IMG/VR virus record: IMGVR_UViG_3300042301_003932
Origin: a virus
Direction: 5' to 3' (one strand)
DNA: 64,000 bases
Shown here: positions 1 through 64,000 of the stretch, one piece after another
How the letters are laid out: each line of letters starts with the position of its first letter
How positions within the stretch are numbered: the first letter of the stretch is position 1
Notes under the pieces: generated by a model
The model's database searches: none
What the model was told of the DNA's origin: nothing
What the model saw: the letters and a program-made list of their open reading frames with translations, nothing else
Translations under genes and position numbers: made by a program

Positions 1-656
1 GCTTTAATTTTTCCTTCTTCAGGATTTGCAGCACTACCCTCCCCAAAAGTAACAGGATGAAATCTACACATATCTAAATATTCGTCAATTAAATCTTTAT
101 CTGTGAAATTTAATTCAAACCCCTCTTCTAAATTTTCTTCAGCACTAAAATTTCTATATTTTTTTAAATTCTGTACTAATGTATTTTTATTTATACCGTT
201 ATGATTAGAAACAATATAATTATACGTCGCTTCTTTTAATGTTTCAGGATTGTGACCTCTCGCTGTAATAATTGCAAATATTGACCCTCCATTAATACAT
301 TCCACAAAATCGTTCCATGATGGACCCGGTGATGCAACCATTGAGTCTATAATAAATCTTTTATCTCCTTCTAATCTGAAGTTTCTAAATGGATTAGGTG
401 CGTAACCAACAACGGTAGTTCCTTTATAATTAAAAGGTTCAACCCCCAATTCGTGTCTGTGTTCAGCAAAATCTTCAGTGGACATTCCAATCTCTTCTTC
501 GTTTTCAGTCATCACCATAATTTGTGTTGGCATAAAAACAATATTGTCGTCCCAATCAAACGCATAGTATTTTGTGTCAGGATTTCCTTCTTCATCAAAA
601 CCCTCGTGTATTCTACGTTTGTTTAAATAATTATATACGTGTTTTTTTATATTCAT
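1..656 (-). CDS. HAD-superfamily phosphatase-like protein (runs off the window; not in the ORF track)
   Basis: Manual translation from ATG 656: MNIKKHVYNYLNKRRIHEGFDEEGNPDTKYYAFDWDDNIVFMPT...FAIITARGH. Has HAD motif I (FDWDD) and motif II (ITARG). ATGA overlap with the upstream gene. Confidence 0.7.
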   Translation of the reverse strand, partial: MNIKKHVYNYLNKRRIHEGFDEEGNPDTKYYAFDWDDNIVFMPTQIMVMTENEEEIGMSTEDFAEHRHELGVEPFNYKGTTVVGYAPNPFRNFRLEGDKRFIIDSMVASPGPSWNDFVECINGGSIFAIITARGHNPETLKEATYNYIVSNHNGINKNTLVQNLKKYRNFSAEENLEEGFELNFTDKDLIDEYLDMCRFHPVTFGEGSAANPEEGKIK

Positions 657-793
657 TTTTTATTGATGAACTCTAAAATTTTTTCTAACTGGCTTTCAGT
701 TATGATTATGTTTTGTTTTTTTTGTGAGTATGTTGTATGATTTCTACTAATATCACCCACAGTTTCTTTAATTAATTTTTTTTTAATTTTCAT
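653..793 (-). CDS. Small basic protein (46 aa), possible head-associated peptide
   Basis: Start moved to MKIKKKLIKE at 793 because the longer start lies inside the terminator hairpin. TATTTAT motif at 807-813. Contains IIITESQL. Confidence 0.6.
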   Translation of the reverse strand: MKIKKKLIKETVGDISRNHTTYSQKKQNIIITESQLEKILEFINKK

Positions 794-815
794 AACTTTT
801 TTTTTAATAAATATA

Positions 816-843
816 TAATGGGGAATATTTCTACTCCCCATTA
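816..843 (-). terminator. Hairpin, likely terminator after the tail sheath gene
   Basis: taatgggga (816-824) pairs with tccccatta (835-843), just downstream of the sheath stop codon. Confidence 0.65.
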
Positions 844-856
844 ATTTTATTTTTTA

Positions 857-3800
857 TTATACATCGTCAAAAGACGCTCCTGTTGGTGTAATTACAAATT
901 CAATATCAATGTATTCTAACGCCCTTGTAGGTTTCAAGAAAATTTTACCTGTTAACGTATTAGAATCTAAATCTTCAGGAGTGTTTGAAACGGTAACTCT
1001 AAAGTCAATCAAACCTCTATCTCTTCTTATTGAATCTAAAATTGGGTTGACTGAGTCTAGGAACTGTTGTCTTACTTTATCATCGTTTTGTTCAAACAAT
1101 AATCTAACGGCTACAGCTGAAATCAATTTACGTGCTTGTAATAACAATCTCCTTACGTTGATTCTATCAAGTGCAGATTCTCTAACTTGTAATGTTTTAT
1201 TACCCCAAATTACTGTACCAACGTCTGAGAATGTTGCGATTGGGTTAACTCTACCTTTATAAAGAGTGTCTCTATCTTCTTGAGTTAATTTTTTACGTGC
1301 TCTAATCGCGTTAACTAAACCTCTTGTGTAACCTGCAGATGCAAACCAAGGGAATGCAATGTTATCAGTTAACGCCAAGTTTTTAGTAACCTCAGCTGTT
1401 GGTGGGATATAAATCTGTGTATTATTTACCGTGTCTCTCGTTAATACCCATGGATAGTATGTTGCAGTGTAGTTAGAATCTATACCTGTGTTTTCTAGTC
1501 TATCAACAATCTCTTGTGGATAAACTAATCCCTCTTCAATATCTTGATAAGATGGTAATAATAAGTTAAAGTCAGGTGTTGTACAAATATAGATTGAGTC
1601 TGCTCTATCTGTTTCAACCATATCAATCGCATCTTCAACTAAATTTGAGTTGTAGTAATAATCAATACCCGGTGTTACAAATATGTTAATATTAACAGAT
1701 TCAGGATTTGCAAAAGTTGCTTGACCCCATTTGTATGCGTAGTAGTCAGTATTTGCCCAAGTCTCTTGGTTAGGTCCTGAAATTTGTTTGAATGCTCCCC
1801 ATCCTGATGCGGTTGGGAAAGTTACTGAAGATGCTGCTCCGTATTTAAATCCTGATTGACCTAATGCGAATGTATCACCATTTGTTCTATATTCTCTATA
1901 AATGTCCCATCCATCAAAACCACCATAAGCCAATACTGTAAATTTACGAGTATTCAATCTAAAATATGGATTATCTGAATCTTCAGGTTCACTATTAAAT
2001 GAACCGGCACCCACTTCAAACGCTTGTGTGTATGCTGAGGTTGCTGGATTGTATATTGTAACTACCGTCGCTCCACTATCCATATGGAAACCTTTAGTAA
2101 TATAACCCCAATCAATACCTTCAGTATCAGTCGCTAAGTTAGCAGGAATTTGTTTACCTTTGTATTCAAAGAAATCGTAATCAATTCCAGTGATATTTGA
2201 AATACCTAAGTAAGCCTTTCTTGGGTTTTCTCCATTTGAGATAACTGGGTTATCACCACCCGATGAAGATCCAAAAGGTGGGTTGTAAATAACTTCACCA
2301 GCTTGTAAATATTTTGTTTTATAAATAACAAATGGTGGTGTTGATTGTGCATATTCTCTAGAAATATAACCTTCAAAACCACAAGCGACTGCGTCTGTCG
2401 GTGCCTCCTCACTCATATCTAACATTACATATTTAGACCTCACTTCATACTCACCGTTAGATGTACCAATTTTATTTGCTACGTAGTTGTTTTGACTAGG
2501 ATCCATTGAACAATTAGTAAAACTTTCAACTACTCTTACATTTTGATCATTATCATAGAAATCTCTAATGAACACATCAAAAGTTCTATTTGAGAAAGAA
2601 ATGTTTCCAATAGACATTTTAACTAATCTATTTGCCGCGTTACCATCAGAAATAAGTTTGAATTTAAATAATTTATAAACTTTATTACCTCTTAATTCTG
2701 AAACAATATATGGAGTTTCAGGTGTTTGATATTGTTCTAAATAGAACGCTATTGAATCGCTATAGTCTTGAATATTAGAATCGTCGGTAACACCAGGTAG
2801 CGCAATTAATGAATTGTAGATACCTCTAATTTTTCCGTTTCTATAACCATTTAATAATAAACTTGAATAAACCTCTTCAATAAATAAAGGCACTTCGTTT
2901 CTATCTTTACCAAAATTACTTCTACCGAATACTTTGGAAATATATTGTGAATCTGTTGTTGAAAGCGAGGTTTCAAAGGTGAACGTTTCAGCATCACTAG
3001 TAATACCAGAAATTACAAAAGTTTCAAATGGATTAAGAGCAACTCCTGAGTATGCTCCTGTTGTGATAATATTAACTCCTGTTGTTGCACTAACCTCAAA
3101 ATCAGGACCGTGTTGTGTACTAGAGTAATTTGTAACACCTCTAGATCTCAATGTTGCAACAACTAAATCATCGTATTCACTATAAGGAGTACCTGAATAA
3201 ACAGTACCGTAAATTGCAACAGACCCTGAGTATCCTGAAGTCACTGTTGAGATTGAATTTAATGATGCCCCAAAACCATAACCATTATAACTACCGATAC
3301 TTGATGATTTAGAATAATCAAATAATGCGTAGTACCAAGGATCATTTAAATAAGAACTTAAATTGTTATTTGCAAAAATAACATCATCAACACCAAACGT
3401 TTCAGTATATGCGGTTGTGTTGTACGGTGCTCCTGTAACCGCATTAAATGTTGCATCATTAACAGACCCCCAAAAATAAGAGGTTTTACCAGACAATGGT
3501 GATGCGATTGAAAATAAACCAACTTGTGCTGAAATATAATTTTGGAAATCTAAATAAAGACTTGAACTACCCCCATTTGCTGTTGTATATTGATTATAAA
3601 AATCGGCAGATATTAATGATGGTAGTGAAGGTAATATTGTAATATTTGTACTAGCCCCTGTTGTTCCTGTAAAATATACATAACCTACCGGTGTTGGTGA
3701 TGAACCTGATACACCAATAGTTGAACTATCAATATTACCGATAGTAACAATTGACCAAGACGGTCCAGCGTCATAACCTGAAAGACCTAATATTCTTGTA

Positions 3801-4078
3801 ACAAATAATTGATTTGATTGTTGTAAATATGATTTTGCAATATAAGAAGTTTCATATTTAGGGATTTGTGTGTTTACGAATTTCTCTGGACTTGTTCCAC
3901 CGAAATAAACTTGATACTCGTCAAAGTTAGTGATAAATATAGGTTCAAATGCTGGTCCCTGTAAGGTCTCACCAACTAAACCTAATGTTGTTACACCAAC
4001 ACTTTGAGCGACGAAAGTTAAGTCTCTTTCTGAGGTATAAACACCTGGAGAAACGAATACTTTTGTACTAGATGCCAT
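857..4078 (-). CDS. Contractile tail sheath protein (T4 gp18-like, 1073 aa)
   Basis: N-terminal FVSPGVYTSERD; C-terminal PWFASAGYTRG, RDTLYKGRVNPI, IWGNKTL, DRINVRRLL, FEQND, KPTRALEYIDIEF. Confidence 0.95.
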   Translation of the reverse strand: MASSTKVFVSPGVYTSERDLTFVAQSVGVTTLGLVGETLQGPAFEPIFITNFDEYQVYFGGTSPEKFVNTQIPKYETSYIAKSYLQQSNQLFVTRILGLSGYDAGPSWSIVTIGNIDSSTIGVSGSSPTPVGYVYFTGTTGASTNITILPSLPSLISADFYNQYTTANGGSSSLYLDFQNYISAQVGLFSIASPLSGKTSYFWGSVNDATFNAVTGAPYNTTAYTETFGVDDVIFANNNLSSYLNDPWYYALFDYSKSSSIGSYNGYGFGASLNSISTVTSGYSGSVAIYGTVYSGTPYSEYDDLVVATLRSRGVTNYSSTQHGPDFEVSATTGVNIITTGAYSGVALNPFETFVISGITSDAETFTFETSLSTTDSQYISKVFGRSNFGKDRNEVPLFIEEVYSSLLLNGYRNGKIRGIYNSLIALPGVTDDSNIQDYSDSIAFYLEQYQTPETPYIVSELRGNKVYKLFKFKLISDGNAANRLVKMSIGNISFSNRTFDVFIRDFYDNDQNVRVVESFTNCSMDPSQNNYVANKIGTSNGEYEVRSKYVMLDMSEEAPTDAVACGFEGYISREYAQSTPPFVIYKTKYLQAGEVIYNPPFGSSSGGDNPVISNGENPRKAYLGISNITGIDYDFFEYKGKQIPANLATDTEGIDWGYITKGFHMDSGATVVTIYNPATSAYTQAFEVGAGSFNSEPEDSDNPYFRLNTRKFTVLAYGGFDGWDIYREYRTNGDTFALGQSGFKYGAASSVTFPTASGWGAFKQISGPNQETWANTDYYAYKWGQATFANPESVNINIFVTPGIDYYYNSNLVEDAIDMVETDRADSIYICTTPDFNLLLPSYQDIEEGLVYPQEIVDRLENTGIDSNYTATYYPWVLTRDTVNNTQIYIPPTAEVTKNLALTDNIAFPWFASAGYTRGLVNAIRARKKLTQEDRDTLYKGRVNPIATFSDVGTVIWGNKTLQVRESALDRINVRRLLLQARKLISAVAVRLLFEQNDDKVRQQFLDSVNPILDSIRRDRGLIDFRVTVSNTPEDLDSNTLTGKIFLKPTRALEYIDIEFVITPTGASFDDV

Positions 4079-4110
4079 TTTTTTAGTTAATTAAAGATTT
4101 ATTTTTATAT

Positions 4111-4117
4111 ATAAATA
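4111..4117 (-). promoter_or_regulatory. TATTTAT putative late promoter for the tail sheath gene
   Basis: GTATTTATAT on the coding strand, 32 nt before the ATG. Motif recurs before many structural genes. Confidence 0.6.
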
Positions 4118-4214
4118 CATTAATTCTAAGCAAAAAACAGACCTAAAAAATAATAAATAGATAGTAGTATGAAAAAATTCTACCTTTTTTCTACCTATTA
4201 AAATATTTATTAAT

Positions 4215-4364
4215 ATGAAAAAAATTAAAAATATAAAGATTTCTGAAGAAACACATTTATTATTAAAAAAATACTGTGAAGAAAATGGTTTAAAACTTTA
4301 TAAATTTTTAGAAAATTTAATAATTAAAACTTGTACTAAAGAAAAAGACATTTATGGTGAATAA
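4215..4364 (+). CDS. Ribbon-helix-helix DNA-binding protein (49 aa; below the ORF-track size cutoff)
   Basis: MKKIKNIKISEETHLLLKKYCEENGLKLYKFLENLIIKTCTKEKDIYGE. Alternating beta strand, helix, conserved Gly turn, helix. TATTTAT at 4204-4210. Confidence 0.75.
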   Translation: MKKIKNIKISEETHLLLKKYCEENGLKLYKFLENLIIKTCTKEKDIYGE

Positions 4365-5594
4365 CTAAACTAAAACGGCATTAGTCTTTATAATTGAATT
4401 CTGAGTTACGTCATCTTTATAAACTATAATTTTTAAAGTATCCCCATTGTTAATTTGTATTAATGGTACGTTGTCACCTAAATAATTATTATTAATAAAA
4501 ACAGAATAACTTGAAGCACAAGATACTCCCTCATTAAATGTACCTCCAGTCGTATTACTAAAAGATGGTAAGGTTGAGGATTTAACGCAAATATTACCTG
4601 AGTCACCAATATTTGTAGATATTGTGGTTGTTGCTCCACTACAGTTAATATAGGTCAAGGTATTATTTGTTATTGACGAATAAGTGGTTTCATAACAATT
4701 GATTAAATTAGTTGTTTCGTTAATTGTTATGTCTGCGGTATACCTAAAAACTTCATTCAATTGAGTAACTCCCGAAACAAATAATAAATCTAAGTCAAAA
4801 CTGTCGGGTCTTGCTGGTTCTATTTCAACTTTACGACCTCTTTTTTTAGTATCAAACTCAAATAGTGTAACTTGTCTTGTAATTGCTGGTGACACTTGAA
4901 ATTCTTCTTCATCTATTAACATACCCTTTAATGTTATTTTATAACTTTGGATATAATACTTTCTCTTTTCTATTTCTTTTACCGATTCATCTGTCGGGTC
5001 TTCCAAAGTCATTTGCATATAATGACCTTTTATTTGTGTGTATGCTTGTTTAGAGGTAAATTTTTGCATCATGATTTTGTTAAATTCATTAACTTCTCTC
5101 ATTCTATTACAAAAAATCTTAACTGTGTAGGTAATATCAACAGGAACAGGTTGAGGTATTTTATATACGTCAGCCCCTTTTCTTTGCCCATCCCAAGTAG
5201 GTACGGTATAATAAAAAAATCGTAACCTTTCGGGTATATTGTAAGCTCCATTATTAATTTTTCCATATTTAACTTCAGGTTGTCTTACCGTAATAATAAA
5301 TGGTAAGGATACATTTTTATCTAAATCTTGAAATTTCCATGTCTCTGTAAATTGTGTCCAACTTTGTGTTGTTATGATTTTATCAACAGTAGGGACCGTT
5401 TTACCGTCAACAACTAATTTCAAATCATTTTTAACAAAATCTAACACACCTCTATCCATGTCGGCATGTAATACACCTTTTGGTAGAAAAGTTCCACCAT
5501 CCGTAATATCATCCAACATTTGTTGTCTTCTTTCTTTTCCAACTTTGGTTGGTATTAAAGGAAGGTGTTTTTTGTTTTGTTTTGGTAATGCCAT
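4365..5594 (-). CDS. Tail terminator / sheath stabiliser (gp15-like) with C-terminal extension
   Basis: LPFIITVR and PQPVPVDITYTVKIF resemble gp15. Lies between the gp14-like gene and the sheath. Confidence 0.6.
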   Translation of the reverse strand: MALPKQNKKHLPLIPTKVGKERRQQMLDDITDGGTFLPKGVLHADMDRGVLDFVKNDLKLVVDGKTVPTVDKIITTQSWTQFTETWKFQDLDKNVSLPFIITVRQPEVKYGKINNGAYNIPERLRFFYYTVPTWDGQRKGADVYKIPQPVPVDITYTVKIFCNRMREVNEFNKIMMQKFTSKQAYTQIKGHYMQMTLEDPTDESVKEIEKRKYYIQSYKITLKGMLIDEEEFQVSPAITRQVTLFEFDTKKRGRKVEIEPARPDSFDLDLLFVSGVTQLNEVFRYTADITINETTNLINCYETTYSSITNNTLTYINCSGATTTISTNIGDSGNICVKSSTLPSFSNTTGGTFNEGVSCASSYSVFINNNYLGDNVPLIQINNGDTLKIIVYKDDVTQNSIIKTNAVLV

Positions 5595-5596
5595 TT

Positions 5597-6112
5597 TTAT
5601 AAACCGTTAAATTCGTCGTTAGTTACAGGTGATGCGATTATTGTTCTATAATATTTTTTATAACCACCATAAGTATGTTTCATATCTGAAGTAACTCTAC
5701 CATCATTTACCACTGAATAATATCTAACCCTATCTTCTGTTTCATAATACGCTAAATAATCCCCCAAAGATATCTCAATAGCTAATTGATCTAAATGTGA
5801 TTGATAAACACTAAATGTCATGTTACCTGGTTCAAGTTGTGAAAGTTTTGATGACCCATAATCTGAGTTAGTTGGTGCATCAATTTTTACTAAACCTTTA
5901 ACTTCTATTGGTGCTAAAAACTGTATTCCATCGCTTAACGCCTCACCATAAACATCATCATTATTTGTCCTTTGTCTGTCAACACGATATAAAACAACGG
6001 TAAAATTCATATCACCCATCTGCCATTCCATGCCCATTTCAATCTCTAAATTAAAATCTTCTTCAGAAAAAAACTTATTTAATCTTGTAATTGGAACTTT
6101 ATTTTGTGACAT
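5597..6112 (-). CDS. Neck / head-closure protein (gp14-like)
   Basis: VVLYRV...DDVYGE...GDYL pattern. Start moved to MSQNK (6112), downstream of the terminator and the TATTTAT motif. Confidence 0.6.
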   Translation of the reverse strand: MSQNKVPITRLNKFFSEEDFNLEIEMGMEWQMGDMNFTVVLYRVDRQRTNNDDVYGEALSDGIQFLAPIEVKGLVKIDAPTNSDYGSSKLSQLEPGNMTFSVYQSHLDQLAIEISLGDYLAYYETEDRVRYYSVVNDGRVTSDMKHTYGGYKKYYRTIIASPVTNDEFNGL

Positions 6113-6134
6113 ATTAATAAATATCATTAAGCAC

Positions 6135-6160
6135 AAAAAACCCCACAATAGTAGGGCTTT
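6135..6160 (-). terminator. Rho-independent terminator
   Basis: Minus strand GCCCTAC-TATT-GTGGGGT followed by a T run. Confidence 0.75.
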
Positions 6161-6185
6161 ATGTTATTTTAAAAATTTTAAATTA

Positions 6186-6551
6186 CTATAATCCAATAGC
6201 GTTTGATTCAACTCCGTCTATAAATTCAGTTAAAGATTCTGAAAGTTCTTCTATTGATGCAACTTTTGTCGGTAAAAGTTCAAGAATATCATCTGAGTCA
6301 CATATATCTTTTAAATCTTCTAATACGTCTTCTAACATTTCAATTAAGTCATTACATGTTTCTTGAGCCTTTTCTATTTTTTCATTATCATCTATATCCT
6401 CATCATCCATATCCTCATCATCCATATCCTCATCATCCATATCCTCATCATCCATATCCTCATCATCCATATCTTTTTCTTCTTGTTCACGTATCGCTCT
6501 TCTAACAAGTCTAGAAAGTTCTCTTTCGTTAAGTCTTATTATTTTTTTCAT
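6186..6551 (-). CDS. Acidic repeat protein with basic N-terminal leader; possible internal head protein
   Basis: MKKIIRLNERELSRLVRRAIRE followed by (DMDDE)x5. Has its own TATTTAT (6584-6590) and terminator. Confidence 0.7.
   Translation of the reverse strand: MKKIIRLNERELSRLVRRAIREQEEKDMDDEDMDDEDMDDEDMDDEDMDDEDIDDNEKIEKAQETCNDLIEMLEDVLEDLKDICDSDDILELLPTKVASIEELSESLTEFIDGVESNAIGL
6394..6473. repeat. Perfect 15-bp tandem repeat, 5.3 copies (atatcctcatcatcc)
   Basis: Read directly from the sequence. Encodes DMDDE on the minus strand. Confidence 0.95.
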
Positions 6552-6649
6552 AACACAATTTTTTTTTTAATTAATTTATTAAAATAAATATCACACACAA
6601 ATAAAAAGTTGTTTTTTTTATATTATTTACTATTATTATTTATAATATA

Positions 6650-8413
6650 ATGGAAGAATTAATTTCAAAAACGCCTGAAACAAGGGCCCTTCAAATGTTA
6701 GATGATTATGTTGGGTCAAATAACTATATCTTGTCGTTAAAAAACAAAAAACAAAATAGTAAGTCTTTTACCCCCACAAGATCTCAAGCTGAATACATAA
6801 TTAACTTTCACGGACGAACACCAAAGGTGGCAAAAAAATGGGTCAAACTTGATTCATATTTTGGAAAAAAAATGATGGAAGATAAAATGTACACTAAAGA
6901 ACCAACGGAAATATATGTTGAAAAACTTTTGGTTGAAAAAGATAAGTCGTATCATATTTGGGGTAAAATATTTAGTGGTGAAACAATACATGATTTTTGG
7001 ATTCCAAAAACCGCACTTATAAAAGATAATGAGGTAAAGAATGTTGTTATTGAATATTCTAAATATAATCACAGGGCTCCGATGGATCACCAAAAAGAAG
7101 CAATTGAAAAACTTGTTAGAAACAAAAAGTTTATTTTGGCTGATGATATGGGACTTGGTAAAACAACCTCAACAATTATTTCGGCATTAGAGACGGGAGC
7201 AAAAAAAATATTAATTGTTTGTCCAGCCTCATTAAAGATAAATTGGCAACGTGAAATTGAAAATTATTCAGATAGGTCTGTTTATATTTCGGAAGGTAAG
7301 AAGTTTTCAACTGAATCTGATTTTGTTATAATTAATTACGACATATTAAAAAACTTTCACGACCCAAAAAAGAAAGATGAATCAATAATTCTAAACACTA
7401 ATTTTGATTTGGTTATAATGGACGAAGCACATATGATTTCAAATCCACAAGCACAAAGAACAAAAATAGTAAATGATTTATGTGGTAACGTTGAAAGGGT
7501 TTGGTTATTAACGGGAACACCGATGACCTCAAGACCTATGAATTATTATAATCTTTTGAGTTTAGTTGAAAGTCCTGTTGCCGCAAATTGGATGGCATAC
7601 GCCAAAAGATATTGTAATGGTTTTCAATTTAGCGTAGGTAAAAGAAAAGTTTGGAATGTAACAGGTGCGTCTAATTTAGATGAGTTAAGAGAAAGAACAC
7701 AAACTCACATTTTAAGAAGATTAAAAGAAGATGTTTTAGATTTACCAGATAAAATTATTACTCCTGTTTATTTAAGATTAAAATCAAAAGATTACGAAGA
7801 ATTAATGGGTGAATACTTTAATTGGTATGATAATAATTCAGAGGAGTCATCATCACTTACAATTCAGTTTGGTAAGTTAATGAAAGTAAGAAAGGTAATT
7901 GCCGAAGAAAAAGTTAAAAACACAATTGAATTGGCTGAAAACATTATTGAACAAGGTAAAAAAGTAATCATATTTACAAACTTTACTGACACTTTACGAA
8001 CCATTTATGACCATTTTGGAAAACAAGCAGTTTATTTAGACGGGTCTTGTTCAAAACCTCATAGACAAAAGGCGGTGGATGATTTTCAAGAAAACGACAA
8101 AATAAAAGTTTTTGTTGGTAATTTAAAGGCCGCAGGTGTCGGTATTACTTTAACATCTGCAGAAGCCGTAATCATGAATGATTTATCTTTTGTCCCCGCA
8201 GAACACGCACAAGCAGAAGATAGATCACATAGAATTGGTCAAAAAAATTCAACATCGGTATATTATCCTCTTTTTGAAAATACAATAGAGGGAGTGATAT
8301 ATGACATCCTCAATAGGAAGAAAAAAATCATATCAACTGTTATGGGTGACAACATGATGGAAGACGCATCAACAATTGAAGAAATGTTAAATTTAATTTC
8401 TCATAAGAGGTGA
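6650..8413 (+). CDS. SNF2-family helicase/ATPase (SMARCAL1/HARP-like)
   Basis: LADDMGLGKT, CPASL, DEAH, LTGTP, GVGITLT, QAEDRSHRIGQ. Confidence 0.93.
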   Translation: MEELISKTPETRALQMLDDYVGSNNYILSLKNKKQNSKSFTPTRSQAEYIINFHGRTPKVAKKWVKLDSYFGKKMMEDKMYTKEPTEIYVEKLLVEKDKSYHIWGKIFSGETIHDFWIPKTALIKDNEVKNVVIEYSKYNHRAPMDHQKEAIEKLVRNKKFILADDMGLGKTTSTIISALETGAKKILIVCPASLKINWQREIENYSDRSVYISEGKKFSTESDFVIINYDILKNFHDPKKKDESIILNTNFDLVIMDEAHMISNPQAQRTKIVNDLCGNVERVWLLTGTPMTSRPMNYYNLLSLVESPVAANWMAYAKRYCNGFQFSVGKRKVWNVTGASNLDELRERTQTHILRRLKEDVLDLPDKIITPVYLRLKSKDYEELMGEYFNWYDNNSEESSSLTIQFGKLMKVRKVIAEEKVKNTIELAENIIEQGKKVIIFTNFTDTLRTIYDHFGKQAVYLDGSCSKPHRQKAVDDFQENDKIKVFVGNLKAAGVGITLTSAEAVIMNDLSFVPAEHAQAEDRSHRIGQKNSTSVYYPLFENTIEGVIYDILNRKKKIISTVMGDNMMEDASTIEEMLNLISHKR

Positions 8414-8425
8414 TATTTATATTAC

Positions 8426-9511
8426 ATGAGTAATATAATTAATTATCCAAAAAATACAAATAAAATTAATAAAGAAATAATTGACAGTTTTATAAAAAAA
8501 CTACAAAAAAAATATCCATTAGATAATCAAATAACTATTGATTTTTTAGAAAAAAGAACGGGAACTATGACCACAGGGAGTAGAACAAATAAAGGTAGAT
8601 TAAAAATTTTTGTTAAGGATAGAATTATTAGTGATGTGTTGAGAACTTTAGGTCATGAATGGATTCACGAATACCAAAGAAACACACTTAATAGAGATAG
8701 AGGTAAGAGTATTGGTGGAAAAAATGAAAATGAGGCTAACGCTAAGTCGGGTGAAATTTTAAAATATTTTGCTAAAAACAAAGAAAATGAAAAAAAAATA
8801 TATAAACCATTTTTAAAAAAAATTGAAGAGGTAGAATTAAAATTAAATGAAGATTTAGTTTCACAAAAAAATATTATTTCAGAAATAAAAAAAATATCCA
8901 TAGAAAAATTACAATATGACTTTAACGATTTAGAAACTTTCATTGATTCTGAAACAATGAAAACCCACTATAATAAACATTACAAAGGATATGTTGAAAA
9001 ATTAAATGTGGAATTAGAAAAAGTTAAAGGTCCTGATTTAGATATTGAACAGATAATTAAAAAAATAAGTAAGTATAACACAGTCATAAAAAACAATGGT
9101 GGCGGAGCATTTAATCACGCACTTTTTTGGAAAATGTTATCCCCAAAAAAACAAGAAATTAAAGACCCAATAAAATCAAAAATAGAAAAAACTTTTGGTT
9201 CTTACGAAATTTTTAAAGAAAAGTTTGAAGAAGAATCAAAATCAAGATTTGGTTCAGGATGGGTGTGGTTAATTTTAACTAAAACAAACAATTTAAAAAT
9301 TGTATCCACTTCAAATCAAGACAATCCTTTAATGAATACTGAAAAAATACAAGGGTACCCATTACTTGGTTTAGATGTGTGGGAACACGCATATTATCTA
9401 AAATATAAAAATCAAAGAGACAAATACGTTAAAAACTTTTGGAAAGTTGTGAATTGGGGATTTGTTAATGATCAATACACAACGCAATTAGAAAGAAATA
9501 AAGTTAAGTGA
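8426..9511 (+). CDS. sodA: Mn/Fe superoxide dismutase fused to an N-terminal HEXXH domain
   Basis: THYNKHYKGY, NNGGGAFNHALFW, FGSGWVWL, NQD, DVWEHAYY. N-terminal HEWIH...ENEANA. Confidence 0.9.
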   Translation: MSNIINYPKNTNKINKEIIDSFIKKLQKKYPLDNQITIDFLEKRTGTMTTGSRTNKGRLKIFVKDRIISDVLRTLGHEWIHEYQRNTLNRDRGKSIGGKNENEANAKSGEILKYFAKNKENEKKIYKPFLKKIEEVELKLNEDLVSQKNIISEIKKISIEKLQYDFNDLETFIDSETMKTHYNKHYKGYVEKLNVELEKVKGPDLDIEQIIKKISKYNTVIKNNGGGAFNHALFWKMLSPKKQEIKDPIKSKIEKTFGSYEIFKEKFEEESKSRFGSGWVWLILTKTNNLKIVSTSNQDNPLMNTEKIQGYPLLGLDVWEHAYYLKYKNQRDKYVKNFWKVVNWGFVNDQYTTQLERNKVK

Positions 9512-9538
9512 TAAGATATTTATATAAAAATATATCTT

Positions 9539-10657
9539 ATGAATACTGCAATTATCACCGAACCGGACAGAAGTAAACTTTATAAAAGAATTAGAAATCT
9601 TTTAGGAGCACCTTTACGTAGTGTAGAGTTGGAAGACGAAATGATGGATTCGTTATTGGAACTATCAATTCAGGATTATGCTCAACATGTAAATGATTGG
9701 TTGATTGAATCTCAGTGGTCGTCTTTATATGGTTTAAACTTGGATGAACAATCTGTGACAAGAGCGTTCACAACTAGAAGTTTAGATTGGGAAACACAAT
9801 ACACATATTCGTATTCAAAAATTGTTGGATTACAAGCGGGAGGAGATTATGTTTTGAAAAAAGATTATATAGATTTAATTCCAAACCAACAAATATATGA
9901 AATACCCGCAGGAAGAGAATTAAATGAATTACTTTGGTTTACAAGATCTGAATTGGATGCAGCATATTTTGATCCGTTTATGGGTGGATTTGGTGGATTT
10001 GGTGGTATTGGTTTAGGTGGTGGTGCCGGATTTTCTCAAATGGGGACAACAGGAAATTATTTTATAACACCAGCATTTGATATTCTTTTAAGAATGCAAG
10101 ATATAAGTATGAAAAGAAGAATCATATCAGGGGAATTAACATATAGAGTAACCGCATTACCTGAAGGTAAAAAGGCGATACACTTAATGAATGTTCCTGG
10201 TGGTAAATTTGATTTTGGGAATATAAAGTATCAGAAATATAAAGTTTGGTATTGGTATTATGAAACAAACGATAGAGAAGATTGTTTGAAAAAAAATCCA
10301 GATATTGTAAAATTACCTTCAGATGTTCCAATTGATGAAATGAGGTGGGATGAATTAAATTCACCCGCACAGACATGGGTTAGAAGATGGTTTACTGCTT
10401 ATTGTAAAGAAACTTTAGCAAAAGTTAGAGGTAAGTATAGTGGTAACTTAAAAACGCCGGATAGTGAAGTAACTTTAGAGTGGCAAAGTTTAAACACTGA
10501 AGCTAAAGACGAAAAAACTATTTTGTGGGAAGAACTTAAAACTAGATTAGAAAGACTTAGACCTGAAAAACAATGGGAGATAAAAGGAGCTATGGCTGAA
10601 AATATGAATAAAGCGTTAAAATATAGACCATTTACAAGCCCATATAATGTTATATAA
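9539..10657 (+). CDS. Neck protein (gp13-like head-tail adaptor)
   Basis: IRNLLGAPLRSVEL at the N terminus; WVRRWFTAYCKETL..VRGKY and VTL near the C terminus, as in gp13-family proteins. Confidence 0.75.
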   Translation: MNTAIITEPDRSKLYKRIRNLLGAPLRSVELEDEMMDSLLELSIQDYAQHVNDWLIESQWSSLYGLNLDEQSVTRAFTTRSLDWETQYTYSYSKIVGLQAGGDYVLKKDYIDLIPNQQIYEIPAGRELNELLWFTRSELDAAYFDPFMGGFGGFGGIGLGGGAGFSQMGTTGNYFITPAFDILLRMQDISMKRRIISGELTYRVTALPEGKKAIHLMNVPGGKFDFGNIKYQKYKVWYWYYETNDREDCLKKNPDIVKLPSDVPIDEMRWDELNSPAQTWVRRWFTAYCKETLAKVRGKYSGNLKTPDSEVTLEWQSLNTEAKDEKTILWEELKTRLERLRPEKQWEIKGAMAENMNKALKYRPFTSPYNVI

Positions 10658-10663
10658 TTTTTT

Positions 10664-10996
10664 ATGGCAGTTTTTAGATCCGTATCATCACAAAGAATAA
10701 TCAATGGTAATTTAATTGAAACTTCAGATTCTGCAATAGTCTCAAACCCATCATACGAAGTAAATGGGGAGTACGTAATAATTACAAAAGGGATTCAAGA
10801 TTGTGTTGTTATATTAAATGAAAACACAAGTGACCATGTAGTTATAAAGTCATTGACAAATACGTTAGTAAAATCAAGTAAATTAATAGACGATGAATTT
10901 AACGAGATTGAATTAGGTAAAGGTTCTTGTGTTGAATTTAAATACGTTAATGGTGGTTGGTACATACTCTCTTCTGACGGACTAAAGGGGTCTTAG
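10664..10996 (+). CDS. Small beta-rich protein, probably structural
   Basis: Follows the neck gene. C-terminal CVEFKYVNGGWYIL resembles fibre knob domains. Confidence 0.5.
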   Translation: MAVFRSVSSQRIINGNLIETSDSAIVSNPSYEVNGEYVIITKGIQDCVVILNENTSDHVVIKSLTNTLVKSSKLIDDEFNEIELGKGSCVEFKYVNGGWYILSSDGLKGS

Positions 10997-13893
10997 TCAA
11001 AAACTAAAGACATTAAATCCCCGTCTTCATCAAATTCATATATCTCCTCATCATCAACCTTACTTTTAGACACTCTAGTTTTCATTAACTCCATATTACT
11101 ATTAACATAATCAGTATTAACTAAATTAATTGTGTCGTCAATATACATATAATAAGGGTTAATACCTGTTGATTGCCAAAATGATATTTCCATATCAGAT
11201 AATGTTAAAACCTCATCTAAATTATCTTGATCTTTTTCTTTCATTGGGTAACCTCTACCTAATTCAGTTTGTGATTTGGTAAAAATTGGTTGGTCTTTTG
11301 GATCCTCAATTAAAATGTCTTTTCTAATATCAGGACTATAAACAACAAGTAATGGTTCAATTCTTTTATTAAACGCCGCCAAATATCTTGGAACGTTGTA
11401 CTCACCTAATAAGTCGGGGTTATTTTCAATTTCCTTTTCATCAATTAAATAACAATTTAAAATAACCTCACTTTTAGATAACATTTCAGGTGGTATTGAT
11501 CCATGAATTTTTGTATAATCCTCTATTTGTTTTTTAGTCATTTTTGTAGTTTTTTTCTGAACATCACCATGTGACTTTTTTTCACCATTATTAACATAAT
11601 ATATTGTGTCACCTAAACCTGGTTTTTTTCCTGCGTTCATTAAAAGTTCCATATGTGCCTGTCTCGACATTAAACTTCCCGCCTTTGTTGTTTTTGTAAT
11701 ATGTACTTTATAATCATCTATTGATTGTTTAACACGAGACTTGTTTGCAATCTTCGCCAATGGTATTTCTCTATTATAAATTTTACTTACGTACTCATAA
11801 TAGAAATCTAAAAACTCACCACCCTTACCATCAAGTAACATTCTAAGACCTTTATCCAAAAATTCAGCAACGTATGTTTGAAGTTTTTTAGATTTAATTG
11901 AGTTACCTGTAAGTTTAACTTTACCCTTATCTGTAAGAAGTGCGTAGTTTTTACGAGCCACGTTAATTGTTGCTGGCCATACACCATCAATATCAAGACC
12001 CATTTCATTTCTCATAAATAAGTCATTGTATTCTGCAACATCGGCCTCTGCACCAACATAAACCTCACCCTCATTCACTAATCCGTTAAGGCCTTTACCC
12101 ACATATGTATAATTTTCTCTATCAACAGGAGTTTCAAAGTTTACACCATCGGTATCCATTACCAAAGGAACGTAACCCCGTTTCATAAAATACATAATCA
12201 TCTGTCTAAGGTACTGTCTACCGGTACACGTAATTTGTTCTCCCATGTCGATGTCACCCCACGGGAATACGTGTGGTGCAGATAGTGATCCAAAGAATGC
12301 GTTGATAAAGATTTTGATTGGTAACTGTTTTCTGTCGTATGAGACAGAAAGTTTCGGATCCGTTTTTTTAAATTCACTTGCTAAGTTTTTATATTTTATA
12401 CGAGTATCTCTAAAGTACTTTAACATACTCTTCATCGCTCCTGTTACATCACAAGTGGGGAATACGTCGTGAACTAACTGAATAGAGGGGTATAGTGATG
12501 AGTAGTCAAGTTTTAATACCTTTCTTGAATAACCAACCTGAACTAACCTTGAAAGTCCACCCGTAAACTTTCTTTTCTCTTTTTTCTTAGGTAAAGCCAA
12601 ATTGTTTTTATATGACCATGCACACATAATCATTTTCCATAATGTTGCGGTACCCATTGTTGAAAGTCTTTCATAAGTTGTTGGTACCAGTTTAGAAAGT
12701 AAGAAGTTTGCTTGGTTGAACTGTTCGTCAACAACCATCGTTTCATAAAGGTCATCGTCAAGGTAGTCTTCAATAATTTTTGAACCTGATGTTAGTTTAT
12801 AGACATCAGTTCTTCTTGAACAAACCTCATCTATTTTTTCATTAATACCTACTTTTTTATAATTACCATTTTCTATATTCATCCAATAGTCTTCATTGTC
12901 AAAATATATTTTACCAATTTTATCACCCTCAACATAAACACGATTTTCTTTTTCTGCCTCAATAAACTTGGTAATGTATTTCAATGACCAACTTTTAATA
13001 TCTGAGTTAATCGCTTGTGCTCTACGAACTGCATGTGCAATGTCCACAATGTTATAACCCCACATTTGAGTCTGAACATAAGGTTCCATCTCATTTGCCA
13101 ATTTTAAAATTCCGTCTTTTTGTTTTAATGAATAATCGGGATTTAAAGTTTTGGATATTTTTTTAATGTTTAGATTTAATATTTCGGCCCGTTTTAAAAT
13201 AAACGGGAAGTCAAAGAAGGCTGAGTTGTAACCACCAATAAGAGAAGGTTTTAATTCGTCAATTGTTTTGAAAAACTCAATAATCATTTGTCTTTCTTCA
13301 TCTTCATTTTGTGCCGATAATAATTTTAGAAAACCACGATTGTCTTTCATTCCAATCAAGAACATTTTACTTGTCTTGGGATCTAAACCTGTGGTCTCAA
13401 TATCAAATACAAACCTGTGGATTTCGTCATACTCATCAAAACCTTTAAATAGTCTTTTACTTTTTTGGATGAGGTATTGTTCTACCGGTGATAGTATTGT
13501 TATACAATCTGAATTATCTCTTCCCCATGGATCAAGACCACCACCTTTAAAAAAGTTTACAAGGTTTGAATATGATTTTGTTGTTTTTACCAAGAACGTC
13601 AAACCATTCTTTAATCTTTCATCCCCGTGATCTTCTAATTTTTCTATTATAATGCCGTTTTCAGACATCGCCTTTTTTTGAAAGTCTTTATTACCTTTAT
13701 AAAAGTTTTTACTTCTAAGGTCACCAACCCAAGCAAATGGAATAAATGTATCCATTCTTAAAAGTTTACCTTTAATTGGGTCTTGAATTACTTTAAATAT
13801 TTTATCTGATTTGTAATCGTATTCAATTGCGACAATGTATTTCTCGTCGTCTTCGCCATGTAAAAAGCGTTCAATTTCTTCTTGTGGAACCAT
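10993..13893 (-). CDS. Family B DNA polymerase
   Basis: Exonuclease motifs FDIETTG and GYNSAFFDFPF; polymerase motifs LDYSSLYPS, KIFINAFFG, MDTDG, RKNY. No intein. Confidence 0.97.
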   Translation of the reverse strand: MVPQEEIERFLHGEDDEKYIVAIEYDYKSDKIFKVIQDPIKGKLLRMDTFIPFAWVGDLRSKNFYKGNKDFQKKAMSENGIIIEKLEDHGDERLKNGLTFLVKTTKSYSNLVNFFKGGGLDPWGRDNSDCITILSPVEQYLIQKSKRLFKGFDEYDEIHRFVFDIETTGLDPKTSKMFLIGMKDNRGFLKLLSAQNEDEERQMIIEFFKTIDELKPSLIGGYNSAFFDFPFILKRAEILNLNIKKISKTLNPDYSLKQKDGILKLANEMEPYVQTQMWGYNIVDIAHAVRRAQAINSDIKSWSLKYITKFIEAEKENRVYVEGDKIGKIYFDNEDYWMNIENGNYKKVGINEKIDEVCSRRTDVYKLTSGSKIIEDYLDDDLYETMVVDEQFNQANFLLSKLVPTTYERLSTMGTATLWKMIMCAWSYKNNLALPKKKEKRKFTGGLSRLVQVGYSRKVLKLDYSSLYPSIQLVHDVFPTCDVTGAMKSMLKYFRDTRIKYKNLASEFKKTDPKLSVSYDRKQLPIKIFINAFFGSLSAPHVFPWGDIDMGEQITCTGRQYLRQMIMYFMKRGYVPLVMDTDGVNFETPVDRENYTYVGKGLNGLVNEGEVYVGAEADVAEYNDLFMRNEMGLDIDGVWPATINVARKNYALLTDKGKVKLTGNSIKSKKLQTYVAEFLDKGLRMLLDGKGGEFLDFYYEYVSKIYNREIPLAKIANKSRVKQSIDDYKVHITKTTKAGSLMSRQAHMELLMNAGKKPGLGDTIYYVNNGEKKSHGDVQKKTTKMTKKQIEDYTKIHGSIPPEMLSKSEVILNCYLIDEKEIENNPDLLGEYNVPRYLAAFNKRIEPLLVVYSPDIRKDILIEDPKDQPIFTKSQTELGRGYPMKEKDQDNLDEVLTLSDMEISFWQSTGINPYYMYIDDTINLVNTDYVNSNMELMKTRVSKSKVDDEEIYEFDEDGDLMSLVFD

Positions 13894-13954
13894 ATTTGTT
13901 TTTTTTAAGTTTGGTGTATTAGCTGTTACACATGGGTAACATTTACCTTCGTCT

Positions 13955-13986
13955 TAAATATAAGAGTAAACCTTACTCTTGTCAAA
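13955..13986 (-). promoter_or_regulatory. Host-type promoter for the DNA polymerase gene, with a palindromic spacer
   Basis: TTGACA-N17-TATATT, also readable as TTTG-N20-TATATTTA (Bacteroidota -33/-7 consensus, one mismatch). Palindrome AAGAGTAA-N3-TTACTCTT at 13962-13980. Confidence 0.7.
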
Positions 13987-14335
13987 TAATGTTGATATAT
14001 AAATTTTCTCTAATTGGTCCTATTAGTTCTCCGTTTGATAACTCAATTAAAAATTCTCCGATGAATCTACCTTTTTTTGAGGTGTCTTTTCCTCTCCACT
14101 TGTAGTAAATATAATATTCTCTTGGTGAGTCGGGATTTCTTCTTTCTTTTTCTGTAAGGTATGCCGGTTGCATAAATATTTTTTGAATCCCGTTATCCTC
14201 ACTCTTCATTGAGAATCGGATGTTCGCATTATCCAAAACCTCATAAAAGTTTTTCCAAGAGTCGGTTCTACCATCTCTTACGACATCCATTTTTAAAATG
14301 GGTAGATTACTATTTTGTTTTATAAAAAACTCCAT
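13982..14335 (-). CDS. BppU-N-like Ig-fold structural protein
   Basis: FFIKQNSNLPIL...IRFSM...YYKW..KDT...GRFIGEF pattern. Confidence 0.55.
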   Translation of the reverse strand: MEFFIKQNSNLPILKMDVVRDGRTDSWKNFYEVLDNANIRFSMKSEDNGIQKIFMQPAYLTEKERRNPDSPREYYIYYKWRGKDTSKKGRFIGEFLIELSNGELIGPIRENLYINII

Positions 14336-14349
14336 TTTAATTTTTATGG

Positions 14350-14631
14350 TTATTGTTTTTTAATAATTCTAGCAAATTTATTAGTACCTCTTATTGCTTG
14401 AATTTCTTGCAGTCTGATTTGAATATCTTCCTCAGTTAATTTTAAATTTCTTTTATCACTCAATCTGGTTTTTAAATCATTTTCTGAGTAATTGTTTAAA
14501 AGTTTACCTTTTTCTTCGTTATATTTAGACGGGGTCAAATGTGCTGCGTCTTTATTATTTTCTAACCAAGTATCTTCATCTGCTGATACTAAAAAGGTTT
14601 TATCTGATTTTTTTTGAATTTGTTTTATCAT
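14350..14631 (-). CDS. Hypothetical protein
   Basis: ATGA-coupled to the upstream gene. Confidence 0.6.
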   Translation of the reverse strand: MIKQIQKKSDKTFLVSADEDTWLENNKDAAHLTPSKYNEEKGKLLNNYSENDLKTRLSDKRNLKLTEEDIQIRLQEIQAIRGTNKFARIIKKQ

Positions 14632-15479
14632 GATGGTAATGGTAATGTATATAAAACGTTTATTTCTACTGGTGTGTAGTATAATTCTTCTGAAACATAA
14701 TCGCCAGGTCCGAAATCAAAAACAGTAAGAAGAACGGAGTCGTCAATTTCTGTGTCTGTTACAACTTGTGATTGAAAAAGTAAATTTGGGTTTATCACAC
14801 TTAACCCACCATTTTGATTTATATAAGTTTGGGTTGATTCTCTAGGAAATGAATTTTCAGAAGGTCCCTCATCGTTTTGTGCAAAATACACACCAGGAAT
14901 TGGTTCAGACCAACCTACATTAAACCCTAATGTGTTTTCTAATTCTGTAACAACAAAATCTCCAGATGAATTTAATTCAGTACCATTTGTCCATTCGGTA
15001 GGGATGAATCCTGTTGCAATAAAAATACAACCGTTTTGATTTATAGTACCGCTTGTAACATCAGCAATATTTGAAAAATCATCTCCGAGTACACTTGTTA
15101 TTTGATAAGTTGCGTTATCATCTCCACCAACCAGCGTAACTTCATCATCAACTAAATAATCTGAGCCTGAACTACTAACACTTACGTTAACCACTACTCC
15201 TGATGAAAATTCTACATCTAATTGTAAACCTGAACCGTTACCTCCTGTTGTGGTATAAGTAGTAACACCATCAGGATAATTTGTTCCATCATTAGTCATG
15301 TTACCATTATCAACATATCCCCCCGCATAATTAATTATCTCATACGATTCTCCAATAATTAATTTATTGTCAAAATCTAAGATTTCTGTACCACTCAACG
15401 GAGGTGTTTGTGTTAACAACGCCTTATAGGTTTTGAATGGGTATTGATTTGTTACGTATTTAATTGGTGCACTTGCCAT
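14628..15479 (-). CDS. Virion structural / fibre-associated protein
   Basis: YKALLTQT N terminus, a GGNGSG...GSDYLVDD module, and a module shared with the 17219-20995 product. Confidence 0.6.
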   Translation of the reverse strand: MASAPIKYVTNQYPFKTYKALLTQTPPLSGTEILDFDNKLIIGESYEIINYAGGYVDNGNMTNDGTNYPDGVTTYTTTGGNGSGLQLDVEFSSGVVVNVSVSSSGSDYLVDDEVTLVGGDDNATYQITSVLGDDFSNIADVTSGTINQNGCIFIATGFIPTEWTNGTELNSSGDFVVTELENTLGFNVGWSEPIPGVYFAQNDEGPSENSFPRESTQTYINQNGGLSVINPNLLFQSQVVTDTEIDDSVLLTVFDFGPGDYVSEELYYTPVEINVLYTLPLPS

Positions 15480-15525
15480 TTAATGTTTTTTTATAGTTTT
15501 TATTTTGTTTTATTTAATAAATATT

Positions 15526-16155
15526 TTATTGTTGAAAGTATTTCGCAATTCTTTTACTTAATCTAACTCTTGGATCATTTTCAGTTCTATTTAAAATCTC
15601 ATAAGGTAAAATAAAACCAAAACTCAAAAATACCCTTCTTGAATTAAATTCATTTGTCCAATGTTTATATAGTGATGCTTCAAATCCGTATAAATCGGTT
15701 TCTTCTATGTTGATTGATTCTTTATCAATAAAAAAATTATAGTCTTCTGATAATACACTTATGTTACATTTGTAATTAATATAACCATCAATTGATGCAT
15801 CATAATGGGGATTTATTTTTCCACCTTTATTCATATCAACCGATTGTAGGAAAATATTGTCTTTTGGAAAGTTAAACTCCTCAGATATTCTATCAATTAT
15901 ATTGTGAATAAATTCAGGTAAGATATCGTTTGAAACGTCAGATATTGATTGAAATTTTGTAATGTAATTTGTTAAAGGTGTTTTAGAAATATCAAACATA
16001 TAAGATTTACCATTAAGTGTTTTAGACAATTCTGTAAGGTGATGGTTACTATCATTACCATTGTGATTAACAGAATCGATCCAATTTACTATTTGGTTTA
16101 CTTCATCTTTTGTGATGAATTTTTTTATTGTCTTATATGTTTCCGTATTTTCCAA
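15526..16155 (-). CDS. 2OG-Fe(II) oxygenase
   Basis: GGKINPHYD (HxD), distal YKHW (His) and RVFLSF (2OG-binding R-x-x-x-S region). Confidence 0.8.
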   Translation of the reverse strand: MENTETYKTIKKFITKDEVNQIVNWIDSVNHNGNDSNHHLTELSKTLNGKSYMFDISKTPLTNYITKFQSISDVSNDILPEFIHNIIDRISEEFNFPKDNIFLQSVDMNKGGKINPHYDASIDGYINYKCNISVLSEDYNFFIDKESINIEETDLYGFEASLYKHWTNEFNSRRVFLSFGFILPYEILNRTENDPRVRLSKRIAKYFQQ

Positions 16156-16393
16156 TTTTTTTTAAGTTGTGTTTTTCTAAAAATTCTCTTGGGCTCATTG
16201 CCTCAATTATTGTTAATTCCGCAGAAGCCATAAGTTGTTTTGCTTTTTCTTCGGTAACTGCCATAACACATAATTTATGTGTTGCCGGTAATTCTCCTGT
16301 TGGTGATAAATCCATTTTTAATATATTATCATTTTTCATTTTTTCTCTTGCTTGTGAAACTTTACTTTCTTCACATAATATACATATTCTCAT
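16133..16393 (-). CDS. Hypothetical protein
   Basis: Overlap-coupled within the minus-strand operon. Confidence 0.6.
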   Translation of the reverse strand: MRICILCEESKVSQAREKMKNDNILKMDLSPTGELPATHKLCVMAVTEEKAKQLMASAELTIIEAMSPREFLEKHNLKKIGKYGNI

Positions 16394-17205
16394 TTTGTTT
16401 GATCTTGTGATTGTGGATTTATTCTATTTTGTATTAACAAGTTGTAGTTATCTTGTACCCCTTTTTTAAAGTCGGTAAAATTTTTGTTATTTAAAATTTC
16501 ATCTTTATTAGTATTAAAAGAAACTCTTTTTAAAACTTCTGTTGTTGTTGTTGCGCTAAAATTATTTGAGTCAACAACCATAATACCTAAAGTACCAATA
16601 CTATCACCGACTATTAAACTGGTCTCTTTACTTATCGTCACATTTTTAACATTGTTTTGATCTGAAATATAATAGGTAAAAGGTTCTAAGAAATCACCAG
16701 ACTTACTTAAAATATCTATATTATTTAAGTCGTATTTATTATTAATTAATATCTCTTGTTCAAAAGACACTGAGAATCCTCCTTGTGATTGGCATTCTAT
16801 ACAATCTTTAAATTCTGTAAGAGTAGATATTGTGGATAAATTTACGTCAGAGTTAGTGACTCCAGAAAATGTAAAACAACCCTCAATATCATCAATTGTT
16901 GCTGAATAAACACTATTAAGATTAGGTAAAGATGATTGAAGTGATTGTGGAGATATGTAATAATTGATATTATTTGAACAATTATTAAAAATTAATTTAA
17001 AATTAACACTTGATAAACAACTTAAACAACTCACAGTATTTTCTCCTGTTGTTTGCATAACCGAAAGATTAAGTGTTTCTGATTGTGCTTGAAAACAGCC
17101 AAACTCTGTCGGAAAAATGACTCCGGCTCTTAGTTGTCCTTTTTTATCTTCAGATACTCTAATATCTGAAGGGTCTATACAATTTACTGATATCCAATTT
17201 GCCAT
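16390..17205 (-). CDS. Cys-rich protein with two CxxC-ending repeats
   Basis: GCF...SCLSC and GCF...DCIEC. Same repeat type as the 55632-57440 product. Confidence 0.6.
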   Translation of the reverse strand: MANWISVNCIDPSDIRVSEDKKGQLRAGVIFPTEFGCFQAQSETLNLSVMQTTGENTVSCLSCLSSVNFKLIFNNCSNNINYYISPQSLQSSLPNLNSVYSATIDDIEGCFTFSGVTNSDVNLSTISTLTEFKDCIECQSQGGFSVSFEQEILINNKYDLNNIDILSKSGDFLEPFTYYISDQNNVKNVTISKETSLIVGDSIGTLGIMVVDSNNFSATTTTEVLKRVSFNTNKDEILNNKNFTDFKKGVQDNYNLLIQNRINPQSQDQTK

Positions 17206-17218
17206 AATTTCTTTTTTT

Positions 17219-20200
17219 TTAATCTGTTATATTTACAATATTTAATACTGATGATGAATCATAATACGATAATTTAGCACTTCCACCTTGTATGTTAAAT
17301 ATGTTTTTATCCATACTCGTATCATAAACATAAGTGGATGAACTAAAATCATTACTATTTATATTATCTGTGATATTATTTTTTTGAAAAGTTCCGTTAA
17401 TCCTATTACCATAAAAGGTATCTCTAATTACGTTATTTGTAAAATCATTACTGATTGAGTTACCTCCAACATTATTTGTTGTGTCATTTCCAAAGTAATT
17501 TCCAATTTTGTTATTTGTAAAGGTACCATCTATTACGTTTTCAGTTCCTGATCCACCATTACCAAAATAATCACCAATATCGTTATTTTCAAATGTATTA
17601 TTTATTGTATTAAACGCCATGTAATTACCGATCTTATTAGAAACAAAATCAGAACTAATTGTGTTACCCACACATACGTTTGATACATTGTTATCAACAA
17701 AGTTTGGACTTAAAAGGTTAAATATAAATTCATTACCTATTTTGTTATTGGTTGTATTTGTATCTGTTACATTAAAAAAGAAATTATCACCGATAACGTT
17801 TCCTGAAAAACCGGTATTAATTAAGTTACCACCATCAACACCCAAATAATTACCAAAATTGTTTCCAATAACATTTGATTTAAAGTCATCAAAAATTTGA
17901 TTTGTTAACCCTGGAGATCCGGTACCGTCATTTCCAAAATTATCAGCAATTGTGTTATTTTGAAAGTTTAATCCAATGGTGTTATTAATAAATAAGTTAC
18001 CGATATTATTACTGTAAAAATCATCATCTATCGTATTATCATAAAAATTATTTTTAATATTATTACTATAAAAATTTTGACCTATGATATTATTATAAAC
18101 GCTGTCACCAAAAGAATTATTTTCAAAAGTGTCACCAATAATATTTTGATAAAAACCACCCTTCCAATTATTTCTATAAACACCACCTAAAAAGTCGTTA
18201 CCAAAAGTGTAAACACCAATGTCATTGTTATAGGTGTCTCCAGAAAATTCATTTCCACCTACATAGGAATTAATATTATTTTCTTGAAAGTATCCACGAA
18301 TATAATTTCCTTTAAATTCATTAAAAATAGTATTATCCGCAAATTCACTACCGTTATTATTTTGTGTGTAGATTGAGTTCCATTCTGTTCCTTCAGGTGA
18401 AACATTTTCATCCCACGAGTTTTCCAAAACATCATTATAAATTGCTCCACCATTATTTCTTTTTATTTCAAGACGACCAGGAATAATAATATCAACCACA
18501 TTTTCATAATTTGTTTTTGTAAAATAAACTGTTGGTTCAGACGTTGGATAAACTTTTGTTCTTTCATATGAAAATCCTCCACCATTACCACCTTGCGTCC
18601 ATTGTGTAAATTTAACTCTATAATATTCATCATAAGATGTTAATTCAGTTAATTCTGAATTTGAGATCCATTCAGTAGGTGTAGTTCCTGTTGCTATAAA
18701 AATACATCCGTTTGTATTTATAACACCACTTATTACATATGCAACATTACTAAAATCGTCACTACCTTGATAATTTGTAATTTCATATGTTTCATCAATT
18801 ACTAAATCACCGCTAGTTATTGTTGTACCTGAATTACGTAAAAATCTCATTATAAGTTCCTTGCCCAAAATAACATTACCAATGTTATATCCTTCATTGC
18901 CGTATAATGAATTAAAAAATGTGTCGTAAGTTCTTCCCGTTAAATTTTCAATATTTGTATTATCCCAATTAAAATATTGAGTATCTCCTAACGTGTTTCT
19001 TTCAAAGGTATTACCAATTTGGTTGCTTTCAAAAAAATAAGAAATACCATTGTCACGAAAATAGTTACCAATTTGGTTATTTTGGAAATAATCACCAATT
19101 AATTCATTACTTTCAAAATCATTACCTATATGGTTACCATAAAAATTATACCCTATGTTTGGATTATTATAAAAATTGTTACCTATAACATTTTCATAAA
19201 AATTACCATTAAGTGTGTTACTTTCAAAATCATTACCAATTTGATTATTTGAAAAATTTTGTCTAATAGTGTTATTATTAAAATTATTTCCAATTTTATT
19301 TTCGTAAAATTCAAAATTACTTGTATTACCAGAGTCTCCGATTGTAATATTATTAAAGTTATTTAATATTTCATTACTATAAAAATTAGAATAAATAGTA
19401 TTAGTATTAAAATTATTACCAAGTGAATTATCATTAAAATCTCGGTATACCTTATTATTATAAAAATAAGAACCTACTTTGTTATCGTTAAAACTACCAT
19501 CAATTCTATTATTACTAAATTCTACAGTTATGTGATTATTTTGAAAACTGGTATTAATTAAATTTCCGTTGAAAAGGTCACCAATGTCATTATTAAAAAA
19601 CTCGTTTCCAGCAAATGTTAAAAAGTTTGCCTGAAAGTAGTTTCCAATTCTATTTTGATCAAAGTCTTGCCCATCGTTGTCCCCTAACATATTATATTGA
19701 AAATAATTACCAATTTGGTTATCTGCCATATCACAAATGATAATATTATTTCTAAAGTAATTACCAATAGTGTTTCTATCAAAATCGTTTGTGATTATGT
19801 TACGATAAAAATTATTACCAATAGATAATGCATTCATATCATCATCAAATGTATTATCATATGACTCATCACCTATAGTAATATTTAAATAAGACCCATC
19901 AAGAAATACATTATTAGATAACAAGAAGGGATTTTCCTGCCAATTATAAAGATTGGCGTAATTTCCAATTTTTACATTAAACACATCTGGAGCTTCAAAA
20001 GTTAAATATTCGGTGTAAGCGGTATTACTAATTATGTTTGTTTTATGAAAACTTCTATAATCATTAAATTGTATCCCTCTAGAATATGGTGTATTATAAT
20101 TTGATTGAATGGTATTACCAGTAACAGTCATTTCGGTTGCCCCACTAATTGTAAGGATTTCGTAGTATCTAAAACATCCTGTTGGGTTACTAAACGACCC

Positions 20201-20995
20201 TTCATAAACTCCCAATACATCACCAACACTAAAGTTATTTGAAAAGTCTGTATCTGATCCAGTAACAAAACCACTACCATCAATACTCAGAGTACCTGAA
20301 TAGTAGTTTTCTGAATAATAAAAATCATATCTTTTAAATAAAACGGATCTAAAGTCATAGTCAGTTCTATTTCCTCTTTCATCAATTCTTTCAGTAATTC
20401 TACCCTTTGCAGGATTACCTGTTCTTTCAGTTACGGTAAAAGATATATCGTAAGAAATCTCATCTAAAGGGTATTCTAATGAATATGCTTTAGGTGATAG
20501 AGAGTTAACACCCGTGGCTAATACAAGTATTGGTTCTGTTGCACCTGTTTTATAGTTGTTACCTACTATTGCATTACCATTTTGGTCAAAATCAGGTTGG
20601 TCATAACAAGTTTGAAAATCATTGATTAGGTAATACAATCCTGAATTTAATGTTTCACCTGTAAATAAATCATATAATTCACTATATGTTACAGACGTAT
20701 AAATTTCAGTTATAATTCCTGTTAAATTTGACCCATCACCAAACAATGTAGTAGCACTAAATGTATTGGCAGATAAACCATTTGTGAAATTTGTTGTGCC
20801 GGTTACTGTACCTCCTGTAAAAGATCCTCCACCAAAATCTTCAAGAGAACCATCTGGATTCTTTTTTTCAAATGACCCACTATTTAAATCAACCCCAACG
20901 TAATAAGTGTTAGTGGTTCCACTTAAATTATTGAAATCTTCTCCTGTAACGTAAATTGTGGTTTTACCATTATTTTGTTGTATTATTCTTCCCAT
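17219..20995 (-). CDS. Tail fibre / tailspike with Asn-rich beta-helix repeats (1258 aa)
   Basis: GDGSNLTG shaft motif, GLYYLINDFQT, many ~9-aa (IGNxFxxNx) repeats. Confidence 0.8.
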   Translation of the reverse strand: MGRIIQQNNGKTTIYVTGEDFNNLSGTTNTYYVGVDLNSGSFEKKNPDGSLEDFGGGSFTGGTVTGTTNFTNGLSANTFSATTLFGDGSNLTGIITEIYTSVTYSELYDLFTGETLNSGLYYLINDFQTCYDQPDFDQNGNAIVGNNYKTGATEPILVLATGVNSLSPKAYSLEYPLDEISYDISFTVTERTGNPAKGRITERIDERGNRTDYDFRSVLFKRYDFYYSENYYSGTLSIDGSGFVTGSDTDFSNNFSVGDVLGVYEGSFSNPTGCFRYYEILTISGATEMTVTGNTIQSNYNTPYSRGIQFNDYRSFHKTNIISNTAYTEYLTFEAPDVFNVKIGNYANLYNWQENPFLLSNNVFLDGSYLNITIGDESYDNTFDDDMNALSIGNNFYRNIITNDFDRNTIGNYFRNNIIICDMADNQIGNYFQYNMLGDNDGQDFDQNRIGNYFQANFLTFAGNEFFNNDIGDLFNGNLINTSFQNNHITVEFSNNRIDGSFNDNKVGSYFYNNKVYRDFNDNSLGNNFNTNTIYSNFYSNEILNNFNNITIGDSGNTSNFEFYENKIGNNFNNNTIRQNFSNNQIGNDFESNTLNGNFYENVIGNNFYNNPNIGYNFYGNHIGNDFESNELIGDYFQNNQIGNYFRDNGISYFFESNQIGNTFERNTLGDTQYFNWDNTNIENLTGRTYDTFFNSLYGNEGYNIGNVILGKELIMRFLRNSGTTITSGDLVIDETYEITNYQGSDDFSNVAYVISGVINTNGCIFIATGTTPTEWISNSELTELTSYDEYYRVKFTQWTQGGNGGGFSYERTKVYPTSEPTVYFTKTNYENVVDIIIPGRLEIKRNNGGAIYNDVLENSWDENVSPEGTEWNSIYTQNNNGSEFADNTIFNEFKGNYIRGYFQENNINSYVGGNEFSGDTYNNDIGVYTFGNDFLGGVYRNNWKGGFYQNIIGDTFENNSFGDSVYNNIIGQNFYSNNIKNNFYDNTIDDDFYSNNIGNLFINNTIGLNFQNNTIADNFGNDGTGSPGLTNQIFDDFKSNVIGNNFGNYLGVDGGNLINTGFSGNVIGDNFFFNVTDTNTTNNKIGNEFIFNLLSPNFVDNNVSNVCVGNTISSDFVSNKIGNYMAFNTINNTFENNDIGDYFGNGGSGTENVIDGTFTNNKIGNYFGNDTTNNVGGNSISNDFTNNVIRDTFYGNRINGTFQKNNITDNINSNDFSSSTYVYDTSMDKNIFNIQGGSAKLSYYDSSSVLNIVNITD

Positions 20996-21051
20996 TGTTT
21001 TTTATTTTATAAATATCTTTACTTTTCAAAAACAGATAGAGAATCTAAAAA

Positions 21052-21870
21052 TTAGAAGTAATTAAATTTTTCAAAGAACCATAAATAATTTTGCTTTATT
21101 ATTTCACAATTTTGTTCACCTAAAATTTCTAAATAATCTTTACGAGGTTCTTTAAGTTTTGATTCAATTTTGTGATCACCAAATATACCATGTATAACAT
21201 CATTTTCTTCTGTTAATTGTTCTATATTTTCAAAGTCATGTTGGTAGTAAGGTAGATCCAAATACTTGTATATTTTTTTAATTTCCATTTCTGGATTTTT
21301 ACAAAAATCTTCATATCTTAAAAATAAAATGTGTTGATCTAAATTTTGTTGTATCAAATCTTTTAACCATTCTAATGAAGGTCCGACAGGTGGAGAAACA
21401 GAAAAATGGACCATTCTTGAATCTGTTGTCATATTTTTTAATTCTGCACCATTAACAATTAACGGATCTATATGTGGATTTTTTCTATAGTTTTTTTCCA
21501 TTGACGCAAATATTGCCCTCAAGTCTCTAACCATAATTATTACTTTTGGGTTTTCTTCAAAAAATTCTAAAAAAGAAAAGTGACCTGACCATGCCCTACT
21601 TTTATCTAAAACATATGGTCTATCTGTGATTTCGTTGAAAAATCCCCATAACCCACCTTTACAAAAACCTTTAAATCCTTTTTTCATTAATTCCGGATCT
21701 TGTGCTCTAAATGCGTCTCCTGTTGAGTAAAGTGTTCTTGCTTGTAATAAAAACTCAACAACACCTGATGTTGGTGTTGAATATATTTCAGGATTTTGCA
21801 TCATAATATTTTGCAATAAAGTTGAACCTGCTCTTGGTAGTGATGCGTTAAAAAATATGTTTTTTATCAT
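21052..21870 (-). CDS. PAPS-dependent sulfotransferase
   Basis: 5'-PSB motif SLPRAGSTLL, then DKSR, MVRD....FAS and LRYEDF. Confidence 0.9.
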   Translation of the reverse strand: MIKNIFFNASLPRAGSTLLQNIMMQNPEIYSTPTSGVVEFLLQARTLYSTGDAFRAQDPELMKKGFKGFCKGGLWGFFNEITDRPYVLDKSRAWSGHFSFLEFFEENPKVIIMVRDLRAIFASMEKNYRKNPHIDPLIVNGAELKNMTTDSRMVHFSVSPPVGPSLEWLKDLIQQNLDQHILFLRYEDFCKNPEMEIKKIYKYLDLPYYQHDFENIEQLTEENDVIHGIFGDHKIESKLKEPRKDYLEILGEQNCEIIKQNYLWFFEKFNYF

Positions 21871-22751
21871 TTTGTTAAAGAATTAATAATTTTATCAAAA
21901 TCAAATAATACATCACCTTCAAATATTGGACATTCGTGTAATGACCCGTGAAAGTTATAATCAAATAAATATGAATCAGGTAACGGTATAGTTTTAGAAA
22001 TATTTGCAACTATATTGTCGTGTAAATCATAACCAAATATTTTAGGATTTGTTGCAACCCACAATACTGTTGATGGTAATTTAAGTGCAGCTGCTCCGTG
22101 TTGTAAACTTGAATCAATTAACAATCTTTTTTCAGACATCGTTAAAAGATAAAGTAACTCCATATTTGACATTGGTTGACTTTGTACTTCAACATCATCA
22201 ATAAAGTTAAGTTCATTTCTACATATTTGGATTATGTGGTAGTCTTTTTTAAACTGTTCCACAATTGATTTAGAAAGTAACTGTGGCATGTCTCTTGTCC
22301 AAGAATAAGGAAATGGTTGATCTAATAATGGCCCACCATTTGTTTGTATTAAAAATATCGGTTTTTCTCTTGACCATTTTTTTTGAAAAACCATTTGTTC
22401 TCTTAAATTGAATTTTACTTCAGGCATTTCACCTAACCAATTTAAGTTATATAAATTACACCAATTTTGAATTAAAGGTAATTTACCGTGAATATGTTCA
22501 GTTGTAAAATATGGTTCGTGTTTGAATACTAAAGAATCTTTATCTTTAACAAAATCATCATAGAAGTATGATGTTGTATTATTTCTATAAACTCTCCAAA
22601 CACAAGGTAGGTTTATAAATATTTCGGGATAGGAACAAACAATTATTAATTTCCTATCTTTATGGTTATTTTTAATTGTTTTTGCAACTGCGGTTGCTGC
22701 GATGTGTTTTCCTAAACCACCTTCTATATGAAATATTGCATATTTTTCCAT
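21867..22751 (-). CDS. GT9-like (heptosyltransferase-fold) glycosyltransferase
   Basis: N-terminal GGLGK and IDSSLQHGAAALKLPSTVLW, matching the GT9 D-S-x-x-x-H-x-AAA motif. Confidence 0.75.
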   Translation of the reverse strand: MEKYAIFHIEGGLGKHIAATAVAKTIKNNHKDRKLIIVCSYPEIFINLPCVWRVYRNNTTSYFYDDFVKDKDSLVFKHEPYFTTEHIHGKLPLIQNWCNLYNLNWLGEMPEVKFNLREQMVFQKKWSREKPIFLIQTNGGPLLDQPFPYSWTRDMPQLLSKSIVEQFKKDYHIIQICRNELNFIDDVEVQSQPMSNMELLYLLTMSEKRLLIDSSLQHGAAALKLPSTVLWVATNPKIFGYDLHDNIVANISKTIPLPDSYLFDYNFHGSLHECPIFEGDVLFDFDKIINSLTK

Positions 22752-22801
22752 GACTTTTTAATCAAATATTAATAAAGTCAAAAGAAAAATAAATAAAACT
22801 A

Positions 22802-23041
22802 TTAGTTCAAATAATTTTTACCTGAAATAATTGTGTTATCTATTTCAGATCTTTGTTCTGTTGTTAGTGCGTTTGAAAAAAACTCTTTACCTAACATAAT
22901 TTCTAAATGTTCAACATTTCTTTTTACCAAATCTTTATTTTCATCATCGGTAGGTTTAGTGATTGTTTCGTTAATTAAATTAACTGAGTCAAAAGCGGCA
23001 CTAATTGATTGTTGTGTGTTTACTATAAACTCTTCTTCCAT
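22802..23041 (-). CDS. Small helical protein, possible fibre assembly chaperone
   Basis: DSVNLI...RNVEHLEIML. Directly follows the fibre gene. Confidence 0.5.
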   Translation of the reverse strand: MEEEFIVNTQQSISAAFDSVNLINETITKPTDDENKDLVKRNVEHLEIMLGKEFFSNALTTEQRSEIDNTIISGKNYLN

Positions 23042-23062
23042 TTTTTATATTTTTTTTAATTA

Positions 23063-25339
23063 TTATACCAATAATATTTTATGGTTAACACCATTTAATA
23101 CTACAGATAATGTTCTTGTTGAAGTGCAAGATTCTATATTTATTGGACCAACTTGATAAGTTGAGGAACCTAAAACGAATTGATTGTTTGCGGTTGCGGT
23201 TGCACAAGCACCTAAAATAACTGAATTTGAAAAATTTCCAGTGTTTGTTCGAGACCCTAATGCCGTGTTAGTGTTACCTGTTATGTTTCCAATTAAAGAA
23301 AGAAAACCAACACCAACATTATTAGAACCTATTGTGTTATAAGGTGAAGAAGCACCACCAAGTGATACGTTATAATTTCCTATTGTGTTAACATTTAAAG
23401 AACAAGAACCTAAAGCAACATTTGTACATCCACTAGTGTTACAAAACAACGATTGTCTACCAATGGCCACATTATCACCACCTACCGTATTACATACCAT
23501 AGAACCGAAACCTAGTGAAGTATTATAACTACCGGTGGTGTTTGAACGCATAGATTCAAAGCCTACGGATGTATTAGAATTAGCGGTAGTATTTTGTCTT
23601 AAAGTATCGTTCCCTATTGCGATATTTCGAGCGCCTTCAGTATTGTTTATTAAAGTACAAGTACCTAAACCAACGTTTTGAAAACCTGTTGTATTATAAC
23701 GTAAAGAATTACAACCAATACTAATATTACCACCACCACTACTATTATTACGTAAGGCATTATAACCTATAGCAATATTTACTGAACCATCGGTATTACA
23801 AAATAGTGATTGTCTACCAATACCGATATTATTAAATCCCGTAGTGTTACTACGCAAAGAATTACAACCTAAAGCAATGTTAGAACATCCTGTTGTATTA
23901 CAACGTAAAGAATACCTACCTAATGCAATATTATTATCCCCCGTAGTATTTGAACATAAACTAATAAGCCCCAAAGCAATGTTATGAGATCCGGTTGTGT
24001 TATTACGTAAAGAATACCTACCCATACTAATATTACAACTTCCGTTTGTATTAAATAACATACTACAATCACCAAAAGAAATATTTCTTGTACCTGTAGA
24101 GTTTGTCTGAAGAGACTTTAATCCAATCGCAATATTAAAACTTCCATTTGTGTTACATCGCAACGTACTATAACCAAGTCCAATATTTGAGTCTCCACCC
24201 ATACCGTTATTACATAAAGAATATCTACCTAATGCAATATTATTGCTCGCAACAGTATTTGAAAATAGACTTTGGTTACCAATTGCTATGTTGTTAAACC
24301 CCATAGTGTTTGACCTCAAACTATATCTTCCTAATGCCACATTATACCCTCCCGTTGTATTACAACGTAACCCATACTGACCTAATGCAATATTATGACA
24401 ACCTGTGGTGTTATTATACAAAGAAAACCGACCTAAACTAATATTATTACTACCTGTAGTGTTATTATATAGGGAACTATTTCCAATCGCAATATTTTCT
24501 GTGCCTGAAATATTTTTACTTAATGCGCCAGCATTTATCGCCGTATTACTACTACCATTAATGTTATTTGCTAAAGTACGATAACCAATTGCTACGTTTA
24601 CACCTCCTATAGTATTATTACGTAAAGAACAAAATCCTAACCCTACGTTAAAACATCCTGTTGTGTTAGATAAGAGCGAATACCTACCCAACGATACGTT
24701 GTCGCGACCAGTTGTGTTACTGTAAAGTGAACAACAACCCAACGATATGTTGTTATTTCCTGTTGTATTTGCTCGTAGTGAATTTTGACCCAAAGATATG
24801 TTGTTACTTCCTGTTGTGTTTGAACATAAACTGAATCGACCCAAAGCAATATTACAACCTCCTGTTGTGTTGGTGTTTAACACCGAGCAACCTAACGCAA
24901 GATTATAACGACCCGTAGTATTAGCGTTTAAAACCGAATTACCTAATGCAATATTATTGGATCCGGCAGTATTACTATATAATACCCCACTACCAATACC
25001 AATATTACGACATCCACTTGTATTAGAAAATAAAGAAAAACAACCAATCGCAACATTTAACGTCCCCCCCGTATTACTACGTAAGGATTGATTGCCTAAT
25101 GCAATATTATGGCATCCTGTTGTATTTGAATTTAACGCAAACCTACCCAAAGCAACATTATCCGTTCCTGTTGTTGTATTATTTAATGAAAATCCACTCT
25201 GTAATATATTATTACTTGCATTTGCGGTGAATCCAGTAAATGATCCCCCACCACTAACTCCCGTTAAATTAGAACCATCACCATAGAGTGTTGTTCCACT
25301 TATTGTTGTTGCACTTATTATGTCTGTATTAAATCCCAT
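23063..25339 (-). CDS. Tail fibre with YadA-head-like 17-aa repeats, Cys-rich
   Basis: About 38 repeats of NTTGxxNIALGxxSLxx, N-terminal YGDGSNLTG, about 29 Cys. Confidence 0.85.
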   Translation of the reverse strand: MGFNTDIISATTISGTTLYGDGSNLTGVSGGGSFTGFTANASNNILQSGFSLNNTTTGTDNVALGRFALNSNTTGCHNIALGNQSLRSNTGGTLNVAIGCFSLFSNTSGCRNIGIGSGVLYSNTAGSNNIALGNSVLNANTTGRYNLALGCSVLNTNTTGGCNIALGRFSLCSNTTGSNNISLGQNSLRANTTGNNNISLGCCSLYSNTTGRDNVSLGRYSLLSNTTGCFNVGLGFCSLRNNTIGGVNVAIGYRTLANNINGSSNTAINAGALSKNISGTENIAIGNSSLYNNTTGSNNISLGRFSLYNNTTGCHNIALGQYGLRCNTTGGYNVALGRYSLRSNTMGFNNIAIGNQSLFSNTVASNNIALGRYSLCNNGMGGDSNIGLGYSTLRCNTNGSFNIAIGLKSLQTNSTGTRNISFGDCSMLFNTNGSCNISMGRYSLRNNTTGSHNIALGLISLCSNTTGDNNIALGRYSLRCNTTGCSNIALGCNSLRSNTTGFNNIGIGRQSLFCNTDGSVNIAIGYNALRNNSSGGGNISIGCNSLRYNTTGFQNVGLGTCTLINNTEGARNIAIGNDTLRQNTTANSNTSVGFESMRSNTTGSYNTSLGFGSMVCNTVGGDNVAIGRQSLFCNTSGCTNVALGSCSLNVNTIGNYNVSLGGASSPYNTIGSNNVGVGFLSLIGNITGNTNTALGSRTNTGNFSNSVILGACATATANNQFVLGSSTYQVGPINIESCTSTRTLSVVLNGVNHKILLV

Positions 25340-25345
25340 ATCTTT

Positions 25346-26356
25346 TTAATTAAATGTTCCTGAAATTATCCAATTACCGATCACCCTTTTTTCAACTATG
25401 AAGTTTGCTCCTGATATTGACATTCTCCATGAACCATTGGTTGATGAATCACCAAAATAAAGGTATCCTGTTGAATCTATATATGTGTTTGATGCTTGTA
25501 AAGTTGTTGCTGATAGTGTATTTGCCGTTAATCCATTTGTAAAAGAAGTAGAGCCGGTAACAGTACCCCCACTTAATGGAAGATATTTACCTGTAACGTT
25601 ATCAGGTAAATTTTGATATGTTGTTGCCGAAAGTATTCCATTTATAGTTAACCCACTAAATCCGTCAATATATGTATTTAAACTATTATTTGTATTATCA
25701 GTTAAAGTAATTGTATTAGTTGAACTATCGTATGTTGATGCGGTTAAAAACGTATTTGAATCTCCAGTTAAAGAACTAATATTAACAGTATATGCCGATT
25801 GAGATACATTTGTGTTAAAATAAATAATTCCGTCATTATATGTTGCTCCTGTTGTGAAAACATCTGTTGTTCCTGTATAAAATCCATTAACGGTGACATC
25901 GGCCCCGTTACTTGTTGAAAGTGTTAGTGTTCCTCCAGAGTATGTCCCTGAAGTAATTAAATCACCAAATGTTGGTAAATCAACCAAAACCGTTTGTCCT
26001 GAACCACTAATTGTTCCTCCACTTAAAGTATATACATCACCATTTAAAACAATTAATTGAGAATTTTCATTTAATAATAAAGTGCCAAAAACATACAAAT
26101 CACCATAAATAAAACTTTGTGAATAAGAATCAATTTCTACTGTTGTTCCTGAAGGTATGTACCATCTATTATCAACGTTGATATCTACACTTGATATGGT
26201 ACCTCCAGTTGGATTTATTAAACTTAGTGTGCTTGAAGAAAATGTTAACCCTGAAACCCCAATAGATTGTAGATAATAAAGATTATTATCCATATCTAAA
26301 TTGGTTAATTTTGACCCCTTAGCGTCAGGCCCATATTGTCTTGTAACTAAACTCAT
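25346..26356 (-). CDS. Tail fibre-related protein
   Basis: KGSKLTNLDMDNN N terminus, YLPLSGGTVTG motif, Thr/Ser/Gly-rich. Confidence 0.7.
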   Translation of the reverse strand: MSLVTRQYGPDAKGSKLTNLDMDNNLYYLQSIGVSGLTFSSSTLSLINPTGGTISSVDINVDNRWYIPSGTTVEIDSYSQSFIYGDLYVFGTLLLNENSQLIVLNGDVYTLSGGTISGSGQTVLVDLPTFGDLITSGTYSGGTLTLSTSNGADVTVNGFYTGTTDVFTTGATYNDGIIYFNTNVSQSAYTVNISSLTGDSNTFLTASTYDSSTNTITLTDNTNNSLNTYIDGFSGLTINGILSATTYQNLPDNVTGKYLPLSGGTVTGSTSFTNGLTANTLSATTLQASNTYIDSTGYLYFGDSSTNGSWRMSISGANFIVEKRVIGNWIISGTFN

Positions 26357-26379
26357 TTTTTATTTAATAAATATAATGT

Positions 26380-28308
26380 TTATTCAAAATAACCACATTC
26401 GTCATAATAACCATCAATGTATTCATTGGTACAAAGACAATTAGGGCACCAAAAATTAAGTAAATTAAATTTATCTTTTAATACTCTAAAGTTATGTTGT
26501 ATTTGTGGTGAACTTAATGGTTCTACATACATTCTAAATTGAGAAATCCCCCCCATAAAAGTTCCACCAAAATTTTGTTCTAATAATATATTTGTTGAAA
26601 TTCCCGAAAAGGTGGTTGCACTTAATATGTTATTTGGGAATAGTTCGGGATCTTGTATGTAAGGGCCGTTTGGTAATGAGCAACCTGAAAAAATTAAGTG
26701 ATCATGTAATCCTTGAGTCCCCCCACCAAACGAAATATTAAAAGGAACACCAACTTGTTTTTCTTTTTCTGTATTTAATTCTCTTGGTATAATCTCCTCA
26801 AAGTCTTCAATAACTAAAAACAAATAACCATTAACATATAGTTTTAATGTTCCTAATCTATAATTTAATTCATCAAACCATTTTTTATCAAATCTAACAA
26901 TGTGTATTTTTCTTTCAGGTGTTGATCCTGGATGTGTTTCAGGTGGTGAAATTAAATTAACTGACTTACCATCTATTGATGATTGTGTTGTAACAACTCT
27001 TAAATCGTTTAACCCACCTAAATTTAATAAATCACACTCCTCAATGGTTGTGTACCGTTCAAAAACGGCACTTATCATAACCCACTTTTCTTCGGTATTA
27101 TCACCACATTCTAACCCACATAAATCATATATCGGTTGTGATATTACTTCGGTTAATGTATACCCTGTTTGGAATGTTACACCTGTTGTTTCGCAACTTC
27201 CTGTGGTTACACAGTCTCCTGTAATTTTTAAATATTTTACAGCAATACTTGGATTTTCAGGGCAACCATCAAATCTTAAAGATATCGCACTTGACAAGAC
27301 ATCAAATTTTGGATCGGTTTCTGGTAGCGGTACGATTTCTGTACTTGCACACCCACAATTACATCCAAGATTGTGTACCGTAGTAAATCCGTTGTTAGGG
27401 TAAACGTGAATACAATTTGCGTTTGTAACTCCCGTATTTGAACAAGCACAAGACTCAATACATGTTAACCCACTTGTGATTCTAGTGTAACCTGAGTCAG
27501 ATGATGGAGATCCGTTGGCTTCGTGATAATATTTATTCTCCGCTCGTGTACCAAAATAAAAGAACGTACCAGCATTTGATGGGTATATATCATTTAAATA
27601 CTGTTCGGTGTTAGGGTTTAAAGAATACTCTTCAAATGTTCTTGGTTTTAACATCATCTCAACAGACCAACCCTTATTTACCCTTTCAGGAAAAACCTCA
27701 TAATCGTACCCATTTAATTTATAAAATCCTTGATAAAACCCACCGTATAACTCTTGATAGTAACCAACGGTACTCGCACTTTTTGATACAATATTATATA
27801 TACTATCTTTTGGTCTTCCTGAAAATTTTACGTTTGGTAACTCAACCACGCTTCTTACAGGGTGCATTTTAAACCTACTATCTCTATAATGAGGGTGAAA
27901 CTTGTACGTATCATCTATACCTTTAATATAATATAAAGTTTCTCCTGACATTTTTGTAAATAACCCGTTATCGGTAGCAACAAGACCAACATCACAAATA
28001 CCTGTATATGCGGTATAACAACTGTAGTCTAAATTTTTTGGGTTATAAAAGTTTTTTGAAACAAATGTGTTTCCAAAAATATAGTCACCGTATTTTAACG
28101 TCGGTTGTATGGTTGTGCCTGTATTATTTAAATCAATATAAATTGGTAATCGGTTTCCATCATTAATACCAATTACATCAGTAGAAAAAACAACTTCTTC
28201 ATCATAACTTCCTTCATCTGACGCTAAAGTTAAGTCAAAATACTGACCATAATTCAGTTTTGTGGTGTATTTTGGGTAATAATAAGAATTAATGTTTTGA
28301 CTTGGCAT
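26380..28308 (-). CDS. LamG/concanavalin-like structural protein with Cys-rich insertions
   Basis: WSVEMMLKP, WVMISAVF, LKLYVNG, FMGGISQFRMY...LSSPQIQHNF. Confidence 0.65.
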   Translation of the reverse strand: MPSQNINSYYYPKYTTKLNYGQYFDLTLASDEGSYDEEVVFSTDVIGINDGNRLPIYIDLNNTGTTIQPTLKYGDYIFGNTFVSKNFYNPKNLDYSCYTAYTGICDVGLVATDNGLFTKMSGETLYYIKGIDDTYKFHPHYRDSRFKMHPVRSVVELPNVKFSGRPKDSIYNIVSKSASTVGYYQELYGGFYQGFYKLNGYDYEVFPERVNKGWSVEMMLKPRTFEEYSLNPNTEQYLNDIYPSNAGTFFYFGTRAENKYYHEANGSPSSDSGYTRITSGLTCIESCACSNTGVTNANCIHVYPNNGFTTVHNLGCNCGCASTEIVPLPETDPKFDVLSSAISLRFDGCPENPSIAVKYLKITGDCVTTGSCETTGVTFQTGYTLTEVISQPIYDLCGLECGDNTEEKWVMISAVFERYTTIEECDLLNLGGLNDLRVVTTQSSIDGKSVNLISPPETHPGSTPERKIHIVRFDKKWFDELNYRLGTLKLYVNGYLFLVIEDFEEIIPRELNTEKEKQVGVPFNISFGGGTQGLHDHLIFSGCSLPNGPYIQDPELFPNNILSATTFSGISTNILLEQNFGGTFMGGISQFRMYVEPLSSPQIQHNFRVLKDKFNLLNFWCPNCLCTNEYIDGYYDECGYFE

Positions 28309-28319
28309 TCTTTTTTATG

Positions 28320-28345
28320 ATAAATAGTTTAATCGCGGTATTTAT
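28320..28345. promoter_or_regulatory. Back-to-back divergent TATTTAT motifs
   Basis: ataaata at 28320-28326 serves the minus-strand gene; tatttat at 28339-28345 serves the plus-strand gene. Confidence 0.65.
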
Positions 28346-28358
28346 AGGTAAAGCCTAG

Positions 28359-29114
28359 ATGAAAACATATAAATATTCAACAAAGGAAAGAGCAGAAAGA
28401 GTTGCAAAAACTTTGGGGTGTTCTGGATTTCACTATCATAACGAAGATGGTAATAGAAAGTATATGCCATGTAAGGATATGAAAACCTTTAAAGAAAAAA
28501 CAAAAAAAGAAACTAAGGGTAAAGAAACTGAAGTTAATGAGTTAATAGACGACGATGGGACTTGGTTAACATCTGCTATTCCAATATTAGATCCTGCAAG
28601 TGCAGGTATTGGTACTAAAACCACCGACCAAATTGTCCCTGCCGCTAGAATGCCAAGAGACCCACTATTAAGGGGTTGGTACGGATACTATGGTGAGGGT
28701 ACAATTGCCGAAGAAGATATGGCAGACGCATTTGGTTATGAAGACACTATGTTTATGGACTACGACGAAACAGTTAGATACTTTCAAAAAAAATTAGGGT
28801 TAGATAAAGAATCGGCAATAGAAAGGACCGTTCAACAAGGCAAAAAACCTAAACTACACAAAAGAACACCAAAAAAAATAAGTAAGTTAAAAAATTATAT
28901 TGATAGACTTATTTTAAAAGAAAAGGAAATTGACGAATCGGAAATTGCCGAAGATATTTTAGTTGATAAATCAAAAAGAGAAAGTTTAGAAAAAAAAGAA
29001 CAAAGTGATGTTAATAACATTATTTTGAAAAATATAAAATCCTTGAAAAAAATGGCAAATAGTCAAGGTATAACAACACAACAATTAGTAAGATTAATAA
29101 GTCGTGAACAGTAA
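28359..29114 (+). CDS. Protein with N-terminal DUF3721-like Cys/His motif
   Basis: YSTKERAERVAKTLGCSGFHYH...YMPC. Confidence 0.6.
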   Translation: MKTYKYSTKERAERVAKTLGCSGFHYHNEDGNRKYMPCKDMKTFKEKTKKETKGKETEVNELIDDDGTWLTSAIPILDPASAGIGTKTTDQIVPAARMPRDPLLRGWYGYYGEGTIAEEDMADAFGYEDTMFMDYDETVRYFQKKLGLDKESAIERTVQQGKKPKLHKRTPKKISKLKNYIDRLILKEKEIDESEIAEDILVDKSKRESLEKKEQSDVNNIILKNIKSLKKMANSQGITTQQLVRLISREQ

Positions 29115-29565
29115 TTTATACGATAGAAAGGCAAAATTGCCAGATGATTTAATTAAACATTTAAAACAATGTTTTTCTTCTGTTAATGCTGACACTAACA
29201 CTGAAGGGTACAATAGAAATGAAGAAATAACAAAAAGTGGTGTAGTTACGTACCAACAAATCAAAAGAATAAAAAATTGGTTTGATGGTTATAGTGGAAA
29301 AAAAGAAGATGCACCATTTATTTTAAATGGTGGTGATAGAATGAAAAGTTGGTGTGATGAGGTTTTACGTGTTTGGAGAGATAATGACTCGTCAAGTAAA
29401 CAACATAAATCAGATGGTGGGATGCAAAATCAATTTTTAGACTCTCACGAAAAGAATGGCTTTAACTTAGGTGATAAACATGGTTCTACAGCGGACGAAT
29501 TAAAAGTGGAATCTATAAATGAAGAAATAAATAGAATAAATAAACTTATAAAAATAACACAATAA
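29104..29565 (+). CDS. Conserved phage protein, possibly head-associated
   Basis: TYQQIKRIKNWF...LNGGDRMKSW; C-terminal ESINEEINRI. Confidence 0.55.
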   Translation: MNSNLYDRKAKLPDDLIKHLKQCFSSVNADTNTEGYNRNEEITKSGVVTYQQIKRIKNWFDGYSGKKEDAPFILNGGDRMKSWCDEVLRVWRDNDSSSKQHKSDGGMQNQFLDSHEKNGFNLGDKHGSTADELKVESINEEINRINKLIKITQ

Positions 29566-29858
29566 TGGCAGTTCAATCAGATAAATTAGATTTCTCTCAA
29601 CCTGACAATGCGTTGTCAAAAATCGCAGAAGAACAAAGAAAAAAATTATTTCCAAGAAATGATTATAAACCAACCGATCCTTACTCTACCGTTCATCCTG
29701 ATGCTATTGCAAATGGTGATAAATTAGGTAGAGGTACGGGTGTTGAATTAGATATATATAATCAAAATATTGGTACCGCGTCTGACGTTCAAGATAGAAA
29801 AGAAGATTTAAAAATTAATAAATACTCACAAAACAACCCATATTACAACGTTAGATGA
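29565..29858 (+). CDS. Hypothetical protein
   Basis: Translationally coupled on both sides. Confidence 0.6.
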   Translation: MAVQSDKLDFSQPDNALSKIAEEQRKKLFPRNDYKPTDPYSTVHPDAIANGDKLGRGTGVELDIYNQNIGTASDVQDRKEDLKINKYSQNNPYYNVR

Positions 29859-30253
29859 AACTATTAGATAGTTTAAAATATGTAATATCTGAAGCTGCGT
29901 CTTTAGGAGATGTTCAAGACTCAATAAAAAGGAAGTCTGTAACTATTATTTATTATGATGGTGATGACAACGGTGGTAAAGGACTTAGAACTATTGAACC
30001 AGTATGTTTAGGTTACAGTAAAAAAGGAAATTTAGTTTTAAGAGCTTGGGAACAAGAGGGATCCTCATGGAGTGCAAAAAATAAAGGAAACTTTTTACCT
30101 GGTTGGAGATTATTTAGATTAGATAAAATCTTTACATATAAACCAACAATGGATAAATTTATTGAAGTAAGACCAAACTATAACCCAATGGGAGATCGTT
30201 CTATGGAAAGGGTTATAATAAACGCAAAGTTTGATAACGAAGAAAATATATAA
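29855..30253 (+). CDS. Stand-alone WYL-domain protein
   Basis: IIYYDG...RTIEPVCLG...LRAW...WRLFRLDKI. No HTH domain. Confidence 0.8.
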   Translation: MKLLDSLKYVISEAASLGDVQDSIKRKSVTIIYYDGDDNGGKGLRTIEPVCLGYSKKGNLVLRAWEQEGSSWSAKNKGNFLPGWRLFRLDKIFTYKPTMDKFIEVRPNYNPMGDRSMERVIINAKFDNEENI

Positions 30254-30259
30254 TTAATT

Positions 30260-30895
30260 ATGGGAAGCGAAATGGATTTAATGCAAAGACTTGCAGTGTC
30301 AAAAAAAATAATGGAAAAGGCTGAACAAATTAAAACAGGTTCAGTTGATAGTAGAAAATTTAATATTCCGGAAGTTCAAGAATACGAACCGGTAAATGCT
30401 AAATATAATTTACCTCAAGAATATTTAGCGGAATCAACACCACAAAAATCATATCACGATCCATCAAAACCGTTAGATAATGATAGGGTAATGAATTCAA
30501 AACTACCCGACGAAATAAAAAGATTGATGATAGAAAACCCAATTGTTCAACCAACAAGTGTAAATGGTTCTGCTTCAATATCTGAAGAAGTGATACAAGG
30601 AGCTCAAAGATTAATGAACATGGATAGACCTTTACAGTCTAATGAACAAACAACAACAAAACAAGTAAGACAAAAAATTTCAGAATCAAAAACATCTGAT
30701 TTTAATATTTCAGAAATGAAAAATATGATTAGAGATGTTGTTAGAGATACTGTAAAAGATGTAGTAAGAGAGGAATTAAAACAAGCGGGTATGATTGTTG
30801 AATCAACATCAAATTCTAATGAAACAATACAATTTAAAGTAGGTCAACATTTATTTATTGGTAAGGTAACAAAGATAAAAAAATTAGAAAAATAA
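30260..30895 (+). CDS. Conserved phage protein
   Basis: SKLPDEIK motif and IRDVVRDTVKDVVREEL coiled segment. Confidence 0.6.
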   Translation: MGSEMDLMQRLAVSKKIMEKAEQIKTGSVDSRKFNIPEVQEYEPVNAKYNLPQEYLAESTPQKSYHDPSKPLDNDRVMNSKLPDEIKRLMIENPIVQPTSVNGSASISEEVIQGAQRLMNMDRPLQSNEQTTTKQVRQKISESKTSDFNISEMKNMIRDVVRDTVKDVVREELKQAGMIVESTSNSNETIQFKVGQHLFIGKVTKIKKLEK

Positions 30896-30912
30896 AATTA
30901 GTATCGTCGATT

Positions 30913-30940
30913 AAATCCACCTCTAAAGGGTGGATTTTTT
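30913..30940 (+). terminator. Rho-independent terminator
   Basis: aaatccacc-tctaaag-ggtggattt followed by a T run. Confidence 0.85.
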
Positions 30941-30979
30941 ATTTTATAATCTTTATATTTTACTTAAATAAATTTTTAT

Positions 30980-32191
30980 ATGAGTAAAATTAAAGTATTA
31001 GTACTCCCTTCAGATAGAACAGGTGTTGGGAAGTTTAGAAGTGTGGATCCACACGTTATGTTACAAAATAATCATTCAGAAGATTTTCACGTAGACATAG
31101 ATTACGAACCAAAAATAAATGATATTAATTATTGGAAACAATATAACATTGTTCATTTTCATAGAAGTATTGGTCAAGATTATAACCAAGCACCAATGTT
31201 AATACAGCGTTTAAATGATTTAGGTATTATTACAATTATGGATTTAGACGATTATTGGTTACCAACAAAAGAACATCCAGTTCATCAATTAGTTGTACAA
31301 AATAAGTTACATGAAAAAATAATGGCTAATTTGAAAGTCGCTAAGTATGTAACAACAACCACAACAATATTTGCAGATGAAATAAAAAAATTAAATAAGA
31401 ATGTTTTTGTTTTACCAAACGCAATTAACCCAAATGAACCTCAGTTCCAACAAGAAACTTTAAAATCAGATAAGTTACGTTTTGGTTGGTTAGGTGGGTC
31501 ATCACATTTACATGATTTAAAACTTTTAGATGGTACCATCAATAAATTAAAATCACACAAAGATCAATTTAGTATGTATCTATGTGGTTTTGATATTAGA
31601 GGGTCTGTGACTGAAATTAATAGAGAAACGGGAGAACAAAAACAAAGACCTATTAGACCTGAAGAGACTGTTTGGGCAAGATATGAAGAAATCTTTACAG
31701 ATAACTATAGAATGGTCGATCCTCAACACAAAGATTTTTTAATGAAGTTTAAAGAAGAAGATTATAATTCTGATGTTTTACCTTTTTATAATCGTGTATG
31801 GACAAAACCCGTTACAAGTTACGCATCCAATTATAGATGGTTTGATGTATCGTTAGCACCAATTAAAAACCATATATTTAATAGAGTAAAATCACAACTT
31901 AAAGTTATTGAAGCAGGTTTTTATAAGAAAGCGATTATTGCATCAAACGTTGGTCCATATACTATTGATTTAAAACATTCATTAAAAAATGGTGAATTTG
32001 TTGATGGAAACGCACTTTTAGTGGACGAAGTAAGAAACGGTGATTGGTCTAAATACATGAAAAAATTAATTGATAATCCTAATTGGGCTTATGATTTAGG
32101 TCAAAGATTATATGAAACTGTTAAAGACACATATGATTTAAATAAAGTAACAAAAGATAGAGCAGAATTATATAAAACATTAGTAAAATGA
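30980..32191 (+). CDS. GT-B fold glycosyltransferase (GT4-like)
   Basis: DLDDYW, VLPNAI, FGWLGGSSH, FNRVKSQLKVIEAG, IIASNVGPY. Confidence 0.85.
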   Translation: MSKIKVLVLPSDRTGVGKFRSVDPHVMLQNNHSEDFHVDIDYEPKINDINYWKQYNIVHFHRSIGQDYNQAPMLIQRLNDLGIITIMDLDDYWLPTKEHPVHQLVVQNKLHEKIMANLKVAKYVTTTTTIFADEIKKLNKNVFVLPNAINPNEPQFQQETLKSDKLRFGWLGGSSHLHDLKLLDGTINKLKSHKDQFSMYLCGFDIRGSVTEINRETGEQKQRPIRPEETVWARYEEIFTDNYRMVDPQHKDFLMKFKEEDYNSDVLPFYNRVWTKPVTSYASNYRWFDVSLAPIKNHIFNRVKSQLKVIEAGFYKKAIIASNVGPYTIDLKHSLKNGEFVDGNALLVDEVRNGDWSKYMKKLIDNPNWAYDLGQRLYETVKDTYDLNKVTKDRAELYKTLVK

Positions 32192-32916
32192 TAAACATAC
32201 CCATAACAAAAATATTATTTTTAGATATTGAGACTGTAGGACTTTGTAAAGATTGGTCATCATGTCAAGAAAGTAATCCCAAAATTGCCGAACAATTTGT
32301 AAAATATTTTGATTGGTTTTTAAAAAGATTTCCTGAAGACAATTATGAAACTGATGGTCTTGAGGAAGAACTTCAAAAAATGAATGACGTTTATTTTAAA
32401 CGATCAGCACTTGTTCCTGAATTTGCAAAGATAGTTTGTGTTTCTATGGCGTTTGTTATGGATAATGGCGATATTAAAAAACAAACATTTTCAGGTGACG
32501 ATGAAAAAGAGTTACTACTTCAAGTTAGAAATCTTCTTGATAGGTGTCATAATTTAGATTTTTATCTTTGTGGTCACAATCTTAAAAATTTTGACATACC
32601 CATGATGGCAAAACGTATGATCATTAATGGTATTAAACCATCTAAAATACTTCCTTCATATGATACTAAGCCGTGGGAAGTTAAAGCGATTGACACAAAA
32701 GAAATTTGGCAATATGGTGCATATTCTGCGATTGGGTCATTGGATTTAGTATGTGCCACTTTAGATATACCAACACCTAAAGATGGAGAAGTAAATGGTG
32801 GGATGGTTCATGAAGCTTATTGGAGCCATAATAGGTTACAAGAAATTGCGGAGTACTGCGAAAAAGATGTTAATGTATTAATTGATTTTATTAAAAAATT
32901 AAAAGAATTAAAATGA
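32188..32916 (+). CDS. Stand-alone DEDD 3'-5' exonuclease (PolB-exonuclease-related)
   Basis: FLDIET, GHNLKNFDIP, YCEKDV. Confidence 0.9.
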   Translation: MINIPITKILFLDIETVGLCKDWSSCQESNPKIAEQFVKYFDWFLKRFPEDNYETDGLEEELQKMNDVYFKRSALVPEFAKIVCVSMAFVMDNGDIKKQTFSGDDEKELLLQVRNLLDRCHNLDFYLCGHNLKNFDIPMMAKRMIINGIKPSKILPSYDTKPWEVKAIDTKEIWQYGAYSAIGSLDLVCATLDIPTPKDGEVNGGMVHEAYWSHNRLQEIAEYCEKDVNVLIDFIKKLKELK

Positions 32917-33512
32917 GTGAAAAGTTAAACAAAGTAATGGACAATATAAAAAAATTAAAGTCCGTACAAAATAAAGTTTCTGATTTTGGAATGCCAAACT
33001 CACAATTTGATATTAATGATATCGTTTCTAATATTGATGATTTAGATTCTATTTTGATGGATAAGTCTGCGGGTAAAATAAATTTAGAATATACAAATGA
33101 TTCAGATAATAAAGAACCCGAATACGCCTACGAATCAGACTCAGGGTTTGATTTAAGATCAACAGAAGAGTTGTGGGTACAGGGTCACGATAGAAAATTA
33201 ATACCAACAGGATTAAGATTTGACATTCCTGATGGTTATGAAATACAAGTAAGAAGTAAAAGTGGATTAGCGTTAAATCAAGGATTAATGGTTTTAAATT
33301 CACCAGGGACTGTTGATAGTGGGTATCAGGGTGAAATTAAAGTTATTATTTTTAATACCACAAAAGAAAGAATAAAAATTGAAAAGGGTCAAAAGGTGGC
33401 ACAAGCAGTACTTTGTCCTGTGGTTAATGGTAAATGGGTTAATTTAGTTAAAGTGGAAGAGATTGGTGAAAAAGATAGGAATAATCAAGGTTTTGGCTCA
33501 ACAGGTTTATGA
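32913..33512 (+). CDS. dut: Trimeric dUTPase with N-terminal extension
   Basis: SGFDL, RSKSGLA, GTVDSGYQGEI, AQ, RNNQGFGSTG. Confidence 0.95.
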   Translation: MSEKLNKVMDNIKKLKSVQNKVSDFGMPNSQFDINDIVSNIDDLDSILMDKSAGKINLEYTNDSDNKEPEYAYESDSGFDLRSTEELWVQGHDRKLIPTGLRFDIPDGYEIQVRSKSGLALNQGLMVLNSPGTVDSGYQGEIKVIIFNTTKERIKIEKGQKVAQAVLCPVVNGKWVNLVKVEEIGEKDRNNQGFGSTGL

Positions 33513-35146
33513 TTACAGTAGGGTTCTCAACTAGAAAAATTGATGATGGATTTGTAGAGATGTTACAAAAAACGTCAGGAGTGCCAAATATTCAAATTAT
33601 TCCTATTGAAAATAATGGTGAGTATTCTTTAACTGAAGTATACAATAAAATTTTATTGCAATCACATAATGACATTTTAGTATTATGTCACGATGATATA
33701 TATTTTGATTCAAAAAATTGGGGTCAAAAAATATTAAATCATTTCAAAAGAAAACCAGAATACGGAATTTTAGGTTTGGCAGGAACTACAATTATGCCAA
33801 AATCAGGAAGATGGTGGGAAGACTTTTCAAAAATGAAAGGTATTGTCAATCACGAACATGGAGGAAAAAAATGGGAATCAAGATATTCTGCAAGTTCAGG
33901 AAACCAAATAGACGATGTAGTTTTAGTTGATGGTCTTTTTATTGTGGTAAACAGAAAAAAAATAAAAGAAAAATTTAATGAAGAGATAAATGGATTTCAT
34001 TTTTATGATGTTGATTTTTCTTTTACAAATTTTATAAAAGACGTAAAAATTGGTGTTGTTTACGACATAAGAGTAACTCATAAATCTATTGGTCAAACAA
34101 ACGAACAATGGGAAAAAAATAGAGAAATATTTGCAGAAAAATATAAAGATGTTTTACCGGTAAAAGTTAAAAGGAATTTAACTATTAACTCACCATTAAA
34201 AGTATTGTTATCTTGTTTATTTTTTAAAAACTTTACGGGATCCGAAATGTATGTTTATGAATTAGCGAGAGGTTTAAAAAAATTAAATTGTGATGTTACC
34301 GTCTTATCTGATATTAATGGACCACTTTCAAAATTAGCTCAACAACAAGGTATTAAAGTAGTATCATTTAACGAAGCACCTGGTTATAAATTAGGGGACG
34401 GAAAATGGAGTTTACAAACACCACAAGGACCACAAGTATCTCAAACTAATATAATGTATAAAATTGGTGAGGTTCATTATGATATTATTCATACACAACA
34501 TTTACCAGTCACAAATCAAATGTGTCAGATGTACCCAAACACTGATAAAATTTGTACAATACATTCTGAAGTTATTGAACTTGAAAATCCTGTAATTAAT
34601 GAAAAAATAAAAAAATACATTTGTATCAGACCTGAAATTCAAGAACATATAACAACAAAATTTGGGGTTGATAAAAATAATACTGAAGTAATTTACAACC
34701 CAATAGATACAAATAGATTTAACAAAAAAAATACAAAAGATGATGGGTATGTTTTATTTGTGGGTACTTTAGATTACTTACGAGAAAACACAATAAAGGA
34801 TTTGGTTGAGTATTCAAAATCAATTAATAAAATGTTATGGATAGTAGGAGAAAATAAATCAAATTATTTAGAAGATATATTAAAAAATAGACATGTAAAA
34901 CATTTTGAAGCGACTAGTAAAGTAGAGACTTTTGTCAAAAATTGTTCTGAGACTGCGGGGATACTTTTAGGTAGAACAACAATTGAAGGTTGGCTATGTG
35001 GGAAATCAGGATGGATTTACAATGTAGATGAAAATGGTTATATTTTAAACAAAGAAAAACATAATGTACCTGAAGATTTTAATAGATTTGATAGTTTAGA
35101 AGTTGCAAAAAAAATAAAAGAAGAATATATAAAAATTTTAAATTAA
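33509..35146 (+). CDS. Two-domain glycosyltransferase (GT-A plus GT-B)
   Basis: N-terminal LCHDD, VDGLF and FHFYD; C-terminal GSEMYVYELA, IYNPID and GRTTIEG. Confidence 0.85.
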   Translation: MITVGFSTRKIDDGFVEMLQKTSGVPNIQIIPIENNGEYSLTEVYNKILLQSHNDILVLCHDDIYFDSKNWGQKILNHFKRKPEYGILGLAGTTIMPKSGRWWEDFSKMKGIVNHEHGGKKWESRYSASSGNQIDDVVLVDGLFIVVNRKKIKEKFNEEINGFHFYDVDFSFTNFIKDVKIGVVYDIRVTHKSIGQTNEQWEKNREIFAEKYKDVLPVKVKRNLTINSPLKVLLSCLFFKNFTGSEMYVYELARGLKKLNCDVTVLSDINGPLSKLAQQQGIKVVSFNEAPGYKLGDGKWSLQTPQGPQVSQTNIMYKIGEVHYDIIHTQHLPVTNQMCQMYPNTDKICTIHSEVIELENPVINEKIKKYICIRPEIQEHITTKFGVDKNNTEVIYNPIDTNRFNKKNTKDDGYVLFVGTLDYLRENTIKDLVEYSKSINKMLWIVGENKSNYLEDILKNRHVKHFEATSKVETFVKNCSETAGILLGRTTIEGWLCGKSGWIYNVDENGYILNKEKHNVPEDFNRFDSLEVAKKIKEEYIKILN

Positions 35147-35814
35147 TGAGGATATTAGTTAAGTTCCCAACAAGAGGAAGAAAAACAAAATTCTTATCTG
35201 TTTTAAAAAAATATTATGATTTGTGTGATGACAAAGAAAATATTCATTTTTTAATCTCATTGGATGAAGATGATACCGAAATGAATAATCAACACACTAA
35301 AGATGTTTTGAGTACATTTAAAAATTTAACTTGCGTTTTTGGTAAAAGTGTGTCTAAGATACATGCGGTTAATAGAGATATTAATGATTTAGAAGAAAAA
35401 TGGGATATTGTTATATTGGCTTCTGATGATATGGTCCCGCAAGTTTTAGGGTATGATCAAATAATAAGAAATAAAATGAACGAATTATATCCTGACACTG
35501 ATGGAGTATTGTGGTTTAATGACGGTTATCAAGGTAGTAGACTTAATACTTTATGTATTTTAGGGAAAAAATATTACGAAAGATTTAATTATATTTATCA
35601 TCCTGACTATAAGTCTTGTTTTTCGGATAATGAATTTATGGAGGTTGGTAATATATTAAAAAGGCAAACCTATATTGATCAAGTAATAATAAGACATGAA
35701 CATCCTGATTGGGGTTTTGGTTCTACTGATTTTGTACACAATAATAATATAAAAGATTGGCATCACGACAACTCAACATTTCAACTGAGAAAAACAAATA
35801 ATTTTTATATATGA
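35146..35814 (+). CDS. GT-A (GT2-like) glycosyltransferase
   Basis: PTRGR, ASDDM, SDNEF, IRHEH. Confidence 0.75.
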   Translation: MRILVKFPTRGRKTKFLSVLKKYYDLCDDKENIHFLISLDEDDTEMNNQHTKDVLSTFKNLTCVFGKSVSKIHAVNRDINDLEEKWDIVILASDDMVPQVLGYDQIIRNKMNELYPDTDGVLWFNDGYQGSRLNTLCILGKKYYERFNYIYHPDYKSCFSDNEFMEVGNILKRQTYIDQVIIRHEHPDWGFGSTDFVHNNNIKDWHHDNSTFQLRKTNNFYI

Positions 35815-36458
35815 AAAAAATAATATCGTTTTCACTATGGGGAGAAAATCCAGTTTATAATGTTGGGGCAATACGAAACGCCGAATTAGCAAAAGAAATT
35901 TATCCTGAATGGATTTGTCGTTTTTATTATGGTAGAACCACTTTATCTGAAACGTTAGAAAAATTAAAAAGTTTTGATAATGTTGAATTGATTGATATGG
36001 AAGTTGATGGTGATTGGACTGGCATGTTTTGGAGATTTTATCCTGCATCTGATAGTGATGTTGATGTTGTTATTGTTAGAGATTGTGATTCTAGATTAAA
36101 TATGAGAGAAAAATATGCAGTAGATGAGTGGTTATCTTCAGATAAAGGATTTCATATTATGAGGGATCATCCGGCTCATGGGACTGAAATATTAGGGGGT
36201 ATGTGGGGATCCAAAAAAAATGTCGTGTCAAATATGAAAAATATGATCAACGACTACATTAAAGGAAATTTTTGGCAAGTAGACCAAAATTTTTTAAGAG
36301 AAAAAGTTTATCCACTAATAAGACTTGATTGTTTAGTTCACGATGAGTATTTTGAACATAAGACGTTTCCAAAAACGAGAGAAAATAAATATTTTGTGGG
36401 TCAAGCATTTAATGAAAAAGATGAAATGTTATATCCCGAACATGTAAACCACTTATAA
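35811..36458 (+). CDS. Putative GT-A glycosyltransferase
   Basis: ISFSLWG, MFWRF, VRDCDSR (DxD), MRDHP.H, GGMWG, DQ.FL. Confidence 0.7.
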   Translation: MKKIISFSLWGENPVYNVGAIRNAELAKEIYPEWICRFYYGRTTLSETLEKLKSFDNVELIDMEVDGDWTGMFWRFYPASDSDVDVVIVRDCDSRLNMREKYAVDEWLSSDKGFHIMRDHPAHGTEILGGMWGSKKNVVSNMKNMINDYIKGNFWQVDQNFLREKVYPLIRLDCLVHDEYFEHKTFPKTRENKYFVGQAFNEKDEMLYPEHVNHL

Positions 36459-37525
36459 TGAATAAAATTAAAATTTGTTTTTATGCACACACAGTTGATT
36501 ACGCTGGTACATGGAGATCACATGAAAGAATAATATTAAATTTAGACAAAAATATATTTGACCCATACATAATTTACAGAGAAGAAGCAGATAATAATAG
36601 ATTACCTTTTATAATTAATAATTTTGACAATAATAAATTAATTAGTTTTAGTGCCAAAAACCATAAAACAGGTCCCGAACAAGGATATAGTTTTATTGAA
36701 ACAAATTTTTATGACGTATTGAAAAAATACAATTTTGATATTTTTCATTTTGCTAGAGGAGGTTATTATGAATGGCCGTTTGTAAAAAGATTTTGTCCAA
36801 TACAAGTTGAAACAAATATATTTGGTTTTAGAGATAATAGTGAGTTTTTAGATCGCTCAATTTCAATAAGTGAAACAATAAATAAAATGAGGGGAGGAAC
36901 CGATATAATGATTTACAATCCAATACCTGAAGAAAACCCAAATGCGAATGATTTAAAAAAATTTTATAATATACCCGAAGATTATTTTGTTTTTGGTAGA
37001 ATAGGTAGAAAAGATAATTTTCACCCAATCGCTTTAAATGCTTTAAAGTTATTAAAAAATAAAGGTGTAAATTTTAAATACATCATAATTGGTGCATGTA
37101 ATTTTACAATATCTAAAATAAATGAATTGGACTTAAATAATGAGTGTATTATAGTTGAAACAACAAACGATGACAATTACATTGATGATTTTCATAAAAC
37201 AATAGACGTTTTTTTACATTACCGAAGTGATGGTGAAACTTTTGGTACCGCAATTGCTCAATCAATGATGTATGGTAATCCTGTTGTTTCGCATTATGCG
37301 GGTTACAATGCACAATCTGAAATAATTTCAGATGGTGGTTATGTTAGTAATAACGAAATTGATTATTGTGATGAGATTTTTAAATTGATAAACGACAAAA
37401 ATTATTATGATTTTAGGTCTAATAATGCAAAAATAAGATCTAAGGACTTTGAAGAAAAAGTAATTTCTAAAAAAATGGAAAAAATATACATAAATTTATA
37501 TAATAATTCAAAAAATGATAATTAA
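36458..37525 (+). CDS. GT4-family glycosyltransferase
   Basis: FGRIGR and GETFGTAIAQSM.YG.PVV. Confidence 0.85.
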   Translation: MNKIKICFYAHTVDYAGTWRSHERIILNLDKNIFDPYIIYREEADNNRLPFIINNFDNNKLISFSAKNHKTGPEQGYSFIETNFYDVLKKYNFDIFHFARGGYYEWPFVKRFCPIQVETNIFGFRDNSEFLDRSISISETINKMRGGTDIMIYNPIPEENPNANDLKKFYNIPEDYFVFGRIGRKDNFHPIALNALKLLKNKGVNFKYIIIGACNFTISKINELDLNNECIIVETTNDDNYIDDFHKTIDVFLHYRSDGETFGTAIAQSMMYGNPVVSHYAGYNAQSEIISDGGYVSNNEIDYCDEIFKLINDKNYYDFRSNNAKIRSKDFEEKVISKKMEKIYINLYNNSKNDN

Positions 37526-38318
37526 TGAAAAAATTAAATCAAACCTTGTTTTAACCGAGTTTGATGATTTTAAAATCCATACAATACAAAACGACTGTAT
37601 GGGTAGAGATATAATAAATAAAAAAATATGGGAACCACATATAGTTAATTTTTTAAAATTAAATTTAAAAAAAGATTCTGTTTTTTTAGATGTTGGTAGT
37701 AATTATGGTTGGCACTCTATAATCGCATCCAAACTATGCCAAAAAGTTTTTAGTTTTGAACCTCAAACACTAATGTATGAAATACAAAAATTAAATATAG
37801 AAGAAAACAAAATAGAAAATTGTATTCTTTTTAAGGATGCGTTAGGGAACATTGAAGAAACAAAGGAAATGTCACCCATAGATTATAATATGAATGGGGT
37901 AAATATTGGTGATTTAAGTATTGGTCATGGGGGAGAATCAATAAATGTTAAAACTTTAGACTCTATGAATTTAGAGAAAGTTGACTTGATTAAAATTGAT
38001 GTTCAGGGATATGAAAAATTTATTTTAGAGGGGGGTATAGAAACAATAAAAAAACACAAACCAATAATGATTGTTGAATTTGAAGAGTTTCAATTAAACA
38101 AATTTGGATATGGTTCTAAAAATTTGTTTGACACAATTAGAAAATTAGATTATGAAATTTATTTTCTTGAGTATGTTTATCCTTCTGATCACGTTTGTGT
38201 ACATAAAGATTATGTTAAAGTATTTGAATCTTTAAATAATATATTACCTTTAGATTATAGTAATGGTTTAAATATGAATTTAGAAAATGGAGTAATAAAA
38301 AAGATAAAAACTACTTAA
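37515..38318 (+). CDS. FkbM-family methyltransferase
   Basis: LDVGSNYG, SFEP, IKIDVQGYE. Confidence 0.9.
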   Translation: MIINEKIKSNLVLTEFDDFKIHTIQNDCMGRDIINKKIWEPHIVNFLKLNLKKDSVFLDVGSNYGWHSIIASKLCQKVFSFEPQTLMYEIQKLNIEENKIENCILFKDALGNIEETKEMSPIDYNMNGVNIGDLSIGHGGESINVKTLDSMNLEKVDLIKIDVQGYEKFILEGGIETIKKHKPIMIVEFEEFQLNKFGYGSKNLFDTIRKLDYEIYFLEYVYPSDHVCVHKDYVKVFESLNNILPLDYSNGLNMNLENGVIKKIKTT

Positions 38319-38329
38319 CATTCAAAAAA

Positions 38330-38947
38330 ATGGATGCGGAAAAAATCTCAATATTAATAGCATGCTTCAATGGTGAAAAATTTATTGACAGGTGTATAAC
38401 AAGTATTTTTGAACAAACTTATAAAAACTTTATAATTATTTTTCTTAATGATGGTTCAAATGACAATACTAAAAACGTTATTGAAAAATACATTGGTGAG
38501 AAATTAATTTATTTTGAAAACAAAAATAATATGGGTAGGGGGTTCTCTAGAAATAAATTATTAAATCTATCAAATACTAAATATTCTTGTTGGTGCGATA
38601 TTGATGATTATATGCATCCACAAAAAATTGAAAAACAAATAAACCACATGATTGAAAATAAAATTACTTTTTTATCAACAGAAATGTTTGATATAGATAA
38701 TGAAGGAAATGTTGTTGGTGTAGGGTGTAATAAAAAGGACGATATTGAAGGACTAACTTTTGAAAAATTAAACCATGTTAATAAGATTAATCACCCAACG
38801 GTTATTTTCAAAACTGAAATTGCAAAAAAAATAGGATTTAACGAAAATTTAAAATTTAATGAGGATTGGGATTTTTATAAAAAACTTTACAGCTCAGGAC
38901 ATAGGGTTAATTGTTTACCAGAACCATTATATTATTATAAACTTTAA
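38330..38947 (+). CDS. GT2-family glycosyltransferase
   Basis: ISILIACFN, NDGSND, CDIDD, EDWDF. Confidence 0.9.
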   Translation: MDAEKISILIACFNGEKFIDRCITSIFEQTYKNFIIIFLNDGSNDNTKNVIEKYIGEKLIYFENKNNMGRGFSRNKLLNLSNTKYSCWCDIDDYMHPQKIEKQINHMIENKITFLSTEMFDIDNEGNVVGVGCNKKDDIEGLTFEKLNHVNKINHPTVIFKTEIAKKIGFNENLKFNEDWDFYKKLYSSGHRVNCLPEPLYYYKL

Positions 38948-38959
38948 TTTTAAAAAAAA

Positions 38960-39538
38960 ATGACAATTAACATACATAAAACAGGTTTTTGGGATTACAA
39001 TGATAGTGATCATGATGAGTCAATACATTTAGATTTGGGATTATCTAATTTTTTGGTGGAATTTTCAAAACAACAAAAAATTAATTGTATTATTGATTTT
39101 GGGTGTTCAACAGGATATTATTTAAGTTTTTTTGAAAGTGTTTTAAAAAAAACAGAGTTAATTGGAGTTGAGGGAAAAATAATGAGCTCAAAAAATTTAA
39201 AATTTAATAACATAATAGAACATGATTTAAGTAAAGAATTTAATTTAAATAAAAAAGGAGCAATAATGTGTTTAGAGGTTATAGAACACATACCTAAAGA
39301 ATATGAAAAAACTGTTCTTAATAATATAAAAAAACATTCTGAAAAATATGTTTTTATGAGTTGGGCACAACCTAATCAAGGGGGGTTGGGTCACGTAAAC
39401 GAGGTTGATGTAAACGAAGTAATAAAAAAATTTGAGTTCATGGGATTTAAATTTTTGTTAGATGAAACACAAAAAGCCAGAGAGTCAGCATCTTTGCCTT
39501 GGATAAAAAAAAATTTCTGTATTTTTGAAAAAATTTAA
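38960..39538 (+). CDS. Class I SAM-dependent methyltransferase
   Basis: IDFGCSTG, CLEVIEHI, QGG.GHVNE. Confidence 0.85.
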   Translation: MTINIHKTGFWDYNDSDHDESIHLDLGLSNFLVEFSKQQKINCIIDFGCSTGYYLSFFESVLKKTELIGVEGKIMSSKNLKFNNIIEHDLSKEFNLNKKGAIMCLEVIEHIPKEYEKTVLNNIKKHSEKYVFMSWAQPNQGGLGHVNEVDVNEVIKKFEFMGFKFLLDETQKARESASLPWIKKNFCIFEKI

Positions 39539-39553
39539 TATATACTATTTATT

Positions 39554-40252
39554 ATGCATATCCAAACTTTAGATTCTTTTTTTGATAAAATTTATGTTAT
39601 AAATTTACCATCATCTGTAGAAAGAAGGAATTTAATTATCAAACAATTTGAAAATTTAAACTTAAAAAACTACGAAGTATTTAACGCAATTGATAAAAAT
39701 AGTTTAAACATTAATGATCTTAAAATAAAAAAATTATTAGCATATCAAGGTAATACTTTTTATTGTGATCAAAATTGCACGTGTGGTGGTGCTGGTCATA
39801 TTTTATCTTCTGGTGATATTGCGTTAAATTTTTCGCATCGTGAAATATACGAAGACATTATAAAAAATAATTATGAAAAATGTTTAATAATGGAGGATGA
39901 CTGTATCTTTACAGATAAGTTAAATGACTTTGACGAAATAACTAAAAACATTCCTAAAGATTGGGATTTTTTGTATTTAGGAAATTCAAACTACATTAAC
40001 AACAATAACTCCTCCGATATTGGGAATAAATTTTTTTTAAAGTGTTTGGGTGTGCCTTGTACTCACATGTACGCAATCAATATAAATTGTATTGAAACTA
40101 TAAAATCAAAAATGTTCCCTATTAGGGCTGCGATTGATGGCTTTTTACATAGATTTATATTTGAAAAAAAATTAGTAAATAATGTTTTTATTTGTAAACT
40201 AACATTAGGCATAAATGGGAGCGTTGAAAATATTTTCAATAAAGATTATTAA
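39554..40252 (+). CDS. GT25-family glycosyltransferase
   Basis: YVINL...ERR, SH, LIMEDD, WDFLYLG. Confidence 0.85.
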   Translation: MHIQTLDSFFDKIYVINLPSSVERRNLIIKQFENLNLKNYEVFNAIDKNSLNINDLKIKKLLAYQGNTFYCDQNCTCGGAGHILSSGDIALNFSHREIYEDIIKNNYEKCLIMEDDCIFTDKLNDFDEITKNIPKDWDFLYLGNSNYINNNNSSDIGNKFFLKCLGVPCTHMYAININCIETIKSKMFPIRAAIDGFLHRFIFEKKLVNNVFICKLTLGINGSVENIFNKDY

Positions 40253-40263
40253 AAAAATTAAAT

Positions 40264-41121
40264 ATGAAAGTACTAATAATACAAGAAAAAGGAAGACATG
40301 AAAAAAATTGGAAATTTAGAGAGTCTTTAAATATACAAAGATCGTTGACTAAATTAGGTTACGAAACCACTGTTTGGGGACTAGGTTACGAAACATATAA
40401 TATTCCATTTAGTGAGTTGGAAAAAAAACACGATATTATTTTTTTAATTGAAAATTACCCATACAATAATTGGGTTCCTGATTTATCTGAATCAAAAAAA
40501 TTAAAGGTATTTTGGTCTATAGACTCACATGTGGTTTTAAATGATCACATAAATTTATGTGACAAAAATAAAATTGATATTGTTCTTAATTCGGTGTATG
40601 GTCACGACAAACTTTTTACAAAACATAAAAGTTTTTATTTTCCAAACGCATATCCCGATGATTTAATATATCCGTTGGATATTGAAAAAAAATACGATGT
40701 TGGTTTTTGTGGTAACATAAATAATAGAGGTGGGTGGTTAGATCATATTTCTAAAAAATTTAATTTAAAGGTTGATAAATTTGTGATAGGACATGATATG
40801 GTGGAATCAATAAACGAATATAAAATACATTTTAACAGAAACATATCTGATGATTTAAATTATAGAACTTTTGAAACATTAGGGTGTAAAACTTTTTTAT
40901 TAACAAATGAAACGCCAGGTTTAAAGGACTTATTTGATATTGGTGATCATTTAGTAACGTATGATTCAGTATTTGATTTATTAGAAAAAATTAATTATTA
41001 TTTAAATAACGAAAAAGAAAGGGAGTTAATAACAAATAATGGTTATGATCACGTTATAAAAAATCACACTTTCTTAGAAAGAATGAAAGAATTTATAAAT
41101 ATAATTAATAAAGTTATCTAA
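40264..41121 (+). CDS. CgeB/YkvP-like GT-B glycosyltransferase
   Basis: YDVGFCG, NYRTFETLGC..FLLT, HTF..R. Confidence 0.8.
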   Translation: MKVLIIQEKGRHEKNWKFRESLNIQRSLTKLGYETTVWGLGYETYNIPFSELEKKHDIIFLIENYPYNNWVPDLSESKKLKVFWSIDSHVVLNDHINLCDKNKIDIVLNSVYGHDKLFTKHKSFYFPNAYPDDLIYPLDIEKKYDVGFCGNINNRGGWLDHISKKFNLKVDKFVIGHDMVESINEYKIHFNRNISDDLNYRTFETLGCKTFLLTNETPGLKDLFDIGDHLVTYDSVFDLLEKINYYLNNEKERELITNNGYDHVIKNHTFLERMKEFINIINKVI

Positions 41122-41736
41122 ATGTTATTAGACTTCAATCAAATATGTGATAAATATGGTTTAAACGTAAAAGGCGTAATACATATAGGAGGGCATCACG
41201 GGCAAGAAGATAAATTCTATTCCCAAAAAAATATTAAAAATGTAATTTATTTTGAACCATTAAAGAAAAATTTTGATGTGTTAAAAAACAACGTACCAAG
41301 TAATAGAATTATACACAATTTAGCGTTAGGTAATGAATGTAAATTAGTTGAAATGTATGTTGAAAATATTAATCAGGGGATGTCCTCATCAATTTTAAAA
41401 CCTAAATTACATATAGAACAATATCCACACATAGTTTTCAATGAAAAAGAAACGGTACAGATGGATAAATTAGATAATATACAATTTAATAGAGAAGACT
41501 ATAATTTAATCAATATTGACGTTCAAGGATATGAATTAGAAGTTTTTAAAGGCTCCGAAAAAACATTAAAAGAAATTGATTACATAATATCAGAAATAAA
41601 TAGAGAAATGTTATATGAAGATTGTACATTAATTACTGACTTAAAAAATTATTTACATAAATTCGGTTTTGAGTTAGTTGAGGAAAATTGGGCCGGTTCT
41701 TCTTGGGGTGATGGTCTTTTTATAAAAGTAAAATAA
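41122..41736 (+). CDS. FkbM-family methyltransferase
   Basis: IHIGGHHG, FEP, NIDVQGYELEV, WGD.LF. Confidence 0.88.
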   Translation: MLLDFNQICDKYGLNVKGVIHIGGHHGQEDKFYSQKNIKNVIYFEPLKKNFDVLKNNVPSNRIIHNLALGNECKLVEMYVENINQGMSSSILKPKLHIEQYPHIVFNEKETVQMDKLDNIQFNREDYNLINIDVQGYELEVFKGSEKTLKEIDYIISEINREMLYEDCTLITDLKNYLHKFGFELVEENWAGSSWGDGLFIKVK

Positions 41737-41742
41737 AAAAAT

Positions 41743-42291
41743 ATGCCAACATTATTAAAAAAAGATTTGGATTCTATCTTAGAAAAAACAAATGAAAGTT
41801 TAAATGATTACCCTAATTTTGTTGAGACGGGAACATTTATGGGTGAAACTATTTTACGATTTGTAGATTATTTTGAAAATCTTTTTACAATTGAGTTAAG
41901 TGAAGTTTTATATAATGAGTTTAATCGTATTGAGTATGATAGAACTAAACTTAAAAGTTTTTTGGGTGACAGCTCCGTTGTTTTACCAAATGTGATAAAT
42001 GAATTAAGAAATAATACAATATTTTTTCTAGACGGTCATTATTCTTCTGGTAGTACCGCAAGGGGAACTAAAGATGTTCCATTATATGAAGAACTTAAAA
42101 ATATTAATGATTTATATTTTTTTGGTGGTTTAATAATAATTGACGATTTAAGGTTATTTGGAACAAAACTAAATGAGGATTGGAGTTATGTTAATACAGA
42201 CTCTTTATTGTCTACTTTGGGAAATAGAATAGAAACTTTTTTTGAGGAAAACGACAGATTAATTATAAAAATAAAAAAAATCAATTTATGA
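41743..42291 (+). CDS. SAM-dependent methyltransferase-like protein
   Basis: FVETGT, TIELS, GDS, FFLDGH, IIIDD. Confidence 0.75.
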   Translation: MPTLLKKDLDSILEKTNESLNDYPNFVETGTFMGETILRFVDYFENLFTIELSEVLYNEFNRIEYDRTKLKSFLGDSSVVLPNVINELRNNTIFFLDGHYSSGSTARGTKDVPLYEELKNINDLYFFGGLIIIDDLRLFGTKLNEDWSYVNTDSLLSTLGNRIETFFEENDRLIIKIKKINL

Positions 42292-42917
42292 AAGATTATT
42301 CACAACACGGAGAAAGCATAATATTAAAAGAAATTATAGAAAAAATAGGGGAAGAAAATAAATTTTGTGTTGAGTTTGGTGCCTCTGATGGTTATTGGTT
42401 ATCTAATGTTAGAATGTTTTTAGATGATGGGTGGAGTGGTTTACAAATGGATGGGGGATCAAAGGCCGGAGTAAATGGAGTATATAAAGAATTCATTACT
42501 AAAGATAATATAAACACTTTATTTGATAAATACTCTGTCCCAAACACTTTTGATATTTTAAGTATTGATATTGATGGTAATGATTATTGGGTATGGAATG
42601 AAATAAATAGAGACCCTAATATTGTAATAATTGAATACAATTCAAATTTTGATATTGATACTTCGGTTTCTTTATCATACGATGAATCTCATTCTTTTGA
42701 TGGAACATATGCGTATAGCGCATCCTTTAAGGCTCTTTGCTCGTTAGCAGAAAAAAAAGGTTATTATCTTTATTGTGAAGTTGCATATTGTAATTTAATT
42801 TTTGTAAATAAAAAGTTTATAGATAAAGCACCATCTATTTTTGATAAAAAGTTAATTAATCTACCAAAACATCAACACGAAATAAAATTGAAAAATAAAA
42901 AATTTGTAATAGTTTAA
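42288..42917 (+). CDS. FkbM-like methyltransferase
   Basis: YSQHGE, VEFGASDG, LSIDIDGNDYWVW. Confidence 0.75.
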   Translation: MKDYSQHGESIILKEIIEKIGEENKFCVEFGASDGYWLSNVRMFLDDGWSGLQMDGGSKAGVNGVYKEFITKDNINTLFDKYSVPNTFDILSIDIDGNDYWVWNEINRDPNIVIIEYNSNFDIDTSVSLSYDESHSFDGTYAYSASFKALCSLAEKKGYYLYCEVAYCNLIFVNKKFIDKAPSIFDKKLINLPKHQHEIKLKNKKFVIV

Positions 42918-42918
42918 T

Positions 42919-43695
42919 ATGGTAGTTGTTAAATTACAAGGTGGATTAGGTAACCAACTTTTTCAATGGGCACTTGCCAAATCATTGTCAATAAAATTTA
43001 ATGTTGAAACATATATTGATATTATCGGGTACGATAATCAAGTTAACATTACCAAAAGAGGATTTTCTTTAAATAAGTTACCCAACATAAGTTATAATTT
43101 ATTTAATAATACAAATAATGGGTTCACAACTATTTATGATGATTTTATTTTTAAAGAATTTAATATAGAAAAAGATAATAATTATTTTTTTGATGGATAT
43201 TGGCAAAGTGAAAAATACTTTATTAAGTATTCTAATATTATTAAAAATGAACTTTCACCAAATCAAAATATAAAAAAAGATTTACACAAAATAATACCTG
43301 AAAAAAATAATTCAGTTTCTTTACATGTCAGAAGAACCGATTATGTAACATCAAACGGATACCACCCACTACAAGATATAAATTATTATAACTCAGCAAT
43401 AGAACATATCGGTGAATACGATAATTTATATATTTTTTCAGATGATATTGTATGGTGTAAAGAAAATTTACATTATAAAAATATGACCTTTGTTGAAGGT
43501 AATGATAGTATTACAGATATTTGGTTACAATCTATTTGCAAAAATAATATAATCGCAAATTCGTCTTTTAGTTGGTGGGGTTCTTGGCTAAATAATAATG
43601 TAGATAAAAAAGTAATATCCCCACTAAAATGGTTTGGTGATCACGTCGCATTAAACACATCAGATATTATACCTAAAAATTATATAAAAATTTAA
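42919..43695 (+). CDS. GT11 alpha-1,2-fucosyltransferase
   Basis: GGLGNQLFQ, GYWQSEKYF, HVRRTDY, FSDD, NSSFSWW. Confidence 0.92.
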   Translation: MVVVKLQGGLGNQLFQWALAKSLSIKFNVETYIDIIGYDNQVNITKRGFSLNKLPNISYNLFNNTNNGFTTIYDDFIFKEFNIEKDNNYFFDGYWQSEKYFIKYSNIIKNELSPNQNIKKDLHKIIPEKNNSVSLHVRRTDYVTSNGYHPLQDINYYNSAIEHIGEYDNLYIFSDDIVWCKENLHYKNMTFVEGNDSITDIWLQSICKNNIIANSSFSWWGSWLNNNVDKKVISPLKWFGDHVALNTSDIIPKNYIKI

Positions 43696-43699
43696 TATT

Positions 43700-44680
43700 A
43701 TGAAAAAAAAGTCACTAATAACTGGAATTAACGGACAAGATGGTTCTTATTTAGCCGAATTTTTAGTTGACAAAGGGTATGAAGTTTGGGGTACAGTAAA
43801 AAGAAATTCAGTGTCTGAAACACAATCATCCAGAATAAACCATTTAAGAGACGAAAATAAAATAAATTTAGAATACGCCGATTTAACAGATATGGCATCT
43901 TTAATACGTGTTTTACAAAAAGTACAACCTGATGAGGTATATAATTTAGCGGCACAATCTCACGTTAGAATTTCTTTTGATCAACCAATATATACAGCAA
44001 ATGCAACTGGTTTAGGTACCTTAAATTTATTAGAAGCAGTAAGAATGGTGTCCCCACACTCTAAAATTTATCAAGCGTCTTCTTCAGAAATGTTTGGTAA
44101 TTCAATTGACGAAGATGGATACCAAAGAGAAACTACACCAATGAATCCCGTATCTCCTTATGGATGTGCGAAAGTTTTTTCATACAATATTTGTAGAAAT
44201 TATAGAAACTCATATGGAATGAAAATATGGAATGGTATTCTATTTAACCATGAATCACCAAGACGAGGTACTAACTTTGTAACCAATAAAGTTGTAAAGG
44301 CAGCAGTAAGAATTAGTTTAGGTTTACAGGATAAATTACATATTGGTAATTTATCAGCAACTAGGGATTGGGGTCATGCCAAGGATTACGTTGAAGCAAT
44401 GTGGTTGATGCTACAATCAGATAAACCTGACGACTATGTTTGCTCAACGGGGGTGTCACATTCAGTTAAAGATTTGTGTGAATATACCTTTAGTTCATTA
44501 GGTTTAAATTATTTAGATTATATTGTTGTTGATGAAAAACATTTTAGACCTGAAGAATTAGAAAATTTAAAGGGAGATTCTTCAAAAATAAGAAAAGAAT
44601 TATTATGGCAACCTTCTTATACTTTTGAAACGATGATAGATGAAATGATAGAACATTGGTTAAATTATTATGGAAAATAA
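43700..44680 (+). CDS. gmd: GDP-mannose 4,6-dehydratase
   Basis: ITGINGQDGSYLAE, NLAAQSHV, QASSSE, SPYGCAK, FNHESPRRG, RDWGHA. Confidence 0.96.
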   Translation: MKKKSLITGINGQDGSYLAEFLVDKGYEVWGTVKRNSVSETQSSRINHLRDENKINLEYADLTDMASLIRVLQKVQPDEVYNLAAQSHVRISFDQPIYTANATGLGTLNLLEAVRMVSPHSKIYQASSSEMFGNSIDEDGYQRETTPMNPVSPYGCAKVFSYNICRNYRNSYGMKIWNGILFNHESPRRGTNFVTNKVVKAAVRISLGLQDKLHIGNLSATRDWGHAKDYVEAMWLMLQSDKPDDYVCSTGVSHSVKDLCEYTFSSLGLNYLDYIVVDEKHFRPEELENLKGDSSKIRKELLWQPSYTFETMIDEMIEHWLNYYGK

Positions 44681-45584
44681 AATATTGGTAACCGGTGGTT
44701 ACGGTTTAGTAGGAACTGAATTCGCACAAAAAAAATACGTCAAGCCGACATCAATTGATGTTGATTTTAGAAACGCAAGTCAAGTTAATGATTTTTTTAG
44801 TAATAATAATTTTGATGGAGTTATTCATTGTGCGGCTAAAGTTGGTGGGGTTGGTAGTAATATGAATTTTAAGGGAGAGTTTTTTTACGATAACATAATG
44901 ATGAACACAAATATCATTGAATCAGCCAGGCGTTTTGGTGTTAAAAAATTAGTTGCGTTTTTATCCACTTGTGTTTTCCCAAATCATGTAAATTATCCAT
45001 TAACAGAATCAAAAATACATTTGGGACCTCCTCATTTTTCAAATGATGCATATGCGTATGCTAAAAGGATGGTTGACGTACAAATAAGGTCCTATAGAGA
45101 ACAATATGGACTTAATTATACGTCAGTAATACCTACAAACATTTATGGTCCTAACGACAATTACAACATAGAAAATGGTCATGTAATACCATCATTAATT
45201 CACAAGTGTTATTTGGCAAGAGAAAATAAAACAGATTTTACAATATGGGGTACCGGCACACCATTAAGAGAGTTTATTTTTAGTAAAGATGTTGCAAAAT
45301 TAACAGAATGGGTTTTAGAAAACTATGAAGAAAATGAACCAATAATACTTTCAACATCTGACGAGATCTCAATAAAAGAAATTGTTGATGTAATAACTGA
45401 ATTAATGAATTATAAGGGTAATGTAGTTTGGGATAATACTAAACCTGATGGTCAATATAGGAAACCTAGTGATAACTCAAAAATAAAAAAATATTTACCT
45501 GATTTTAAATTTACCCCTCTTTATGACGGAATAAAAGAAACTATTGAATATTTTGAAAACAATTATAATATTATAAGAAAATAA
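44670..45584 (+). CDS. fcl: GDP-L-fucose synthase
   Basis: AAKVGG, STCVFP, YAYAK, PTNIYGP.DN, HVIP, WGTG.P.REF, KPDG. Confidence 0.95.
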   Translation: MENKILVTGGYGLVGTEFAQKKYVKPTSIDVDFRNASQVNDFFSNNNFDGVIHCAAKVGGVGSNMNFKGEFFYDNIMMNTNIIESARRFGVKKLVAFLSTCVFPNHVNYPLTESKIHLGPPHFSNDAYAYAKRMVDVQIRSYREQYGLNYTSVIPTNIYGPNDNYNIENGHVIPSLIHKCYLARENKTDFTIWGTGTPLREFIFSKDVAKLTEWVLENYEENEPIILSTSDEISIKEIVDVITELMNYKGNVVWDNTKPDGQYRKPSDNSKIKKYLPDFKFTPLYDGIKETIEYFENNYNIIRK

Positions 45585-45585
45585 T

Positions 45586-46320
45586 ATGACAAGAAAAAAA
45601 CCACAACCCCAAACTGAAGATCACGAATCAAAACCCTTCTCAAAAAAAGACTTTATAAATTCAATAGTAAAGAAAAAACAAAAAAATAAGTTTTTAACTG
45701 AAAGTCAAGAACATTATTATAACCTCCTAAGAAACAACCAAATCACAATTTGTTCGGGACCTGCGGGTGTTGGTAAATCGTACATCGCAATGAAAGCGGC
45801 GGTTGATTTATTAATGGACCCATCAAACGCATATGAAAAATTGGTTATTGTTAGACCGGCAGTAGAAGCAGAAGAAAAATTAGGATCACTCCCTGGTAAC
45901 TTAGAAGAAAAATTAGACCCTTACATTTTCCCATCTTATTACTTATTAAATAAAATTATCGGTAAAGAGGCAAGAGAAAAATTAAAAGATGCTGAAATTA
46001 TTGAAGTATTCGCTTTAGCATACATGAGAGGTATGAATATAGATAATACAATTTTAATATTTGAAGAAGCACAAAACTCAAGTCCAAATCAAATGAAATT
46101 ACTATTGACAAGGATAGGGTTTAATAGTAAATTCTTTATATCAGGAGATATTGAACAAACTGACCGTTATAGAGACAAAAAACAATCAGGCCTGTATGAC
46201 GCAATTAAAAAGTTTAATGATGTTCACGATATTGGTGTTTTTGAATTTGGTGATGGGGATGTTGTTAGAAACCCTCTTATAAGTAAGTTATTAAAAAAAT
46301 ATGAAGAGAATAGGGATTGA
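45586..46320 (+). CDS. phoH: PhoH-family ATPase
   Basis: GPAGVGKS, RPAVEA, LPG, AYMRG, EEAQN, SGD..Q.D, VVRNP. Confidence 0.93.
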   Translation: MTRKKPQPQTEDHESKPFSKKDFINSIVKKKQKNKFLTESQEHYYNLLRNNQITICSGPAGVGKSYIAMKAAVDLLMDPSNAYEKLVIVRPAVEAEEKLGSLPGNLEEKLDPYIFPSYYLLNKIIGKEAREKLKDAEIIEVFALAYMRGMNIDNTILIFEEAQNSSPNQMKLLLTRIGFNSKFFISGDIEQTDRYRDKKQSGLYDAIKKFNDVHDIGVFEFGDGDVVRNPLISKLLKKYEENRD

Positions 46321-46945
46321 AATTAACGGAGTGTTAAGAGACACTATAGGTAAATTTACACAGTTATATGAAAAACATATGATTGAAGAAAAAGAAGAGG
46401 GATCAAAAACCTATGAAATTGATTTGTCGGGTAATACTGAAGAGTTAGTTTCAAAAGAAGAGTTTGAATATAAAATTTTAAGTGATGTCACATCATTAAA
46501 TTTAATGGATCATTTTAGATTTAATGACGAAAACGATTTGTATTCTTTCATGTATGAAGATTTTGCAATGCAGATATTTGGACATGCGGGTTCTACTGAA
46601 ACATTCACATTTAATGACTTGAATGAAATTTATTTAAAATTTAGAGATAAAAATGAATTGTTAATTGTTTCCGACGAAATGGGAAAATCAAAACCGGCCT
46701 CCCTATTTTTCCTTTCTAAGTTTGGATGTCAATTAGAAAAAATAAAATTTTACTCAAATGTTACAATAAATTCAATGTGGGATGAAATTGACATTTTACT
46801 TACATCCAATCCTAACTTAATATTAAATAAACCAAAAGATAAAATCGTAGTTAAATATAACACGAACTATAATAAAAATGTCAATTGTGAATATGAAATA
46901 GTTTCATTGAAAGAATTTGACGAAGTTTTAAAAAAAATAATATAA
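46301..46945 (+). CDS. 5'(3')-nucleotidase-like HAD-fold protein with degenerate motif I
   Basis: RIGIEINGVLRD in place of the canonical DxDGVL; C-terminal YN motif. Confidence 0.55.
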   Translation: MKRIGIEINGVLRDTIGKFTQLYEKHMIEEKEEGSKTYEIDLSGNTEELVSKEEFEYKILSDVTSLNLMDHFRFNDENDLYSFMYEDFAMQIFGHAGSTETFTFNDLNEIYLKFRDKNELLIVSDEMGKSKPASLFFLSKFGCQLEKIKFYSNVTINSMWDEIDILLTSNPNLILNKPKDKIVVKYNTNYNKNVNCEYEIVSLKEFDEVLKKII

Positions 46946-47235
46946 TGTTAGAATTTTTAGGAGAAAATTATTATTTGGACATAAATGAATTAGAGAAACA
47001 AGTTAGTTACGAAAATTCAATGTTGCCATTAACAACATCGGCAGTAACAGAAAACCCCGAACAACAAATAAGTGTGACTAGATATGAAACATTTAAAAGT
47101 TTAATTGAGGTTATACTTACTGAACGTGAAGAATTAGATGAGGATTTGGGTATACATGGTGCAAAAAATTTGACTATACCATTTAAAATATCATTCAATA
47201 CACTATTAATAAACAAAATACTAAAAAAACTTTAA
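46945..47235 (+). CDS. Hypothetical protein
   Basis: Coupled ORF within the operon. Confidence 0.6.
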   Translation: MLEFLGENYYLDINELEKQVSYENSMLPLTTSAVTENPEQQISVTRYETFKSLIEVILTEREELDEDLGIHGAKNLTIPFKISFNTLLINKILKKL

Positions 47236-47236
47236 A

Positions 47237-48304
47237 ATGGAATTAGAAAAAATTGAAAAAATTGAAAAGTCTGTTGAAAATCTAAAAAATAAAAATGTAA
47301 GAATTTATTTTTTAGTACAAGACACTAAAGGTAACCCTAAAGCATCTGTAAAATACATTTACGATACTGCCTTAATTTTAAAAAACAATGGGTATAACAG
47401 CATCATTATTCATGAGTCTAACGATTATAAGGGTGTTAGCGAATGGTTAGATGATAGATACAAAGAAATACCACACCAGTCAATTGAGGGTCAGAATTTA
47501 GCAATTTCTCCTGAAGATTTTATTGTTATTCCTGAAATTTATGGTCATGTAATGGATCAATTAAAAAATTTCCCTTGTGGTAAAATCGTCCTTTGTCAGT
47601 CATATGATTATATGTTAGAAACATTATCACCTGGTATTTCATGGGCACAATATGGGTTTTTAAAAGTTATAACAACTTCTGAAAAACAAAAAAAATATTT
47701 ATCTGAAATTATGAGAGGATGTAGTTTTGATATTATAACTCCAAAAATATCCTCAGTTTTCACAAAAAAAGAAAAACCATCAAAACCATTAATTTCAATC
47801 CACACTAGAGAACCAAGAGACACGGCAAAGATTATTAAAACGTTTTATCTTAAATACCCACAATATAGATGGATTACTTTTAGAGATATGAGAGGTATTA
47901 AATTGGAAGATTTTTCAAAATTTTTACAAGAATCATTTGTTTCTGTTTGGGTAGATTTAGAATCTGGATTTGGTACATTTCCTTTGGAATCAATGGCTTG
48001 TGGAACACCAGTTATTGGTAAAGTACCTTCATTAAAACCTGAATGGATGGACGAAAATAATGGAGTATGGACTTACGAATTCAATGAGATTGTTGATATA
48101 ATTGCAAACTTTACTCAAAATTGGTTGGAAGATAATATTTCTGAATCATTATATGATAACATGAAAACAACATCTGACATATATTCAACCGACAGTTCGT
48201 ATGAAAATGACGTTTTATCAACATTTGATGGATATATTGAAAAAAGAAAATTGTCTTTAGAAGAACAATTAGAAAAAATAAAAGAAACAACAACACAAAA
48301 TTAA
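47237..48304 (+). CDS. GT-B (GT4-like) glycosyltransferase
   Basis: DFIVIPE, GFGTFPLESMACGTPVIG. Confidence 0.8.
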   Translation: MELEKIEKIEKSVENLKNKNVRIYFLVQDTKGNPKASVKYIYDTALILKNNGYNSIIIHESNDYKGVSEWLDDRYKEIPHQSIEGQNLAISPEDFIVIPEIYGHVMDQLKNFPCGKIVLCQSYDYMLETLSPGISWAQYGFLKVITTSEKQKKYLSEIMRGCSFDIITPKISSVFTKKEKPSKPLISIHTREPRDTAKIIKTFYLKYPQYRWITFRDMRGIKLEDFSKFLQESFVSVWVDLESGFGTFPLESMACGTPVIGKVPSLKPEWMDENNGVWTYEFNEIVDIIANFTQNWLEDNISESLYDNMKTTSDIYSTDSSYENDVLSTFDGYIEKRKLSLEEQLEKIKETTTQN

Positions 48305-48308
48305 AATT

Positions 48309-49121
48309 ATGGAAGAAAAAAATATATTTGATGTTTCAGTGGTATTACCTTTGGACTCAGCAAAACACTTAGACTTTGATGAACTTTTTGGAAGAGCGAT
48401 TAAATCTCTACATAATCAAACAACATCAATTAATGAATTAGTGATTGTTCACACTAATGAAGAATCTTTAAAAATAAAATTAAACTCTTTTGATTTTAGT
48501 GGGTTAACCGTAAATATGGTTGAAAATACAGGATCTAAAGATTTTGCAACACAAGTTAACTTGGGGGTTAAAAATTCTAAAAGTAATTGGGTTTCAATAT
48601 TAGAATTTGATGACGAATACTCTTCTATATGGTTTAAAAATGTTGATAGATTTTCTAAATCATATGATGATGTTGATGCATTTTTACCTTTAGTTGTGGA
48701 TACTGATGATAAAGGGGTGTTTGCTGGATTTACAAATGAAGCATCTTTTGCTGTTAGTTTAAATAGTGAAATTGGTATTCTAACTAATGAGGTTCTTTTA
48801 AATTATCAAAATTTTCAATCAAGTGGTATGGTAATTAAAAAATCAGTTTTTGAAAATAACGGGGGTTTTAAACCATCATTTAAACTTACTTTTGTATATG
48901 AGTACCTTTTGAGATTAACATATAACTCAGTTAAATTAATGACTATACCTAGAATAGGGTACAAACACACCAATTTACGACAAGGATCTATTTTTTGGAA
49001 TTATAAATTTGGTGAAGAAAAAATTTCAGATAATGAGGTTACTTTTTGGTTGGAATCAGCAAAAAAAGAACATTTTTTTACGGCTGACAGAGAAATAAAA
49101 TACGAGCCTCAAAATGTTTAA
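48309..49121 (+). CDS. GT2-like glycosyltransferase
   Basis: VSVVLP, QVNLGV, ILEFDD, GGFK. Confidence 0.75.
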   Translation: MEEKNIFDVSVVLPLDSAKHLDFDELFGRAIKSLHNQTTSINELVIVHTNEESLKIKLNSFDFSGLTVNMVENTGSKDFATQVNLGVKNSKSNWVSILEFDDEYSSIWFKNVDRFSKSYDDVDAFLPLVVDTDDKGVFAGFTNEASFAVSLNSEIGILTNEVLLNYQNFQSSGMVIKKSVFENNGGFKPSFKLTFVYEYLLRLTYNSVKLMTIPRIGYKHTNLRQGSIFWNYKFGEEKISDNEVTFWLESAKKEHFFTADREIKYEPQNV

Positions 49122-49864
49122 TGGATTTATCAAATGAAGAAAAAAGCGAATTAAAGAATAAGACGAGTAAAAAAGTAAAAACTAACAATTATTTTGATAC
49201 CCGTGAAGAAGAGGCTGTTAGGTTATTTATCACCTCTGAGTCTAAAGAAGAAAAAGAGGACATATATAATAATTTCCTAAAAGAACCCTTAGATAAGATG
49301 ATTGAGTCTATCATAAGGAGATACAAACTATATAGAAAAGATATGAATTATGAAGACGTTCATAATGATACTCATTCTTTTTTGATGACCAAAGTAGACA
49401 AATTCAAACCAGATAAGAATAAAAAGGCTTATTCTTATTTTGGTACGATTTGTAAAAATTATTTGATGGGTCAAATTCAAAAAGAACAAAAAGATTTTAA
49501 TAGAAAAATTTCATATGAGGATATTTCATCCACATTAGAAAATAGGCCTGATATGGTTTACTACATGGAATTTGAAAGTATAGACGCTCAAAAAATTATT
49601 GAGGTTTTTAAACAAGATTTAAAAAAATATGTCTCAGAAAGTAATTTAAATGACAATGAATCAAAATTAGGTTACGCACTAATAGAATTATTTGAGAACT
49701 ATGGGAATATTTTTATTGGTAACGATAATAATAAATTTAATAAGAATATAGTTTTACTGTCATTAAGAGAAATGACAAACATGAATACTAAAGAAATAAG
49801 AATTTATTTAAAAAAATATAAAAATCTTTACGTTGAGACTACGAAGAGAATGTTTAGTGAATAA
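49121..49864 (+). CDS. Sigma70-family late sigma factor (T4 gp55-like)
   Basis: NYF N terminus and KFKPDKNKKAYSYFGTICKNYL, matching the gp55/sigma region 2 pattern. Confidence 0.75.
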   Translation: MDLSNEEKSELKNKTSKKVKTNNYFDTREEEAVRLFITSESKEEKEDIYNNFLKEPLDKMIESIIRRYKLYRKDMNYEDVHNDTHSFLMTKVDKFKPDKNKKAYSYFGTICKNYLMGQIQKEQKDFNRKISYEDISSTLENRPDMVYYMEFESIDAQKIIEVFKQDLKKYVSESNLNDNESKLGYALIELFENYGNIFIGNDNNKFNKNIVLLSLREMTNMNTKEIRIYLKKYKNLYVETTKRMFSE

Positions 49865-49888
49865 TTCGGATAGTGATATTTATATATT

Positions 49889-50257
49889 ATGAACAGGAAC
49901 AGAAAAAAAGAAATATCTCTCAATAAAGACTCGGTTTTGGGTTTGATGCAAGAAATATATAATGAACTTGTAGAGCAAAGAGCCACCGCCATTAGAATTC
50001 AAAATAAAATGTTATCTATGTTAAAAGACGCAGAAGACATGACATTAATTGGTCCAATTATAAAAGAACAACAAAAAATTATTAATGATACCATAGAAAA
50101 AAAACTATCATTATCTAAATTACAATCCACAATATGGGAAAAAACTAATAACACTAAAGAGAGTGACTTTAGTTTATCTGATGTTGATGATGATTTACTA
50201 CAATCATTAATTAAAAAAGACGTAGACAATAGTAATAACCAACCTTACAAATTATAG
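49889..50257 (+). CDS. Coiled-coil protein
   Basis: Helical-hairpin pattern. TATTTAT at 49877-49883. Confidence 0.6.
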   Translation: MNRNRKKEISLNKDSVLGLMQEIYNELVEQRATAIRIQNKMLSMLKDAEDMTLIGPIIKEQQKIINDTIEKKLSLSKLQSTIWEKTNNTKESDFSLSDVDDDLLQSLIKKDVDNSNNQPYKL

Positions 50258-50260
50258 TTT

Positions 50261-52048
50261 ATGGCGATAGATAACAATGAAAGTTTAAAAAAAATTAAAT
50301 CTAAAATAAATGCCATTAAAACTGTCAAAAAAGACAAGGATCAACAACGCAAAAATAAGAAAAAAAAATTACTACAAAAATTAGACGCGAATAAAAAAGA
50401 AGCGGTAAAACAACTTAAACAATTTGAAAAGGAAGTAAAAAAACAAGCTACCGATTTATTTGAAGAATTAATTGAGGTATTTGCTCAGACTAAAGAAGAC
50501 GTACAAGACGCATACAAAGACACAAAAAAAGAATTCAACAAGAAAAAAGACGACTTTAAAAATAGAAGAAAAGAATCAAGAAAAAATTTTATAAAAAAAT
50601 TAGATCCAACTTCGGGGGACACTCTAAGCACTAAAATTCAAAGTGAATACAATTATTTTAAAACAACAGACACCTATAGAGGACTGGCAAATATTTTATT
50701 TTTATCAATACAAAACACAAAAGCAAAAATTAAAAACCTTTTAATAGAAGACATAATATCAACAATTGGGTGTTCAGAAGAACAATCATATGATAATATG
50801 ATAAACACCCCTATTTATATAAAAGTAAAAAATATTGATCTTTTTAACATTTTAAAAACTTCACCTGATGATGAGTACGGTAAATTAAATTACGAAAAAG
50901 AAATAACCACTAACGGTACCATACCATACTCAATGAATAGAGAACTATTTAATAGACTTTCATCTTATCAATCTTTTTCACAACAATATGGTCAATCATT
51001 TATTGGGGCGTCCGGACAAGAACTTTTTGATATACAATATGTTGATAATTACATTGATCAAAATAACATCCAACAGTTTGGGGACTTTTTTAAAGTAACA
51101 TTAAAAGGTCAATTAAATAATAAAACTAAAGTAAGTGATTTTCTTAATGATTATTTTGAAAGTATAGATGTTTTTAACCTATCATCGGTGATGAATATCT
51201 CTTTGTCTCAAATTTTTGGTGGGATTAATATTGGAATTAAAAGTTCAGAAGAGGAAATTAAGGCCTTAACTAAATTTCAAAAAGTTGTTAAAAGATTAAT
51301 GGGTGCGTGTACTGACCCAAGACAAAAAATAGATGTTAGCGGAACAGGAAAATTAAGTGATTTAGATTTATTAGATAATAGTTTTTTTGATGTAACAAAT
51401 TTAGAAGATGTTAATATTGAACAAACAGTCAATAGAAAAATTAATGGTCTTGTAACTTTTGAGGGGTGTGGTGAGGTTAACTTACCCGTCAATTCTCAAG
51501 CTGCGGCCTCGGTTATTAATAATGTCATAAATGAAAATAATGCAGTTTCACAAATAAATTTATTTTTTGCGGGTATTGAAGATCTTACTTCAGACCAAAA
51601 TTGGCAAACCGCTGGTTTTGGTTTAGAATTAAATTTATCTTTAAATTTAGATATAATTAAAAACTTACCTATTGCATTATTTAGGGCAATACTATCACCT
51701 AAAGTATTATTAGGGTTTTTAGTTATGATAAAATCTTTAATTACAAACACTTTAGATTTTGACGATTTATCCGATTTTTTAATTAAGTTTAAAAAATTTG
51801 TTGCAAAATTTACAAGAAATATTATTGCGATTTTTATTGAGGAACTTGCAACACAAATTAAAAAAAATATAAAACAGTTAGTAACATCTGTTTTAAATGA
51901 TATAAAAGATGAACTTTTAGATAAACAAACTAAAATGTATGTAACGATACTTGAGGCACTTTTAATTGCGGGAAAAGGTTTCTTAGACTATAGAGAGTGT
52001 AAACCGGTTATTGATGACATATTGAAGTTATTAAATTTAATTATTTAG
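50261..52048 (+). CDS. Large helical protein of the baseplate operon
   Basis: Lys-rich coiled N terminus. Upstream of the gp5-like gene. Confidence 0.6.
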   Translation: MAIDNNESLKKIKSKINAIKTVKKDKDQQRKNKKKKLLQKLDANKKEAVKQLKQFEKEVKKQATDLFEELIEVFAQTKEDVQDAYKDTKKEFNKKKDDFKNRRKESRKNFIKKLDPTSGDTLSTKIQSEYNYFKTTDTYRGLANILFLSIQNTKAKIKNLLIEDIISTIGCSEEQSYDNMINTPIYIKVKNIDLFNILKTSPDDEYGKLNYEKEITTNGTIPYSMNRELFNRLSSYQSFSQQYGQSFIGASGQELFDIQYVDNYIDQNNIQQFGDFFKVTLKGQLNNKTKVSDFLNDYFESIDVFNLSSVMNISLSQIFGGINIGIKSSEEEIKALTKFQKVVKRLMGACTDPRQKIDVSGTGKLSDLDLLDNSFFDVTNLEDVNIEQTVNRKINGLVTFEGCGEVNLPVNSQAAASVINNVINENNAVSQINLFFAGIEDLTSDQNWQTAGFGLELNLSLNLDIIKNLPIALFRAILSPKVLLGFLVMIKSLITNTLDFDDLSDFLIKFKKFVAKFTRNIIAIFIEELATQIKKNIKQLVTSVLNDIKDELLDKQTKMYVTILEALLIAGKGFLDYRECKPVIDDILKLLNLII

Positions 52049-52050
52049 TT

Positions 52051-52341
52051 ATGCCAACAGGATTACCAGGATTTGCGTTAGGGGGTTCAAAACTCCTAAG
52101 TGGAGTCTCTAACACAAGAGCATTTGCAAAAGTTATTGAAAGGTTACAAGAAGCGGGATTACCAACCGACGATAATGCGGATGGGTCGGCAAACCTAATG
52201 AACTTAGCGTTTTTTAATCTTATTGAGGGATTAAATGAAGAATGGTTTGAAAATGGAAAATCTGAAATTCTTATACCGCCACTTGTTGTAACACCGGCAG
52301 GGTTTACGGCACCAACTAAAGGATATGGAAAATCTTATTAA
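52051..52341 (+). CDS. Hypothetical protein, possible -1 frame continuation of the previous ORF
   Basis: Its frame is open from 52018. A_AAT_TTA heptamer at 52033-52039. Confidence 0.55.
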   Translation: MPTGLPGFALGGSKLLSGVSNTRAFAKVIERLQEAGLPTDDNADGSANLMNLAFFNLIEGLNEEWFENGKSEILIPPLVVTPAGFTAPTKGYGKSY

Positions 52342-52342
52342 T

Positions 52343-52546
52343 ATGAAAAATGAAGAAGTTTTAGATATTATTAAAAACTACAAAAATAGTAGTAACAAAG
52401 ATTTGATGAATGTTTTGGATTTCTTAAAAGAAGATTTTGATAAAACTAAAGAAATCATATTAAAACTAACATACCATTTGGATGGTACTGAAGACGCGTA
52501 TAATAAAATATTAGAAGAAGTTAATAACAGAACAAAAAATGTCTAA
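52343..52546 (+). CDS. Small coiled-coil protein
   Basis: MKNEEVLDII...; start chosen 1 nt after the upstream stop. Confidence 0.55.
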   Translation: MKNEEVLDIIKNYKNSSNKDLMNVLDFLKEDFDKTKEIILKLTYHLDGTEDAYNKILEEVNNRTKNV

Positions 52547-54134
52547 AATTGAAAGAATAGGATTGGGGGATGTACCACAAGAAATGTCACAAAATTTCTA
52601 TTGGGGCGAATGTGTTGACAACAGCGACCCATTAATGTTAGGTAGGGTTAGGGTTAGACCACTAGTTAAAAATATTGATCAAATTTTAAAATCAGCAGAA
52701 AAAAAAGGTTTTAGTGAAACAAGCAAAACACCTGAAAAGAATGGGCCGTGGTCAGATAAAGACCCATTGATTCATTTATCATTTCTTCCATATTTTATAA
52801 ATCAAGTACCTCAAATAGGTGAAAGAGTTATGATTTTCTATTTTGATAGAAAAAGAACAACAGGTAGAAACAAGTTTTACATGTTAGCCCCGTACTCATC
52901 TCCAATGACAATAAAAAAAGAGGACTATAACTCATCAAGAACTCATTTAGATGACGGATATCAAAATTCATTAGTTAGTTTACCAAACATAAAAAACAAT
53001 GATGGCACATATAAAGACCCTGCAAAATCAGGAGTGTTTGTTGAACCTGTGGATATTACTTTAAATGGTAGGGACTCTGCAGATGTTATTATAAAAGATA
53101 ATGAAATTTTATTAAGGGCAGGAAAACACTTTCCGTTTCAAAGAGCTGAAGTACCAACACCAAACCCAAACAGGGCGTTTTTACAATTAAGTAAGTTAGG
53201 ATTGAAAAAAGAGACGGGATCTTCTGAAAAAATTCAAAAATTCGTAGATAAAAACGAACCTGTAAAATTTTTAGTAGAGTATAGATGTTCAACACCAAAT
53301 AGTTCAGTTAATTTATTCTCCGGCGGAATTTACATTTATAAATTACCGGAAGAAAACAGTTATTTAACACAATCAAACGTTTTAGATTATGACACAGTTT
53401 TAACTGGTAAAAGTTCATATCCTTTAGTTTATGATTTTACTATTGGTCCACCTGTAAGTGACCCGTTACCTTTAGAAGAATTTGCTAAATTAATTAGTCA
53501 AACTATCAGAAATTTTCATGATGGTCCATCTGCTTTTTGTGAAGTAGATAGAAACCAACAATTTCCATTTTTTTATAGACCTGACGACTCAATTAGAAAC
53601 ACAGTTTCTAATCTATCTGAAAATGTGGATATTGTTTCTTTAACAAACATGTCACAATTGGTGAATTTAGTTAAAATATATACAACACAAATAAAACCAG
53701 GTTACGGTTTAATATATAAAGATTTTAAAACACCTTTACCATTTACTGTAACAACTGAAGAAGTAACACCGGTAACAACATCTGTTTTAGATAATACTGT
53801 TGGTATTATGGGAGCCAATAAATTGTATTTATTAAGTCACGATTCAGAAGTTCAAGGAAAAAGTAAAATAGATTTAGCAAATACAATATATGGTATAACC
53901 GCAGACACGATTTTTGATGTTATTGAGCCTAATACAACATCTATGGTTAGAGGTGAACCTTTATTAGATTTATTACAATTAATTGTTAATTTTTTAATAA
54001 CTCATGACCACCCATATCCAATGCTTCCACCAACATCGGTATCAAGAGCATCATTAATAAGTACAAACGATTTGTTAGTTAAAATGCAAGAAGCATATCA
54101 AAAAGTTTTAAATAGTAATATTCGGATTAACTAA
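52539..54134 (+). CDS. Baseplate central spike / hub (gp5/gpV-like)
   Basis: N-terminal OB-fold motif GECVDNSDPLMLGRVRVR, P.IGE.V, and C-terminal HDH (HxH metal tip). No lysozyme domain recognised. Confidence 0.8.
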   Translation: MSKIERIGLGDVPQEMSQNFYWGECVDNSDPLMLGRVRVRPLVKNIDQILKSAEKKGFSETSKTPEKNGPWSDKDPLIHLSFLPYFINQVPQIGERVMIFYFDRKRTTGRNKFYMLAPYSSPMTIKKEDYNSSRTHLDDGYQNSLVSLPNIKNNDGTYKDPAKSGVFVEPVDITLNGRDSADVIIKDNEILLRAGKHFPFQRAEVPTPNPNRAFLQLSKLGLKKETGSSEKIQKFVDKNEPVKFLVEYRCSTPNSSVNLFSGGIYIYKLPEENSYLTQSNVLDYDTVLTGKSSYPLVYDFTIGPPVSDPLPLEEFAKLISQTIRNFHDGPSAFCEVDRNQQFPFFYRPDDSIRNTVSNLSENVDIVSLTNMSQLVNLVKIYTTQIKPGYGLIYKDFKTPLPFTVTTEEVTPVTTSVLDNTVGIMGANKLYLLSHDSEVQGKSKIDLANTIYGITADTIFDVIEPNTTSMVRGEPLLDLLQLIVNFLITHDHPYPMLPPTSVSRASLISTNDLLVKMQEAYQKVLNSNIRIN

Positions 54135-54157
54135 GTATTTATTATAAAAATACTTTA

Positions 54158-55618
54158 ATGTCAATTTACCGTTCTTATTTTGATAAATCAAACACGTTAA
54201 TATATAATTCGTATACCAATACGGCAAGAAACCCAATTGTTGAATTATTTTACGGTAGGGTAAATAATTTGGCTCAACCAATAGGATATAGCCGTTATAT
54301 ATTTAACATAGATTTATCTAAACTTACTGAAAAATTTTTAGATTATACAATATCAACCGGGTGTACTAAATTTAACAACATTAGTCACACTTTAAGAATG
54401 AAAAACACATCTTTTTTTGATAAAGAACTAATAAATGATAAAACATCTCAAGGAAGAAGAAGGGCAACGTCTTTTGATTTAATTTTATTTAGAATCCCTC
54501 AGAATCAGCCATGGGATAGTGGTGTTGGTTATGATTACTACGATTTTGGTGTAACAAATTTAAATGATAGATCTTTTTCACAAAGACCATCAAATTGGTT
54601 TGAGACGTTAACTATAAGTGGTTGGACGACCCCTGGTATTTACAGTAACACAAATTCTGTCACAGGTACAGGTGTGAATTATACTGGATTAACAATTATT
54701 GATACACAACACTTTGAGTTTGGGAATGAAGATATAGAGTTTAATATGTCCAATGAAATAAACTCAATTTTAAGTGGCGGTACTACGGGTGTTACCGGTT
54801 ATGGAATTGCCTTTTTACCTCAAGTTGAAAATATTTCAGGTATGACTGAAAATTATTCGGTTGGTTTCTTTTCTCCTTATACACAAACTTTTTATGAACC
54901 ATTTTTAGAAACATCTTATGATGACTTAATAGATGATGATAGAAATAATTTTTATGGTGGTGTAAATAATAATTTATACCTGTATGTATATGAAAATGGT
55001 AACCCAATTAATTTAGACACATTACCAACAGTTGATATTTTGGATTCAAATGGTGATCCTGTGGTTGGTTTTACTGCACTTACAACTTGTTTAGTAACAA
55101 AGGGGGTTTATAAAGTTACATTATCAGGGTTCACATCAACATCAATACCGTGTTTATTTTCTGACGTATGGAAGGGTTTATCAATAAATGGCACATCTTT
55201 ATCAAACGTTGAAAATGAATTCGCAGTACTTGAAACCGCAGGAAATTATCAAATAGGAACAACTACAAGTAACCCTAAAATTTTTGGATTTTCTGTAAGT
55301 GGTATAAAACAAAATGAAAAAGTACTAAATACCGACATTAGAAAAGTAAATTTAACAATCAAACAAGCATATTCATCTAATTCTGTTTTAAATCCAGTGG
55401 AGTGTTATTATAGAATTTATGTTAGAGAAGGAGCAAATACAGAAGTACAAGTCCAAGATTGGACAAGAGTTAATAAAACACCAGATGGTTATTATTTTGT
55501 TTTTGATACAACTGATAAAATACCAAATGAATATTTTGTTGATATAAAAGTGATAACTGATAAAAACGTAGATACTTATAAAAGAGAACTACAATTTCAA
55601 ATAGTAAATAAATTATAA
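54158..55618 (+). CDS. Virion structural protein (beta-sandwich, baseplate region)
   Basis: Own TATTTAT at 54136-54142. WDSGVGYDY and P.LE..YDD motifs, Ig-like C terminus. Confidence 0.6.
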   Translation: MSIYRSYFDKSNTLIYNSYTNTARNPIVELFYGRVNNLAQPIGYSRYIFNIDLSKLTEKFLDYTISTGCTKFNNISHTLRMKNTSFFDKELINDKTSQGRRRATSFDLILFRIPQNQPWDSGVGYDYYDFGVTNLNDRSFSQRPSNWFETLTISGWTTPGIYSNTNSVTGTGVNYTGLTIIDTQHFEFGNEDIEFNMSNEINSILSGGTTGVTGYGIAFLPQVENISGMTENYSVGFFSPYTQTFYEPFLETSYDDLIDDDRNNFYGGVNNNLYLYVYENGNPINLDTLPTVDILDSNGDPVVGFTALTTCLVTKGVYKVTLSGFTSTSIPCLFSDVWKGLSINGTSLSNVENEFAVLETAGNYQIGTTTSNPKIFGFSVSGIKQNEKVLNTDIRKVNLTIKQAYSSNSVLNPVECYYRIYVREGANTEVQVQDWTRVNKTPDGYYFVFDTTDKIPNEYFVDIKVITDKNVDTYKRELQFQIVNKL

Positions 55619-55631
55619 AAAATATAAAATT

Positions 55632-57440
55632 ATGGCAAGTAACGCTCAATTATGTTACAACACAGGTACTACTACAAACGTAAACTATAACAGTGTACCA
55701 AGTATAATTATTGGTAGTTTTGTTTATGCAAATTCACCAGATTTTAAAACGTTTGGTTGTTTTGAAATTACTGATGTGGACGCCACTGGTTCCACAGTGT
55801 ATGCTCAATCAATTTATACTGATTGTTATGACTGTTTAAATAATAACTATGGTACTGTGACTTTTGATTCTTGTGATGGTACAATAAAAAGTGTTGAAGT
55901 ACCAATATCTGAATTAGGTTATTTACCAATAGTTAACGATTCTTTTTATGGTACAGTTGATGTTAATGATGGAGAAGGAGGAGAAATTCAAAGGGTTACC
56001 ACTTGCTGGCAAGTCGGATCAATACAACAATACGGTAACGAAGAAGCTTATAATCGTAGAATCTTTTCTTCAATAGTTGGTGAAGTAACATCTTACGAAG
56101 GTAGAAGTGGTTGTGAAGATTGTTTTTTAGCAAATGCAACAACTTATGAAGTTATTCGTTGTAATGAAGAGAATAGTGATTACGTTTTATTATTACCTGG
56201 ATATTCTGGAAATACAATATCATATACTGATGGTACAAATATATATTGTGGTGTTGTTAATGACCAAGCTATAGGTACTCCTGAATGGACATTTGTTTCT
56301 GATTATGGTAATCCGGGTGAAGGTGGTAATTTTTGTGAAGATTGTTTAGCAACAGAAAATCAAAAAATATTACTTGAAAGTTGTACAGACCCAAGAAATC
56401 AACTTGTTGTTTGGGCTTCAACTTTATTTGGTATTGGTGATTATTCACACCTTTCAACTGATGATGGATGTTTTAGAGTGGTAGGTCCAACGACTGAAGA
56501 AATTTCAAGCCCGTACTTTTTAAATTTTGTTCCATCGCCAGGATGTGATCCTTGTATTGAATGTAATGGTGTTGCATATGAGTATAGCACTTGTAGTGAA
56601 GAACCAATCACAGGAACTGTTTATTTGTATCAATATTTACCATCAGGTACTACTTATTTTGATCCGTATCAACAAGTCTGTACAACTATAGGTAATATTA
56701 CAACTGGTGGTGATTATACCTTATATAGTGTAAATACTTTTAATGATTGTCCTGATTGTGTCGATTATAACGCAAATATTGAATTGTGGTATGGAACTAT
56801 TTGTGAAACAGGTCAAGACATTTATGTAACAACTGTTTCATCTGCCGGATTAGCAACAGGAAACGTTGTAAAAGCAATGTGGGGTTCAAATGAATACGTT
56901 TGTGTTCAATTAGATAGTACTGTACCAGGTACAGACAGCTCAACGTGGTATGATACCAAAAAAGATAGTTTAGGAAATACTGAATTATATGATGGTTGCG
57001 GAACTTGTTTAGGTAATTCCAACATAACTGTCGGATTAATTAATTGTGATACGGACGAAGAAAGTTATGTTACAATTAGTTTAAGTAATTATCTTTCAAT
57101 TATTGGAAATGGTTTTACTTTACCAAATTATACAATTAGAGATCAAAGACAAAATTGTTATACAATTACAAGTGTATGTCCTCAACCTAGTTCAGCATCC
57201 ACTGAAAGTATGTCTGTGGCGTATTTTTTCTACAGTTGTCAGTATTGTCCAGATATAAATCAACCAAGAAGTGCAAATACTGAATACAACGCATGTGTAA
57301 TATGTTGTGATTGTGGATCAACCGGAAGTACAGTTAACTCGGTATCTACACCACATCCTATTTATACGGATGGATATAATAACCCTATAATGCAATTAAA
57401 CATGGTTGTATTAGGAGGACCAAATGGTTTAAATAGTTAA
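55632..57440 (+). CDS. Cys-rich repeat protein with multiple CxxC motifs, probably structural
   Basis: CYDC, CEDC (twice), CDPCIEC, CPDC, CGTC, CQYC, CVICCDC. Confidence 0.7.
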   Translation: MASNAQLCYNTGTTTNVNYNSVPSIIIGSFVYANSPDFKTFGCFEITDVDATGSTVYAQSIYTDCYDCLNNNYGTVTFDSCDGTIKSVEVPISELGYLPIVNDSFYGTVDVNDGEGGEIQRVTTCWQVGSIQQYGNEEAYNRRIFSSIVGEVTSYEGRSGCEDCFLANATTYEVIRCNEENSDYVLLLPGYSGNTISYTDGTNIYCGVVNDQAIGTPEWTFVSDYGNPGEGGNFCEDCLATENQKILLESCTDPRNQLVVWASTLFGIGDYSHLSTDDGCFRVVGPTTEEISSPYFLNFVPSPGCDPCIECNGVAYEYSTCSEEPITGTVYLYQYLPSGTTYFDPYQQVCTTIGNITTGGDYTLYSVNTFNDCPDCVDYNANIELWYGTICETGQDIYVTTVSSAGLATGNVVKAMWGSNEYVCVQLDSTVPGTDSSTWYDTKKDSLGNTELYDGCGTCLGNSNITVGLINCDTDEESYVTISLSNYLSIIGNGFTLPNYTIRDQRQNCYTITSVCPQPSSASTESMSVAYFFYSCQYCPDINQPRSANTEYNACVICCDCGSTGSTVNSVSTPHPIYTDGYNNPIMQLNMVVLGGPNGLNS

Positions 57441-57443
57441 AAA

Positions 57444-57887
57444 ATGAATATCAGTAGAATAATAAAAAGAGTATTAAGAGAAGAAGAAAAAAAACATTCA
57501 AGTAGATATATGTTCTTTTCAAATCTTGAACAAATGAAGAGACAGTGTGAAATGTTATTGGATATGGATCAAGATGAAATTGAGTCTATTTTAGAAAACG
57601 GACATGATTGGGCCCAAGACCATATCTCTGAAGCTAAAAATAATATGGACCAAGTTTTTGATTTTTTAAAAAATGAAATGGAAGGTGGTAGTGATTATGA
57701 AGAAGATATGATTGAAGAAGGTCGTAAAAAAACGGGAACTAAATTATGTGCTAGAGGTAAAGCGGCGGCTAAATCAAGATATGATGTATTTCCAAGTGCA
57801 TATAGTAATGGTCACGGTGTACAAGTTTGTAAAGGAAAAATTAAAGGACTGGACGGTAAAAGAAGATGTTCACCACCATATTGTTAA
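57444..57887 (+). CDS. Protein with leader, acidic helix and basic PSAY domain (DUF5872-like N-half)
   Basis: MNISRIIKRVLREE; HDWAQDHI; LCARGKAAAKSRYDVFPSAYSNG..VQVCKG. Confidence 0.65.
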   Translation: MNISRIIKRVLREEEKKHSSRYMFFSNLEQMKRQCEMLLDMDQDEIESILENGHDWAQDHISEAKNNMDQVFDFLKNEMEGGSDYEEDMIEEGRKKTGTKLCARGKAAAKSRYDVFPSAYSNGHGVQVCKGKIKGLDGKRRCSPPYC

Positions 57888-58594
57888 AGACCTGATAAAA
57901 TATTTCTTACAATGATATCTAAAGACTCTTTTTGAGTCTTTTTTGTTTTATAAGAGGTCATTACAGGTTTTTGCCCCTTACCTGACTGAGTATCTTTTTT
58001 CTCCGCTCTTCTTTTTTGTTGACATGCAGATCTTTTTTGTGAATCAGACATTTTGCCAGCAACACCAGCGGCTCTACATTTAGGATACGCACCTTTACTA
58101 GTGTCACTTCTACCACAAGGAGGATGTTTACCATCAACTTTTCTACATATATCCACCCACGGCCCTTTTGGTTGTGACGATCCTTTTGGCTTTTTCTTTT
58201 TTCCAAACCAAACGGCTAAATCTTCATTTAATGGTATTTTATCTAATTCAACCCATTCATTAACAGGAACAATTCTTTTACCTTTACCTGGTGTTTGATT
58301 AATAATTCCACCATCTTCATCATTTGCTTGAGGATGTTTTTTATTGTATTTAGAAATTTTACGAGATTTTGTTTCTAATTTTTTTCTATCTTTTTTATGT
58401 GAGTCCAAAGAACCATCATAACTATCATACTCTAGCTCAGCATTAAAAAATTTTGAAACTTTATTTGTAAAAGGACCTAAAGAGGATTTTTCCCAATCAA
58501 TTTCACCCATTGTTAATGGTCCATTATAATAACCTGCATATCTGTCAGAATTTGCCTCTTTCAATATGTTTTTAACAATTAAATTAATATTCAT
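57884..58594 (-). CDS. Basic Cys-containing protein (DUF5872-like C-half)
   Basis: EDLAVWF...WVDIC...PCGR...YPKCR...KRRAE. TATTTAT at 58603-58609. Confidence 0.65.
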   Translation of the reverse strand: MNINLIVKNILKEANSDRYAGYYNGPLTMGEIDWEKSSLGPFTNKVSKFFNAELEYDSYDGSLDSHKKDRKKLETKSRKISKYNKKHPQANDEDGGIINQTPGKGKRIVPVNEWVELDKIPLNEDLAVWFGKKKKPKGSSQPKGPWVDICRKVDGKHPPCGRSDTSKGAYPKCRAAGVAGKMSDSQKRSACQQKRRAEKKDTQSGKGQKPVMTSYKTKKTQKESLDIIVRNILSGL

Positions 58595-58611
58595 AACTTA
58601 ATATAAATATC

Positions 58612-61191
58612 TTAATATTTGGTTATTTTTCTCATAGTTCCATCATCATAAATTTCAATTATAATTCCATGTACATTTTCAGGTTTAACTTCTTGACCCA
58701 TTAAATTAATATAACCTATAATTTTTTTATCTGTAACATCCCTCGTGATAACTATCGGTCCATACGTTTCAAATTTACCGTCAATATCAAATTGTTGTAA
58801 TCTATAATAAACAATACTATTTAAATTATTATCAATATATGAATATCTTATAGTTTCATTACTATTACCAGCGGCAGATTTTGTTGTAATAGTCTTCCAA
58901 TTATTACCGTCATTACTTGATTCTAAATCAAAATGACTTGAGTTGTTTTCAGATTCTGTTGACCATTTAATCACATTAAATAATGGGTATAAATCACCTT
59001 CAAATTGACTCAATTCAACAGGTAATGGGACACTTAATAGTATACTGTATTCTTCTATTTCACCATAACCATATCCTGTTGAATAATAAGCATCATTTGT
59101 TGGTGTTGCATTCCAAACAGAAAGTACTCTCATTTTAACTGTACCCCCAATAGCATCATTTGGTACATTAACAGATGCGGAACCTATCGCACCTGGTGCC
59201 GATAATAATACATTTTCTGTTGTTTGAAATACCCCGTCTTGGTCCCAATCAATCCAAGCACTATAACCAGGGTACGAACCAAAAGTTAGTGTACCTGAAA
59301 CAGATATTGTATAAACACCACCGATGTCTAAATTACCAACAATTGAAAGGTAATCAGAATACGCGTCTCCGTCTTCAGTAGATGTATTATTAATATCACT
59401 TAAAGTTACATTTGTTATATAATCACCATCACTAACCCCATAAGTATATGGTGGTGCAAGTTCTAATGTGACTAAAATTGGTGATGTAACACCAGCAGGA
59501 CAAGAACCATTTACTGAAGTTGCTCTAAAATACATATTTGTTTGTGCAACATTTAGTTGTAATGTGTATGGCATAACTGGATTTGTAATTGATCCGTCAA
59601 CTGTACTAAAATTATTAAAAGACCATTCTAATAATGTTACACTACCTCCATTTCCCACAATTGAGAATGTAACAGCATCATTTACAACGGTAGATGTTTT
59701 GTTAGAAGAAAGTGTTCCTGCGGTTGTTGGTGTCGTACAGGGTGTTGTAATACAAACTGTAAAAGTACCCCTTGACCCAACAGTGGATGCGTAACTATGA
59801 ATTCTTATGTAGTAAGTAACACCAATACTTAAACTATTAACTGTTGTGGTTTCTACACTATAACCTGCCGTCGCATCAATACAAGATAGTGATGAAAGTC
59901 CACCACAATTACCACCATACACTTGAAAAACAACATCAGCCATAGTACCTGGTGTGACAGTAAGAACATGTGAAGTATTTGTTGCAACAAAAGAAAACCA
60001 TACGTCATCATCAGCACCTGTACCGGCACATGCCGCTGAAGATTGTGTTGCACCAACACTACTAGCGGAAGTTGTTGAGGTACAGGTTGAAGAACTGTTT
60101 ACTGTGACAGATGTTGCATTTGAACAATCATTATTAGTTGGTGGACTTGTACTTGCGGTTGATGCAACCCAAGAACTTGTTAAACCACCACAATTACTTT
60201 GTACATATAAAGTATATGATGTTTGTTGTGTTAAACCGTTTGCGGTTGCAGATGTTGTTCCTGCGGCGACAGAACCTGAAGATACTAGACCTGTTGCCCC
60301 ACTTCCACCAGCACCTGATGATCTAAGTTCCCAATTATACCCATTAGATGGTGGAGAACCAGGTGCCGTCCAAGAAAGATTTGCGGTTGATGATGAAGTG
60401 TACGATATTATTGGTAATGTAGGACCTATACAAGACTGCACAGTCCAAATAAATATTAACCCTGTTGAAGGGACACATCCACTACGAAACCTTACGTTGT
60501 GAGCATTAGATGTTCCAGCGGTTGTACCATTTGGTGCTCCCCAATTTGGTGTTGCATCCGGTATAGAAGTTGTTAATCTTCTGTTATTGTAGTCTGTATT
60601 TGTGGAACCCCTTAAACCAACCATTGGTTGATAAGTTGTACTTGTTGTAATTGTCGTCATATTACCATACACAACACTTATTTGACCATTTGATTTGTTT
60701 ACTCTAATTTGAAATGAAAATCTTTCTGAACTACTTTGTAAATATCTTGCGGCATTTTGCCATTGAAACACCACTTCAGTGCCTACATCCTCCCATCTTC
60801 TTTCATATACTTGTGACGCAATTGCCGTACTTCTTAAATCCATACCCATACCTGCAATAACACCCACTGCAGTACCTGTTGATGATAATGGTCCAGTTAC
60901 ACTATTTCCTGTTGTTGTTGTTCCTGGGTTTAAAAACAAAGCACCATCTGCTGTCATATTAACAGATGTAATTGTTGTATTATTAAACTGAAATTGTGAT
61001 CCGGAAGGTATTGTAAAATAACTACCATCAGTATCATAAGTGACGGCACCGCCAATTGTTGTTACTAATTGCGTACCACCAACAATTGCCGTATATGTAC
61101 CGGTTGTCTCAGAAAATGAATAAAGACTTGATACTTGTGTAAAACCCAAAAAAGAAACTAAGGTGAATAGTATTATTAAAAAATTTTTCAT
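58612..61191 (-). CDS. Secreted T9SS-cargo-like adhesin (signal peptide, FN3, PPC-like, GEVED, CTD)
   Basis: MKNFLIILFTLVSFLGFT-Q; ANLSW..GL...TSY.LYV; NNDC...DDDVWF; AWIDWDQDG.F...GEIEEY; PLPVEL..F; YYRL.Q.D.DG; NLMGQEV...YDDG..RKI. Confidence 0.85.
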   Translation of the reverse strand: MKNFLIILFTLVSFLGFTQVSSLYSFSETTGTYTAIVGGTQLVTTIGGAVTYDTDGSYFTIPSGSQFQFNNTTITSVNMTADGALFLNPGTTTTGNSVTGPLSSTGTAVGVIAGMGMDLRSTAIASQVYERRWEDVGTEVVFQWQNAARYLQSSSERFSFQIRVNKSNGQISVVYGNMTTITTSTTYQPMVGLRGSTNTDYNNRRLTTSIPDATPNWGAPNGTTAGTSNAHNVRFRSGCVPSTGLIFIWTVQSCIGPTLPIISYTSSSTANLSWTAPGSPPSNGYNWELRSSGAGGSGATGLVSSGSVAAGTTSATANGLTQQTSYTLYVQSNCGGLTSSWVASTASTSPPTNNDCSNATSVTVNSSSTCTSTTSASSVGATQSSAACAGTGADDDVWFSFVATNTSHVLTVTPGTMADVVFQVYGGNCGGLSSLSCIDATAGYSVETTTVNSLSIGVTYYIRIHSYASTVGSRGTFTVCITTPCTTPTTAGTLSSNKTSTVVNDAVTFSIVGNGGSVTLLEWSFNNFSTVDGSITNPVMPYTLQLNVAQTNMYFRATSVNGSCPAGVTSPILVTLELAPPYTYGVSDGDYITNVTLSDINNTSTEDGDAYSDYLSIVGNLDIGGVYTISVSGTLTFGSYPGYSAWIDWDQDGVFQTTENVLLSAPGAIGSASVNVPNDAIGGTVKMRVLSVWNATPTNDAYYSTGYGYGEIEEYSILLSVPLPVELSQFEGDLYPLFNVIKWSTESENNSSHFDLESSNDGNNWKTITTKSAAGNSNETIRYSYIDNNLNSIVYYRLQQFDIDGKFETYGPIVITRDVTDKKIIGYINLMGQEVKPENVHGIIIEIYDDGTMRKITKY

Positions 61192-61289
61192 AATTAAGTA
61201 TTTTTTCTTAATAAATACTTTGAAAACGTTTAATTATAAAGTAAATTTTGTGTCAAATGAACATTTAGTGTTATTAAATTATTATTCAT

Positions 61290-61319
61290 AAAAAAAGGAG
61301 ACAATTTCTTGTCTCCTTT
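61290..61319 (-). terminator. Rho-independent terminator after the major capsid gene
   Basis: aaaggagacaa-tttc-ttgtctccttt, with a T run on the minus strand. Confidence 0.9.
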
Positions 61320-61342
61320 CTCTTATTCAGTTAAGATATTGA

Positions 61343-63151
61343 TTATCTCAATTCTTGTAAGTCAAATGTTCTAACTCCATCAACTGTGATTCTACCATAG
61401 AAACGGTTGTTAACCATTTTCTTAGCGTATCTGGTCATGATACCTTTGATAGGTGTAAAGTTGAATGGGTTATACATTGTAGGTGTTAATTGTAGAGGTA
61501 CATACGGAGCGTAAACATATCCTGTATCTAACAAAGATGAACCTTTGTGTCCAATAAGGATTTGGTTAGCTGGGAAGTATGGATCTCTATACACTTGGTA
61601 ACGACCTGCTAATGTACCAACTCTTTCAATACCCATGTTGTACTGATCTTGCTCCGGAGAAGCGTTAGATACGTGGAAGTACTCTAGGTCATCAAAGATA
61701 GCAGAAACTTCAGAAGATACAACAATCCAGTTAGCCCCACCTCTCAATGTAGATTTGTGGATTTGTGCTGACAATTGGTTAATTGCTGTGATCAAAGTTT
61801 GATTCCAATCTTTTTGAGTATAAGTCATGTTTCCTGGAATTCTTCTCCATCCGTTGTAATCCCATCTTAGGTTCCAAGCTGCACCTTTTCTAAGGTCTCT
61901 CAAGATTTCTCTATCAATTTCTGCTGCCACTTGCTCAGACAATAATGCTGTTAATTCAGCCTCAGCGTCAATGTTATGGAATGCAGAAACGTCTTGTGCT
62001 AATTCAGGTGACCATTGTGCTCTTAGTTTTCTTTCTGTAACTGATACAGTAACTGACTCAAGGTCAAAAGATACTTCACCAATTTTATCTTCAAATTCTA
62101 ATTCAGCATATCTTCTAAATACAGCTACAAAAGAAGTACCCGAAGAACCTGAAGTGATTGTTGCTCCTGTATAACCATCTAAAGATGATGCGTTACAATC
62201 AGCACATACAGGACAAGAAAGATCAACTTCTAAATAGATACATCCGTTTTGATCACAAACTTGATCATAAGATCCACCATTTCCGTTAGGGAATGTTGTT
62301 GGTGTTTGTGTATATGTAGGAGAAACAATACCTTTACCGTATTGTTGAGTAACGACTCTAAACAACAATGGAGTTGCTGTAGGAACAGAACAAGCACTAC
62401 CTTCAGCAATACTCAAACCTGTTGATCTGATAATTTTTAAGTCAGACAAGAAAGTCTCACTATCAACCTCTGATCCATCAGGTCCGATTAATTTACCAAC
62501 ACCATTATCATAAAAACCACACATTTTAACAAGAAGTTTTCTTTGAACACCTGTTGGAGCCAATGAATCAACTAATGATCCATTTGACCAAACTTGGATT
62601 GTTGTAGTTGCTGTAACTGCAGTCCATGTACCTTTAGAATAGTCAAATAATCCTGGAGGATCTAATGCCGCCTCAGCACCTTCATAAAATAAATCATAAA
62701 GATTTTTAGCGTAAGCGTCAGCACCATCATAACCTGTACCATCAGCCGCGTTATAGTTTGCCGAACCAATTGGTGCGAAGTGGTTTGTTCCTGCAGCGGT
62801 ATCAGCTGAGTTATAACCTTGAATTTTAGGTACAAAGTAGAACAATTTACCGATTGGTAAGTTCATTGCTTGTACAGATACTAAATCATTTGCTAATAAT
62901 TTAGAGAATACTCTTCTAACGATAGGAAATACTACAGTTTCAAATGAACCTGAACTGTCAGTAGATGCTGCTTCGTTAATTAGGTGAGACGCTTGGTTTT
63001 CATATAATTGTGCCATGTTCTCTTTAACGTGTCCTTTAAGACCGTCTAGGAATCCTAATCTATCCCATTTGTTAATTGTATCTTCTTTGATAACTTTCAA
63101 GTGCTTAAGACCGATGTTACCAACAAGACCTGATTCTAATAATGCTCCCAT
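61343..63151 (-). CDS. Major capsid protein (T4 gp23-like)
   Basis: LYENQ, PIVRRV, VSVQAM..P.G..F, RKLRAQWSPELAQD..AFH.IDAEAEL, EIDREI, YAPYVPL, FTP..G.MTRY. Confidence 0.97.
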   Translation of the reverse strand: MGALLESGLVGNIGLKHLKVIKEDTINKWDRLGFLDGLKGHVKENMAQLYENQASHLINEAASTDSSGSFETVVFPIVRRVFSKLLANDLVSVQAMNLPIGKLFYFVPKIQGYNSADTAAGTNHFAPIGSANYNAADGTGYDGADAYAKNLYDLFYEGAEAALDPPGLFDYSKGTWTAVTATTTIQVWSNGSLVDSLAPTGVQRKLLVKMCGFYDNGVGKLIGPDGSEVDSETFLSDLKIIRSTGLSIAEGSACSVPTATPLLFRVVTQQYGKGIVSPTYTQTPTTFPNGNGGSYDQVCDQNGCIYLEVDLSCPVCADCNASSLDGYTGATITSGSSGTSFVAVFRRYAELEFEDKIGEVSFDLESVTVSVTERKLRAQWSPELAQDVSAFHNIDAEAELTALLSEQVAAEIDREILRDLRKGAAWNLRWDYNGWRRIPGNMTYTQKDWNQTLITAINQLSAQIHKSTLRGGANWIVVSSEVSAIFDDLEYFHVSNASPEQDQYNMGIERVGTLAGRYQVYRDPYFPANQILIGHKGSSLLDTGYVYAPYVPLQLTPTMYNPFNFTPIKGIMTRYAKKMVNNRFYGRITVDGVRTFDLQELR

Positions 63152-63196
63152 TTTTTTATTTTTTTAATTAGAGTTTATTTTTTTATTATTTTGTAT

Positions 63197-63203
63197 ATAA
63201 ATA
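63197..63203 (-). promoter_or_regulatory. TATTTAT putative late promoter for the major capsid gene
   Basis: GTATATTTATA on the coding strand, 45 nt before the ATG. Confidence 0.6.
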
Positions 63204-63229
63204 TACAGGTTTTTAAAAAAGTTTATTTT

Positions 63230-64000
63230 TTATTTAATTTTTGTCATTAAATCCTTCATTCTCAAAAATTGAGGATTCTCATACGTTTTACTTTCAATCA
63301 AATTAGATGATGAACCTGTTTGTGGTGTTTTAATAACTTTTCTCTGAATAGATTCAGTTACTACACCAACATTACTATTTCCATCTAATTCTTTTTTGAT
63401 TGATTGGTAAAGGTTTTTTGATTCTTTTAAAGATTCAACACCGTCAAATCTTCTCAATATATTTATTTTTTCTTGTTTTGTAGTTGAATGTTCTGTGAAC
63501 AATCTTGTAGAATAAGCCAAGTTAGAATTGAAAACCGCAACTTCATTAAGTTTTGTTCTGAAAAAATCTAAAGCCTTTTTATACTCATCATTTTTTTCTT
63601 TCAATAAACTTAATTCCTCATTAACTGATTCAACTTTAAGGTGTCTTGGAGCCGTTCTTACTTTTGGTAAACCTTTTCTACCCCAATACTTACCGTTACC
63701 TAAAGTTCTTGATGCTTCTTTAGGCTCCATCATCATACCTTCGTTTTCTTCTCTTTCCCATCCTTCAAATTCTTCTTCATCCATTTCAGTTTCAGTAACA
63801 CCATGTTTGATTTTAGAATAATTGAATTTAGGTCCTTTAGATGATGATTTACCAGAATATTTTCTGTCTTCTTTAAATCCACCTTTTTGTTTTTCATAAG
63901 AAAACTTAGGTTTACCCATCCCAACACCTTTTGCCTTGAAAGATTCCATAACGTCAGCCAACTCGTCCATGTCTACTTCGTAGACATTTTCTTCTACTTT
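63230..64000 (-). CDS. Prohead core scaffold protein (gp22-like), 5' end outside the window
   Basis: Immediately upstream of the capsid gene. Frame is open to the window edge. Acidic and coiled, with LNEVA.FN.NL and several L/V-x-ES sites. Confidence 0.75.
   Translation of the reverse strand, partial: KVEENVYEVDMDELADVMESFKAKGVGMGKPKFSYEKQKGGFKEDRKYSGKSSSKGPKFNYSKIKHGVTETEMDEEEFEGWEREENEGMMMEPKEASRTLGNGKYWGRKGLPKVRTAPRHLKVESVNEELSLLKEKNDEYKKALDFFRTKLNEVAVFNSNLAYSTRLFTEHSTTKQEKINILRRFDGVESLKESKNLYQSIKKELDGNSNVGVVTESIQRKVIKTPQTGSSSNLIESKTYENPQFLRMKDLMTKIK

Follow-up and report, generated by a model that had tools for sequence, protein, structure and literature searches.

Gene content of the locus and its repeat fibre

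The stretch analysed here, hereafter the window, is one strand of 64,000 nt from an uncultured marine T4-like phage (record IMGVR_UViG_3300042301_003932). The presence of a Gp23 capsid protein identifies the phage as T4-like and the enzyme genes lie inside its structural operon. An earlier note on this DNA described a gene for a repeat fibre followed by genes for a 79-aa protein, a GT9-like enzyme and an ATGA-coupled sulfotransferase, and then a second fibre gene. We confirm this order (Table 1), with the first four genes being intact ORFs at the positions which that note gave. The enzyme pair is located between a fibre of 17-aa repeats and one of 9-aa repeats. Contigs from four other samples display the identical five-gene order, and loci L175 and L176 share the succession of 17-aa-repeat fibre, enzymes and second repeat fibre.

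Table 1 Features of the fibre locus and their coordinates in the window.
Feature	Coordinates	Strand	Basis or comment
Two genes of the fibre block lying upstream, for proteins of 336 aa and 642 aa	25346..28308	-	
Tail-fibre/virion protein P0001, 758 aa	23063..25339	-	β-solenoid shaft of 17-residue repeats, predicted; PHROG, tblastn, Atlas model
39 tandem 17-aa repeats of P0001, residues 43-705	23225..25213	-	Lag-17 identity 0.43, register, per-position counts
79-aa helical protein P0002	22802..23041	-	Companion of 17-aa-repeat fibres; 321 relatives
GT9-fold glycosyltransferase-like enzyme P0003 (GT9L), 294 aa	21867..22751	-	AF2, Foldseek, donor motif
ATGA stop/start overlap of GT9L and sulfotransferase genes	21867..21870	-	Read directly from the sequence
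PAPS-type, TPST-like sulfotransferase P0004, 272 aa	21052..21870	-	Pfam, TPST1 profile match, AF2, Foldseek
Second fibre P0005, 1258 aa, 9-aa-period repeats	17219..20995	-	N-terminal G-D-G-S-x-L-T-G motif common to P0001

No Pfam or PHROG family was found for the two upstream proteins; in relatives, the gene for the 642-aa protein (cluster c13) is conserved as the opening gene of the fibre block and lies upstream of fibres at 14 loci. A run of genes at ~33.5-49.1 kb of the window encodes soluble GT2, GT4, GT11 and GT25 enzymes, FkbM methyltransferases and GDP-fucose synthesis. PAPS-supply genes are not encoded in the window, nor are a TibC-like initiating enzyme, an APS kinase or a nucleotidyltransferase. 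A Bacteroidota host, which the earlier note considered, is hinted at only weakly, by the similarity of gmd.

By its family matches P0001 is a phage tail fibre or virion structural protein. It matches PHROGs 23837, 6002 and 4636 (virion structural/tail spike) at 1e-93 to 1e-107 and, by tblastn, annotated tail fibres of the pelagiphages HTVC111P/112P, of roseophages and of P-SSM2, and its Atlas monomer model (pLDDT 0.90) resembles viral Peptidase_S74/PTL_trimer fibres. The repeat fibre of the earlier note holds; its YadA likeness is a lead only. The Pfam search with P0001 gave no match, including to the YadA-head/Hep_Hag repeat (PF05658), and the sole support is YadA_head in 23% of the members of one Atlas look-alike cluster.

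Self-identity of P0001 is 0.43 at lag 17 compared with 0.04-0.13 at lags other than multiples of 17. The repeats are in register apart from one 1-residue insertion near residue 382 and follow the consensus x-N-[IV]-[AS]-[LI]-G-x-x-S-L-x-x-N-T-T-G-x, where N-T-T-G occupies positions 13-16 and the variable positions carry Ser, Arg, Cys and Tyr. Asn is found at position 13 in 38 of 39 repeats, N-T in 31 and a strict N-x-[ST] in 24; the earlier note had counted ~38 repeats, mostly beginning with N-x-T/S. Ten further sequons lie at repeat positions 2-4, and the total for P0001 is 51 (6.7 per 100 aa vs 0.5-2.2 in neighbouring proteins). The sequon reading of the motif is nevertheless lost, as N-T-T is equally or better conserved in 24 fibres without a nearby enzyme (T14 0.79 and T15 0.73, vs 0.71 and 0.58 for the others). 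We dropped it as evidence of glycosylation; this conservation marks N-T-T as a structural feature of the repeat. P0001 has 21 Tyr and only 14 Asp and Glu residues, and none of its repeat positions has a conserved Tyr (top frequency 0.18). The variable positions of sulfotransferase-linked fibres are richer in Arg, Cys and position-12 Tyr.

P0002 is a genuine ORF of a conserved family found among viral contigs, with no Pfam or PHROG match. In most loci centred on this gene a 17-aa-repeat fibre lies one or two genes upstream, often without enzyme genes. As it accompanies the fibre with or without enzymes, P0002 was dropped from the enzyme cassette and is proposed to be a fibre accessory outside the chemistry.

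The GT9-fold enzyme and the TPST-like sulfotransferase

The AF2 model of P0003 (pLDDT 95.5, Rossmann strand 1 beginning at residue 3) points to a GT-B fold nearest WaaC/WaaF. The top ten Foldseek matches are all GT9 structures, among them 3TOV, WaaF (1PSW), WaaC and TibC, with E-values of 1e-10 to 8e-07 and TM-scores of 0.55-0.67; the anticipated comparison with TibC and WaaC thus came out in favour of this fold. The GT9L family profile matches WaaF at the D-S-x-x-x-H-x-A-A-A-L donor motif, and D213-S214...H218-x-A-A-A-L of P0003 aligns with WaaF in the form D-[ST]-G-x-x-H-x-A-A-A-L, with D213, S214 and H218 at least 90% conserved in the family. Its designation as GT9-like is supported by fold and donor site but not by Pfam, as P0003 has no Pfam match, including PF01075 (GT9), at E<0.1. 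NCBIfam RfaC reaches only 0.064, and P0241, a relative with 30% identity, is narrowly over the PF01075 cut-off (22.9 vs 22 bits).

When P0003 is aligned with the TibC-like family by hhalign, its G-G-L-G-K15 pairs with C-L-G-D40. P0003 thus lacks the catalytic Asp that GT9 enzymes have in their N-terminal G-D loop (WaaC Asp13, TibC Asp110) and carries in its place Lys15, which is at least 90% conserved in the GT9L family. Because of this replacement, the chemistry or the acceptor of GT9L may differ from those of WaaC and TibC. P0003 further shows no CxxC cluster, no TIGR04414 match and no N-terminal β-barrel; lacking the iron finger, the TIGR04414 match and the catalytic Asp, it was rejected as a TibC/Aah member. 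Relatives of GT9L occur as fusions with FkbM methyltransferase or GT25 domains, which marks a glycan-building role.

Family matches and motifs assign P0004 to the PAPS-dependent sulfotransferase superfamily (Sulfotransfer_3, PF13469, 1.3e-14; Sulfotransfer_1, PF00685, 5e-14). The 5'-PSB (P-R-x-G-S-T) and 3'-PB (R-D-x-R...S) motifs are invariant or near-invariant, with P12, R13, S16, T17, R115 and S123 invariant in the family and D116 and R118 at least 90% conserved. Its nearest relatives in sequence and predicted fold are tyrosylprotein sulfotransferases (TPST). The family profile matches TPST1 at 7e-11 and TPST2 at 5.5e-07, followed by the next enzyme class at 1.3e-06 and heparan-sulfate 3-OST at 2.9e-04. 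With the AF2 model (pLDDT 93.3) the top ten Foldseek matches are all TPST1/2 (2.5e-08 to 2.2e-07), the margin over the CurM and 3-OST sulfotransferases being only ~tenfold. The HMM alignment pairs G-E-E-T-R of TPST1 with T-P-T-S-G of the P0004 family, where the nearby near-invariant E39 could substitute for the catalytic Glu (Glu99 in TPST2). TPST substrates are Tyr residues flanked by acidic residues. The best NCBIfam match of P0004, well below the family cut-off, is NoeE (5.9e-06), a Nod-factor sugar sulfotransferase. Of the earlier idea of a sulfated sugar, the identity of the sulfotransferase stands while the sugar as sole target does not, as the enzyme is TPST-like and often lies beside a fibre without GT9L.

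Linkage to repeat fibres and sister cassettes

The pairing of a GT9-type transferase with a sulfotransferase recurs in hundreds of related phage loci. Genomic linkage to fibre genes had been set beforehand as a point on which the fibre-tailoring idea could fall, and the cassette withstood it. A periodic-repeat fibre was found ≤3 kb away in 31 of 35 distinct GT9L-centred and 17 of 17 sulfotransferase-centred loci, counts that include many close relatives and are thus not independent events. The linked fibres are mostly upstream of the enzymes on the same strand, and repeat fibres make up 0.22-0.32 of the ORFs within 4 kb vs 0.02-0.05 beyond 8 kb.

Co-occurrence with 17-aa repeats in particular applies to the P0004-type sulfotransferase but not to the transferase, as most partner fibres of the GT9L family have 15-aa repeats. 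All 22 loci with a sulfotransferase at least 64% identical to P0004 contain an upstream 17-aa-repeat fibre, which adjoins it directly or with only the 79-aa gene, in some cases along with one further small ORF, intervening. A sulfotransferase lies ≤3 genes away in 31 of 35 GT9L-centred loci; for 16 of the 36 17-aa-repeat fibres linked to a sulfotransferase, the next 7 genes downstream include no GT9L. GT9L also occurs beside such fibres without a sulfotransferase, e.g. in the 32-kb pelagiphages HTVC111P/112P, where its gene adjoins the fibre gene. In P-SSM2 a GT9L homologue is found among tail-fibre genes, beside annotated ADP-heptose pathway enzyme genes. In some relatives the tail-sheath gene is immediately preceded by GT9L, either alone or together with the sulfotransferase, and the available flank contains no repeat fibre.

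Sister cassettes run in the order fibre, GT8, TibC/Aah-like enzyme, GT9L, sulfotransferase, APS kinase, HxGH nucleotidyltransferase and DUF2061. Their TibC-like protein (c4) matches the PDB entry of TibC at 1.3e-18 and, below the equivalog cut-off, TIGR04414 at 2e-36; all four Cys of the iron finger and the catalytic Asp of L-G-D are conserved in it, and one relative additionally carries the TibC N-terminal domain. TibC and Aah are protein O-heptosyltransferases of β-helical repeat adhesins (PMC4358343). The likeness to AAH/TibC noted earlier therefore belongs to the sister cassettes and not to P0003. By gene content, the window cassette is a reduced marine version without PAPS-supply or TibC-like genes.

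A putative fibre-tailoring pathway and known systems

We propose, with a probability of about 0.4, that the cassette tailors the phage's own fibre by addition of a GT9L sugar and subsequent sulfation of that glycan. Late in infection the fibre operon would yield the β-solenoid fibre of 17-aa repeats and two soluble enzymes. GT9L would move a sugar from a nucleotide sugar onto the fibre, or onto a glycan begun there by other phage glycosyltransferases; the GT2/GT4/GT11/GT25, FkbM and GDP-fucose genes of the window could begin or extend this glycan. The donor is probably ADP-heptose because of the donor-site motif and the P-SSM2 context. The translationally coupled sulfotransferase would then sulfate the glycan with host-made PAPS, giving a fibre shaft that bears anionic sulfated sugars. 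Gene order, folds, motifs and linkage are observed here, whereas acceptor, sugar, sequence of reactions and biological effect are inferred. Fibre linkage, the TibC-like enzymes of the sister cassettes, ATGA coupling, GT9L fusions and the NoeE match argue for fibre tailoring. Against it we count Lys15, the lack of a TibC-like initiator, APS kinase and nucleotidyltransferase in the window and, for the sulfated-sugar version, the protein-tyrosine rather than sugar sulfotransferases among the best matches and the 16 of 36 fibres without GT9L.

The last two points are consistent with a somewhat unlikely alternative, in which the sulfotransferase would act TPST/RaxST-like on fibre side chains (Tyr or Ser/Thr) and GT9L on the fibre independently. 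The TPST1 profile and Foldseek matches, the retained PAPS motifs, the constant neighbourhood of the P0004 subfamily and 17-aa-repeat fibres, the pelagiphage fibres with GT9L but no sulfotransferase, and the Arg, Cys and position-12 Tyr of sulfotransferase-linked fibres are all in line with direct sulfation. However, Pro/Thr of the P0004 family stand opposite the catalytic Glu of TPST in the alignment, P0001 offers few acidic residues and no conserved Tyr position, the Foldseek margin is narrow, and the ATGA coupling with GT9L suggests one pathway.

It is unlikely that the enzymes instead modify the host envelope (LPS core, capsule or another surface glycan) and mask the receptor of the neighbouring fibre. 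Such masking would provide superinfection exclusion or keep progeny off debris, with enzyme and fibre co-inherited as a matched pair. In temperate P22-like phages host-surface-modifying enzymes can also neighbour receptor-binding genes, which counts against fibre tailoring. GT9L resembles WaaF/WaaC and 3TOV no less than it does TibC, GT8 and GT25, which usually accompany it, are the LPS-core families, and a matched receptor/masking pair would also account for enzyme subfamilies tracking fibre types. Against this, the sister cassettes use an enzyme of the protein-acting TibC/Aah type (PMC4358343), the sulfotransferase is TPST-like, the genes lie within the structural operon of a T4-like phage, the enzymes track the shaft repeat type, and no Pfam family typical of a flippase, polymerase or ABC exporter was found among the ORFs scanned.

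Similarly unlikely is a role of the pair as one arm of a large phage glycan pathway with its product elsewhere (capsid, sheath insertions, other virion proteins or free glycan), where closeness to the fibre would reflect a shared late operon only. The glycosyltransferase run of the window, the relatives with GT9L upstream of the tail-sheath gene and glycosylated capsid and tail-tube subunits of mycobacteriophages (described in PMC12619734, citing Freeman et al. 2023) would fit; the strong enrichment of repeat fibres near the enzymes and the 22 of 22 loci of the P0004 type argue against it. The fold of HMW1C is GT41. HMW1C/NGT-style N-glycosylation of the repeat N-x-S/T sequons is highly improbable despite their number and a GT9L without the Asp base expected of an O-glycosyltransferase of this fold, as N-T-T is equally conserved without enzymes, 15 of 39 repeats are N-T-x without Ser or Thr in third place and GT9L has a GT9 fold.

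Overall, it is probable that the phage chemically modifies the fibre with which it binds its host. That abundant marine phages sulfate their receptor-binding fibre, by a TPST-like enzyme acting on protein or on sugar from a GT9-fold enzyme with Lys for Asp, is a tentative possibility. If true, a bacterial virus would for the first time have been described with protein sulfation or a sulfated glycoprotein, and a polyanionic, sulfated-glycan-like fibre surface could mimic algal/marine sulfated polysaccharides or shield the fibre.

Bacterial RaxST is of the same kind as TPST1/TPST2. These enzymes (PDB 5WRI, 3AP1) are the best profile and fold matches of P0004, with PAPS-binding motifs kept, but their catalytic Glu has no aligned counterpart, acid-flanked Tyr appears to be lacking in the candidate substrate, and P0004 is cytoplasmic and phage-encoded. 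In fold, P0003 best matches WaaC/WaaF (GT9; PDB 2H1H, 6DFE, 1PSW) and the GT9 enzyme 3TOV of Veillonella (E 1e-10 to 3e-07). P0003 and WaaC/WaaF have the D-S/T-G-x-x-H-x-A-A-A-L donor-site motif in common; P0003 differs in having no PF01075 match, Lys for the G-D Asp and a fibre-gene rather than lipid A-core context. According to two reports (PMC12619734, PMC12801897, citing Freeman et al. 2023), mycobacteriophage-encoded glycosyltransferases likewise decorate their own structural proteins, at the C-termini of capsid and tail-tube subunits; we came across no mention there of sulfation, of a GT9/TibC-type enzyme or of a repeat-fibre link. TibC/TibA and Aah/AIDA-I (bacterial autotransporter heptosyltransferases, BAHT; PDB 4RAP/4RB4; PMC4358343) are similar in that a soluble GT9-fold enzyme is encoded beside a β-solenoid repeat adhesin and could act on it in the cytoplasm. 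P0003, at only 294 aa, differs from BAHT by the missing N-terminal β-barrel and CxxC...C...C iron finger and by Lys for the catalytic Asp, and the window encodes a phage virion fibre instead of a secreted bacterial adhesin, with a sulfotransferase added.

Gene block and repeat fibres

The window comes from an uncultured marine T4-like myophage with a GC content of about 30% and genes for the Gp23 major capsid protein, tail sheath, family-B DNA polymerase, helicase and PhoH. The DNA polymerase shares only about 23-26% identity with its counterparts in cultured phages (Salinibacter and Nostoc phages), which means that no cultured phage is close and that the host cannot be called from relatives. 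The cassette genes are part of one tightly packed minus-strand block, the order of which is conserved, with an identical P0003, on contigs from four other samples. In a metagenome copy of the cassette (L243), two ORFs of 427 and 320 aa take the place of the single 758-aa fibre ORF, which could reflect a frameshift, an altered repeat number or misassembly. A promoter and terminator scan performed no better than shuffles.

Coordinates of the fibre-enzyme block, other genes of the window and features of homologous loci
Locus	Feature	Coordinates	Strand	Length
Window	642-aa protein	28308..26380	-	642 aa
Window	336-aa protein	26356..25346	-	336 aa
Window	Fibre P0001	25339..23063	-	758 aa
Window	Repeats of P0001	23225-25213		
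Window	P0002	23041..22802	-	79 aa
Window	P0003 (GT9L)	22751..21867	-	294 aa
Window	P0004 (sulfotransferase)	21870..21052	-	272 aa
Window	Second fibre P0005	20995..17219	-	1258 aa
Window	Run of soluble glycan genes (PhoH mid-run)	33509-49121	+	
Window	GT2-like/GT4 two-domain protein, GT4, GT2, GT25, Glyco_trans_1_2, GT11 (fucosyltransferase family)	within 33509-49121	+	
Window	Several FkbM methyltransferases, gmd, fcl-like epimerase	within 33509-49121	+	
Window	gmd	43700-44680	+	
Window	859-aa ORF	58612-61191		859 aa
L243	Fibre, called as two ORFs, in a metagenome copy of the cassette	2708-4961		
L002 / L003	Acyltransferase (HTVC111P/112P)	225-632 / 1-383		
L004	GT9L homologue PSSM2_307 and the genes after it (P-SSM2)	13989-18362		
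L114	APS kinase-nucleotidyltransferase fusion	10803-11849		
L183	GT4 + TibC-like GT9 + FkbM protein	12364-15153		
L133	GT4 + TibC-like GT9 protein	4243-6510		

The 758-aa fibre P0001 shows a lag-17 identity of 0.43 versus about 0.04-0.13 at other lags and contains 39 in-register 17-aa repeats (residues 43-705) with the consensus x-N-[IV]-[AS]-[LI]-G-x-x-S-L-x-x-N-T-T-G-x. A strict N-x-[ST] occupies positions 13-15 in 24 of the 39 repeats and Ser occupies position 9 in 27. Of the 29 Cys of the protein, 27 fall on variable positions of the repeat (1, 7, 8, 11, 12 and 17). P0001 matches virion and tail-spike families in PHROG (1e-93 to 1e-107) and, by tblastn, annotated tail fibres of pelagiphages, roseophages and P-SSM2. 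Searches against Pfam gave no match and phmmer against PDB sequences nothing useful. The confident monomer model in the ESM Atlas resembles Peptidase_S74/PTL_trimer fibres, with YadA_head present in only a minority look-alike cluster. The earlier note had described a YadA-like fibre; the repeat fibre is solid, while the blank Pfam search and the minority cluster leave the YadA likeness as a lead only. The second fibre, P0005, is built on a 9-residue repeat, roughly N-x-I-G-N-x-F-x-x, in which Asn, Phe, Gly and Ile are frequent. Both fibres carry an N-terminal G-D-G-S-x-L-T-G motif, probably a shared attachment module.

For the Bacteroidota host considered in the earlier note there is a weak hint, and it comes from gmd. 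Marine Bacteroidota MAGs make up most of the best genome matches of this gene (59-73% identity), among them Saprospiraceae (71-73%), Cryomorphaceae (68%) and Altibacter (60%), a pattern that mis-binned phage contigs could also explain. One Pyrinomonadaceae MAG matched at 67% and all remaining hits were at or below 57%. The 859-aa ORF matched no family in an NCBIfam search and thus adds nothing to the argument for this host.

Linkage of the enzymes to fibre genes

We fetched 80 loci centred on relatives of GT9L (P0003, the GT9-fold transferase), 71 on sulfotransferase relatives and 80 on those of the 79-aa protein P0002, and annotated them with custom HMMs and a periodicity test. The GT9L search was seeded with an alignment of closer relatives; a single-protein query returned only 6 loci. 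For distinct loci flanked on each side by 6 kb or more, a periodic-repeat fibre lay within 3 kb in 31/35 GT9L-centred, 17/17 sulfotransferase-centred and 15/19 79-aa-centred loci, counts that exceed the number of independent events as many loci are close relatives. In most cases the linked fibre lies upstream, on the same strand, and repeat fibres make up 0.22-0.32 of the ORFs close to the gene but 0.02-0.05 of those more than 8 kb away. The enzyme pair is therefore tied to fibre genes, and the lack of genomic linkage that would have refuted the earlier note is not what the loci show.

The kind of fibre varies with the enzyme. In 22/22 loci with a sulfotransferase that shares 64% identity or more with P0004, a 17-aa-repeat fibre lies immediately upstream, a few of these loci having the 79-aa gene, sometimes plus one small ORF, in between. 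More distant sulfotransferases (46-52% identity) usually stand after GT9L, and the fibres ahead of them carry a related 15-aa repeat (S-T-V-S-G-G-x-x-N-T-x-S-G-x-x). GT9L is absent from the seven genes downstream of 16/36 sulfotransferase-linked fibres and also occurs without a sulfotransferase, for example in pelagiphages; since each enzyme is found beside fibres without the other, the two are not obligate partners. Loci L096-L099 and L101-L103 are among those with a fibre and a sulfotransferase but no GT9L, and of cultured phages S-SKS1, S-SRM01 and S-SCSM1 have genes annotated as sulfotransferases. In the small pelagiphages HTVC111P/112P, fibre, GT9L and 79-aa homologue are consecutive. Just upstream of a tail protein and repeat fibre, these phages also encode an annotated RTX-toxin-activating lysine acyltransferase (HlyC/CyaC type), by its annotation a second kind of repeat-protein-tailoring enzyme borrowed by phage.

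The 79-aa protein, which had been counted as part of the fibre-tailoring cassette, instead tracks the 17-aa-repeat fibre. In the majority of loci it comes after such a fibre, frequently where enzyme genes are absent altogether, and behind at least three kinds of C-terminal module (L216, L220, L224-L235). We thus rejected roles as an enzyme subunit and as a chaperone for one kind of C-terminus, and from these contexts regard it as a companion of the fibre. Complex prediction with whole P0001 scored 0.00, which is uninformative either way. One C-terminal module among the 17-aa-repeat fibres looks like the S74 intramolecular-chaperone type.

An atypical GT9-fold transferase and its fuller relatives

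P0003 matched no Pfam family, and phmmer against PDB sequences returned nothing useful. The ten best PDB fold matches of its AlphaFold model (81 diverse homologues, pLDDT 95.5) were all GT9, among them Veillonella 3TOV, WaaF, WaaC and TibC, and the family profile aligned with WaaF at the donor-site motif D-S-x-x-x-H-x-A-A-A-L. In a profile-profile alignment with a phage TibC-like family, the nearly invariant Lys15 (G-G-x-G-K) falls on the GT9 catalytic Asp (L-G-D), which in TibC is Asp110 (PMC4358343). P0003 also has neither the iron-finger cysteines nor the N-terminal barrel of TibC. These features place the predicted GT9 fold outside TibC/Aah, as an atypical GT9. The earlier label of a GT9-like enzyme thus holds by fold and donor motif, while TibC/Aah-type membership falls.

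The GT9L family comprises 4040 proteins in public data (E<=1e-5) and 473 confirmed places in a viral contig collection, ranging over pelagiphages, cyanophages and large uncultured marine and freshwater phages. Some relatives carry an FkbM methyltransferase or GT25 domain as a fusion. Heptose genes accompany GT9L in P-SSM2 and P-SSM5. In the Prochlorococcus phage P-SSM2, the homologue PSSM2_307 lies amid tail-fibre genes and is followed by an annotated Nol-like carbamoyltransferase, heptose-1-phosphate adenylyltransferase, carbohydrate kinase and phosphoheptose isomerase, a putative phage-borne ADP-heptose supply beside the family. Fusions and gene context together point to a role in glycan building, perhaps involving heptose.

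Fuller sister cassettes commonly have the order fibre(s), GT8, 302-aa protein, GT9L, sulfotransferase, APS kinase, HxGH nucleotidyltransferase and DUF2061. The 302-aa protein matches TibC in the PDB (1.3e-18) and TIGR04414 (2e-36) and retains the L-G-D Asp and the full set of four iron-finger Cys, features that mark it as a genuine TibC/Aah relative. One of its relatives has the TibC N-terminal domain, and further ones form fusions with GT4 and FkbM domains. Large proteins in L183 and L133 that join a GT4 to a TibC-like GT9 domain, in L183 with an FkbM methyltransferase too, are convergent to the sulfation cassette. APS kinase and the small HxGH (CTP_transf_like) nucleotidyltransferase are fused in L114 and elsewhere separate adjacent genes; this fusion suggests that the nucleotidyltransferase works with APS kinase in PAPS supply, and a heptose-1-phosphate adenylyltransferase role is also compatible. 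By tblastn, no APS kinase, nucleotidyltransferase or TibC-like gene was found within the 64-kb window of the roughly 157-kb genome.

Sulfotransferase and probable target of the enzymes

P0004 matches Pfam Sulfotransfer_3 and Sulfotransfer_1, and PAPS-binding motifs are conserved in its family. The best PDB matches of the family profile are TPST1 (7e-11) and TPST2 (5.5e-07), followed by polyketide, glycopeptide and heparan-sulfate sulfotransferases. Similarly, the ten best Foldseek matches of the AlphaFold model (pLDDT 93.3) are all TPSTs, with CurM and 3-OST within about one order of magnitude. In the profile alignment, the TPST catalytic Glu has no aligned counterpart in the P0004 family. The best NCBIfam match is a weak one to NoeE, a sugar sulfotransferase. 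The closest matches are thus TPSTs, and the acceptor may be a protein or a sugar.

The target of the enzymes is most likely the phage's own fibre. We tentatively favor a sulfated glycan on it (probability roughly 0.4), based on the ATGA coupling of P0003 and P0004, the adjacency of a sulfotransferase to GT9L in 31/35 GT9L-centred loci, domain fusions of a glycan-building type and the abundance of other glycosyltransferases in this phage. Direct sulfation of the fibre protein, for which the TPST matches would speak and the unaligned Glu would not, is the foremost alternative, albeit an unlikely one. Less probable again is masking of a host envelope glycan, and lower still we rank a different phage glycan as the target. 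The window encodes a co-oriented run of soluble glycan genes on the strand opposite to the cassette, in which no scanned ORF matched flippase-, polymerase- or exporter-type Pfam families. N-glycosylation of the repeat sequons, suggested by the N-x-T/S repeats, is very improbable, as N-T-T is as conserved in 24 non-redundant 17-aa-repeat fibres without enzymes nearby as in 36 with a sulfotransferase (T14 0.79 vs 0.71, T15 0.73 vs 0.58); the motif is structural, and the sequon argument of the earlier note is rejected.

The same comparison revealed more Arg (0.58 vs 0.21 per repeat) and about 7-fold more Cys (0.29 vs 0.04) in sulfotransferase-linked than in enzyme-less fibres, and Tyr at repeat position 12 is commoner in the former. 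Together with the frequent Ser at repeat position 9 of P0001, these are candidate surface adaptations, confounded by relatedness.

Fibres determine which hosts a phage infects. If they are chemically tailored after translation, receptor specificity, stability and virion stickiness would not be set by sequence alone, and given the spread of the GT9L family any effect would reach very abundant ocean viruses. The cassette also poses two questions of enzymology: what activity a GT9 fold has with Lys replacing the Asp base, and what a TPST-like enzyme uses as substrate in the bacterial cytoplasm. In the literature searched we found no paper on phage TibC-like enzymes or phage fibre sulfation and no description of a sulfated protein, or of a sulfated glycan on a protein, in a virus of bacteria. 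The closest precedents are TibC/TibA together with Aah/AIDA-I (PMC4358343), and the glycosylation of mycobacteriophage virions, as cited in PMC12619734.

Follow-up and report, generated by a model that had tools for sequence, protein, structure and literature searches.

A tightly packed glycan island in a jumbo-class phage

Why would a phage carry a long run of glycosyltransferase (GT), methyltransferase and fucose genes, and on what acceptor would their product be built? This question was raised by a 64,000-nt stretch of viral DNA (IMG/VR record IMGVR_UViG_3300042301_003932), called the window below. Its source is an uncultured jumbo-class T4-like myovirus from water, whose host is probably a member of the Bacteroidota. 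The reading we favour, to which we give about an even chance, is that the island directs lipid-free assembly of a strain-variable, fucosylated and methylated glycan on phage-made (virion) proteins. GT-rich clusters have already been published in cyanophages and 'moraphages'; what is new is that conserved genes frame a swappable cassette at 35147-43699.

The original prediction described a co-oriented, tightly coupled run, and this was confirmed: 24 ORFs, all on the + strand like every feature described here, occupy 30980-49864, and neighbours either overlap or lie no more than 15 nt apart. A stem-loop terminator with a T-run (30913..30937; 10-bp stem, T-rich tail) ends the five-gene operon upstream, and the island begins 43 nt further on. 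Five ORFs inside the run had been passed over earlier: three that are not glycan genes (a PolB-type exonuclease, a dUTPase and PhoH), an NT5C-like gene and a 96-aa unknown. The island is surrounded by early-type nucleotide-metabolism genes, whereas mycobacteriophage counterparts adjoin structural genes. Elsewhere in the window, T9SS-associated domains occur in the protein encoded at 58612-61191.

Ten of the 11 predicted GT genes are supported by profile or fold evidence, and one (35811) is a lead only. Those at 33509, 36458, 38330, 39554, 40264 and 42919 score above the Pfam cut-off; those at 47237 and 48309 score poorly against Pfam, but their family profiles match solved GTs in the PDB. All five methyltransferase-like genes were also recovered, with strong FkbM matches at 37515 and 41122, weak matches at 38960 and 42288, and an assignment by AF2 fold at 41743. 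As predicted, gmd and fcl lie directly downstream of the GT11 gene. The description of the pathway as 'self-contained' overstated the case: the host has to supply GDP-mannose and every UDP-sugar.

Conserved flanks and a swappable cassette

The left frame opens with GTa (30980..32191), a GT-B (GT4-like) glycosyltransferase without a Pfam match that hits PHROG 7162 (E 2e-44). Its AF2 model (pLDDT 86.8) has a GT-B/GT4 fold, with GlgM, PglA, MshA and BshA as top Foldseek matches, and 72 of the 80 related loci carry the gene (median identity 67%). Next come the PolB-type 3'-5' exonuclease (32188..32916; PF10108 E 2.5e-13; 76/80 loci) and the dUTPase (32913..33512; PF00692 E 1.7e-25 over residues 69-198, after an N-terminal extension of ~68 aa; 79/80 loci). 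The left anchor of the cassette is GT2d (33509..35146), a two-domain GT (GT-A + GT-B; PF13712 E 6e-30; GT4 N-domain PF13439 E 8e-14), which occurs at 205 loci in IMG/VR and in more than 3100 metagenome protein clusters; a search for cultured-phage matches found none.

On the right, Gmd (GDP-mannose 4,6-dehydratase, 43700..44680; PF16363 E 5e-124) is the anchor in near relatives. It matches TIGR01472 at E 1e-122 (409.7 bits, cut-off 415) and occurs in 33 of 45 sigma loci at 81% identity. Fcl (GDP-L-fucose synthase, 44670..45584) matches NF047922 over its full length (E 1.2e-72, below the equivalog cut-off) and PF01370 (E 4e-50). The PhoH-like ATPase (45586..46320; PF02562 E 5e-63; 40/45 loci) and a tentative NT5C/HAD-like protein (46301..46945; a high-scoring ESM Atlas NT5C lead; 42/45 loci), in which E-x-N replaces D-x-D (consensus MKRIGIEINGVLRD), are followed by the conserved 96-aa ORF (46945..47235; 43/45 loci), which gave no match in family searches including Pfam and PHROG. 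The GT-B glycosyltransferase GT1r (47237..48304; 44/45 loci) has a family profile that matches PDB entry 8xsg at E 3.2e-12, the next GT4 matches being at E of at least 0.02. This structure is AmGGT, and AmGGT/Agt lengthen glucose chains, either on adhesins that have been N-glucosylated in the cytoplasm or on free oligosaccharides (PMC12159676). The nearest solved relative of GT1r is thus Actinobacillus AmGGT/Agt, a soluble, cytoplasmic, lipid-independent chain extender; the substrate of AmGGT proper is free oligosaccharides, not glycopeptides. Last comes the GT-A enzyme GT2r (48309..49121; 44/45 loci), whose profile matches 6p61 (E 1.3e-5) and SunS (E 0.03) and which resembles the rhamnosyltransferase model TIGR01556 below cut-off (E 3e-6).

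Between these flanks lies the 8.5-kb cassette (35147..43699, from blastn swap borders), with 12 genes: seven transferases and five methyltransferase-like genes. At 25.8%, its G+C is the lowest of the region (flanks 29-31%). The first gene encodes a putative glycosyltransferase (35146..35814) without Pfam matches, recognised only by PHROG 14945 'glycosyltransferase' (E 1e-20) and carrying SDD/DEDD motifs. The second (35811..36458), also without Pfam matches, is a lead for a probable GT-A (GT8-like) transferase, with a DCD motif and ESM Atlas matches to viral 'hexosyltransferase' clusters (near-maximal score) and GT8/Nucleotid_trans (high score). They are followed by a group 1 GT-B enzyme (GT1, 36458..37525; PF00534 E 2e-12), an FkbM-family methyltransferase (37515..38318; PF05050 E 2.6e-15; TIGR01444 E 6e-25), a GT2 enzyme (38330..38947; PF00535 E 6e-27) and a weak SAM methyltransferase-like protein (38960..39538), for which PF13489 (E 1e-4) and the Pse-associated methylase TIGR03587 (E 1e-6) both fall below cut-off and which also reads as a weak MT23 match. 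Further on are a GT25 enzyme (39554..40252; PF01755 E 6e-20), a CgeB-like GT-B enzyme (40264..41121; PF13524 E 4e-28) and a second FkbM-family methyltransferase (41122..41736; PF05050 E 3.5e-18; TIGR01444 E 8e-20). The product of 41743..42291 has a class I SAM-dependent O-methyltransferase fold (AF2 pLDDT 91.4; Foldseek CCoAOMT/COMT-type, E ~1e-6), and none of its 680 homologues matches a Pfam model. The cassette ends with a weak FkbM-like methyltransferase (42288..42917; PF05050 E 4.7e-4, 20.8 bits, cut-off 22.7) and GT11, of the alpha-1,2-fucosyltransferase family (42919..43695; PF01531 E 7e-26), which occurs in 53 of 80 loci at ~37% identity.

We found that left-frame genes are present in 72-80 of 80 loci and right-frame genes in 31-44 of 45, while cassette genes occur in few. 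This comparison shows that GTa, GT2d, GT1r and GT2r form a lineage-wide frame, joined in most near relatives by gmd and fcl. A variable core between conserved flanking GTs, as predicted, therefore stood; the predicted limits did not, since the core spans 35147-43699 rather than 35146-45584, gmd and fcl belonging to the conserved right flank of near relatives. In blastn, DNA identity to the nearest relative is 86% on the left, ending at 35160, and 92.7% on the right, starting at 43694; the sequence in between is alignable only at two short patches of ~70%. Furthermore, 77 related loci hold 36 cassette types with 226 protein clusters, and the cassettes mostly differ even between two loci whose GT2d is 90-99.5% identical. 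The relatives' repertoire is sugar chemistry only: FkbM, SDR epimerases/dehydratases, GT2, DegT, GT10/11 and hexapeptide acyltransferases. These comparisons show wholesale exchange of the cassette through recombination in the conserved flanks, as happens at bacterial O-antigen loci.

Membrane, export and lysogeny genes

The pathway had been called membrane-free, and hydropathy agreed: in the glycan genes of the island, no stretch of 19 residues reached a Kyte-Doolittle mean of 1.6. Likewise, none of 825 cassette ORFs from 80 related loci had two or more hydrophobic spans, that is, none encodes a multi-pass protein. We also searched five related genomes (229-321 kb; three are 96-100% complete) and found no initiating transferase, WecA, Wzx or Wzy (PF02397, PF00953, PF01943, PF04932), with control bacteria positive in 9-13 of 14; these absences apply to the five relatives, not to the window's own genome. 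The same genomes contained no integrase, which argues against lysogenic conversion. Missing spans in the transferases are not decisive alone, because GTs working on undecaprenyl-linked intermediates are likewise soluble by hydropathy. Nevertheless, with soluble enzymes and no membrane or export parts, the most likely target is one made by the phage, for instance virion proteins.

Acceptor of the glycan

Under the favoured reading, Gmd and Fcl would convert host GDP-mannose to GDP-L-fucose, the conserved transferases would build an inner glycan in the cytoplasm on a soluble phage-made acceptor, and the cassette enzymes would add a strain-specific outer part, fucosylated and O-methylated. The likeliest acceptors would be virion surface proteins (fibres, capsid), and cassette turnover would reflect diversifying selection on an exposed surface. 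The analogy drawn with chloroviruses holds on paper: their capsid is glycosylated in the cytoplasm by soluble, early-expressed GTs, with GMD/GMER and a common core bearing variable decoration (PMC5408694). That system is a precedent, and capsid and tail-tube glycans of mycobacteriophages, as cited in PMC12619734, offer another. Ser+Thr content is 15-29% in virion proteins, ~8-15% in island proteins and 11-13% in helicase and polymerase, and in the same genome a sulfotransferase gene sits between fibre genes. No protein-initiating transferase was recognised, the relatives lack GT41/NGT, and a GT9-like gene in the fibre region had no Pfam match. Against virion proteins count the early-type surroundings, the missing late-promoter motif and AmGGT's free-oligosaccharide substrate.

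We consider it fairly unlikely that the island instead remodels the host envelope during the lytic phase, with phage GTs acting at the inner membrane face on host undecaprenyl-linked intermediates, and host flippases, ABC transporters and ligases carrying the altered O-antigen, capsule or O-glycan outward. This would block superinfection or keep progeny from sticking to debris. An envelope role is customarily assumed for the cyanophage clusters labelled 'LPS / cell wall synthesis and modification' (PMC12801897), and homologues of GT11 and GT25 occur in ~100 mostly cyanomyovirus records. Bacterial O-antigens are built by the same families (GT2, GT4, GT11, GT25, FkbM, Gmd/Fcl), peripheral GTs need no membrane span, an early or middle genome position would leave time for export, the cassette is like O-antigen loci in its turnover and low G+C, and the fibre region upstream of 25638 also differs in the nearest relative. 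However, host-derived cassettes should at least occasionally bring membrane or export genes, and no initiating transferase, flippase, polymerase or multi-pass protein appeared in the 36 cassette types or the five genomes. The absence of integrase, the likeness of GT1r to a lipid-independent extender and the selectivity of host Wzx/Wzy and ligases for their own units also speak against remodelling.

Two further products were weighed. An oligosaccharide on a hydroxylated pyrimidine of phage DNA, shielding it from restriction while modification-dependent nucleases drive cassette turnover, seems highly improbable. It has precedents: mono- to trisaccharides or polyarabinose can occur on phage DNA, where LPS-like GTs make them together with sugar-nucleotide genes that the phage encodes (bioRxiv 10.1101/2023.12.21.572611; PMC13326640); moreover, exonuclease, dUTPase, PhoH and NT5C-like genes are interleaved with the island, and GTa homologues adjoin helicase and polymerase in Justusliebigvirus. 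Yet eleven transferases and five O-methyltransferases are far more than any known DNA glycan calls for, and the relatives' single thymidylate-synthase homologue has canonical ThyA residues (L143, C146, D169, N177). By these published diagnostic residues it is not a dCMP hydroxymethylase, nor is it a 5-hydroxy-dCMP synthase, and this speaks against glycosylation of the DNA. A search of the relatives for C5 cytosine methyltransferase and TET/JBP gave no match (the TET control was uninformative), and DNA, also proposed originally as acceptor, is disfavoured. There is likewise only a slight chance of a non-virion product: for example a polymethylated oligo- or polysaccharide free in the cytoplasm (compare mycobacterial methylmannose polysaccharide), a small molecule that is glycosylated, or a phage protein that is secreted (such as the T9SS-type cargo, 58612-61191). 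The many O-methyltransferases, AmGGT's use of free oligosaccharides, the T9SS-associated-domain protein and GTa's structural neighbours (methylmannose-polysaccharide mannosyltransferase; the small-molecule GTs MshA and BshA) fit such a product, but GT4 fold neighbours say little about acceptors, the benefit to the phage is not evident, and an internal metabolite is hard to square with wholesale cassette turnover between near-identical phages.

Expression timing

Expression just before morphogenesis had been predicted from a late sigma gene at the end of the run, but the argument is weak. That gene (49121..49864) encodes a weak sigma-70-like protein with matches below threshold (PF04542 E 0.002; TIGR02937 E 4e-5, below cut-off), and TATTTAT(A), a candidate late-promoter motif, precedes virion genes and is absent before island genes. 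This absence suggests early or middle expression of the island, a timing that does not discriminate between acceptors. A TATTTATA motif lies at 49877, 12 nt upstream of the gene that follows 49121..49864.

Gene content of the run

We found that the glycan-gene run (30980-49864) holds 24 co-oriented ORFs, each overlapping its neighbour or separated from it by at most 15 nt, and that a strong terminator (30913-30937) forms the border with the upstream operon. Six glycosyltransferase (GT) genes scored above the Pfam cut-offs: GT2d (the two-domain GT-A/GT-B fusion at 33509), GT1, GT2, GT25, CgeB-like and GT11. Sequence comparison of GT2d with the PDB gave no match. The two right-hand GT genes, GT1r (47237) and GT2r (48309), matched Pfam weakly, and their family profiles gave clear PDB matches (8xsg, E 3e-12, and 6p61, E 1e-5, respectively). 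The first gene of the run, GTa (30980), is without a Pfam domain and had no PDB match by sequence or profile; a fold search was used instead, and its AF2 model (pLDDT 87) has a GT-B/GT4 fold. A kinship of GT1r and GTa as one family was considered, and hhalign revealed none beyond the fold. The GT assignment of 35146 comes from one PHROG family only, and that of 35811 from an ESM Atlas lead together with a DCD motif. Two genes are solid members of the FkbM methyltransferase family and two more are weak methyltransferase matches, while the product of 41743, from a 680-member family with no Pfam model, is predicted to fold as a class I SAM O-methyltransferase. Pfam searches at E up to 10 returned nothing useful for 35146, 35811, 41743, 46301 or 46945.

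Next to these genes lie the enzymes of sugar-nucleotide synthesis. Gmd (GDP-mannose 4,6-dehydratase) matched PF16363 over its full length (E 5e-124) and TIGR01472 (E 1e-122) with 409.7 bits, 5 bits below the NCBI equivalog cut-off. For Fcl (GDP-4-keto-6-deoxymannose 3,5-epimerase/4-reductase), the GDP-L-fucose synthase model NF047922 was the best by far, yet under its strict cut-off (E 1.2e-72, residues 2-298 of 304). The GT11 gene (PF01531, E 7e-26) lies directly upstream of gmd, and its family membership suggests GDP-fucose as the donor. All three parts of a putative GDP-L-fucose route (Gmd, Fcl and fucosyltransferase) are thus present in the run. Because of these assignments, which draw on Pfam, PHROG, PDB profiles, AF2 and the ESM Atlas lead, the original prediction was right in counting 11 GT genes and five methyltransferase genes together with gmd and fcl.

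The run also includes genes outside glycan chemistry, namely an exonuclease, a dUTPase, PhoH and an NT5C-like gene. At its N-terminus the dUTPase (32913-33512, +) is extended by about 68 residues, which have no family match. The NT5C-like gene (46301-46945, +) encodes a lineage-conserved protein of 214 aa whose N-terminus resembles NT5C/HAD but has E-x-N at the place of the catalytic D-x-D (consensus MKRIGIEINGVLRD), and this product may be a deoxyribonucleotidase that has lost its activity or taken on another purpose.

A conserved frame encloses an exchangeable cassette

To compare the run across the lineage, loci were fetched from IMG/VR by protein-guided scans, 45 around the sigma-like gene (49121-49864) and 80 of 205 around the two-domain GT. 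The left block (GTa, exonuclease, dUTPase and GT2d) was kept in 72-80 of the 80 loci, and the right block (gmd, fcl, PhoH, 46301, 46945, GT1r, GT2r and the sigma-like gene) in 31-44 of the 45. The genes between them, 35146-42917, were found again in few loci only. Alignment with the closest relative, IMGVR_UViG_3300042564_003823, gave the same picture at the DNA level. Identity was 86% over 25638-35160 and 92.7% over 43694-58595, and 35161-43693 did not align except for two patches of about 70%, one in an FkbM gene and one in a GT11 gene. The stop codon of the fusion GT is the left border of the exchange and the gmd start codon its right border, and the enclosed cassette (35147-43699) has the lowest G+C of the region, 25.8%. 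The comparison of related phages proposed with the original prediction therefore bears out conserved flanks around a variable core.

The cassettes are highly diverse. The 80 loci yielded 825 cassette ORFs that fell into 226 clusters, and the 77 loci having at least six cassette genes represented 36 cassette types; locus pairs with 90-99.5% identical fusion GTs mostly carried different cassettes. Pfam searches with 148 cluster representatives revealed sugar chemistry only (FkbM and other methyltransferases, SDR dehydratases/epimerases, GT2, DegT aminotransferases, GT10, GT11, GT1 and hexapeptide acyltransferases). The GT2d family comprises more than 3100 protein clusters in metagenomes. GT2-family matches in the related genomes were mostly within the island; two of the genomes each had one further copy outside it.

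We found no megablast match for the island among 50,697 phage records, and no tblastn match for GT2d or GT1r in cultured phages. The frame genes are without cultured-phage counterparts except for GTa. Its distant homologues are in Justusliebigvirus and Phapecoctavirus, whose replication genes adjoin four GT genes in tandem. For instance, Escherichia phage VEcB (NC_052663.1) has at 3778-6954 four tandem annotated GT genes, gp194-197, adjoining a helicase and DNA polymerase I, and two of the four are distant homologues of GTa. A published function for the tandem GT genes of Justusliebigvirus was not found in the literature.

No initiating transferase, Wzx or Wzy/ligase gene was found

No island protein has a membrane-like span, in line with the membrane-free pathway of the original prediction. 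ORFs with two or more hydrophobic spans numbered zero in the island and zero among the 825 cassette ORFs, and the island has no match to an initiating phosphoglycosyl transferase. Furthermore, five related genomes, of which three are 96-100% complete, lack PF02397 (WbaP/PglC type), PF00953 (WecA type), PF01943 (Wzx) and PF04932 (Wzy/WaaL ligase); the same profiles match 9-13 of 14 control bacteria.

The island shares with bacterial O-antigen and capsule loci of the Wzx/Wzy- or ABC-dependent kinds the same enzyme families, a low G+C and conserved flanking genes that enclose an exchanged variable block. It differs from them in that neither the locus nor the related genomes contain an initiating phosphoglycosyl transferase, a flippase, a polymerase, a ligase or a multi-pass protein. 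In the literature, the combination of a lineage-wide fixed frame, O-antigen-like cassette exchange and no membrane parts was not found.

Expression timing

The motif TATTTAT(A) occurs 12-52 nt upstream of the genes for capsid, sheath and fibres, and likewise before 28359, 49889 and 54158, with copies at, for example, 63203(-), 4117(-), 21015(-), 28339(+), 49877(+), 6637(+), 8414(+) and 9517(+). Nine of the 18 copies of TATTTATA lie within 60 nt of a start. We regard TATTTAT(A) as a candidate late-promoter motif, unlike TATAAATA of T4. It is missing before the island genes, where the single copy (39546) has a start codon just 8 nt away. Scans for the Bacteroidota-type promoter TTTG-N17-21-TAnnTTTG and for sigma-70 promoters gave occurrences at chance level. 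The last gene of the run had been read as a late sigma gene; its matches to sigma-factor models (PF04542, E 0.002, 18 bits; TIGR02937, E 4e-5, 23 bits) are both under their cut-offs. The gene had no PHROG match and no PDB match.

Acceptor of the glycan

The original interpretation is supported in part. We consider phage-made proteins of the virion the leading candidate for the acceptor, with about an even chance of being right; the capsid protein (61343-63151) and the fibre proteins (23063-28308) are candidates. Several observations point to a soluble acceptor: membrane genes are wholly absent across many independently acquired cassettes, the conserved GT1r family is specifically akin to AmGGT/Agt, a soluble sulfotransferase (21052-21870, -; PF13469/PF00685) is encoded amid the fibre genes of the same genome, and the virion proteins are Ser/Thr-rich. 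Both the soluble GTs and the sugar-nucleotide enzymes expected of a virus that glycosylates its own virion are present. The family profile of GT1r matched AmGGT (PDB 8XSG/8XSH, E 3e-12, residues 90-335) far better than other GT4 enzymes, and the two are probably distant homologues. In the cytoplasm, and with no lipid carrier, Agt lengthens the glucose chains of adhesins, and AmGGT/Agt substrates are N-glucosylated adhesins or free oligosaccharides, AmGGT itself preferring the latter (PMC12159676). Through GT1r the island may resemble the cytoplasmic protein N-glycosylation system NGT/Agt of Actinobacillus. Against a soluble protein acceptor, no protein-initiating transferase was recognised, and the HMW1C-like NGT partner of that system (GT41, PF13844) is absent from the five relatives. 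In addition, GTs that act on undecaprenyl-linked intermediates are likewise soluble, and the island lies within an early-type region. Timing does not separate the acceptors, because chlorovirus GTs are also expressed early (PMC5408694). The 294-aa ORF beside the sulfotransferase (21867-22751) had no Pfam match at E 0.01.

A glycan added to the host envelope is the main rival, and we hold it to be rather unlikely; the evidence for choosing between phage-made protein and host envelope is indirect. In its classical form, lysogenic seroconversion, this reading is unlikely because a tyrosine integrase is absent from the relatives. DNA was the second acceptor originally proposed, together with virion proteins. 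Published phage DNA glycans begin at 5hmC, 5hoC or hmU, which are made by ThyA-family variants or by pairs of a methyltransferase and TET (bioRxiv 10.1101/2023.12.21.572611; PMC13326640). The one ThyA homologue of the relatives has canonical L143, C146, D169 and N177 (residue key from PMC13326640), the C5 methyltransferase PF00145 was not found in them, and TET/JBP PF12851 gave no match there, with an uninformative control. On these gene contents DNA appears disfavoured, and we rate it as very improbable; an acceptor of some other kind is also very improbable. As a separate observation, in the thymidylate synthases of three relatives, 364-431 aa long, the Lactobacillus-type insert is followed by a further insertion of about 40 residues, and the catalytic residues are canonical.

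With virion proteins as the preferred acceptor, we tentatively suggest, at somewhat less than an even chance, that this is an abundant aquatic jumbo-phage lineage with 'serotypes' throughout, in which a lipid-independent virion glycan would have a conserved inner part and a cassette-encoded outer part that recombines like an O-antigen locus. Such serotypes would imply natural selection on phage surface sugars by host lectin-type defences, grazers or competing phages. A virion-borne glycan would give the tailed phages of this aquatic lineage, a very common one, a variable sugar coat, and views on how phages adsorb, decay, are grazed and undergo immune-like recognition would need revision. Cytoplasmic glyco-engineering would gain soluble enzymes that assemble glycans free of lipid, namely GT11, the Agt-like extender, and O-methyltransferases of the FkbM and other families. 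Were the host envelope the acceptor instead, the island would provide the first evidence on the function of the 'LPS clusters' that have long been a puzzle in large phages from water. With either acceptor, the fixed frame and swappable cassettes make a clean comparative system.

Comparison with other viruses

Cytoplasmic self-glycosylation of particles by viruses has precedents in chloroviruses (PMC5408694) and, as related in PMC12619734, in mycobacteriophages. Like the island, chlorovirus PBCV-1 has virus-encoded soluble GTs, viral GMD and GMER that yield GDP-L-fucose, and methylated sugars; assembly is cytoplasmic, the GTs are early, and a common core glycan bears strain-variable decoration (PMC5408694). 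PBCV-1 is, however, a giant virus of eukaryotes with GT genes that are dispersed and not in one locus, and its major capsid protein glycan is proven, whereas a virion glycan made by the island is a prediction. In mycobacteriophages, subunits of the capsid and tail tube are glycosylated in the cytoplasm by phage-encoded GTs, which in some clusters are joined by an O-methyltransferase (Freeman et al. 2023, PMC10527164, as cited in PMC12619734). By the same account these are 2-4 genes beside structural genes in siphoviruses of about 60 kb; the island, with its cassette exchange, counts about 18 glycan genes and lies in an early-type region of a jumbo myovirus.

The cyanomyoviruses P-SSM2, S-SCSM1, S-SCSM2R and S-SM2 are, like the phage of the window, large, aquatic and T4-like, and their clusters resemble the island in having at least 10 soluble GTs (GT2, GT1/4, GT10, GT11, GT25) with NDP-sugar SDR enzymes (PMC12801897). 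These GT-rich clusters (GT10, GT11, GT25 and GT2 with NDP-sugar enzymes) are named 'LPS' or 'cell wall synthesis and modification' clusters and are assumed to modify the host surface (PMC12801897). The GT11 of the window has homologues in about 100 mostly cyanophage records; those of the cyanomyoviruses are 33-35% identical, and in S-SM2 the homologue adjoins a GT25. The island differs from the cyanomyovirus clusters in its fixed frame and swappable cassette at the DNA level, in GT2d and GT1r, which are without a cultured-phage match, and in a host that is probably one of the Bacteroidota and not a cyanobacterium.

Host and lineage

Genes of the window code for a major capsid protein of the T4 type (Pfam Gp23), for a tail sheath and fibre-like virion proteins, and for a helicase and a DNA polymerase. 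The closest capsid relatives, just 41-46% identical, are uncultured huge phages, Microcystis phage Mel-JY01, the Flavobacterium 'immuto' phages and Rhodothermus RM378, and related IMG/VR contigs reach 229-321 kb, one of them with terminal repeats. A G+C of 30%, the lack of a Shine-Dalgarno sequence at the start codons of the window and a protein with T9SS-associated domains fit a Bacteroidota host. That protein (58612-61191, -), 859 aa long with 26% Ser+Thr, adjoins the capsid gene and has fn3, GBD_T9SS_assoc, GEVED and F5/8-type-C domains; it looks like a phage-encoded surface cargo of the Bacteroidota T9SS type.

By description, not sequence, the lineage is probably the same as, or overlaps with, the moraphages (Perez-Hernandez et al. 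2025, PMC12619734). These are jumbo phages of 200-307 kb, mostly from freshwater, with predicted Bacteroidota hosts, T4-type core genes including PhoH, and a Rhodothermus phage as neighbour of their MCP (PMC12619734). They have four core orthogroups of putative glycosyltransferases, which correspond to the four frame GTs of the island; that paper lists GTs without locus structure, and its text nowhere mentions fucose or methyltransferases (PMC12619734). One relative, IMGVR_UViG_3300042691_055965 (229 kb), is classed as a provirus by IMG/VR and has no tyrosine integrase; the call may have been triggered by host-like sugar genes.

Follow-up and report, generated by a model that had tools for sequence, protein, structure and literature searches.

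A signal-peptide-bearing, adhesin-like gene beside the capsid gene of a T4-like water phage ends in a short tail that may be a minimal type IX sorting signal

What use could a T4-like phage make of a gene in its head module whose product begins with a Sec signal peptide? The question is raised by IMG/VR record IMGVR_UViG_3300042301_003932, from which a stretch of 64,000 nucleotides (the window) was analysed. An initial annotation had read one gene there, P0001 (hereafter the cassette gene), as phage-encoded cargo of the host type IX secretion system (T9SS). Its ORF, encoding 859 aa, was recovered exactly as annotated, and its parts and neighbours are collected in Table 1.

Table 1. Features of the cassette gene and its surroundings (residues refer to the cassette protein)
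Feature	Coordinates	Strand	Description
Cassette gene P0001	58612..61191	-	from N- to C-terminus: signal peptide, passenger, FN3-like domain, tail; homologs in synteny in 17 viral contigs
Sec/SPase I signal peptide, residues 1-18	61138..61191	-	predicted cleavage between T18 and Q19 (Q-rule)
N-terminal all-beta domain, residues 20-262	60406..61134	-	no family; AF2 pLDDT 77, pTM 0.85
fn3, residues 264-336	60184..60402	-	PF00041 E 7e-7
GBD_T9SS_assoc (galactose-binding-like), residues 352-477	59761..60138	-	PF23759 E 2e-7 to 1e-8
Middle region, residues 486-640	59272..59736	-	includes N-terminal part of GEVED-containing unit; conserved among homologs
GEVED, residues 643-717	59041..59265	-	PF20009 E 1e-13
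"PLPVEL" FN3-like beta-sandwich, residues 721-818	58738..59031	-	AF2 pLDDT 87.5; VIA Z 9-10 to FN3 domains
Short C-terminal tail, residues 819-859	58615..58737	-	41 aa, …KKIIGYINLMGQEV…GIIIEIYDDGTMRKITKY; three strands, D-like and E-like motifs, conserved Lys
Gp23-type major capsid protein, upstream neighbour	61343..63151	-	602 aa, ~200-aa insertion; PF07068 2e-73, phrog_138
orf236, conserved downstream gene	57884..58594	-	basic/charged, own TATTTAT
TATTTAT, candidate phage late-promoter element	61211..61217	-	19 nt upstream of ATG
Intrinsic-terminator-like hairpin and T-run	61287..61319	-	11 bp, loop GAAA; after capsid stop

The claimed position next to the major capsid gene was confirmed by the PF07068 match of the neighbour and by synteny. 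The nearest relatives of the capsid protein belong to Flavobacterium phage immuto, Microcystis phage Mel-JY01 and uncultured huge phages. It had been proposed to check whether related phages have the gene at this locus, and they do: the order capsid-cassette-orf236 is repeated in 17 independent IMG/VR contigs. A chimeric assembly, which had been named as a possible refutation, is therefore not the case. The cassette gene is single-copy and occurs in every related contig that spans the locus. Its phage neighbours are charged head-type proteins, orf236 being a possible internal head protein. The source is a large, uncultured, T4-like water phage, and the cassette gene lies within its head-gene module.

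Sense copies of TATTTAT were found within 60 nt upstream of 17 of the 56 genes, compared with 2.7 ± 1.6 (maximum 9) in 1000 shuffles and 4 in the antisense control, so that the motif stands upstream of phage genes beyond chance. The cassette gene does have its own copy past the capsid terminator, as had been noted, in the form of a promoter-like motif, and late expression of the gene is probable.

The signal peptide, MKNFLIILFTLVSFLGFT followed by Gln, was called by a heuristic combined with conservation. The heuristic asks for K or R among residues 1-8, a 10-mer of hydrophobic character (KD ≥ 2.0), and a small-x-small motif directly followed by Gln at residue 19-21. All three properties are present in 22 of 22 distinct N-termini of the family, and they are kept across variants while the sequence of the leader varies. 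Among ORFs of at least 80 aa with an ATG start in the 64-kb window, the cassette gene is the sole one to pass the heuristic and also the sole bearer of the tail. The earlier call of a Sec signal peptide followed by Gln is upheld by this survey, and the leader obeys the Q-rule, which is Bacteroidetes-specific (PMC5837995). A lipoprotein signal was ruled out, there being no Cys at +1.

The passenger consists of binding-type beta domains only: an N-terminal domain of no assigned family, fn3, the galactose-binding-like domain and GEVED. The FN3, PPC-like, GEVED and PLPVEL domains of the initial annotation were all recovered, the first three as PF00041, PF23759 and PF20009 and the last as an FN3-like sandwich by AF2 and VIA, and the Pfam matches support its description of the passenger as adhesin-type. 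The "PPC-like" domain corresponds to PF23759, whose cellular relatives also touch PF04151 (PPC). The N-terminal domain matched no Pfam family and, by Foldseek, no PDB entry (E > 0.3); its best VIA hit, with a Z of 5.5 that lies below the noise level of the tool, was to beta-sandwich domains of glycosidases. Atlas returned NIDO at 0.90 for the same domain, a soft lead only. No Pfam family matched the middle region (residues 486-640). N-terminal domains 30-40% identical occur in large Flavobacteriales proteins, and GBD_T9SS_assoc copies 45-63% identical occur in Flavobacteriales genomes.

The C-terminal end had been described as CTD-like, and as a T9SS C-terminal sorting domain (CTD) it is not recognisable. 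Neither TIGR04183 nor PF18962, the type-A models, matched the whole protein or its C-terminal pieces, the tail alone included, at E ≤ 10; of the HMM searches that had been suggested, GEVED was thus positive and TIGR04183 negative. The same two models do match three homologs of the phage protein (P0027, P0033 and P0034), the viral contig L048 discussed below, and 116-150 or more proteins per cellular genome. They match none of the tails of the cellular bearers either. Scanning with Pfam and NCBIfam gave no match to type-B CTDs (TIGR04131 and PF13585). A CTD is a sandwich of seven strands (PMC10994853, PMC11285876), and a compact CTD fold is reported to be essential in Porphyromonas gingivalis (PMC11285876); the AF2 model of residues 819-859 has three short strands and not the 7-strand sandwich. 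Comparison of the tail profile with 34 CTDs by hhalign was marginal (P 0.02, probability ~2%). At this weak score the global alignment makes the tail collinear with CTD motifs D and E, with NLxGQxV opposite motif D, GxxIExYxDG..K opposite motif E and 15 aa deleted, and the Lys is at least 90% conserved. For HBP35, the last 22 aa of the CTD, comprising motifs D and E, suffice for secretion of GFP, and the Lys of motif E is required (reviewed in PMC10202324). A decayed or truncated CTD was ruled out, because cells conserve a tail of the same length and purifying selection acts on it. The tail is a distinct class of end-tag, unmodelled by Pfam and NCBIfam.

Cellular proteins place this end-tag more closely. 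The PLPVEL domain, a 7-strand sandwich by AF2 on alignment A2, usually comes last but one in cellular proteins, ahead of a type-A CTD, and in the genomes that hold short tails it is directly followed by PF18962. The module made of the FN3-like domain and the tail ends 0-3 aa from the C-terminus in 131 of 131 cluster representatives, all 20 cellular bearers retrieved end in the tail, and hydrophobic leaders are present in 97 of the 111 full-length representatives; 115,209 cluster representatives matched the module profile (a count given for the PLPVEL FN3-like domain). Those genus-labelled bearers that were looked up are all Crocinitomicaceae. In those genomes type-A CTDs number at least 116-150 and short tails ~2-9. 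The module is an obligately C-terminal element of signal-peptide proteins of the Crocinitomicaceae, in the slot of the far commoner type-A CTD. The natural counterpart of this exchange is seen in P0027, P0033 and P0034, which are 67-80% identical to the phage protein over ~820 aa (P0027, 78-80%) and carry a true type-A CTD in place of the tail. Searches of 401 Flavobacteriales genomes returned domain-level matches and no full-length homolog, nor was one found in a scan of genome contigs with two patterns; a metagenome scan with the P0027/L048-type CTD returned 29 loci, none of them a full-length homolog beside phage head genes. The value of the protein as a host indicator, asserted by the initial annotation, is borne out and sharpened: the lineage-restricted tail permits a family-level host prediction, Crocinitomicaceae, for uncultured large phages.

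Twenty-two distinct phage variants were compared. All have the leader, every complete one has the tail, and at least four architectures with mosaic dS occur among them. Short forms of 463 aa were apparent only and arose from non-ATG starts. Over deep divergences (dS up to 0.9), dN/dS is 0.12-0.35 for the whole gene and ~0.2-0.55 for the tail, and purifying selection acts on all parts of the protein. The dS of the fn3 segment is at background level (0.79-1.05) against contigs L001, L002, L003 and L005. The pattern of divergence indicates that passenger domains are swapped by sub-genic recombination while the export and sorting ends stay constant, a sign that selection acts on the binding targets of the infected cell or its lysate. 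All phage cassettes bear the rare tail and not the common CTD; genuine type-A CTD genes are carried by other large phage contigs (G402, G404). L048, which encodes a CUB/GEVED protein with a true CTD, was considered as a host contig and rejected, its DnaK being only 59-66% identical to 98 Flavobacteriales DnaKs. Its record is a 21%-complete virus according to CheckV and is full of small paralogous ORFs; L048 is probably another jumbo phage.

To account for these features we propose, giving it about an even chance of being right, that the gene encodes a late-made, Sec-exported, lectin- or adhesin-like protein that a minimal D+E-like signal directs out of the cell by way of the host T9SS. In this model the protein would first be exported by Sec and cleaved. 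The tail would then serve as a T9SS signal that is minimal and specific to the lineage, reduced to the D- and E-like strands and the C-terminal Lys, and the host T9SS would accordingly deliver the protein to the surface of the infected cell or into the medium. Once outside, the exchangeable passenger domains might bind glycans or surfaces, and the candidate benefits to the phage are masking of receptors, holding of the infected cell on particles, and conditioning of the lysate. The uses suggested in the initial annotation, namely attachment of the cell to new hosts, a block to superinfection or jamming of the T9SS, stay hypothetical. Of the original proposal of phage-encoded T9SS cargo, the phage context, the Sec leader and the adhesin domains stand, and the recognisable T9SS CTD does not. 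We infer passage through the T9SS from the positional equivalence of tail and CTD, the D/E-like motifs and the natural swap of tail for CTD, not from a family assignment, because the sorting-domain models are negative, the strands number three and the profile similarity is marginal. Two further observations weigh on the other side. The phages always carry the rare tail, in a module that co-diverges with the capsid gene, which could reflect a phage-specific role instead; and the protein in the post-capsid slot of the cultured relative immuto, which has no signal peptide, counts against the model.

The failure of every T9SS family test on the tail, set beside a solid signal peptide, leads to a rather doubtful alternative in which Sec takes the protein over the inner membrane and it then remains periplasmic or envelope-bound, the FN3-like domain and tail serving as an anchoring or interaction element. 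Its predicted role would be receptor masking, exclusion of superinfecting phages or a change of the envelope before lysis. A tail of this size cannot accommodate the canonical fold, and no recurrent porP/sprF-like partner lies beside the 20 cellular short-tail genes, as this alternative would have it. Against it, cellular proteins, and likewise homologs 78-80% identical, have a genuine type-A CTD exactly where the tail stands; the D/E-like motifs and terminal Lys are kept; and GBD_T9SS_assoc and GEVED are typical of surface rather than periplasmic proteins.

The location of the gene in the head module, next after the capsid gene and behind a late-type motif, also suggests decoration of the virion, with the C-terminal module on the capsid and the swappable domains turned outward to glycans. 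In that case either the hydrophobic N-terminus would not work as a signal peptide or the protein, once exported, would encounter capsids only at lysis. In immuto the same slot is filled by a seven-repeat Ig-like protein, and the dS of the C-terminal module (0.57-0.99) resembles that of the capsid gene (0.70-0.87), with which it co-diverges, while passenger segments have been recently exchanged and move between phage backgrounds; the build, a constant anchor with variable display domains, resembles that of T4 Hoc. We nevertheless regard decoration as unlikely: a cleavable signal peptide conserved in 22 of 22 variants is incompatible with cytoplasmic head assembly, secreted proteins of cells, for which there is no capsid to join, bear the same module in abundance, two contigs (G403, G404) carry the cassette with no gp23-type capsid gene detectable nearby, and a PHROGs search with the protein gave no match, to a structural family or otherwise. 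Quite improbable, in our estimate, is a compound form in which the protein is a Sec-exported capsid ornament and not a host-surface adhesin, joining particles at or after lysis through the FN3-like domain and tail; were it true, the swappable lectin domains would be matured outside the cytoplasm (disulfides, pyroglutamate), and tailed-phage assembly would include an extracytoplasmic step. That the gene is a recently captured host gene, hitch-hiking without phage function in a recombination hotspot, is scarcely credible: close homologs do have cellular-type ends (P0027), the locus does accept insertions (an extra 0.9-1.9 kb in L004, L009 and L011) and passenger segments do move, but the gene is single-copy in every related contig spanning the locus, its leaders and, where complete, its tails are intact in 22 distinct variants, its dN/dS is low across deep divergence, and the 401 Flavobacteriales genomes hold no full-length homolog.

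Phage-encoded T9SS cargo, the reading we prefer, is as a concept already known (PMC7468147); the present end-tag is not the standard one. The "Cryophage" of Bacteroidota carry type-A T9SS cargo in flexible islands, and their authors proposed that the host T9SS is hijacked to change the surface of the infected cell (Bellas et al. 2020, Nat Commun, PMC7468147). In both cases the gene is phage-encoded and varies between related phages. The Cryophage genes have recognisable type-A sorting domains with enzyme or PA14 domains, whereas the signal described here fails the type-A models, the passenger is purely of binding type, the gene keeps a fixed post-capsid slot, and exchange is confined to sub-genic passenger segments. 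Proteins with Q-rule signal peptides are also known from P. gingivalis phages, where genes of unknown function have leaders that expose Gln and are read as an adaptation to host export (PMC10367356). Those phages differ in being temperate, siphovirus-type prophages of an oral pathogen, and their proteins are small, with no described C-terminal sorting module.

T4 Hoc lacks a signal peptide, its assembly being cytoplasmic. Hoc and related Ig-like decoration proteins share with the cassette protein a place near the capsid gene in the head module, tandem Ig/FN3-type display domains, a constant C-terminal part and variable outer domains, the cassette gene lying between the capsid gene and those for putative internal head proteins. 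Sequence similarity to Hoc is absent, the C-terminal module is common to cellular secreted proteins, and a conserved leader is present in all variants.

In overall plan the cassette protein resembles type-A CTD cargo such as RgpB, HBP35 and RemA of F. johnsoniae: both have a Sec leader with Gln at +1, a modular beta passenger and an Ig/FN3-like domain, and in both the signal that follows is strictly C-terminal. To these may be added, at marginal profile similarity, the D/E-like motifs with the terminal Lys. The tail differs from those CTDs in having ~41 aa and three strands rather than ~75-90 aa and seven, in giving no HMM match, and in lacking motifs A-C (the PNP strand is absent) as well as the strand that separates D from E. 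A sorting-signal-like tail of ~40 residues after an FN3-like domain is found in well over 100 clusters, from Crocinitomicaceae and phages. If it is a T9SS signal, it would be a natural "D+E-only" minimal CTD and a very small secretion tag, and the disputed length of CTD needed by the translocon would become directly testable. The 22-residue signal of HBP35 (PMC10202324) is the precedent for motifs D and E, and the natural short tail has about the same content; later work, unlike that minimal signal, stresses the need for the whole CTD fold (PMC11285876). The HBP35 fragment is an engineered truncation studied in P. gingivalis, whereas the short tail is a natural, conserved and widespread module of another family.

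The cassette protein opens with a leader, MKNFLIILFTLVSFLGFT (first 18 residues), in which a basic n-region and a 14-residue hydrophobic core precede small residues at −3/−1 and then Gln; among ATG-start ORFs of at least 80 aa in the 64 kb, the cassette ORF alone passed a signal-peptide heuristic. The initial annotation had read a Sec signal peptide followed by Gln and then FN3, PPC-like and GEVED domains. The predicted leader fits this reading, as do 22 of 22 distinct family N-termini, all with a predicted signal peptide of variable sequence but constant character and Gln at the predicted +1, and the domains were recovered as Pfam fn3, GBD_T9SS_assoc and GEVED. No catalytic domain was found with Pfam in the 859-aa protein. 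The N-domain is confidently predicted to be all-beta (pTM 0.85). It matched no family, and structure searches yielded no convincing solved relative (Foldseek E > 0.3; best VIA Z 5.5); a protein atlas hint that it is NIDO-like is only a lead. The last 146 residues are predicted (pLDDT 87.5) to form an FN3-like sandwich and a three-stranded tail. For the sandwich all Pfam and NCBIfam models stayed below threshold, with weak F5_F8_type_C matches only. It was detected in 115,209 cluster representatives (81,405 of them at E <= 1e-10), in which tandem arrays are frequent, with up to 16 copies.

Features of the cassette gene, its neighbors and related loci (window positions unless residues or a locus are named)
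Feature	Position	Strand	Basis or remark
Major capsid gene	61343-63151	minus	602 aa
Cassette ORF	58612..61191	minus	single ORF, 859 aa
All-beta N-domain	residues 20-262		predicted structure
fn3	residues 264-336		Pfam
GBD_T9SS_assoc, galactose-binding-like	residues 352-477		Pfam
GEVED	residues 643-717		Pfam
FN3-like sandwich, PLPVEL at its start	residues ~722-818 (58738-59031)	minus	predicted structure; Z ~10 vs FN3 domains
Three short strands after the sandwich	final ~40 residues		predicted structure
orf236 and orf147	57444-58594	minus; plus	convergent
Extra DNA, capsid to cassette	L004 6118-8000		~1.9 kb
Extra DNA, capsid to cassette	L009, L011 ~7124-8000		~0.87 kb
Capsid-like stretch	G403:C1:27408-27590	plus	within 196-aa ORF
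Type-A CTD	L109 (G404:C1:5556-5774)	minus	end of 1851-aa ORF
Post-capsid gene, phage immuto	L116 8955-10595		NC_055915

Directly upstream on the same strand lies the gene for a Gp23-type major capsid protein (PF07068, 2e-73), whose closest relatives, at 42-46% identity, belong to Flavobacterium phage immuto, a Microcystis phage and uncultured huge phages. The protein aligns to relatives as two pieces (~14-150 and 350-595), a pattern that implies an insertion of ~200 aa. Copies of the cassette gene, 81-97% identical, were found in 17 IMG/VR contigs, and the order orf246, capsid, cassette, orf236 recurs in every one of these that spans the locus, which rules out a chimeric assembly and upholds the reading of the gene as phage-encoded and adjacent to the capsid gene. 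In several contigs conservation of the capsid protein (74-78% aa) falls below that of the adjoining cassette gene (91-97%).

In the capsid-cassette intergenic region there is an 11-bp hairpin accompanied by a T-run, and the heptamer TATTTAT stands 19 nt ahead of the cassette ATG, agreeing with the claim that the gene has its own motif beyond the capsid terminator. Of the 56 window genes, 17 have a sense copy in the 60 nt upstream, against 4 in the antisense control and 2.7 +/- 1.6 (maximum 9) in composition-matched shuffles. Comparable to the T4 late-promoter element TATAAATA, the heptamer is a plausible candidate for the late-promoter element of this phage group. Downstream, orf147 and orf236 encode highly charged proteins, both syntenic in related phages, with similar short leaders (MNISRIIKRVLRE and MNINLIVKNILKE) that resemble the T4 capsid-targeting sequences, which are cut by the prohead protease. 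By this analogy they may be internal head proteins, and the likeness places the cassette gene inside a head-gene module.

Large related contigs carry exactly one cassette gene apiece. Every member with a complete 3' end terminates in the FN3-like domain and short tail, while the middle varies, giving forms of ~545, 662-675 (CUB+GEVED), 708, 858 and 930 aa. Values of dN/dS (0.12-0.35 for the gene, ~0.2-0.55 for the tail) point to purifying selection on all of it. When the window gene was compared with four homologs (L001, L002, L003 and L005), dS over the N-domain and GBD was 0.07-0.12 for all alike; over the middle region and GEVED it stayed at 0.10-0.23 with L001-L003 but reached 0.50 and 0.88 with L005; and over the fn3 segment, FN3-like domain and tail it was 0.57-1.05, similar to the capsid gene (0.70-0.87). 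This mosaic indicates recent exchange of passenger segments between phage backgrounds around a resident C-terminal module. No gp23-type capsid gene was detected in two other cassette-bearing contigs, G403 and G404, so capsid adjacency is not universal. Across the 132-kb G403 contig no full capsid gene was detected; ~1.1 kb downstream of its cassette, a 62-residue stretch of a 196-aa ORF is 61% identical to window-phage capsid residues 372-433. Extra DNA at three loci marks the capsid-cassette junction as an insertion hotspot.

By standard definitions the tail is not a T9SS CTD. The tail had been called CTD-like, of T9SS type, with TIGR04183 proposed as a check; neither this model nor PF18962 matched it, even with the tail alone at E <= 10, and the claim is not supported in that form. 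These models readily match the homologs P0027, P0033 and P0034, locus L048 and, in each Crocinitomicaceae-type genome, 116-150+ proteins. Canonical CTDs fold as a seven-strand sandwich (PMC10994853; PMC11285876), whereas three strands are predicted in the tail. Comparison of the tail profile with 34 genuine CTDs gave P 0.02 and a probability of 2%. The global alignment is collinear: 'lVKxVNllGQeV' is paired with motif D and 'GivIevYxDGsxxK' with motif E, and the tail lacks the strand that lies between the two. The near-terminal Lys is conserved in at least 90%. In P0027, P0033 and P0034, which share 67-80% identity with the phage protein across ~820 residues, a true type-A CTD occupies the equivalent position. 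For the HBP35 CTD, a review reports that a reporter is secreted with no more than the last 22 residues (motifs D+E), that secretion needs the motif-E Lys, and that both motifs contact PorM and PorV (PMC10202324). CTDs of different species are not interchangeable (PMC11285876), in agreement with a lineage-specific signal.

The full module was present in 131 of the 150 best matches from 1.84 billion representatives, ending 0-3 residues from the C-terminus in all 131, and 97 of 111 full-length module-bearing representatives have a hydrophobic leader. In each of the 20 Flavobacteriales proteins fetched for matching residues 720-859, the C-terminus is this tail, unchanged in length; the tail is thus conserved in cells as well as under purifying selection, and a decayed CTD was rejected. 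No sorting-domain model matched the C-terminus of the ten of these proteins that were scanned, and such proteins are annotated 'hypothetical protein' wherever the source names them. In the cellular genomes that encode them, what usually comes straight after the PLPVEL domain is a true type-A CTD; ~2-9 proteins per genome have the short tail in that slot, and the tail occurs also without the FN3-like domain. At 4 of 20 cellular loci (L094, L098, L101, L102), a ~100-aa ORF of one family lies directly upstream of the short-tail gene, slightly overlapping it, and may represent either a partner or an artefact. Among the top 20 cellular matches, every genus-labelled bearer belongs to the Crocinitomicaceae (Brumimicrobium, Fluviicola, Wandonia, Taishania), and a Lishizhenia MAG surfaced in the genome scan. 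The gene's value as a host indicator is thereby strengthened, the host being narrowed from Flavobacteriales to Crocinitomicaceae on the best-matching cellular proteins.

We give an even chance to a model in which the cassette protein would be transcribed late from its own promoter element, exported by Sec with cleavage before Gln, and then carried by the T9SS, under the direction of a minimal D+E-type signal, onto the surface or into the medium, displaying exchangeable lectin-like domains, presumably to the benefit of the phage. What is shown here is the anatomy, the conservation and the positional equivalence; export, dependence on the T9SS and a gain for the phage are inferred. The main rival, Sec export without the T9SS, draws on the tail's failure in the T9SS family tests and appears rather unlikely. 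Decoration of the capsid is improbable: position in the head module, co-divergence of the resident C-terminal module with the capsid gene, and a Hoc-like logic of constant anchor and variable display argue for it, as does the post-capsid gene of immuto, a hypothetical protein of ~seven Ig-like repeats without signal peptide, probably a Hoc-like decoration protein that has escaped annotation; however, a cleavable-type leader conserved in all variants is hard to reconcile with it, and the same module abounds on cellular proteins. That the gene is a functionless hitch-hiker is contradicted by its conservation and dN/dS values and is very improbable.

Genuine type-A CTD genes occur in other large phage contigs. 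The IMG/VR record G402 (L048, L113-L115; 67.7 kb), which looks like a different jumbo phage, encodes a DnaK that shares only 59-66% identity with its Flavobacteriales counterparts. Small paralogous ORFs (MKYLKRFNEELK...) occur in it in runs, and at least six signal-peptide proteins are encoded in a cluster, among them a subtilase and a CUB/GEVED protein that both carry genuine type-A CTDs; in the cassette-bearing G404, the CTD of the 1851-aa ORF scores 45.7 bits, above the Pfam cut-off. Together with the T9SS cargo described in 'Cryophage' (Bellas et al. 2020, PMC7468147) and the Q-rule signal-peptide proteins of P. gingivalis phages (PMC10367356), these genes make the concept of phage-encoded T9SS cargo a known one. 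New relative to these systems are a cassette fixed in the post-capsid slot, whose passengers can be swapped, and a class of short putative C-terminal signal, outside existing models, that is common to Crocinitomicaceae and their phages.
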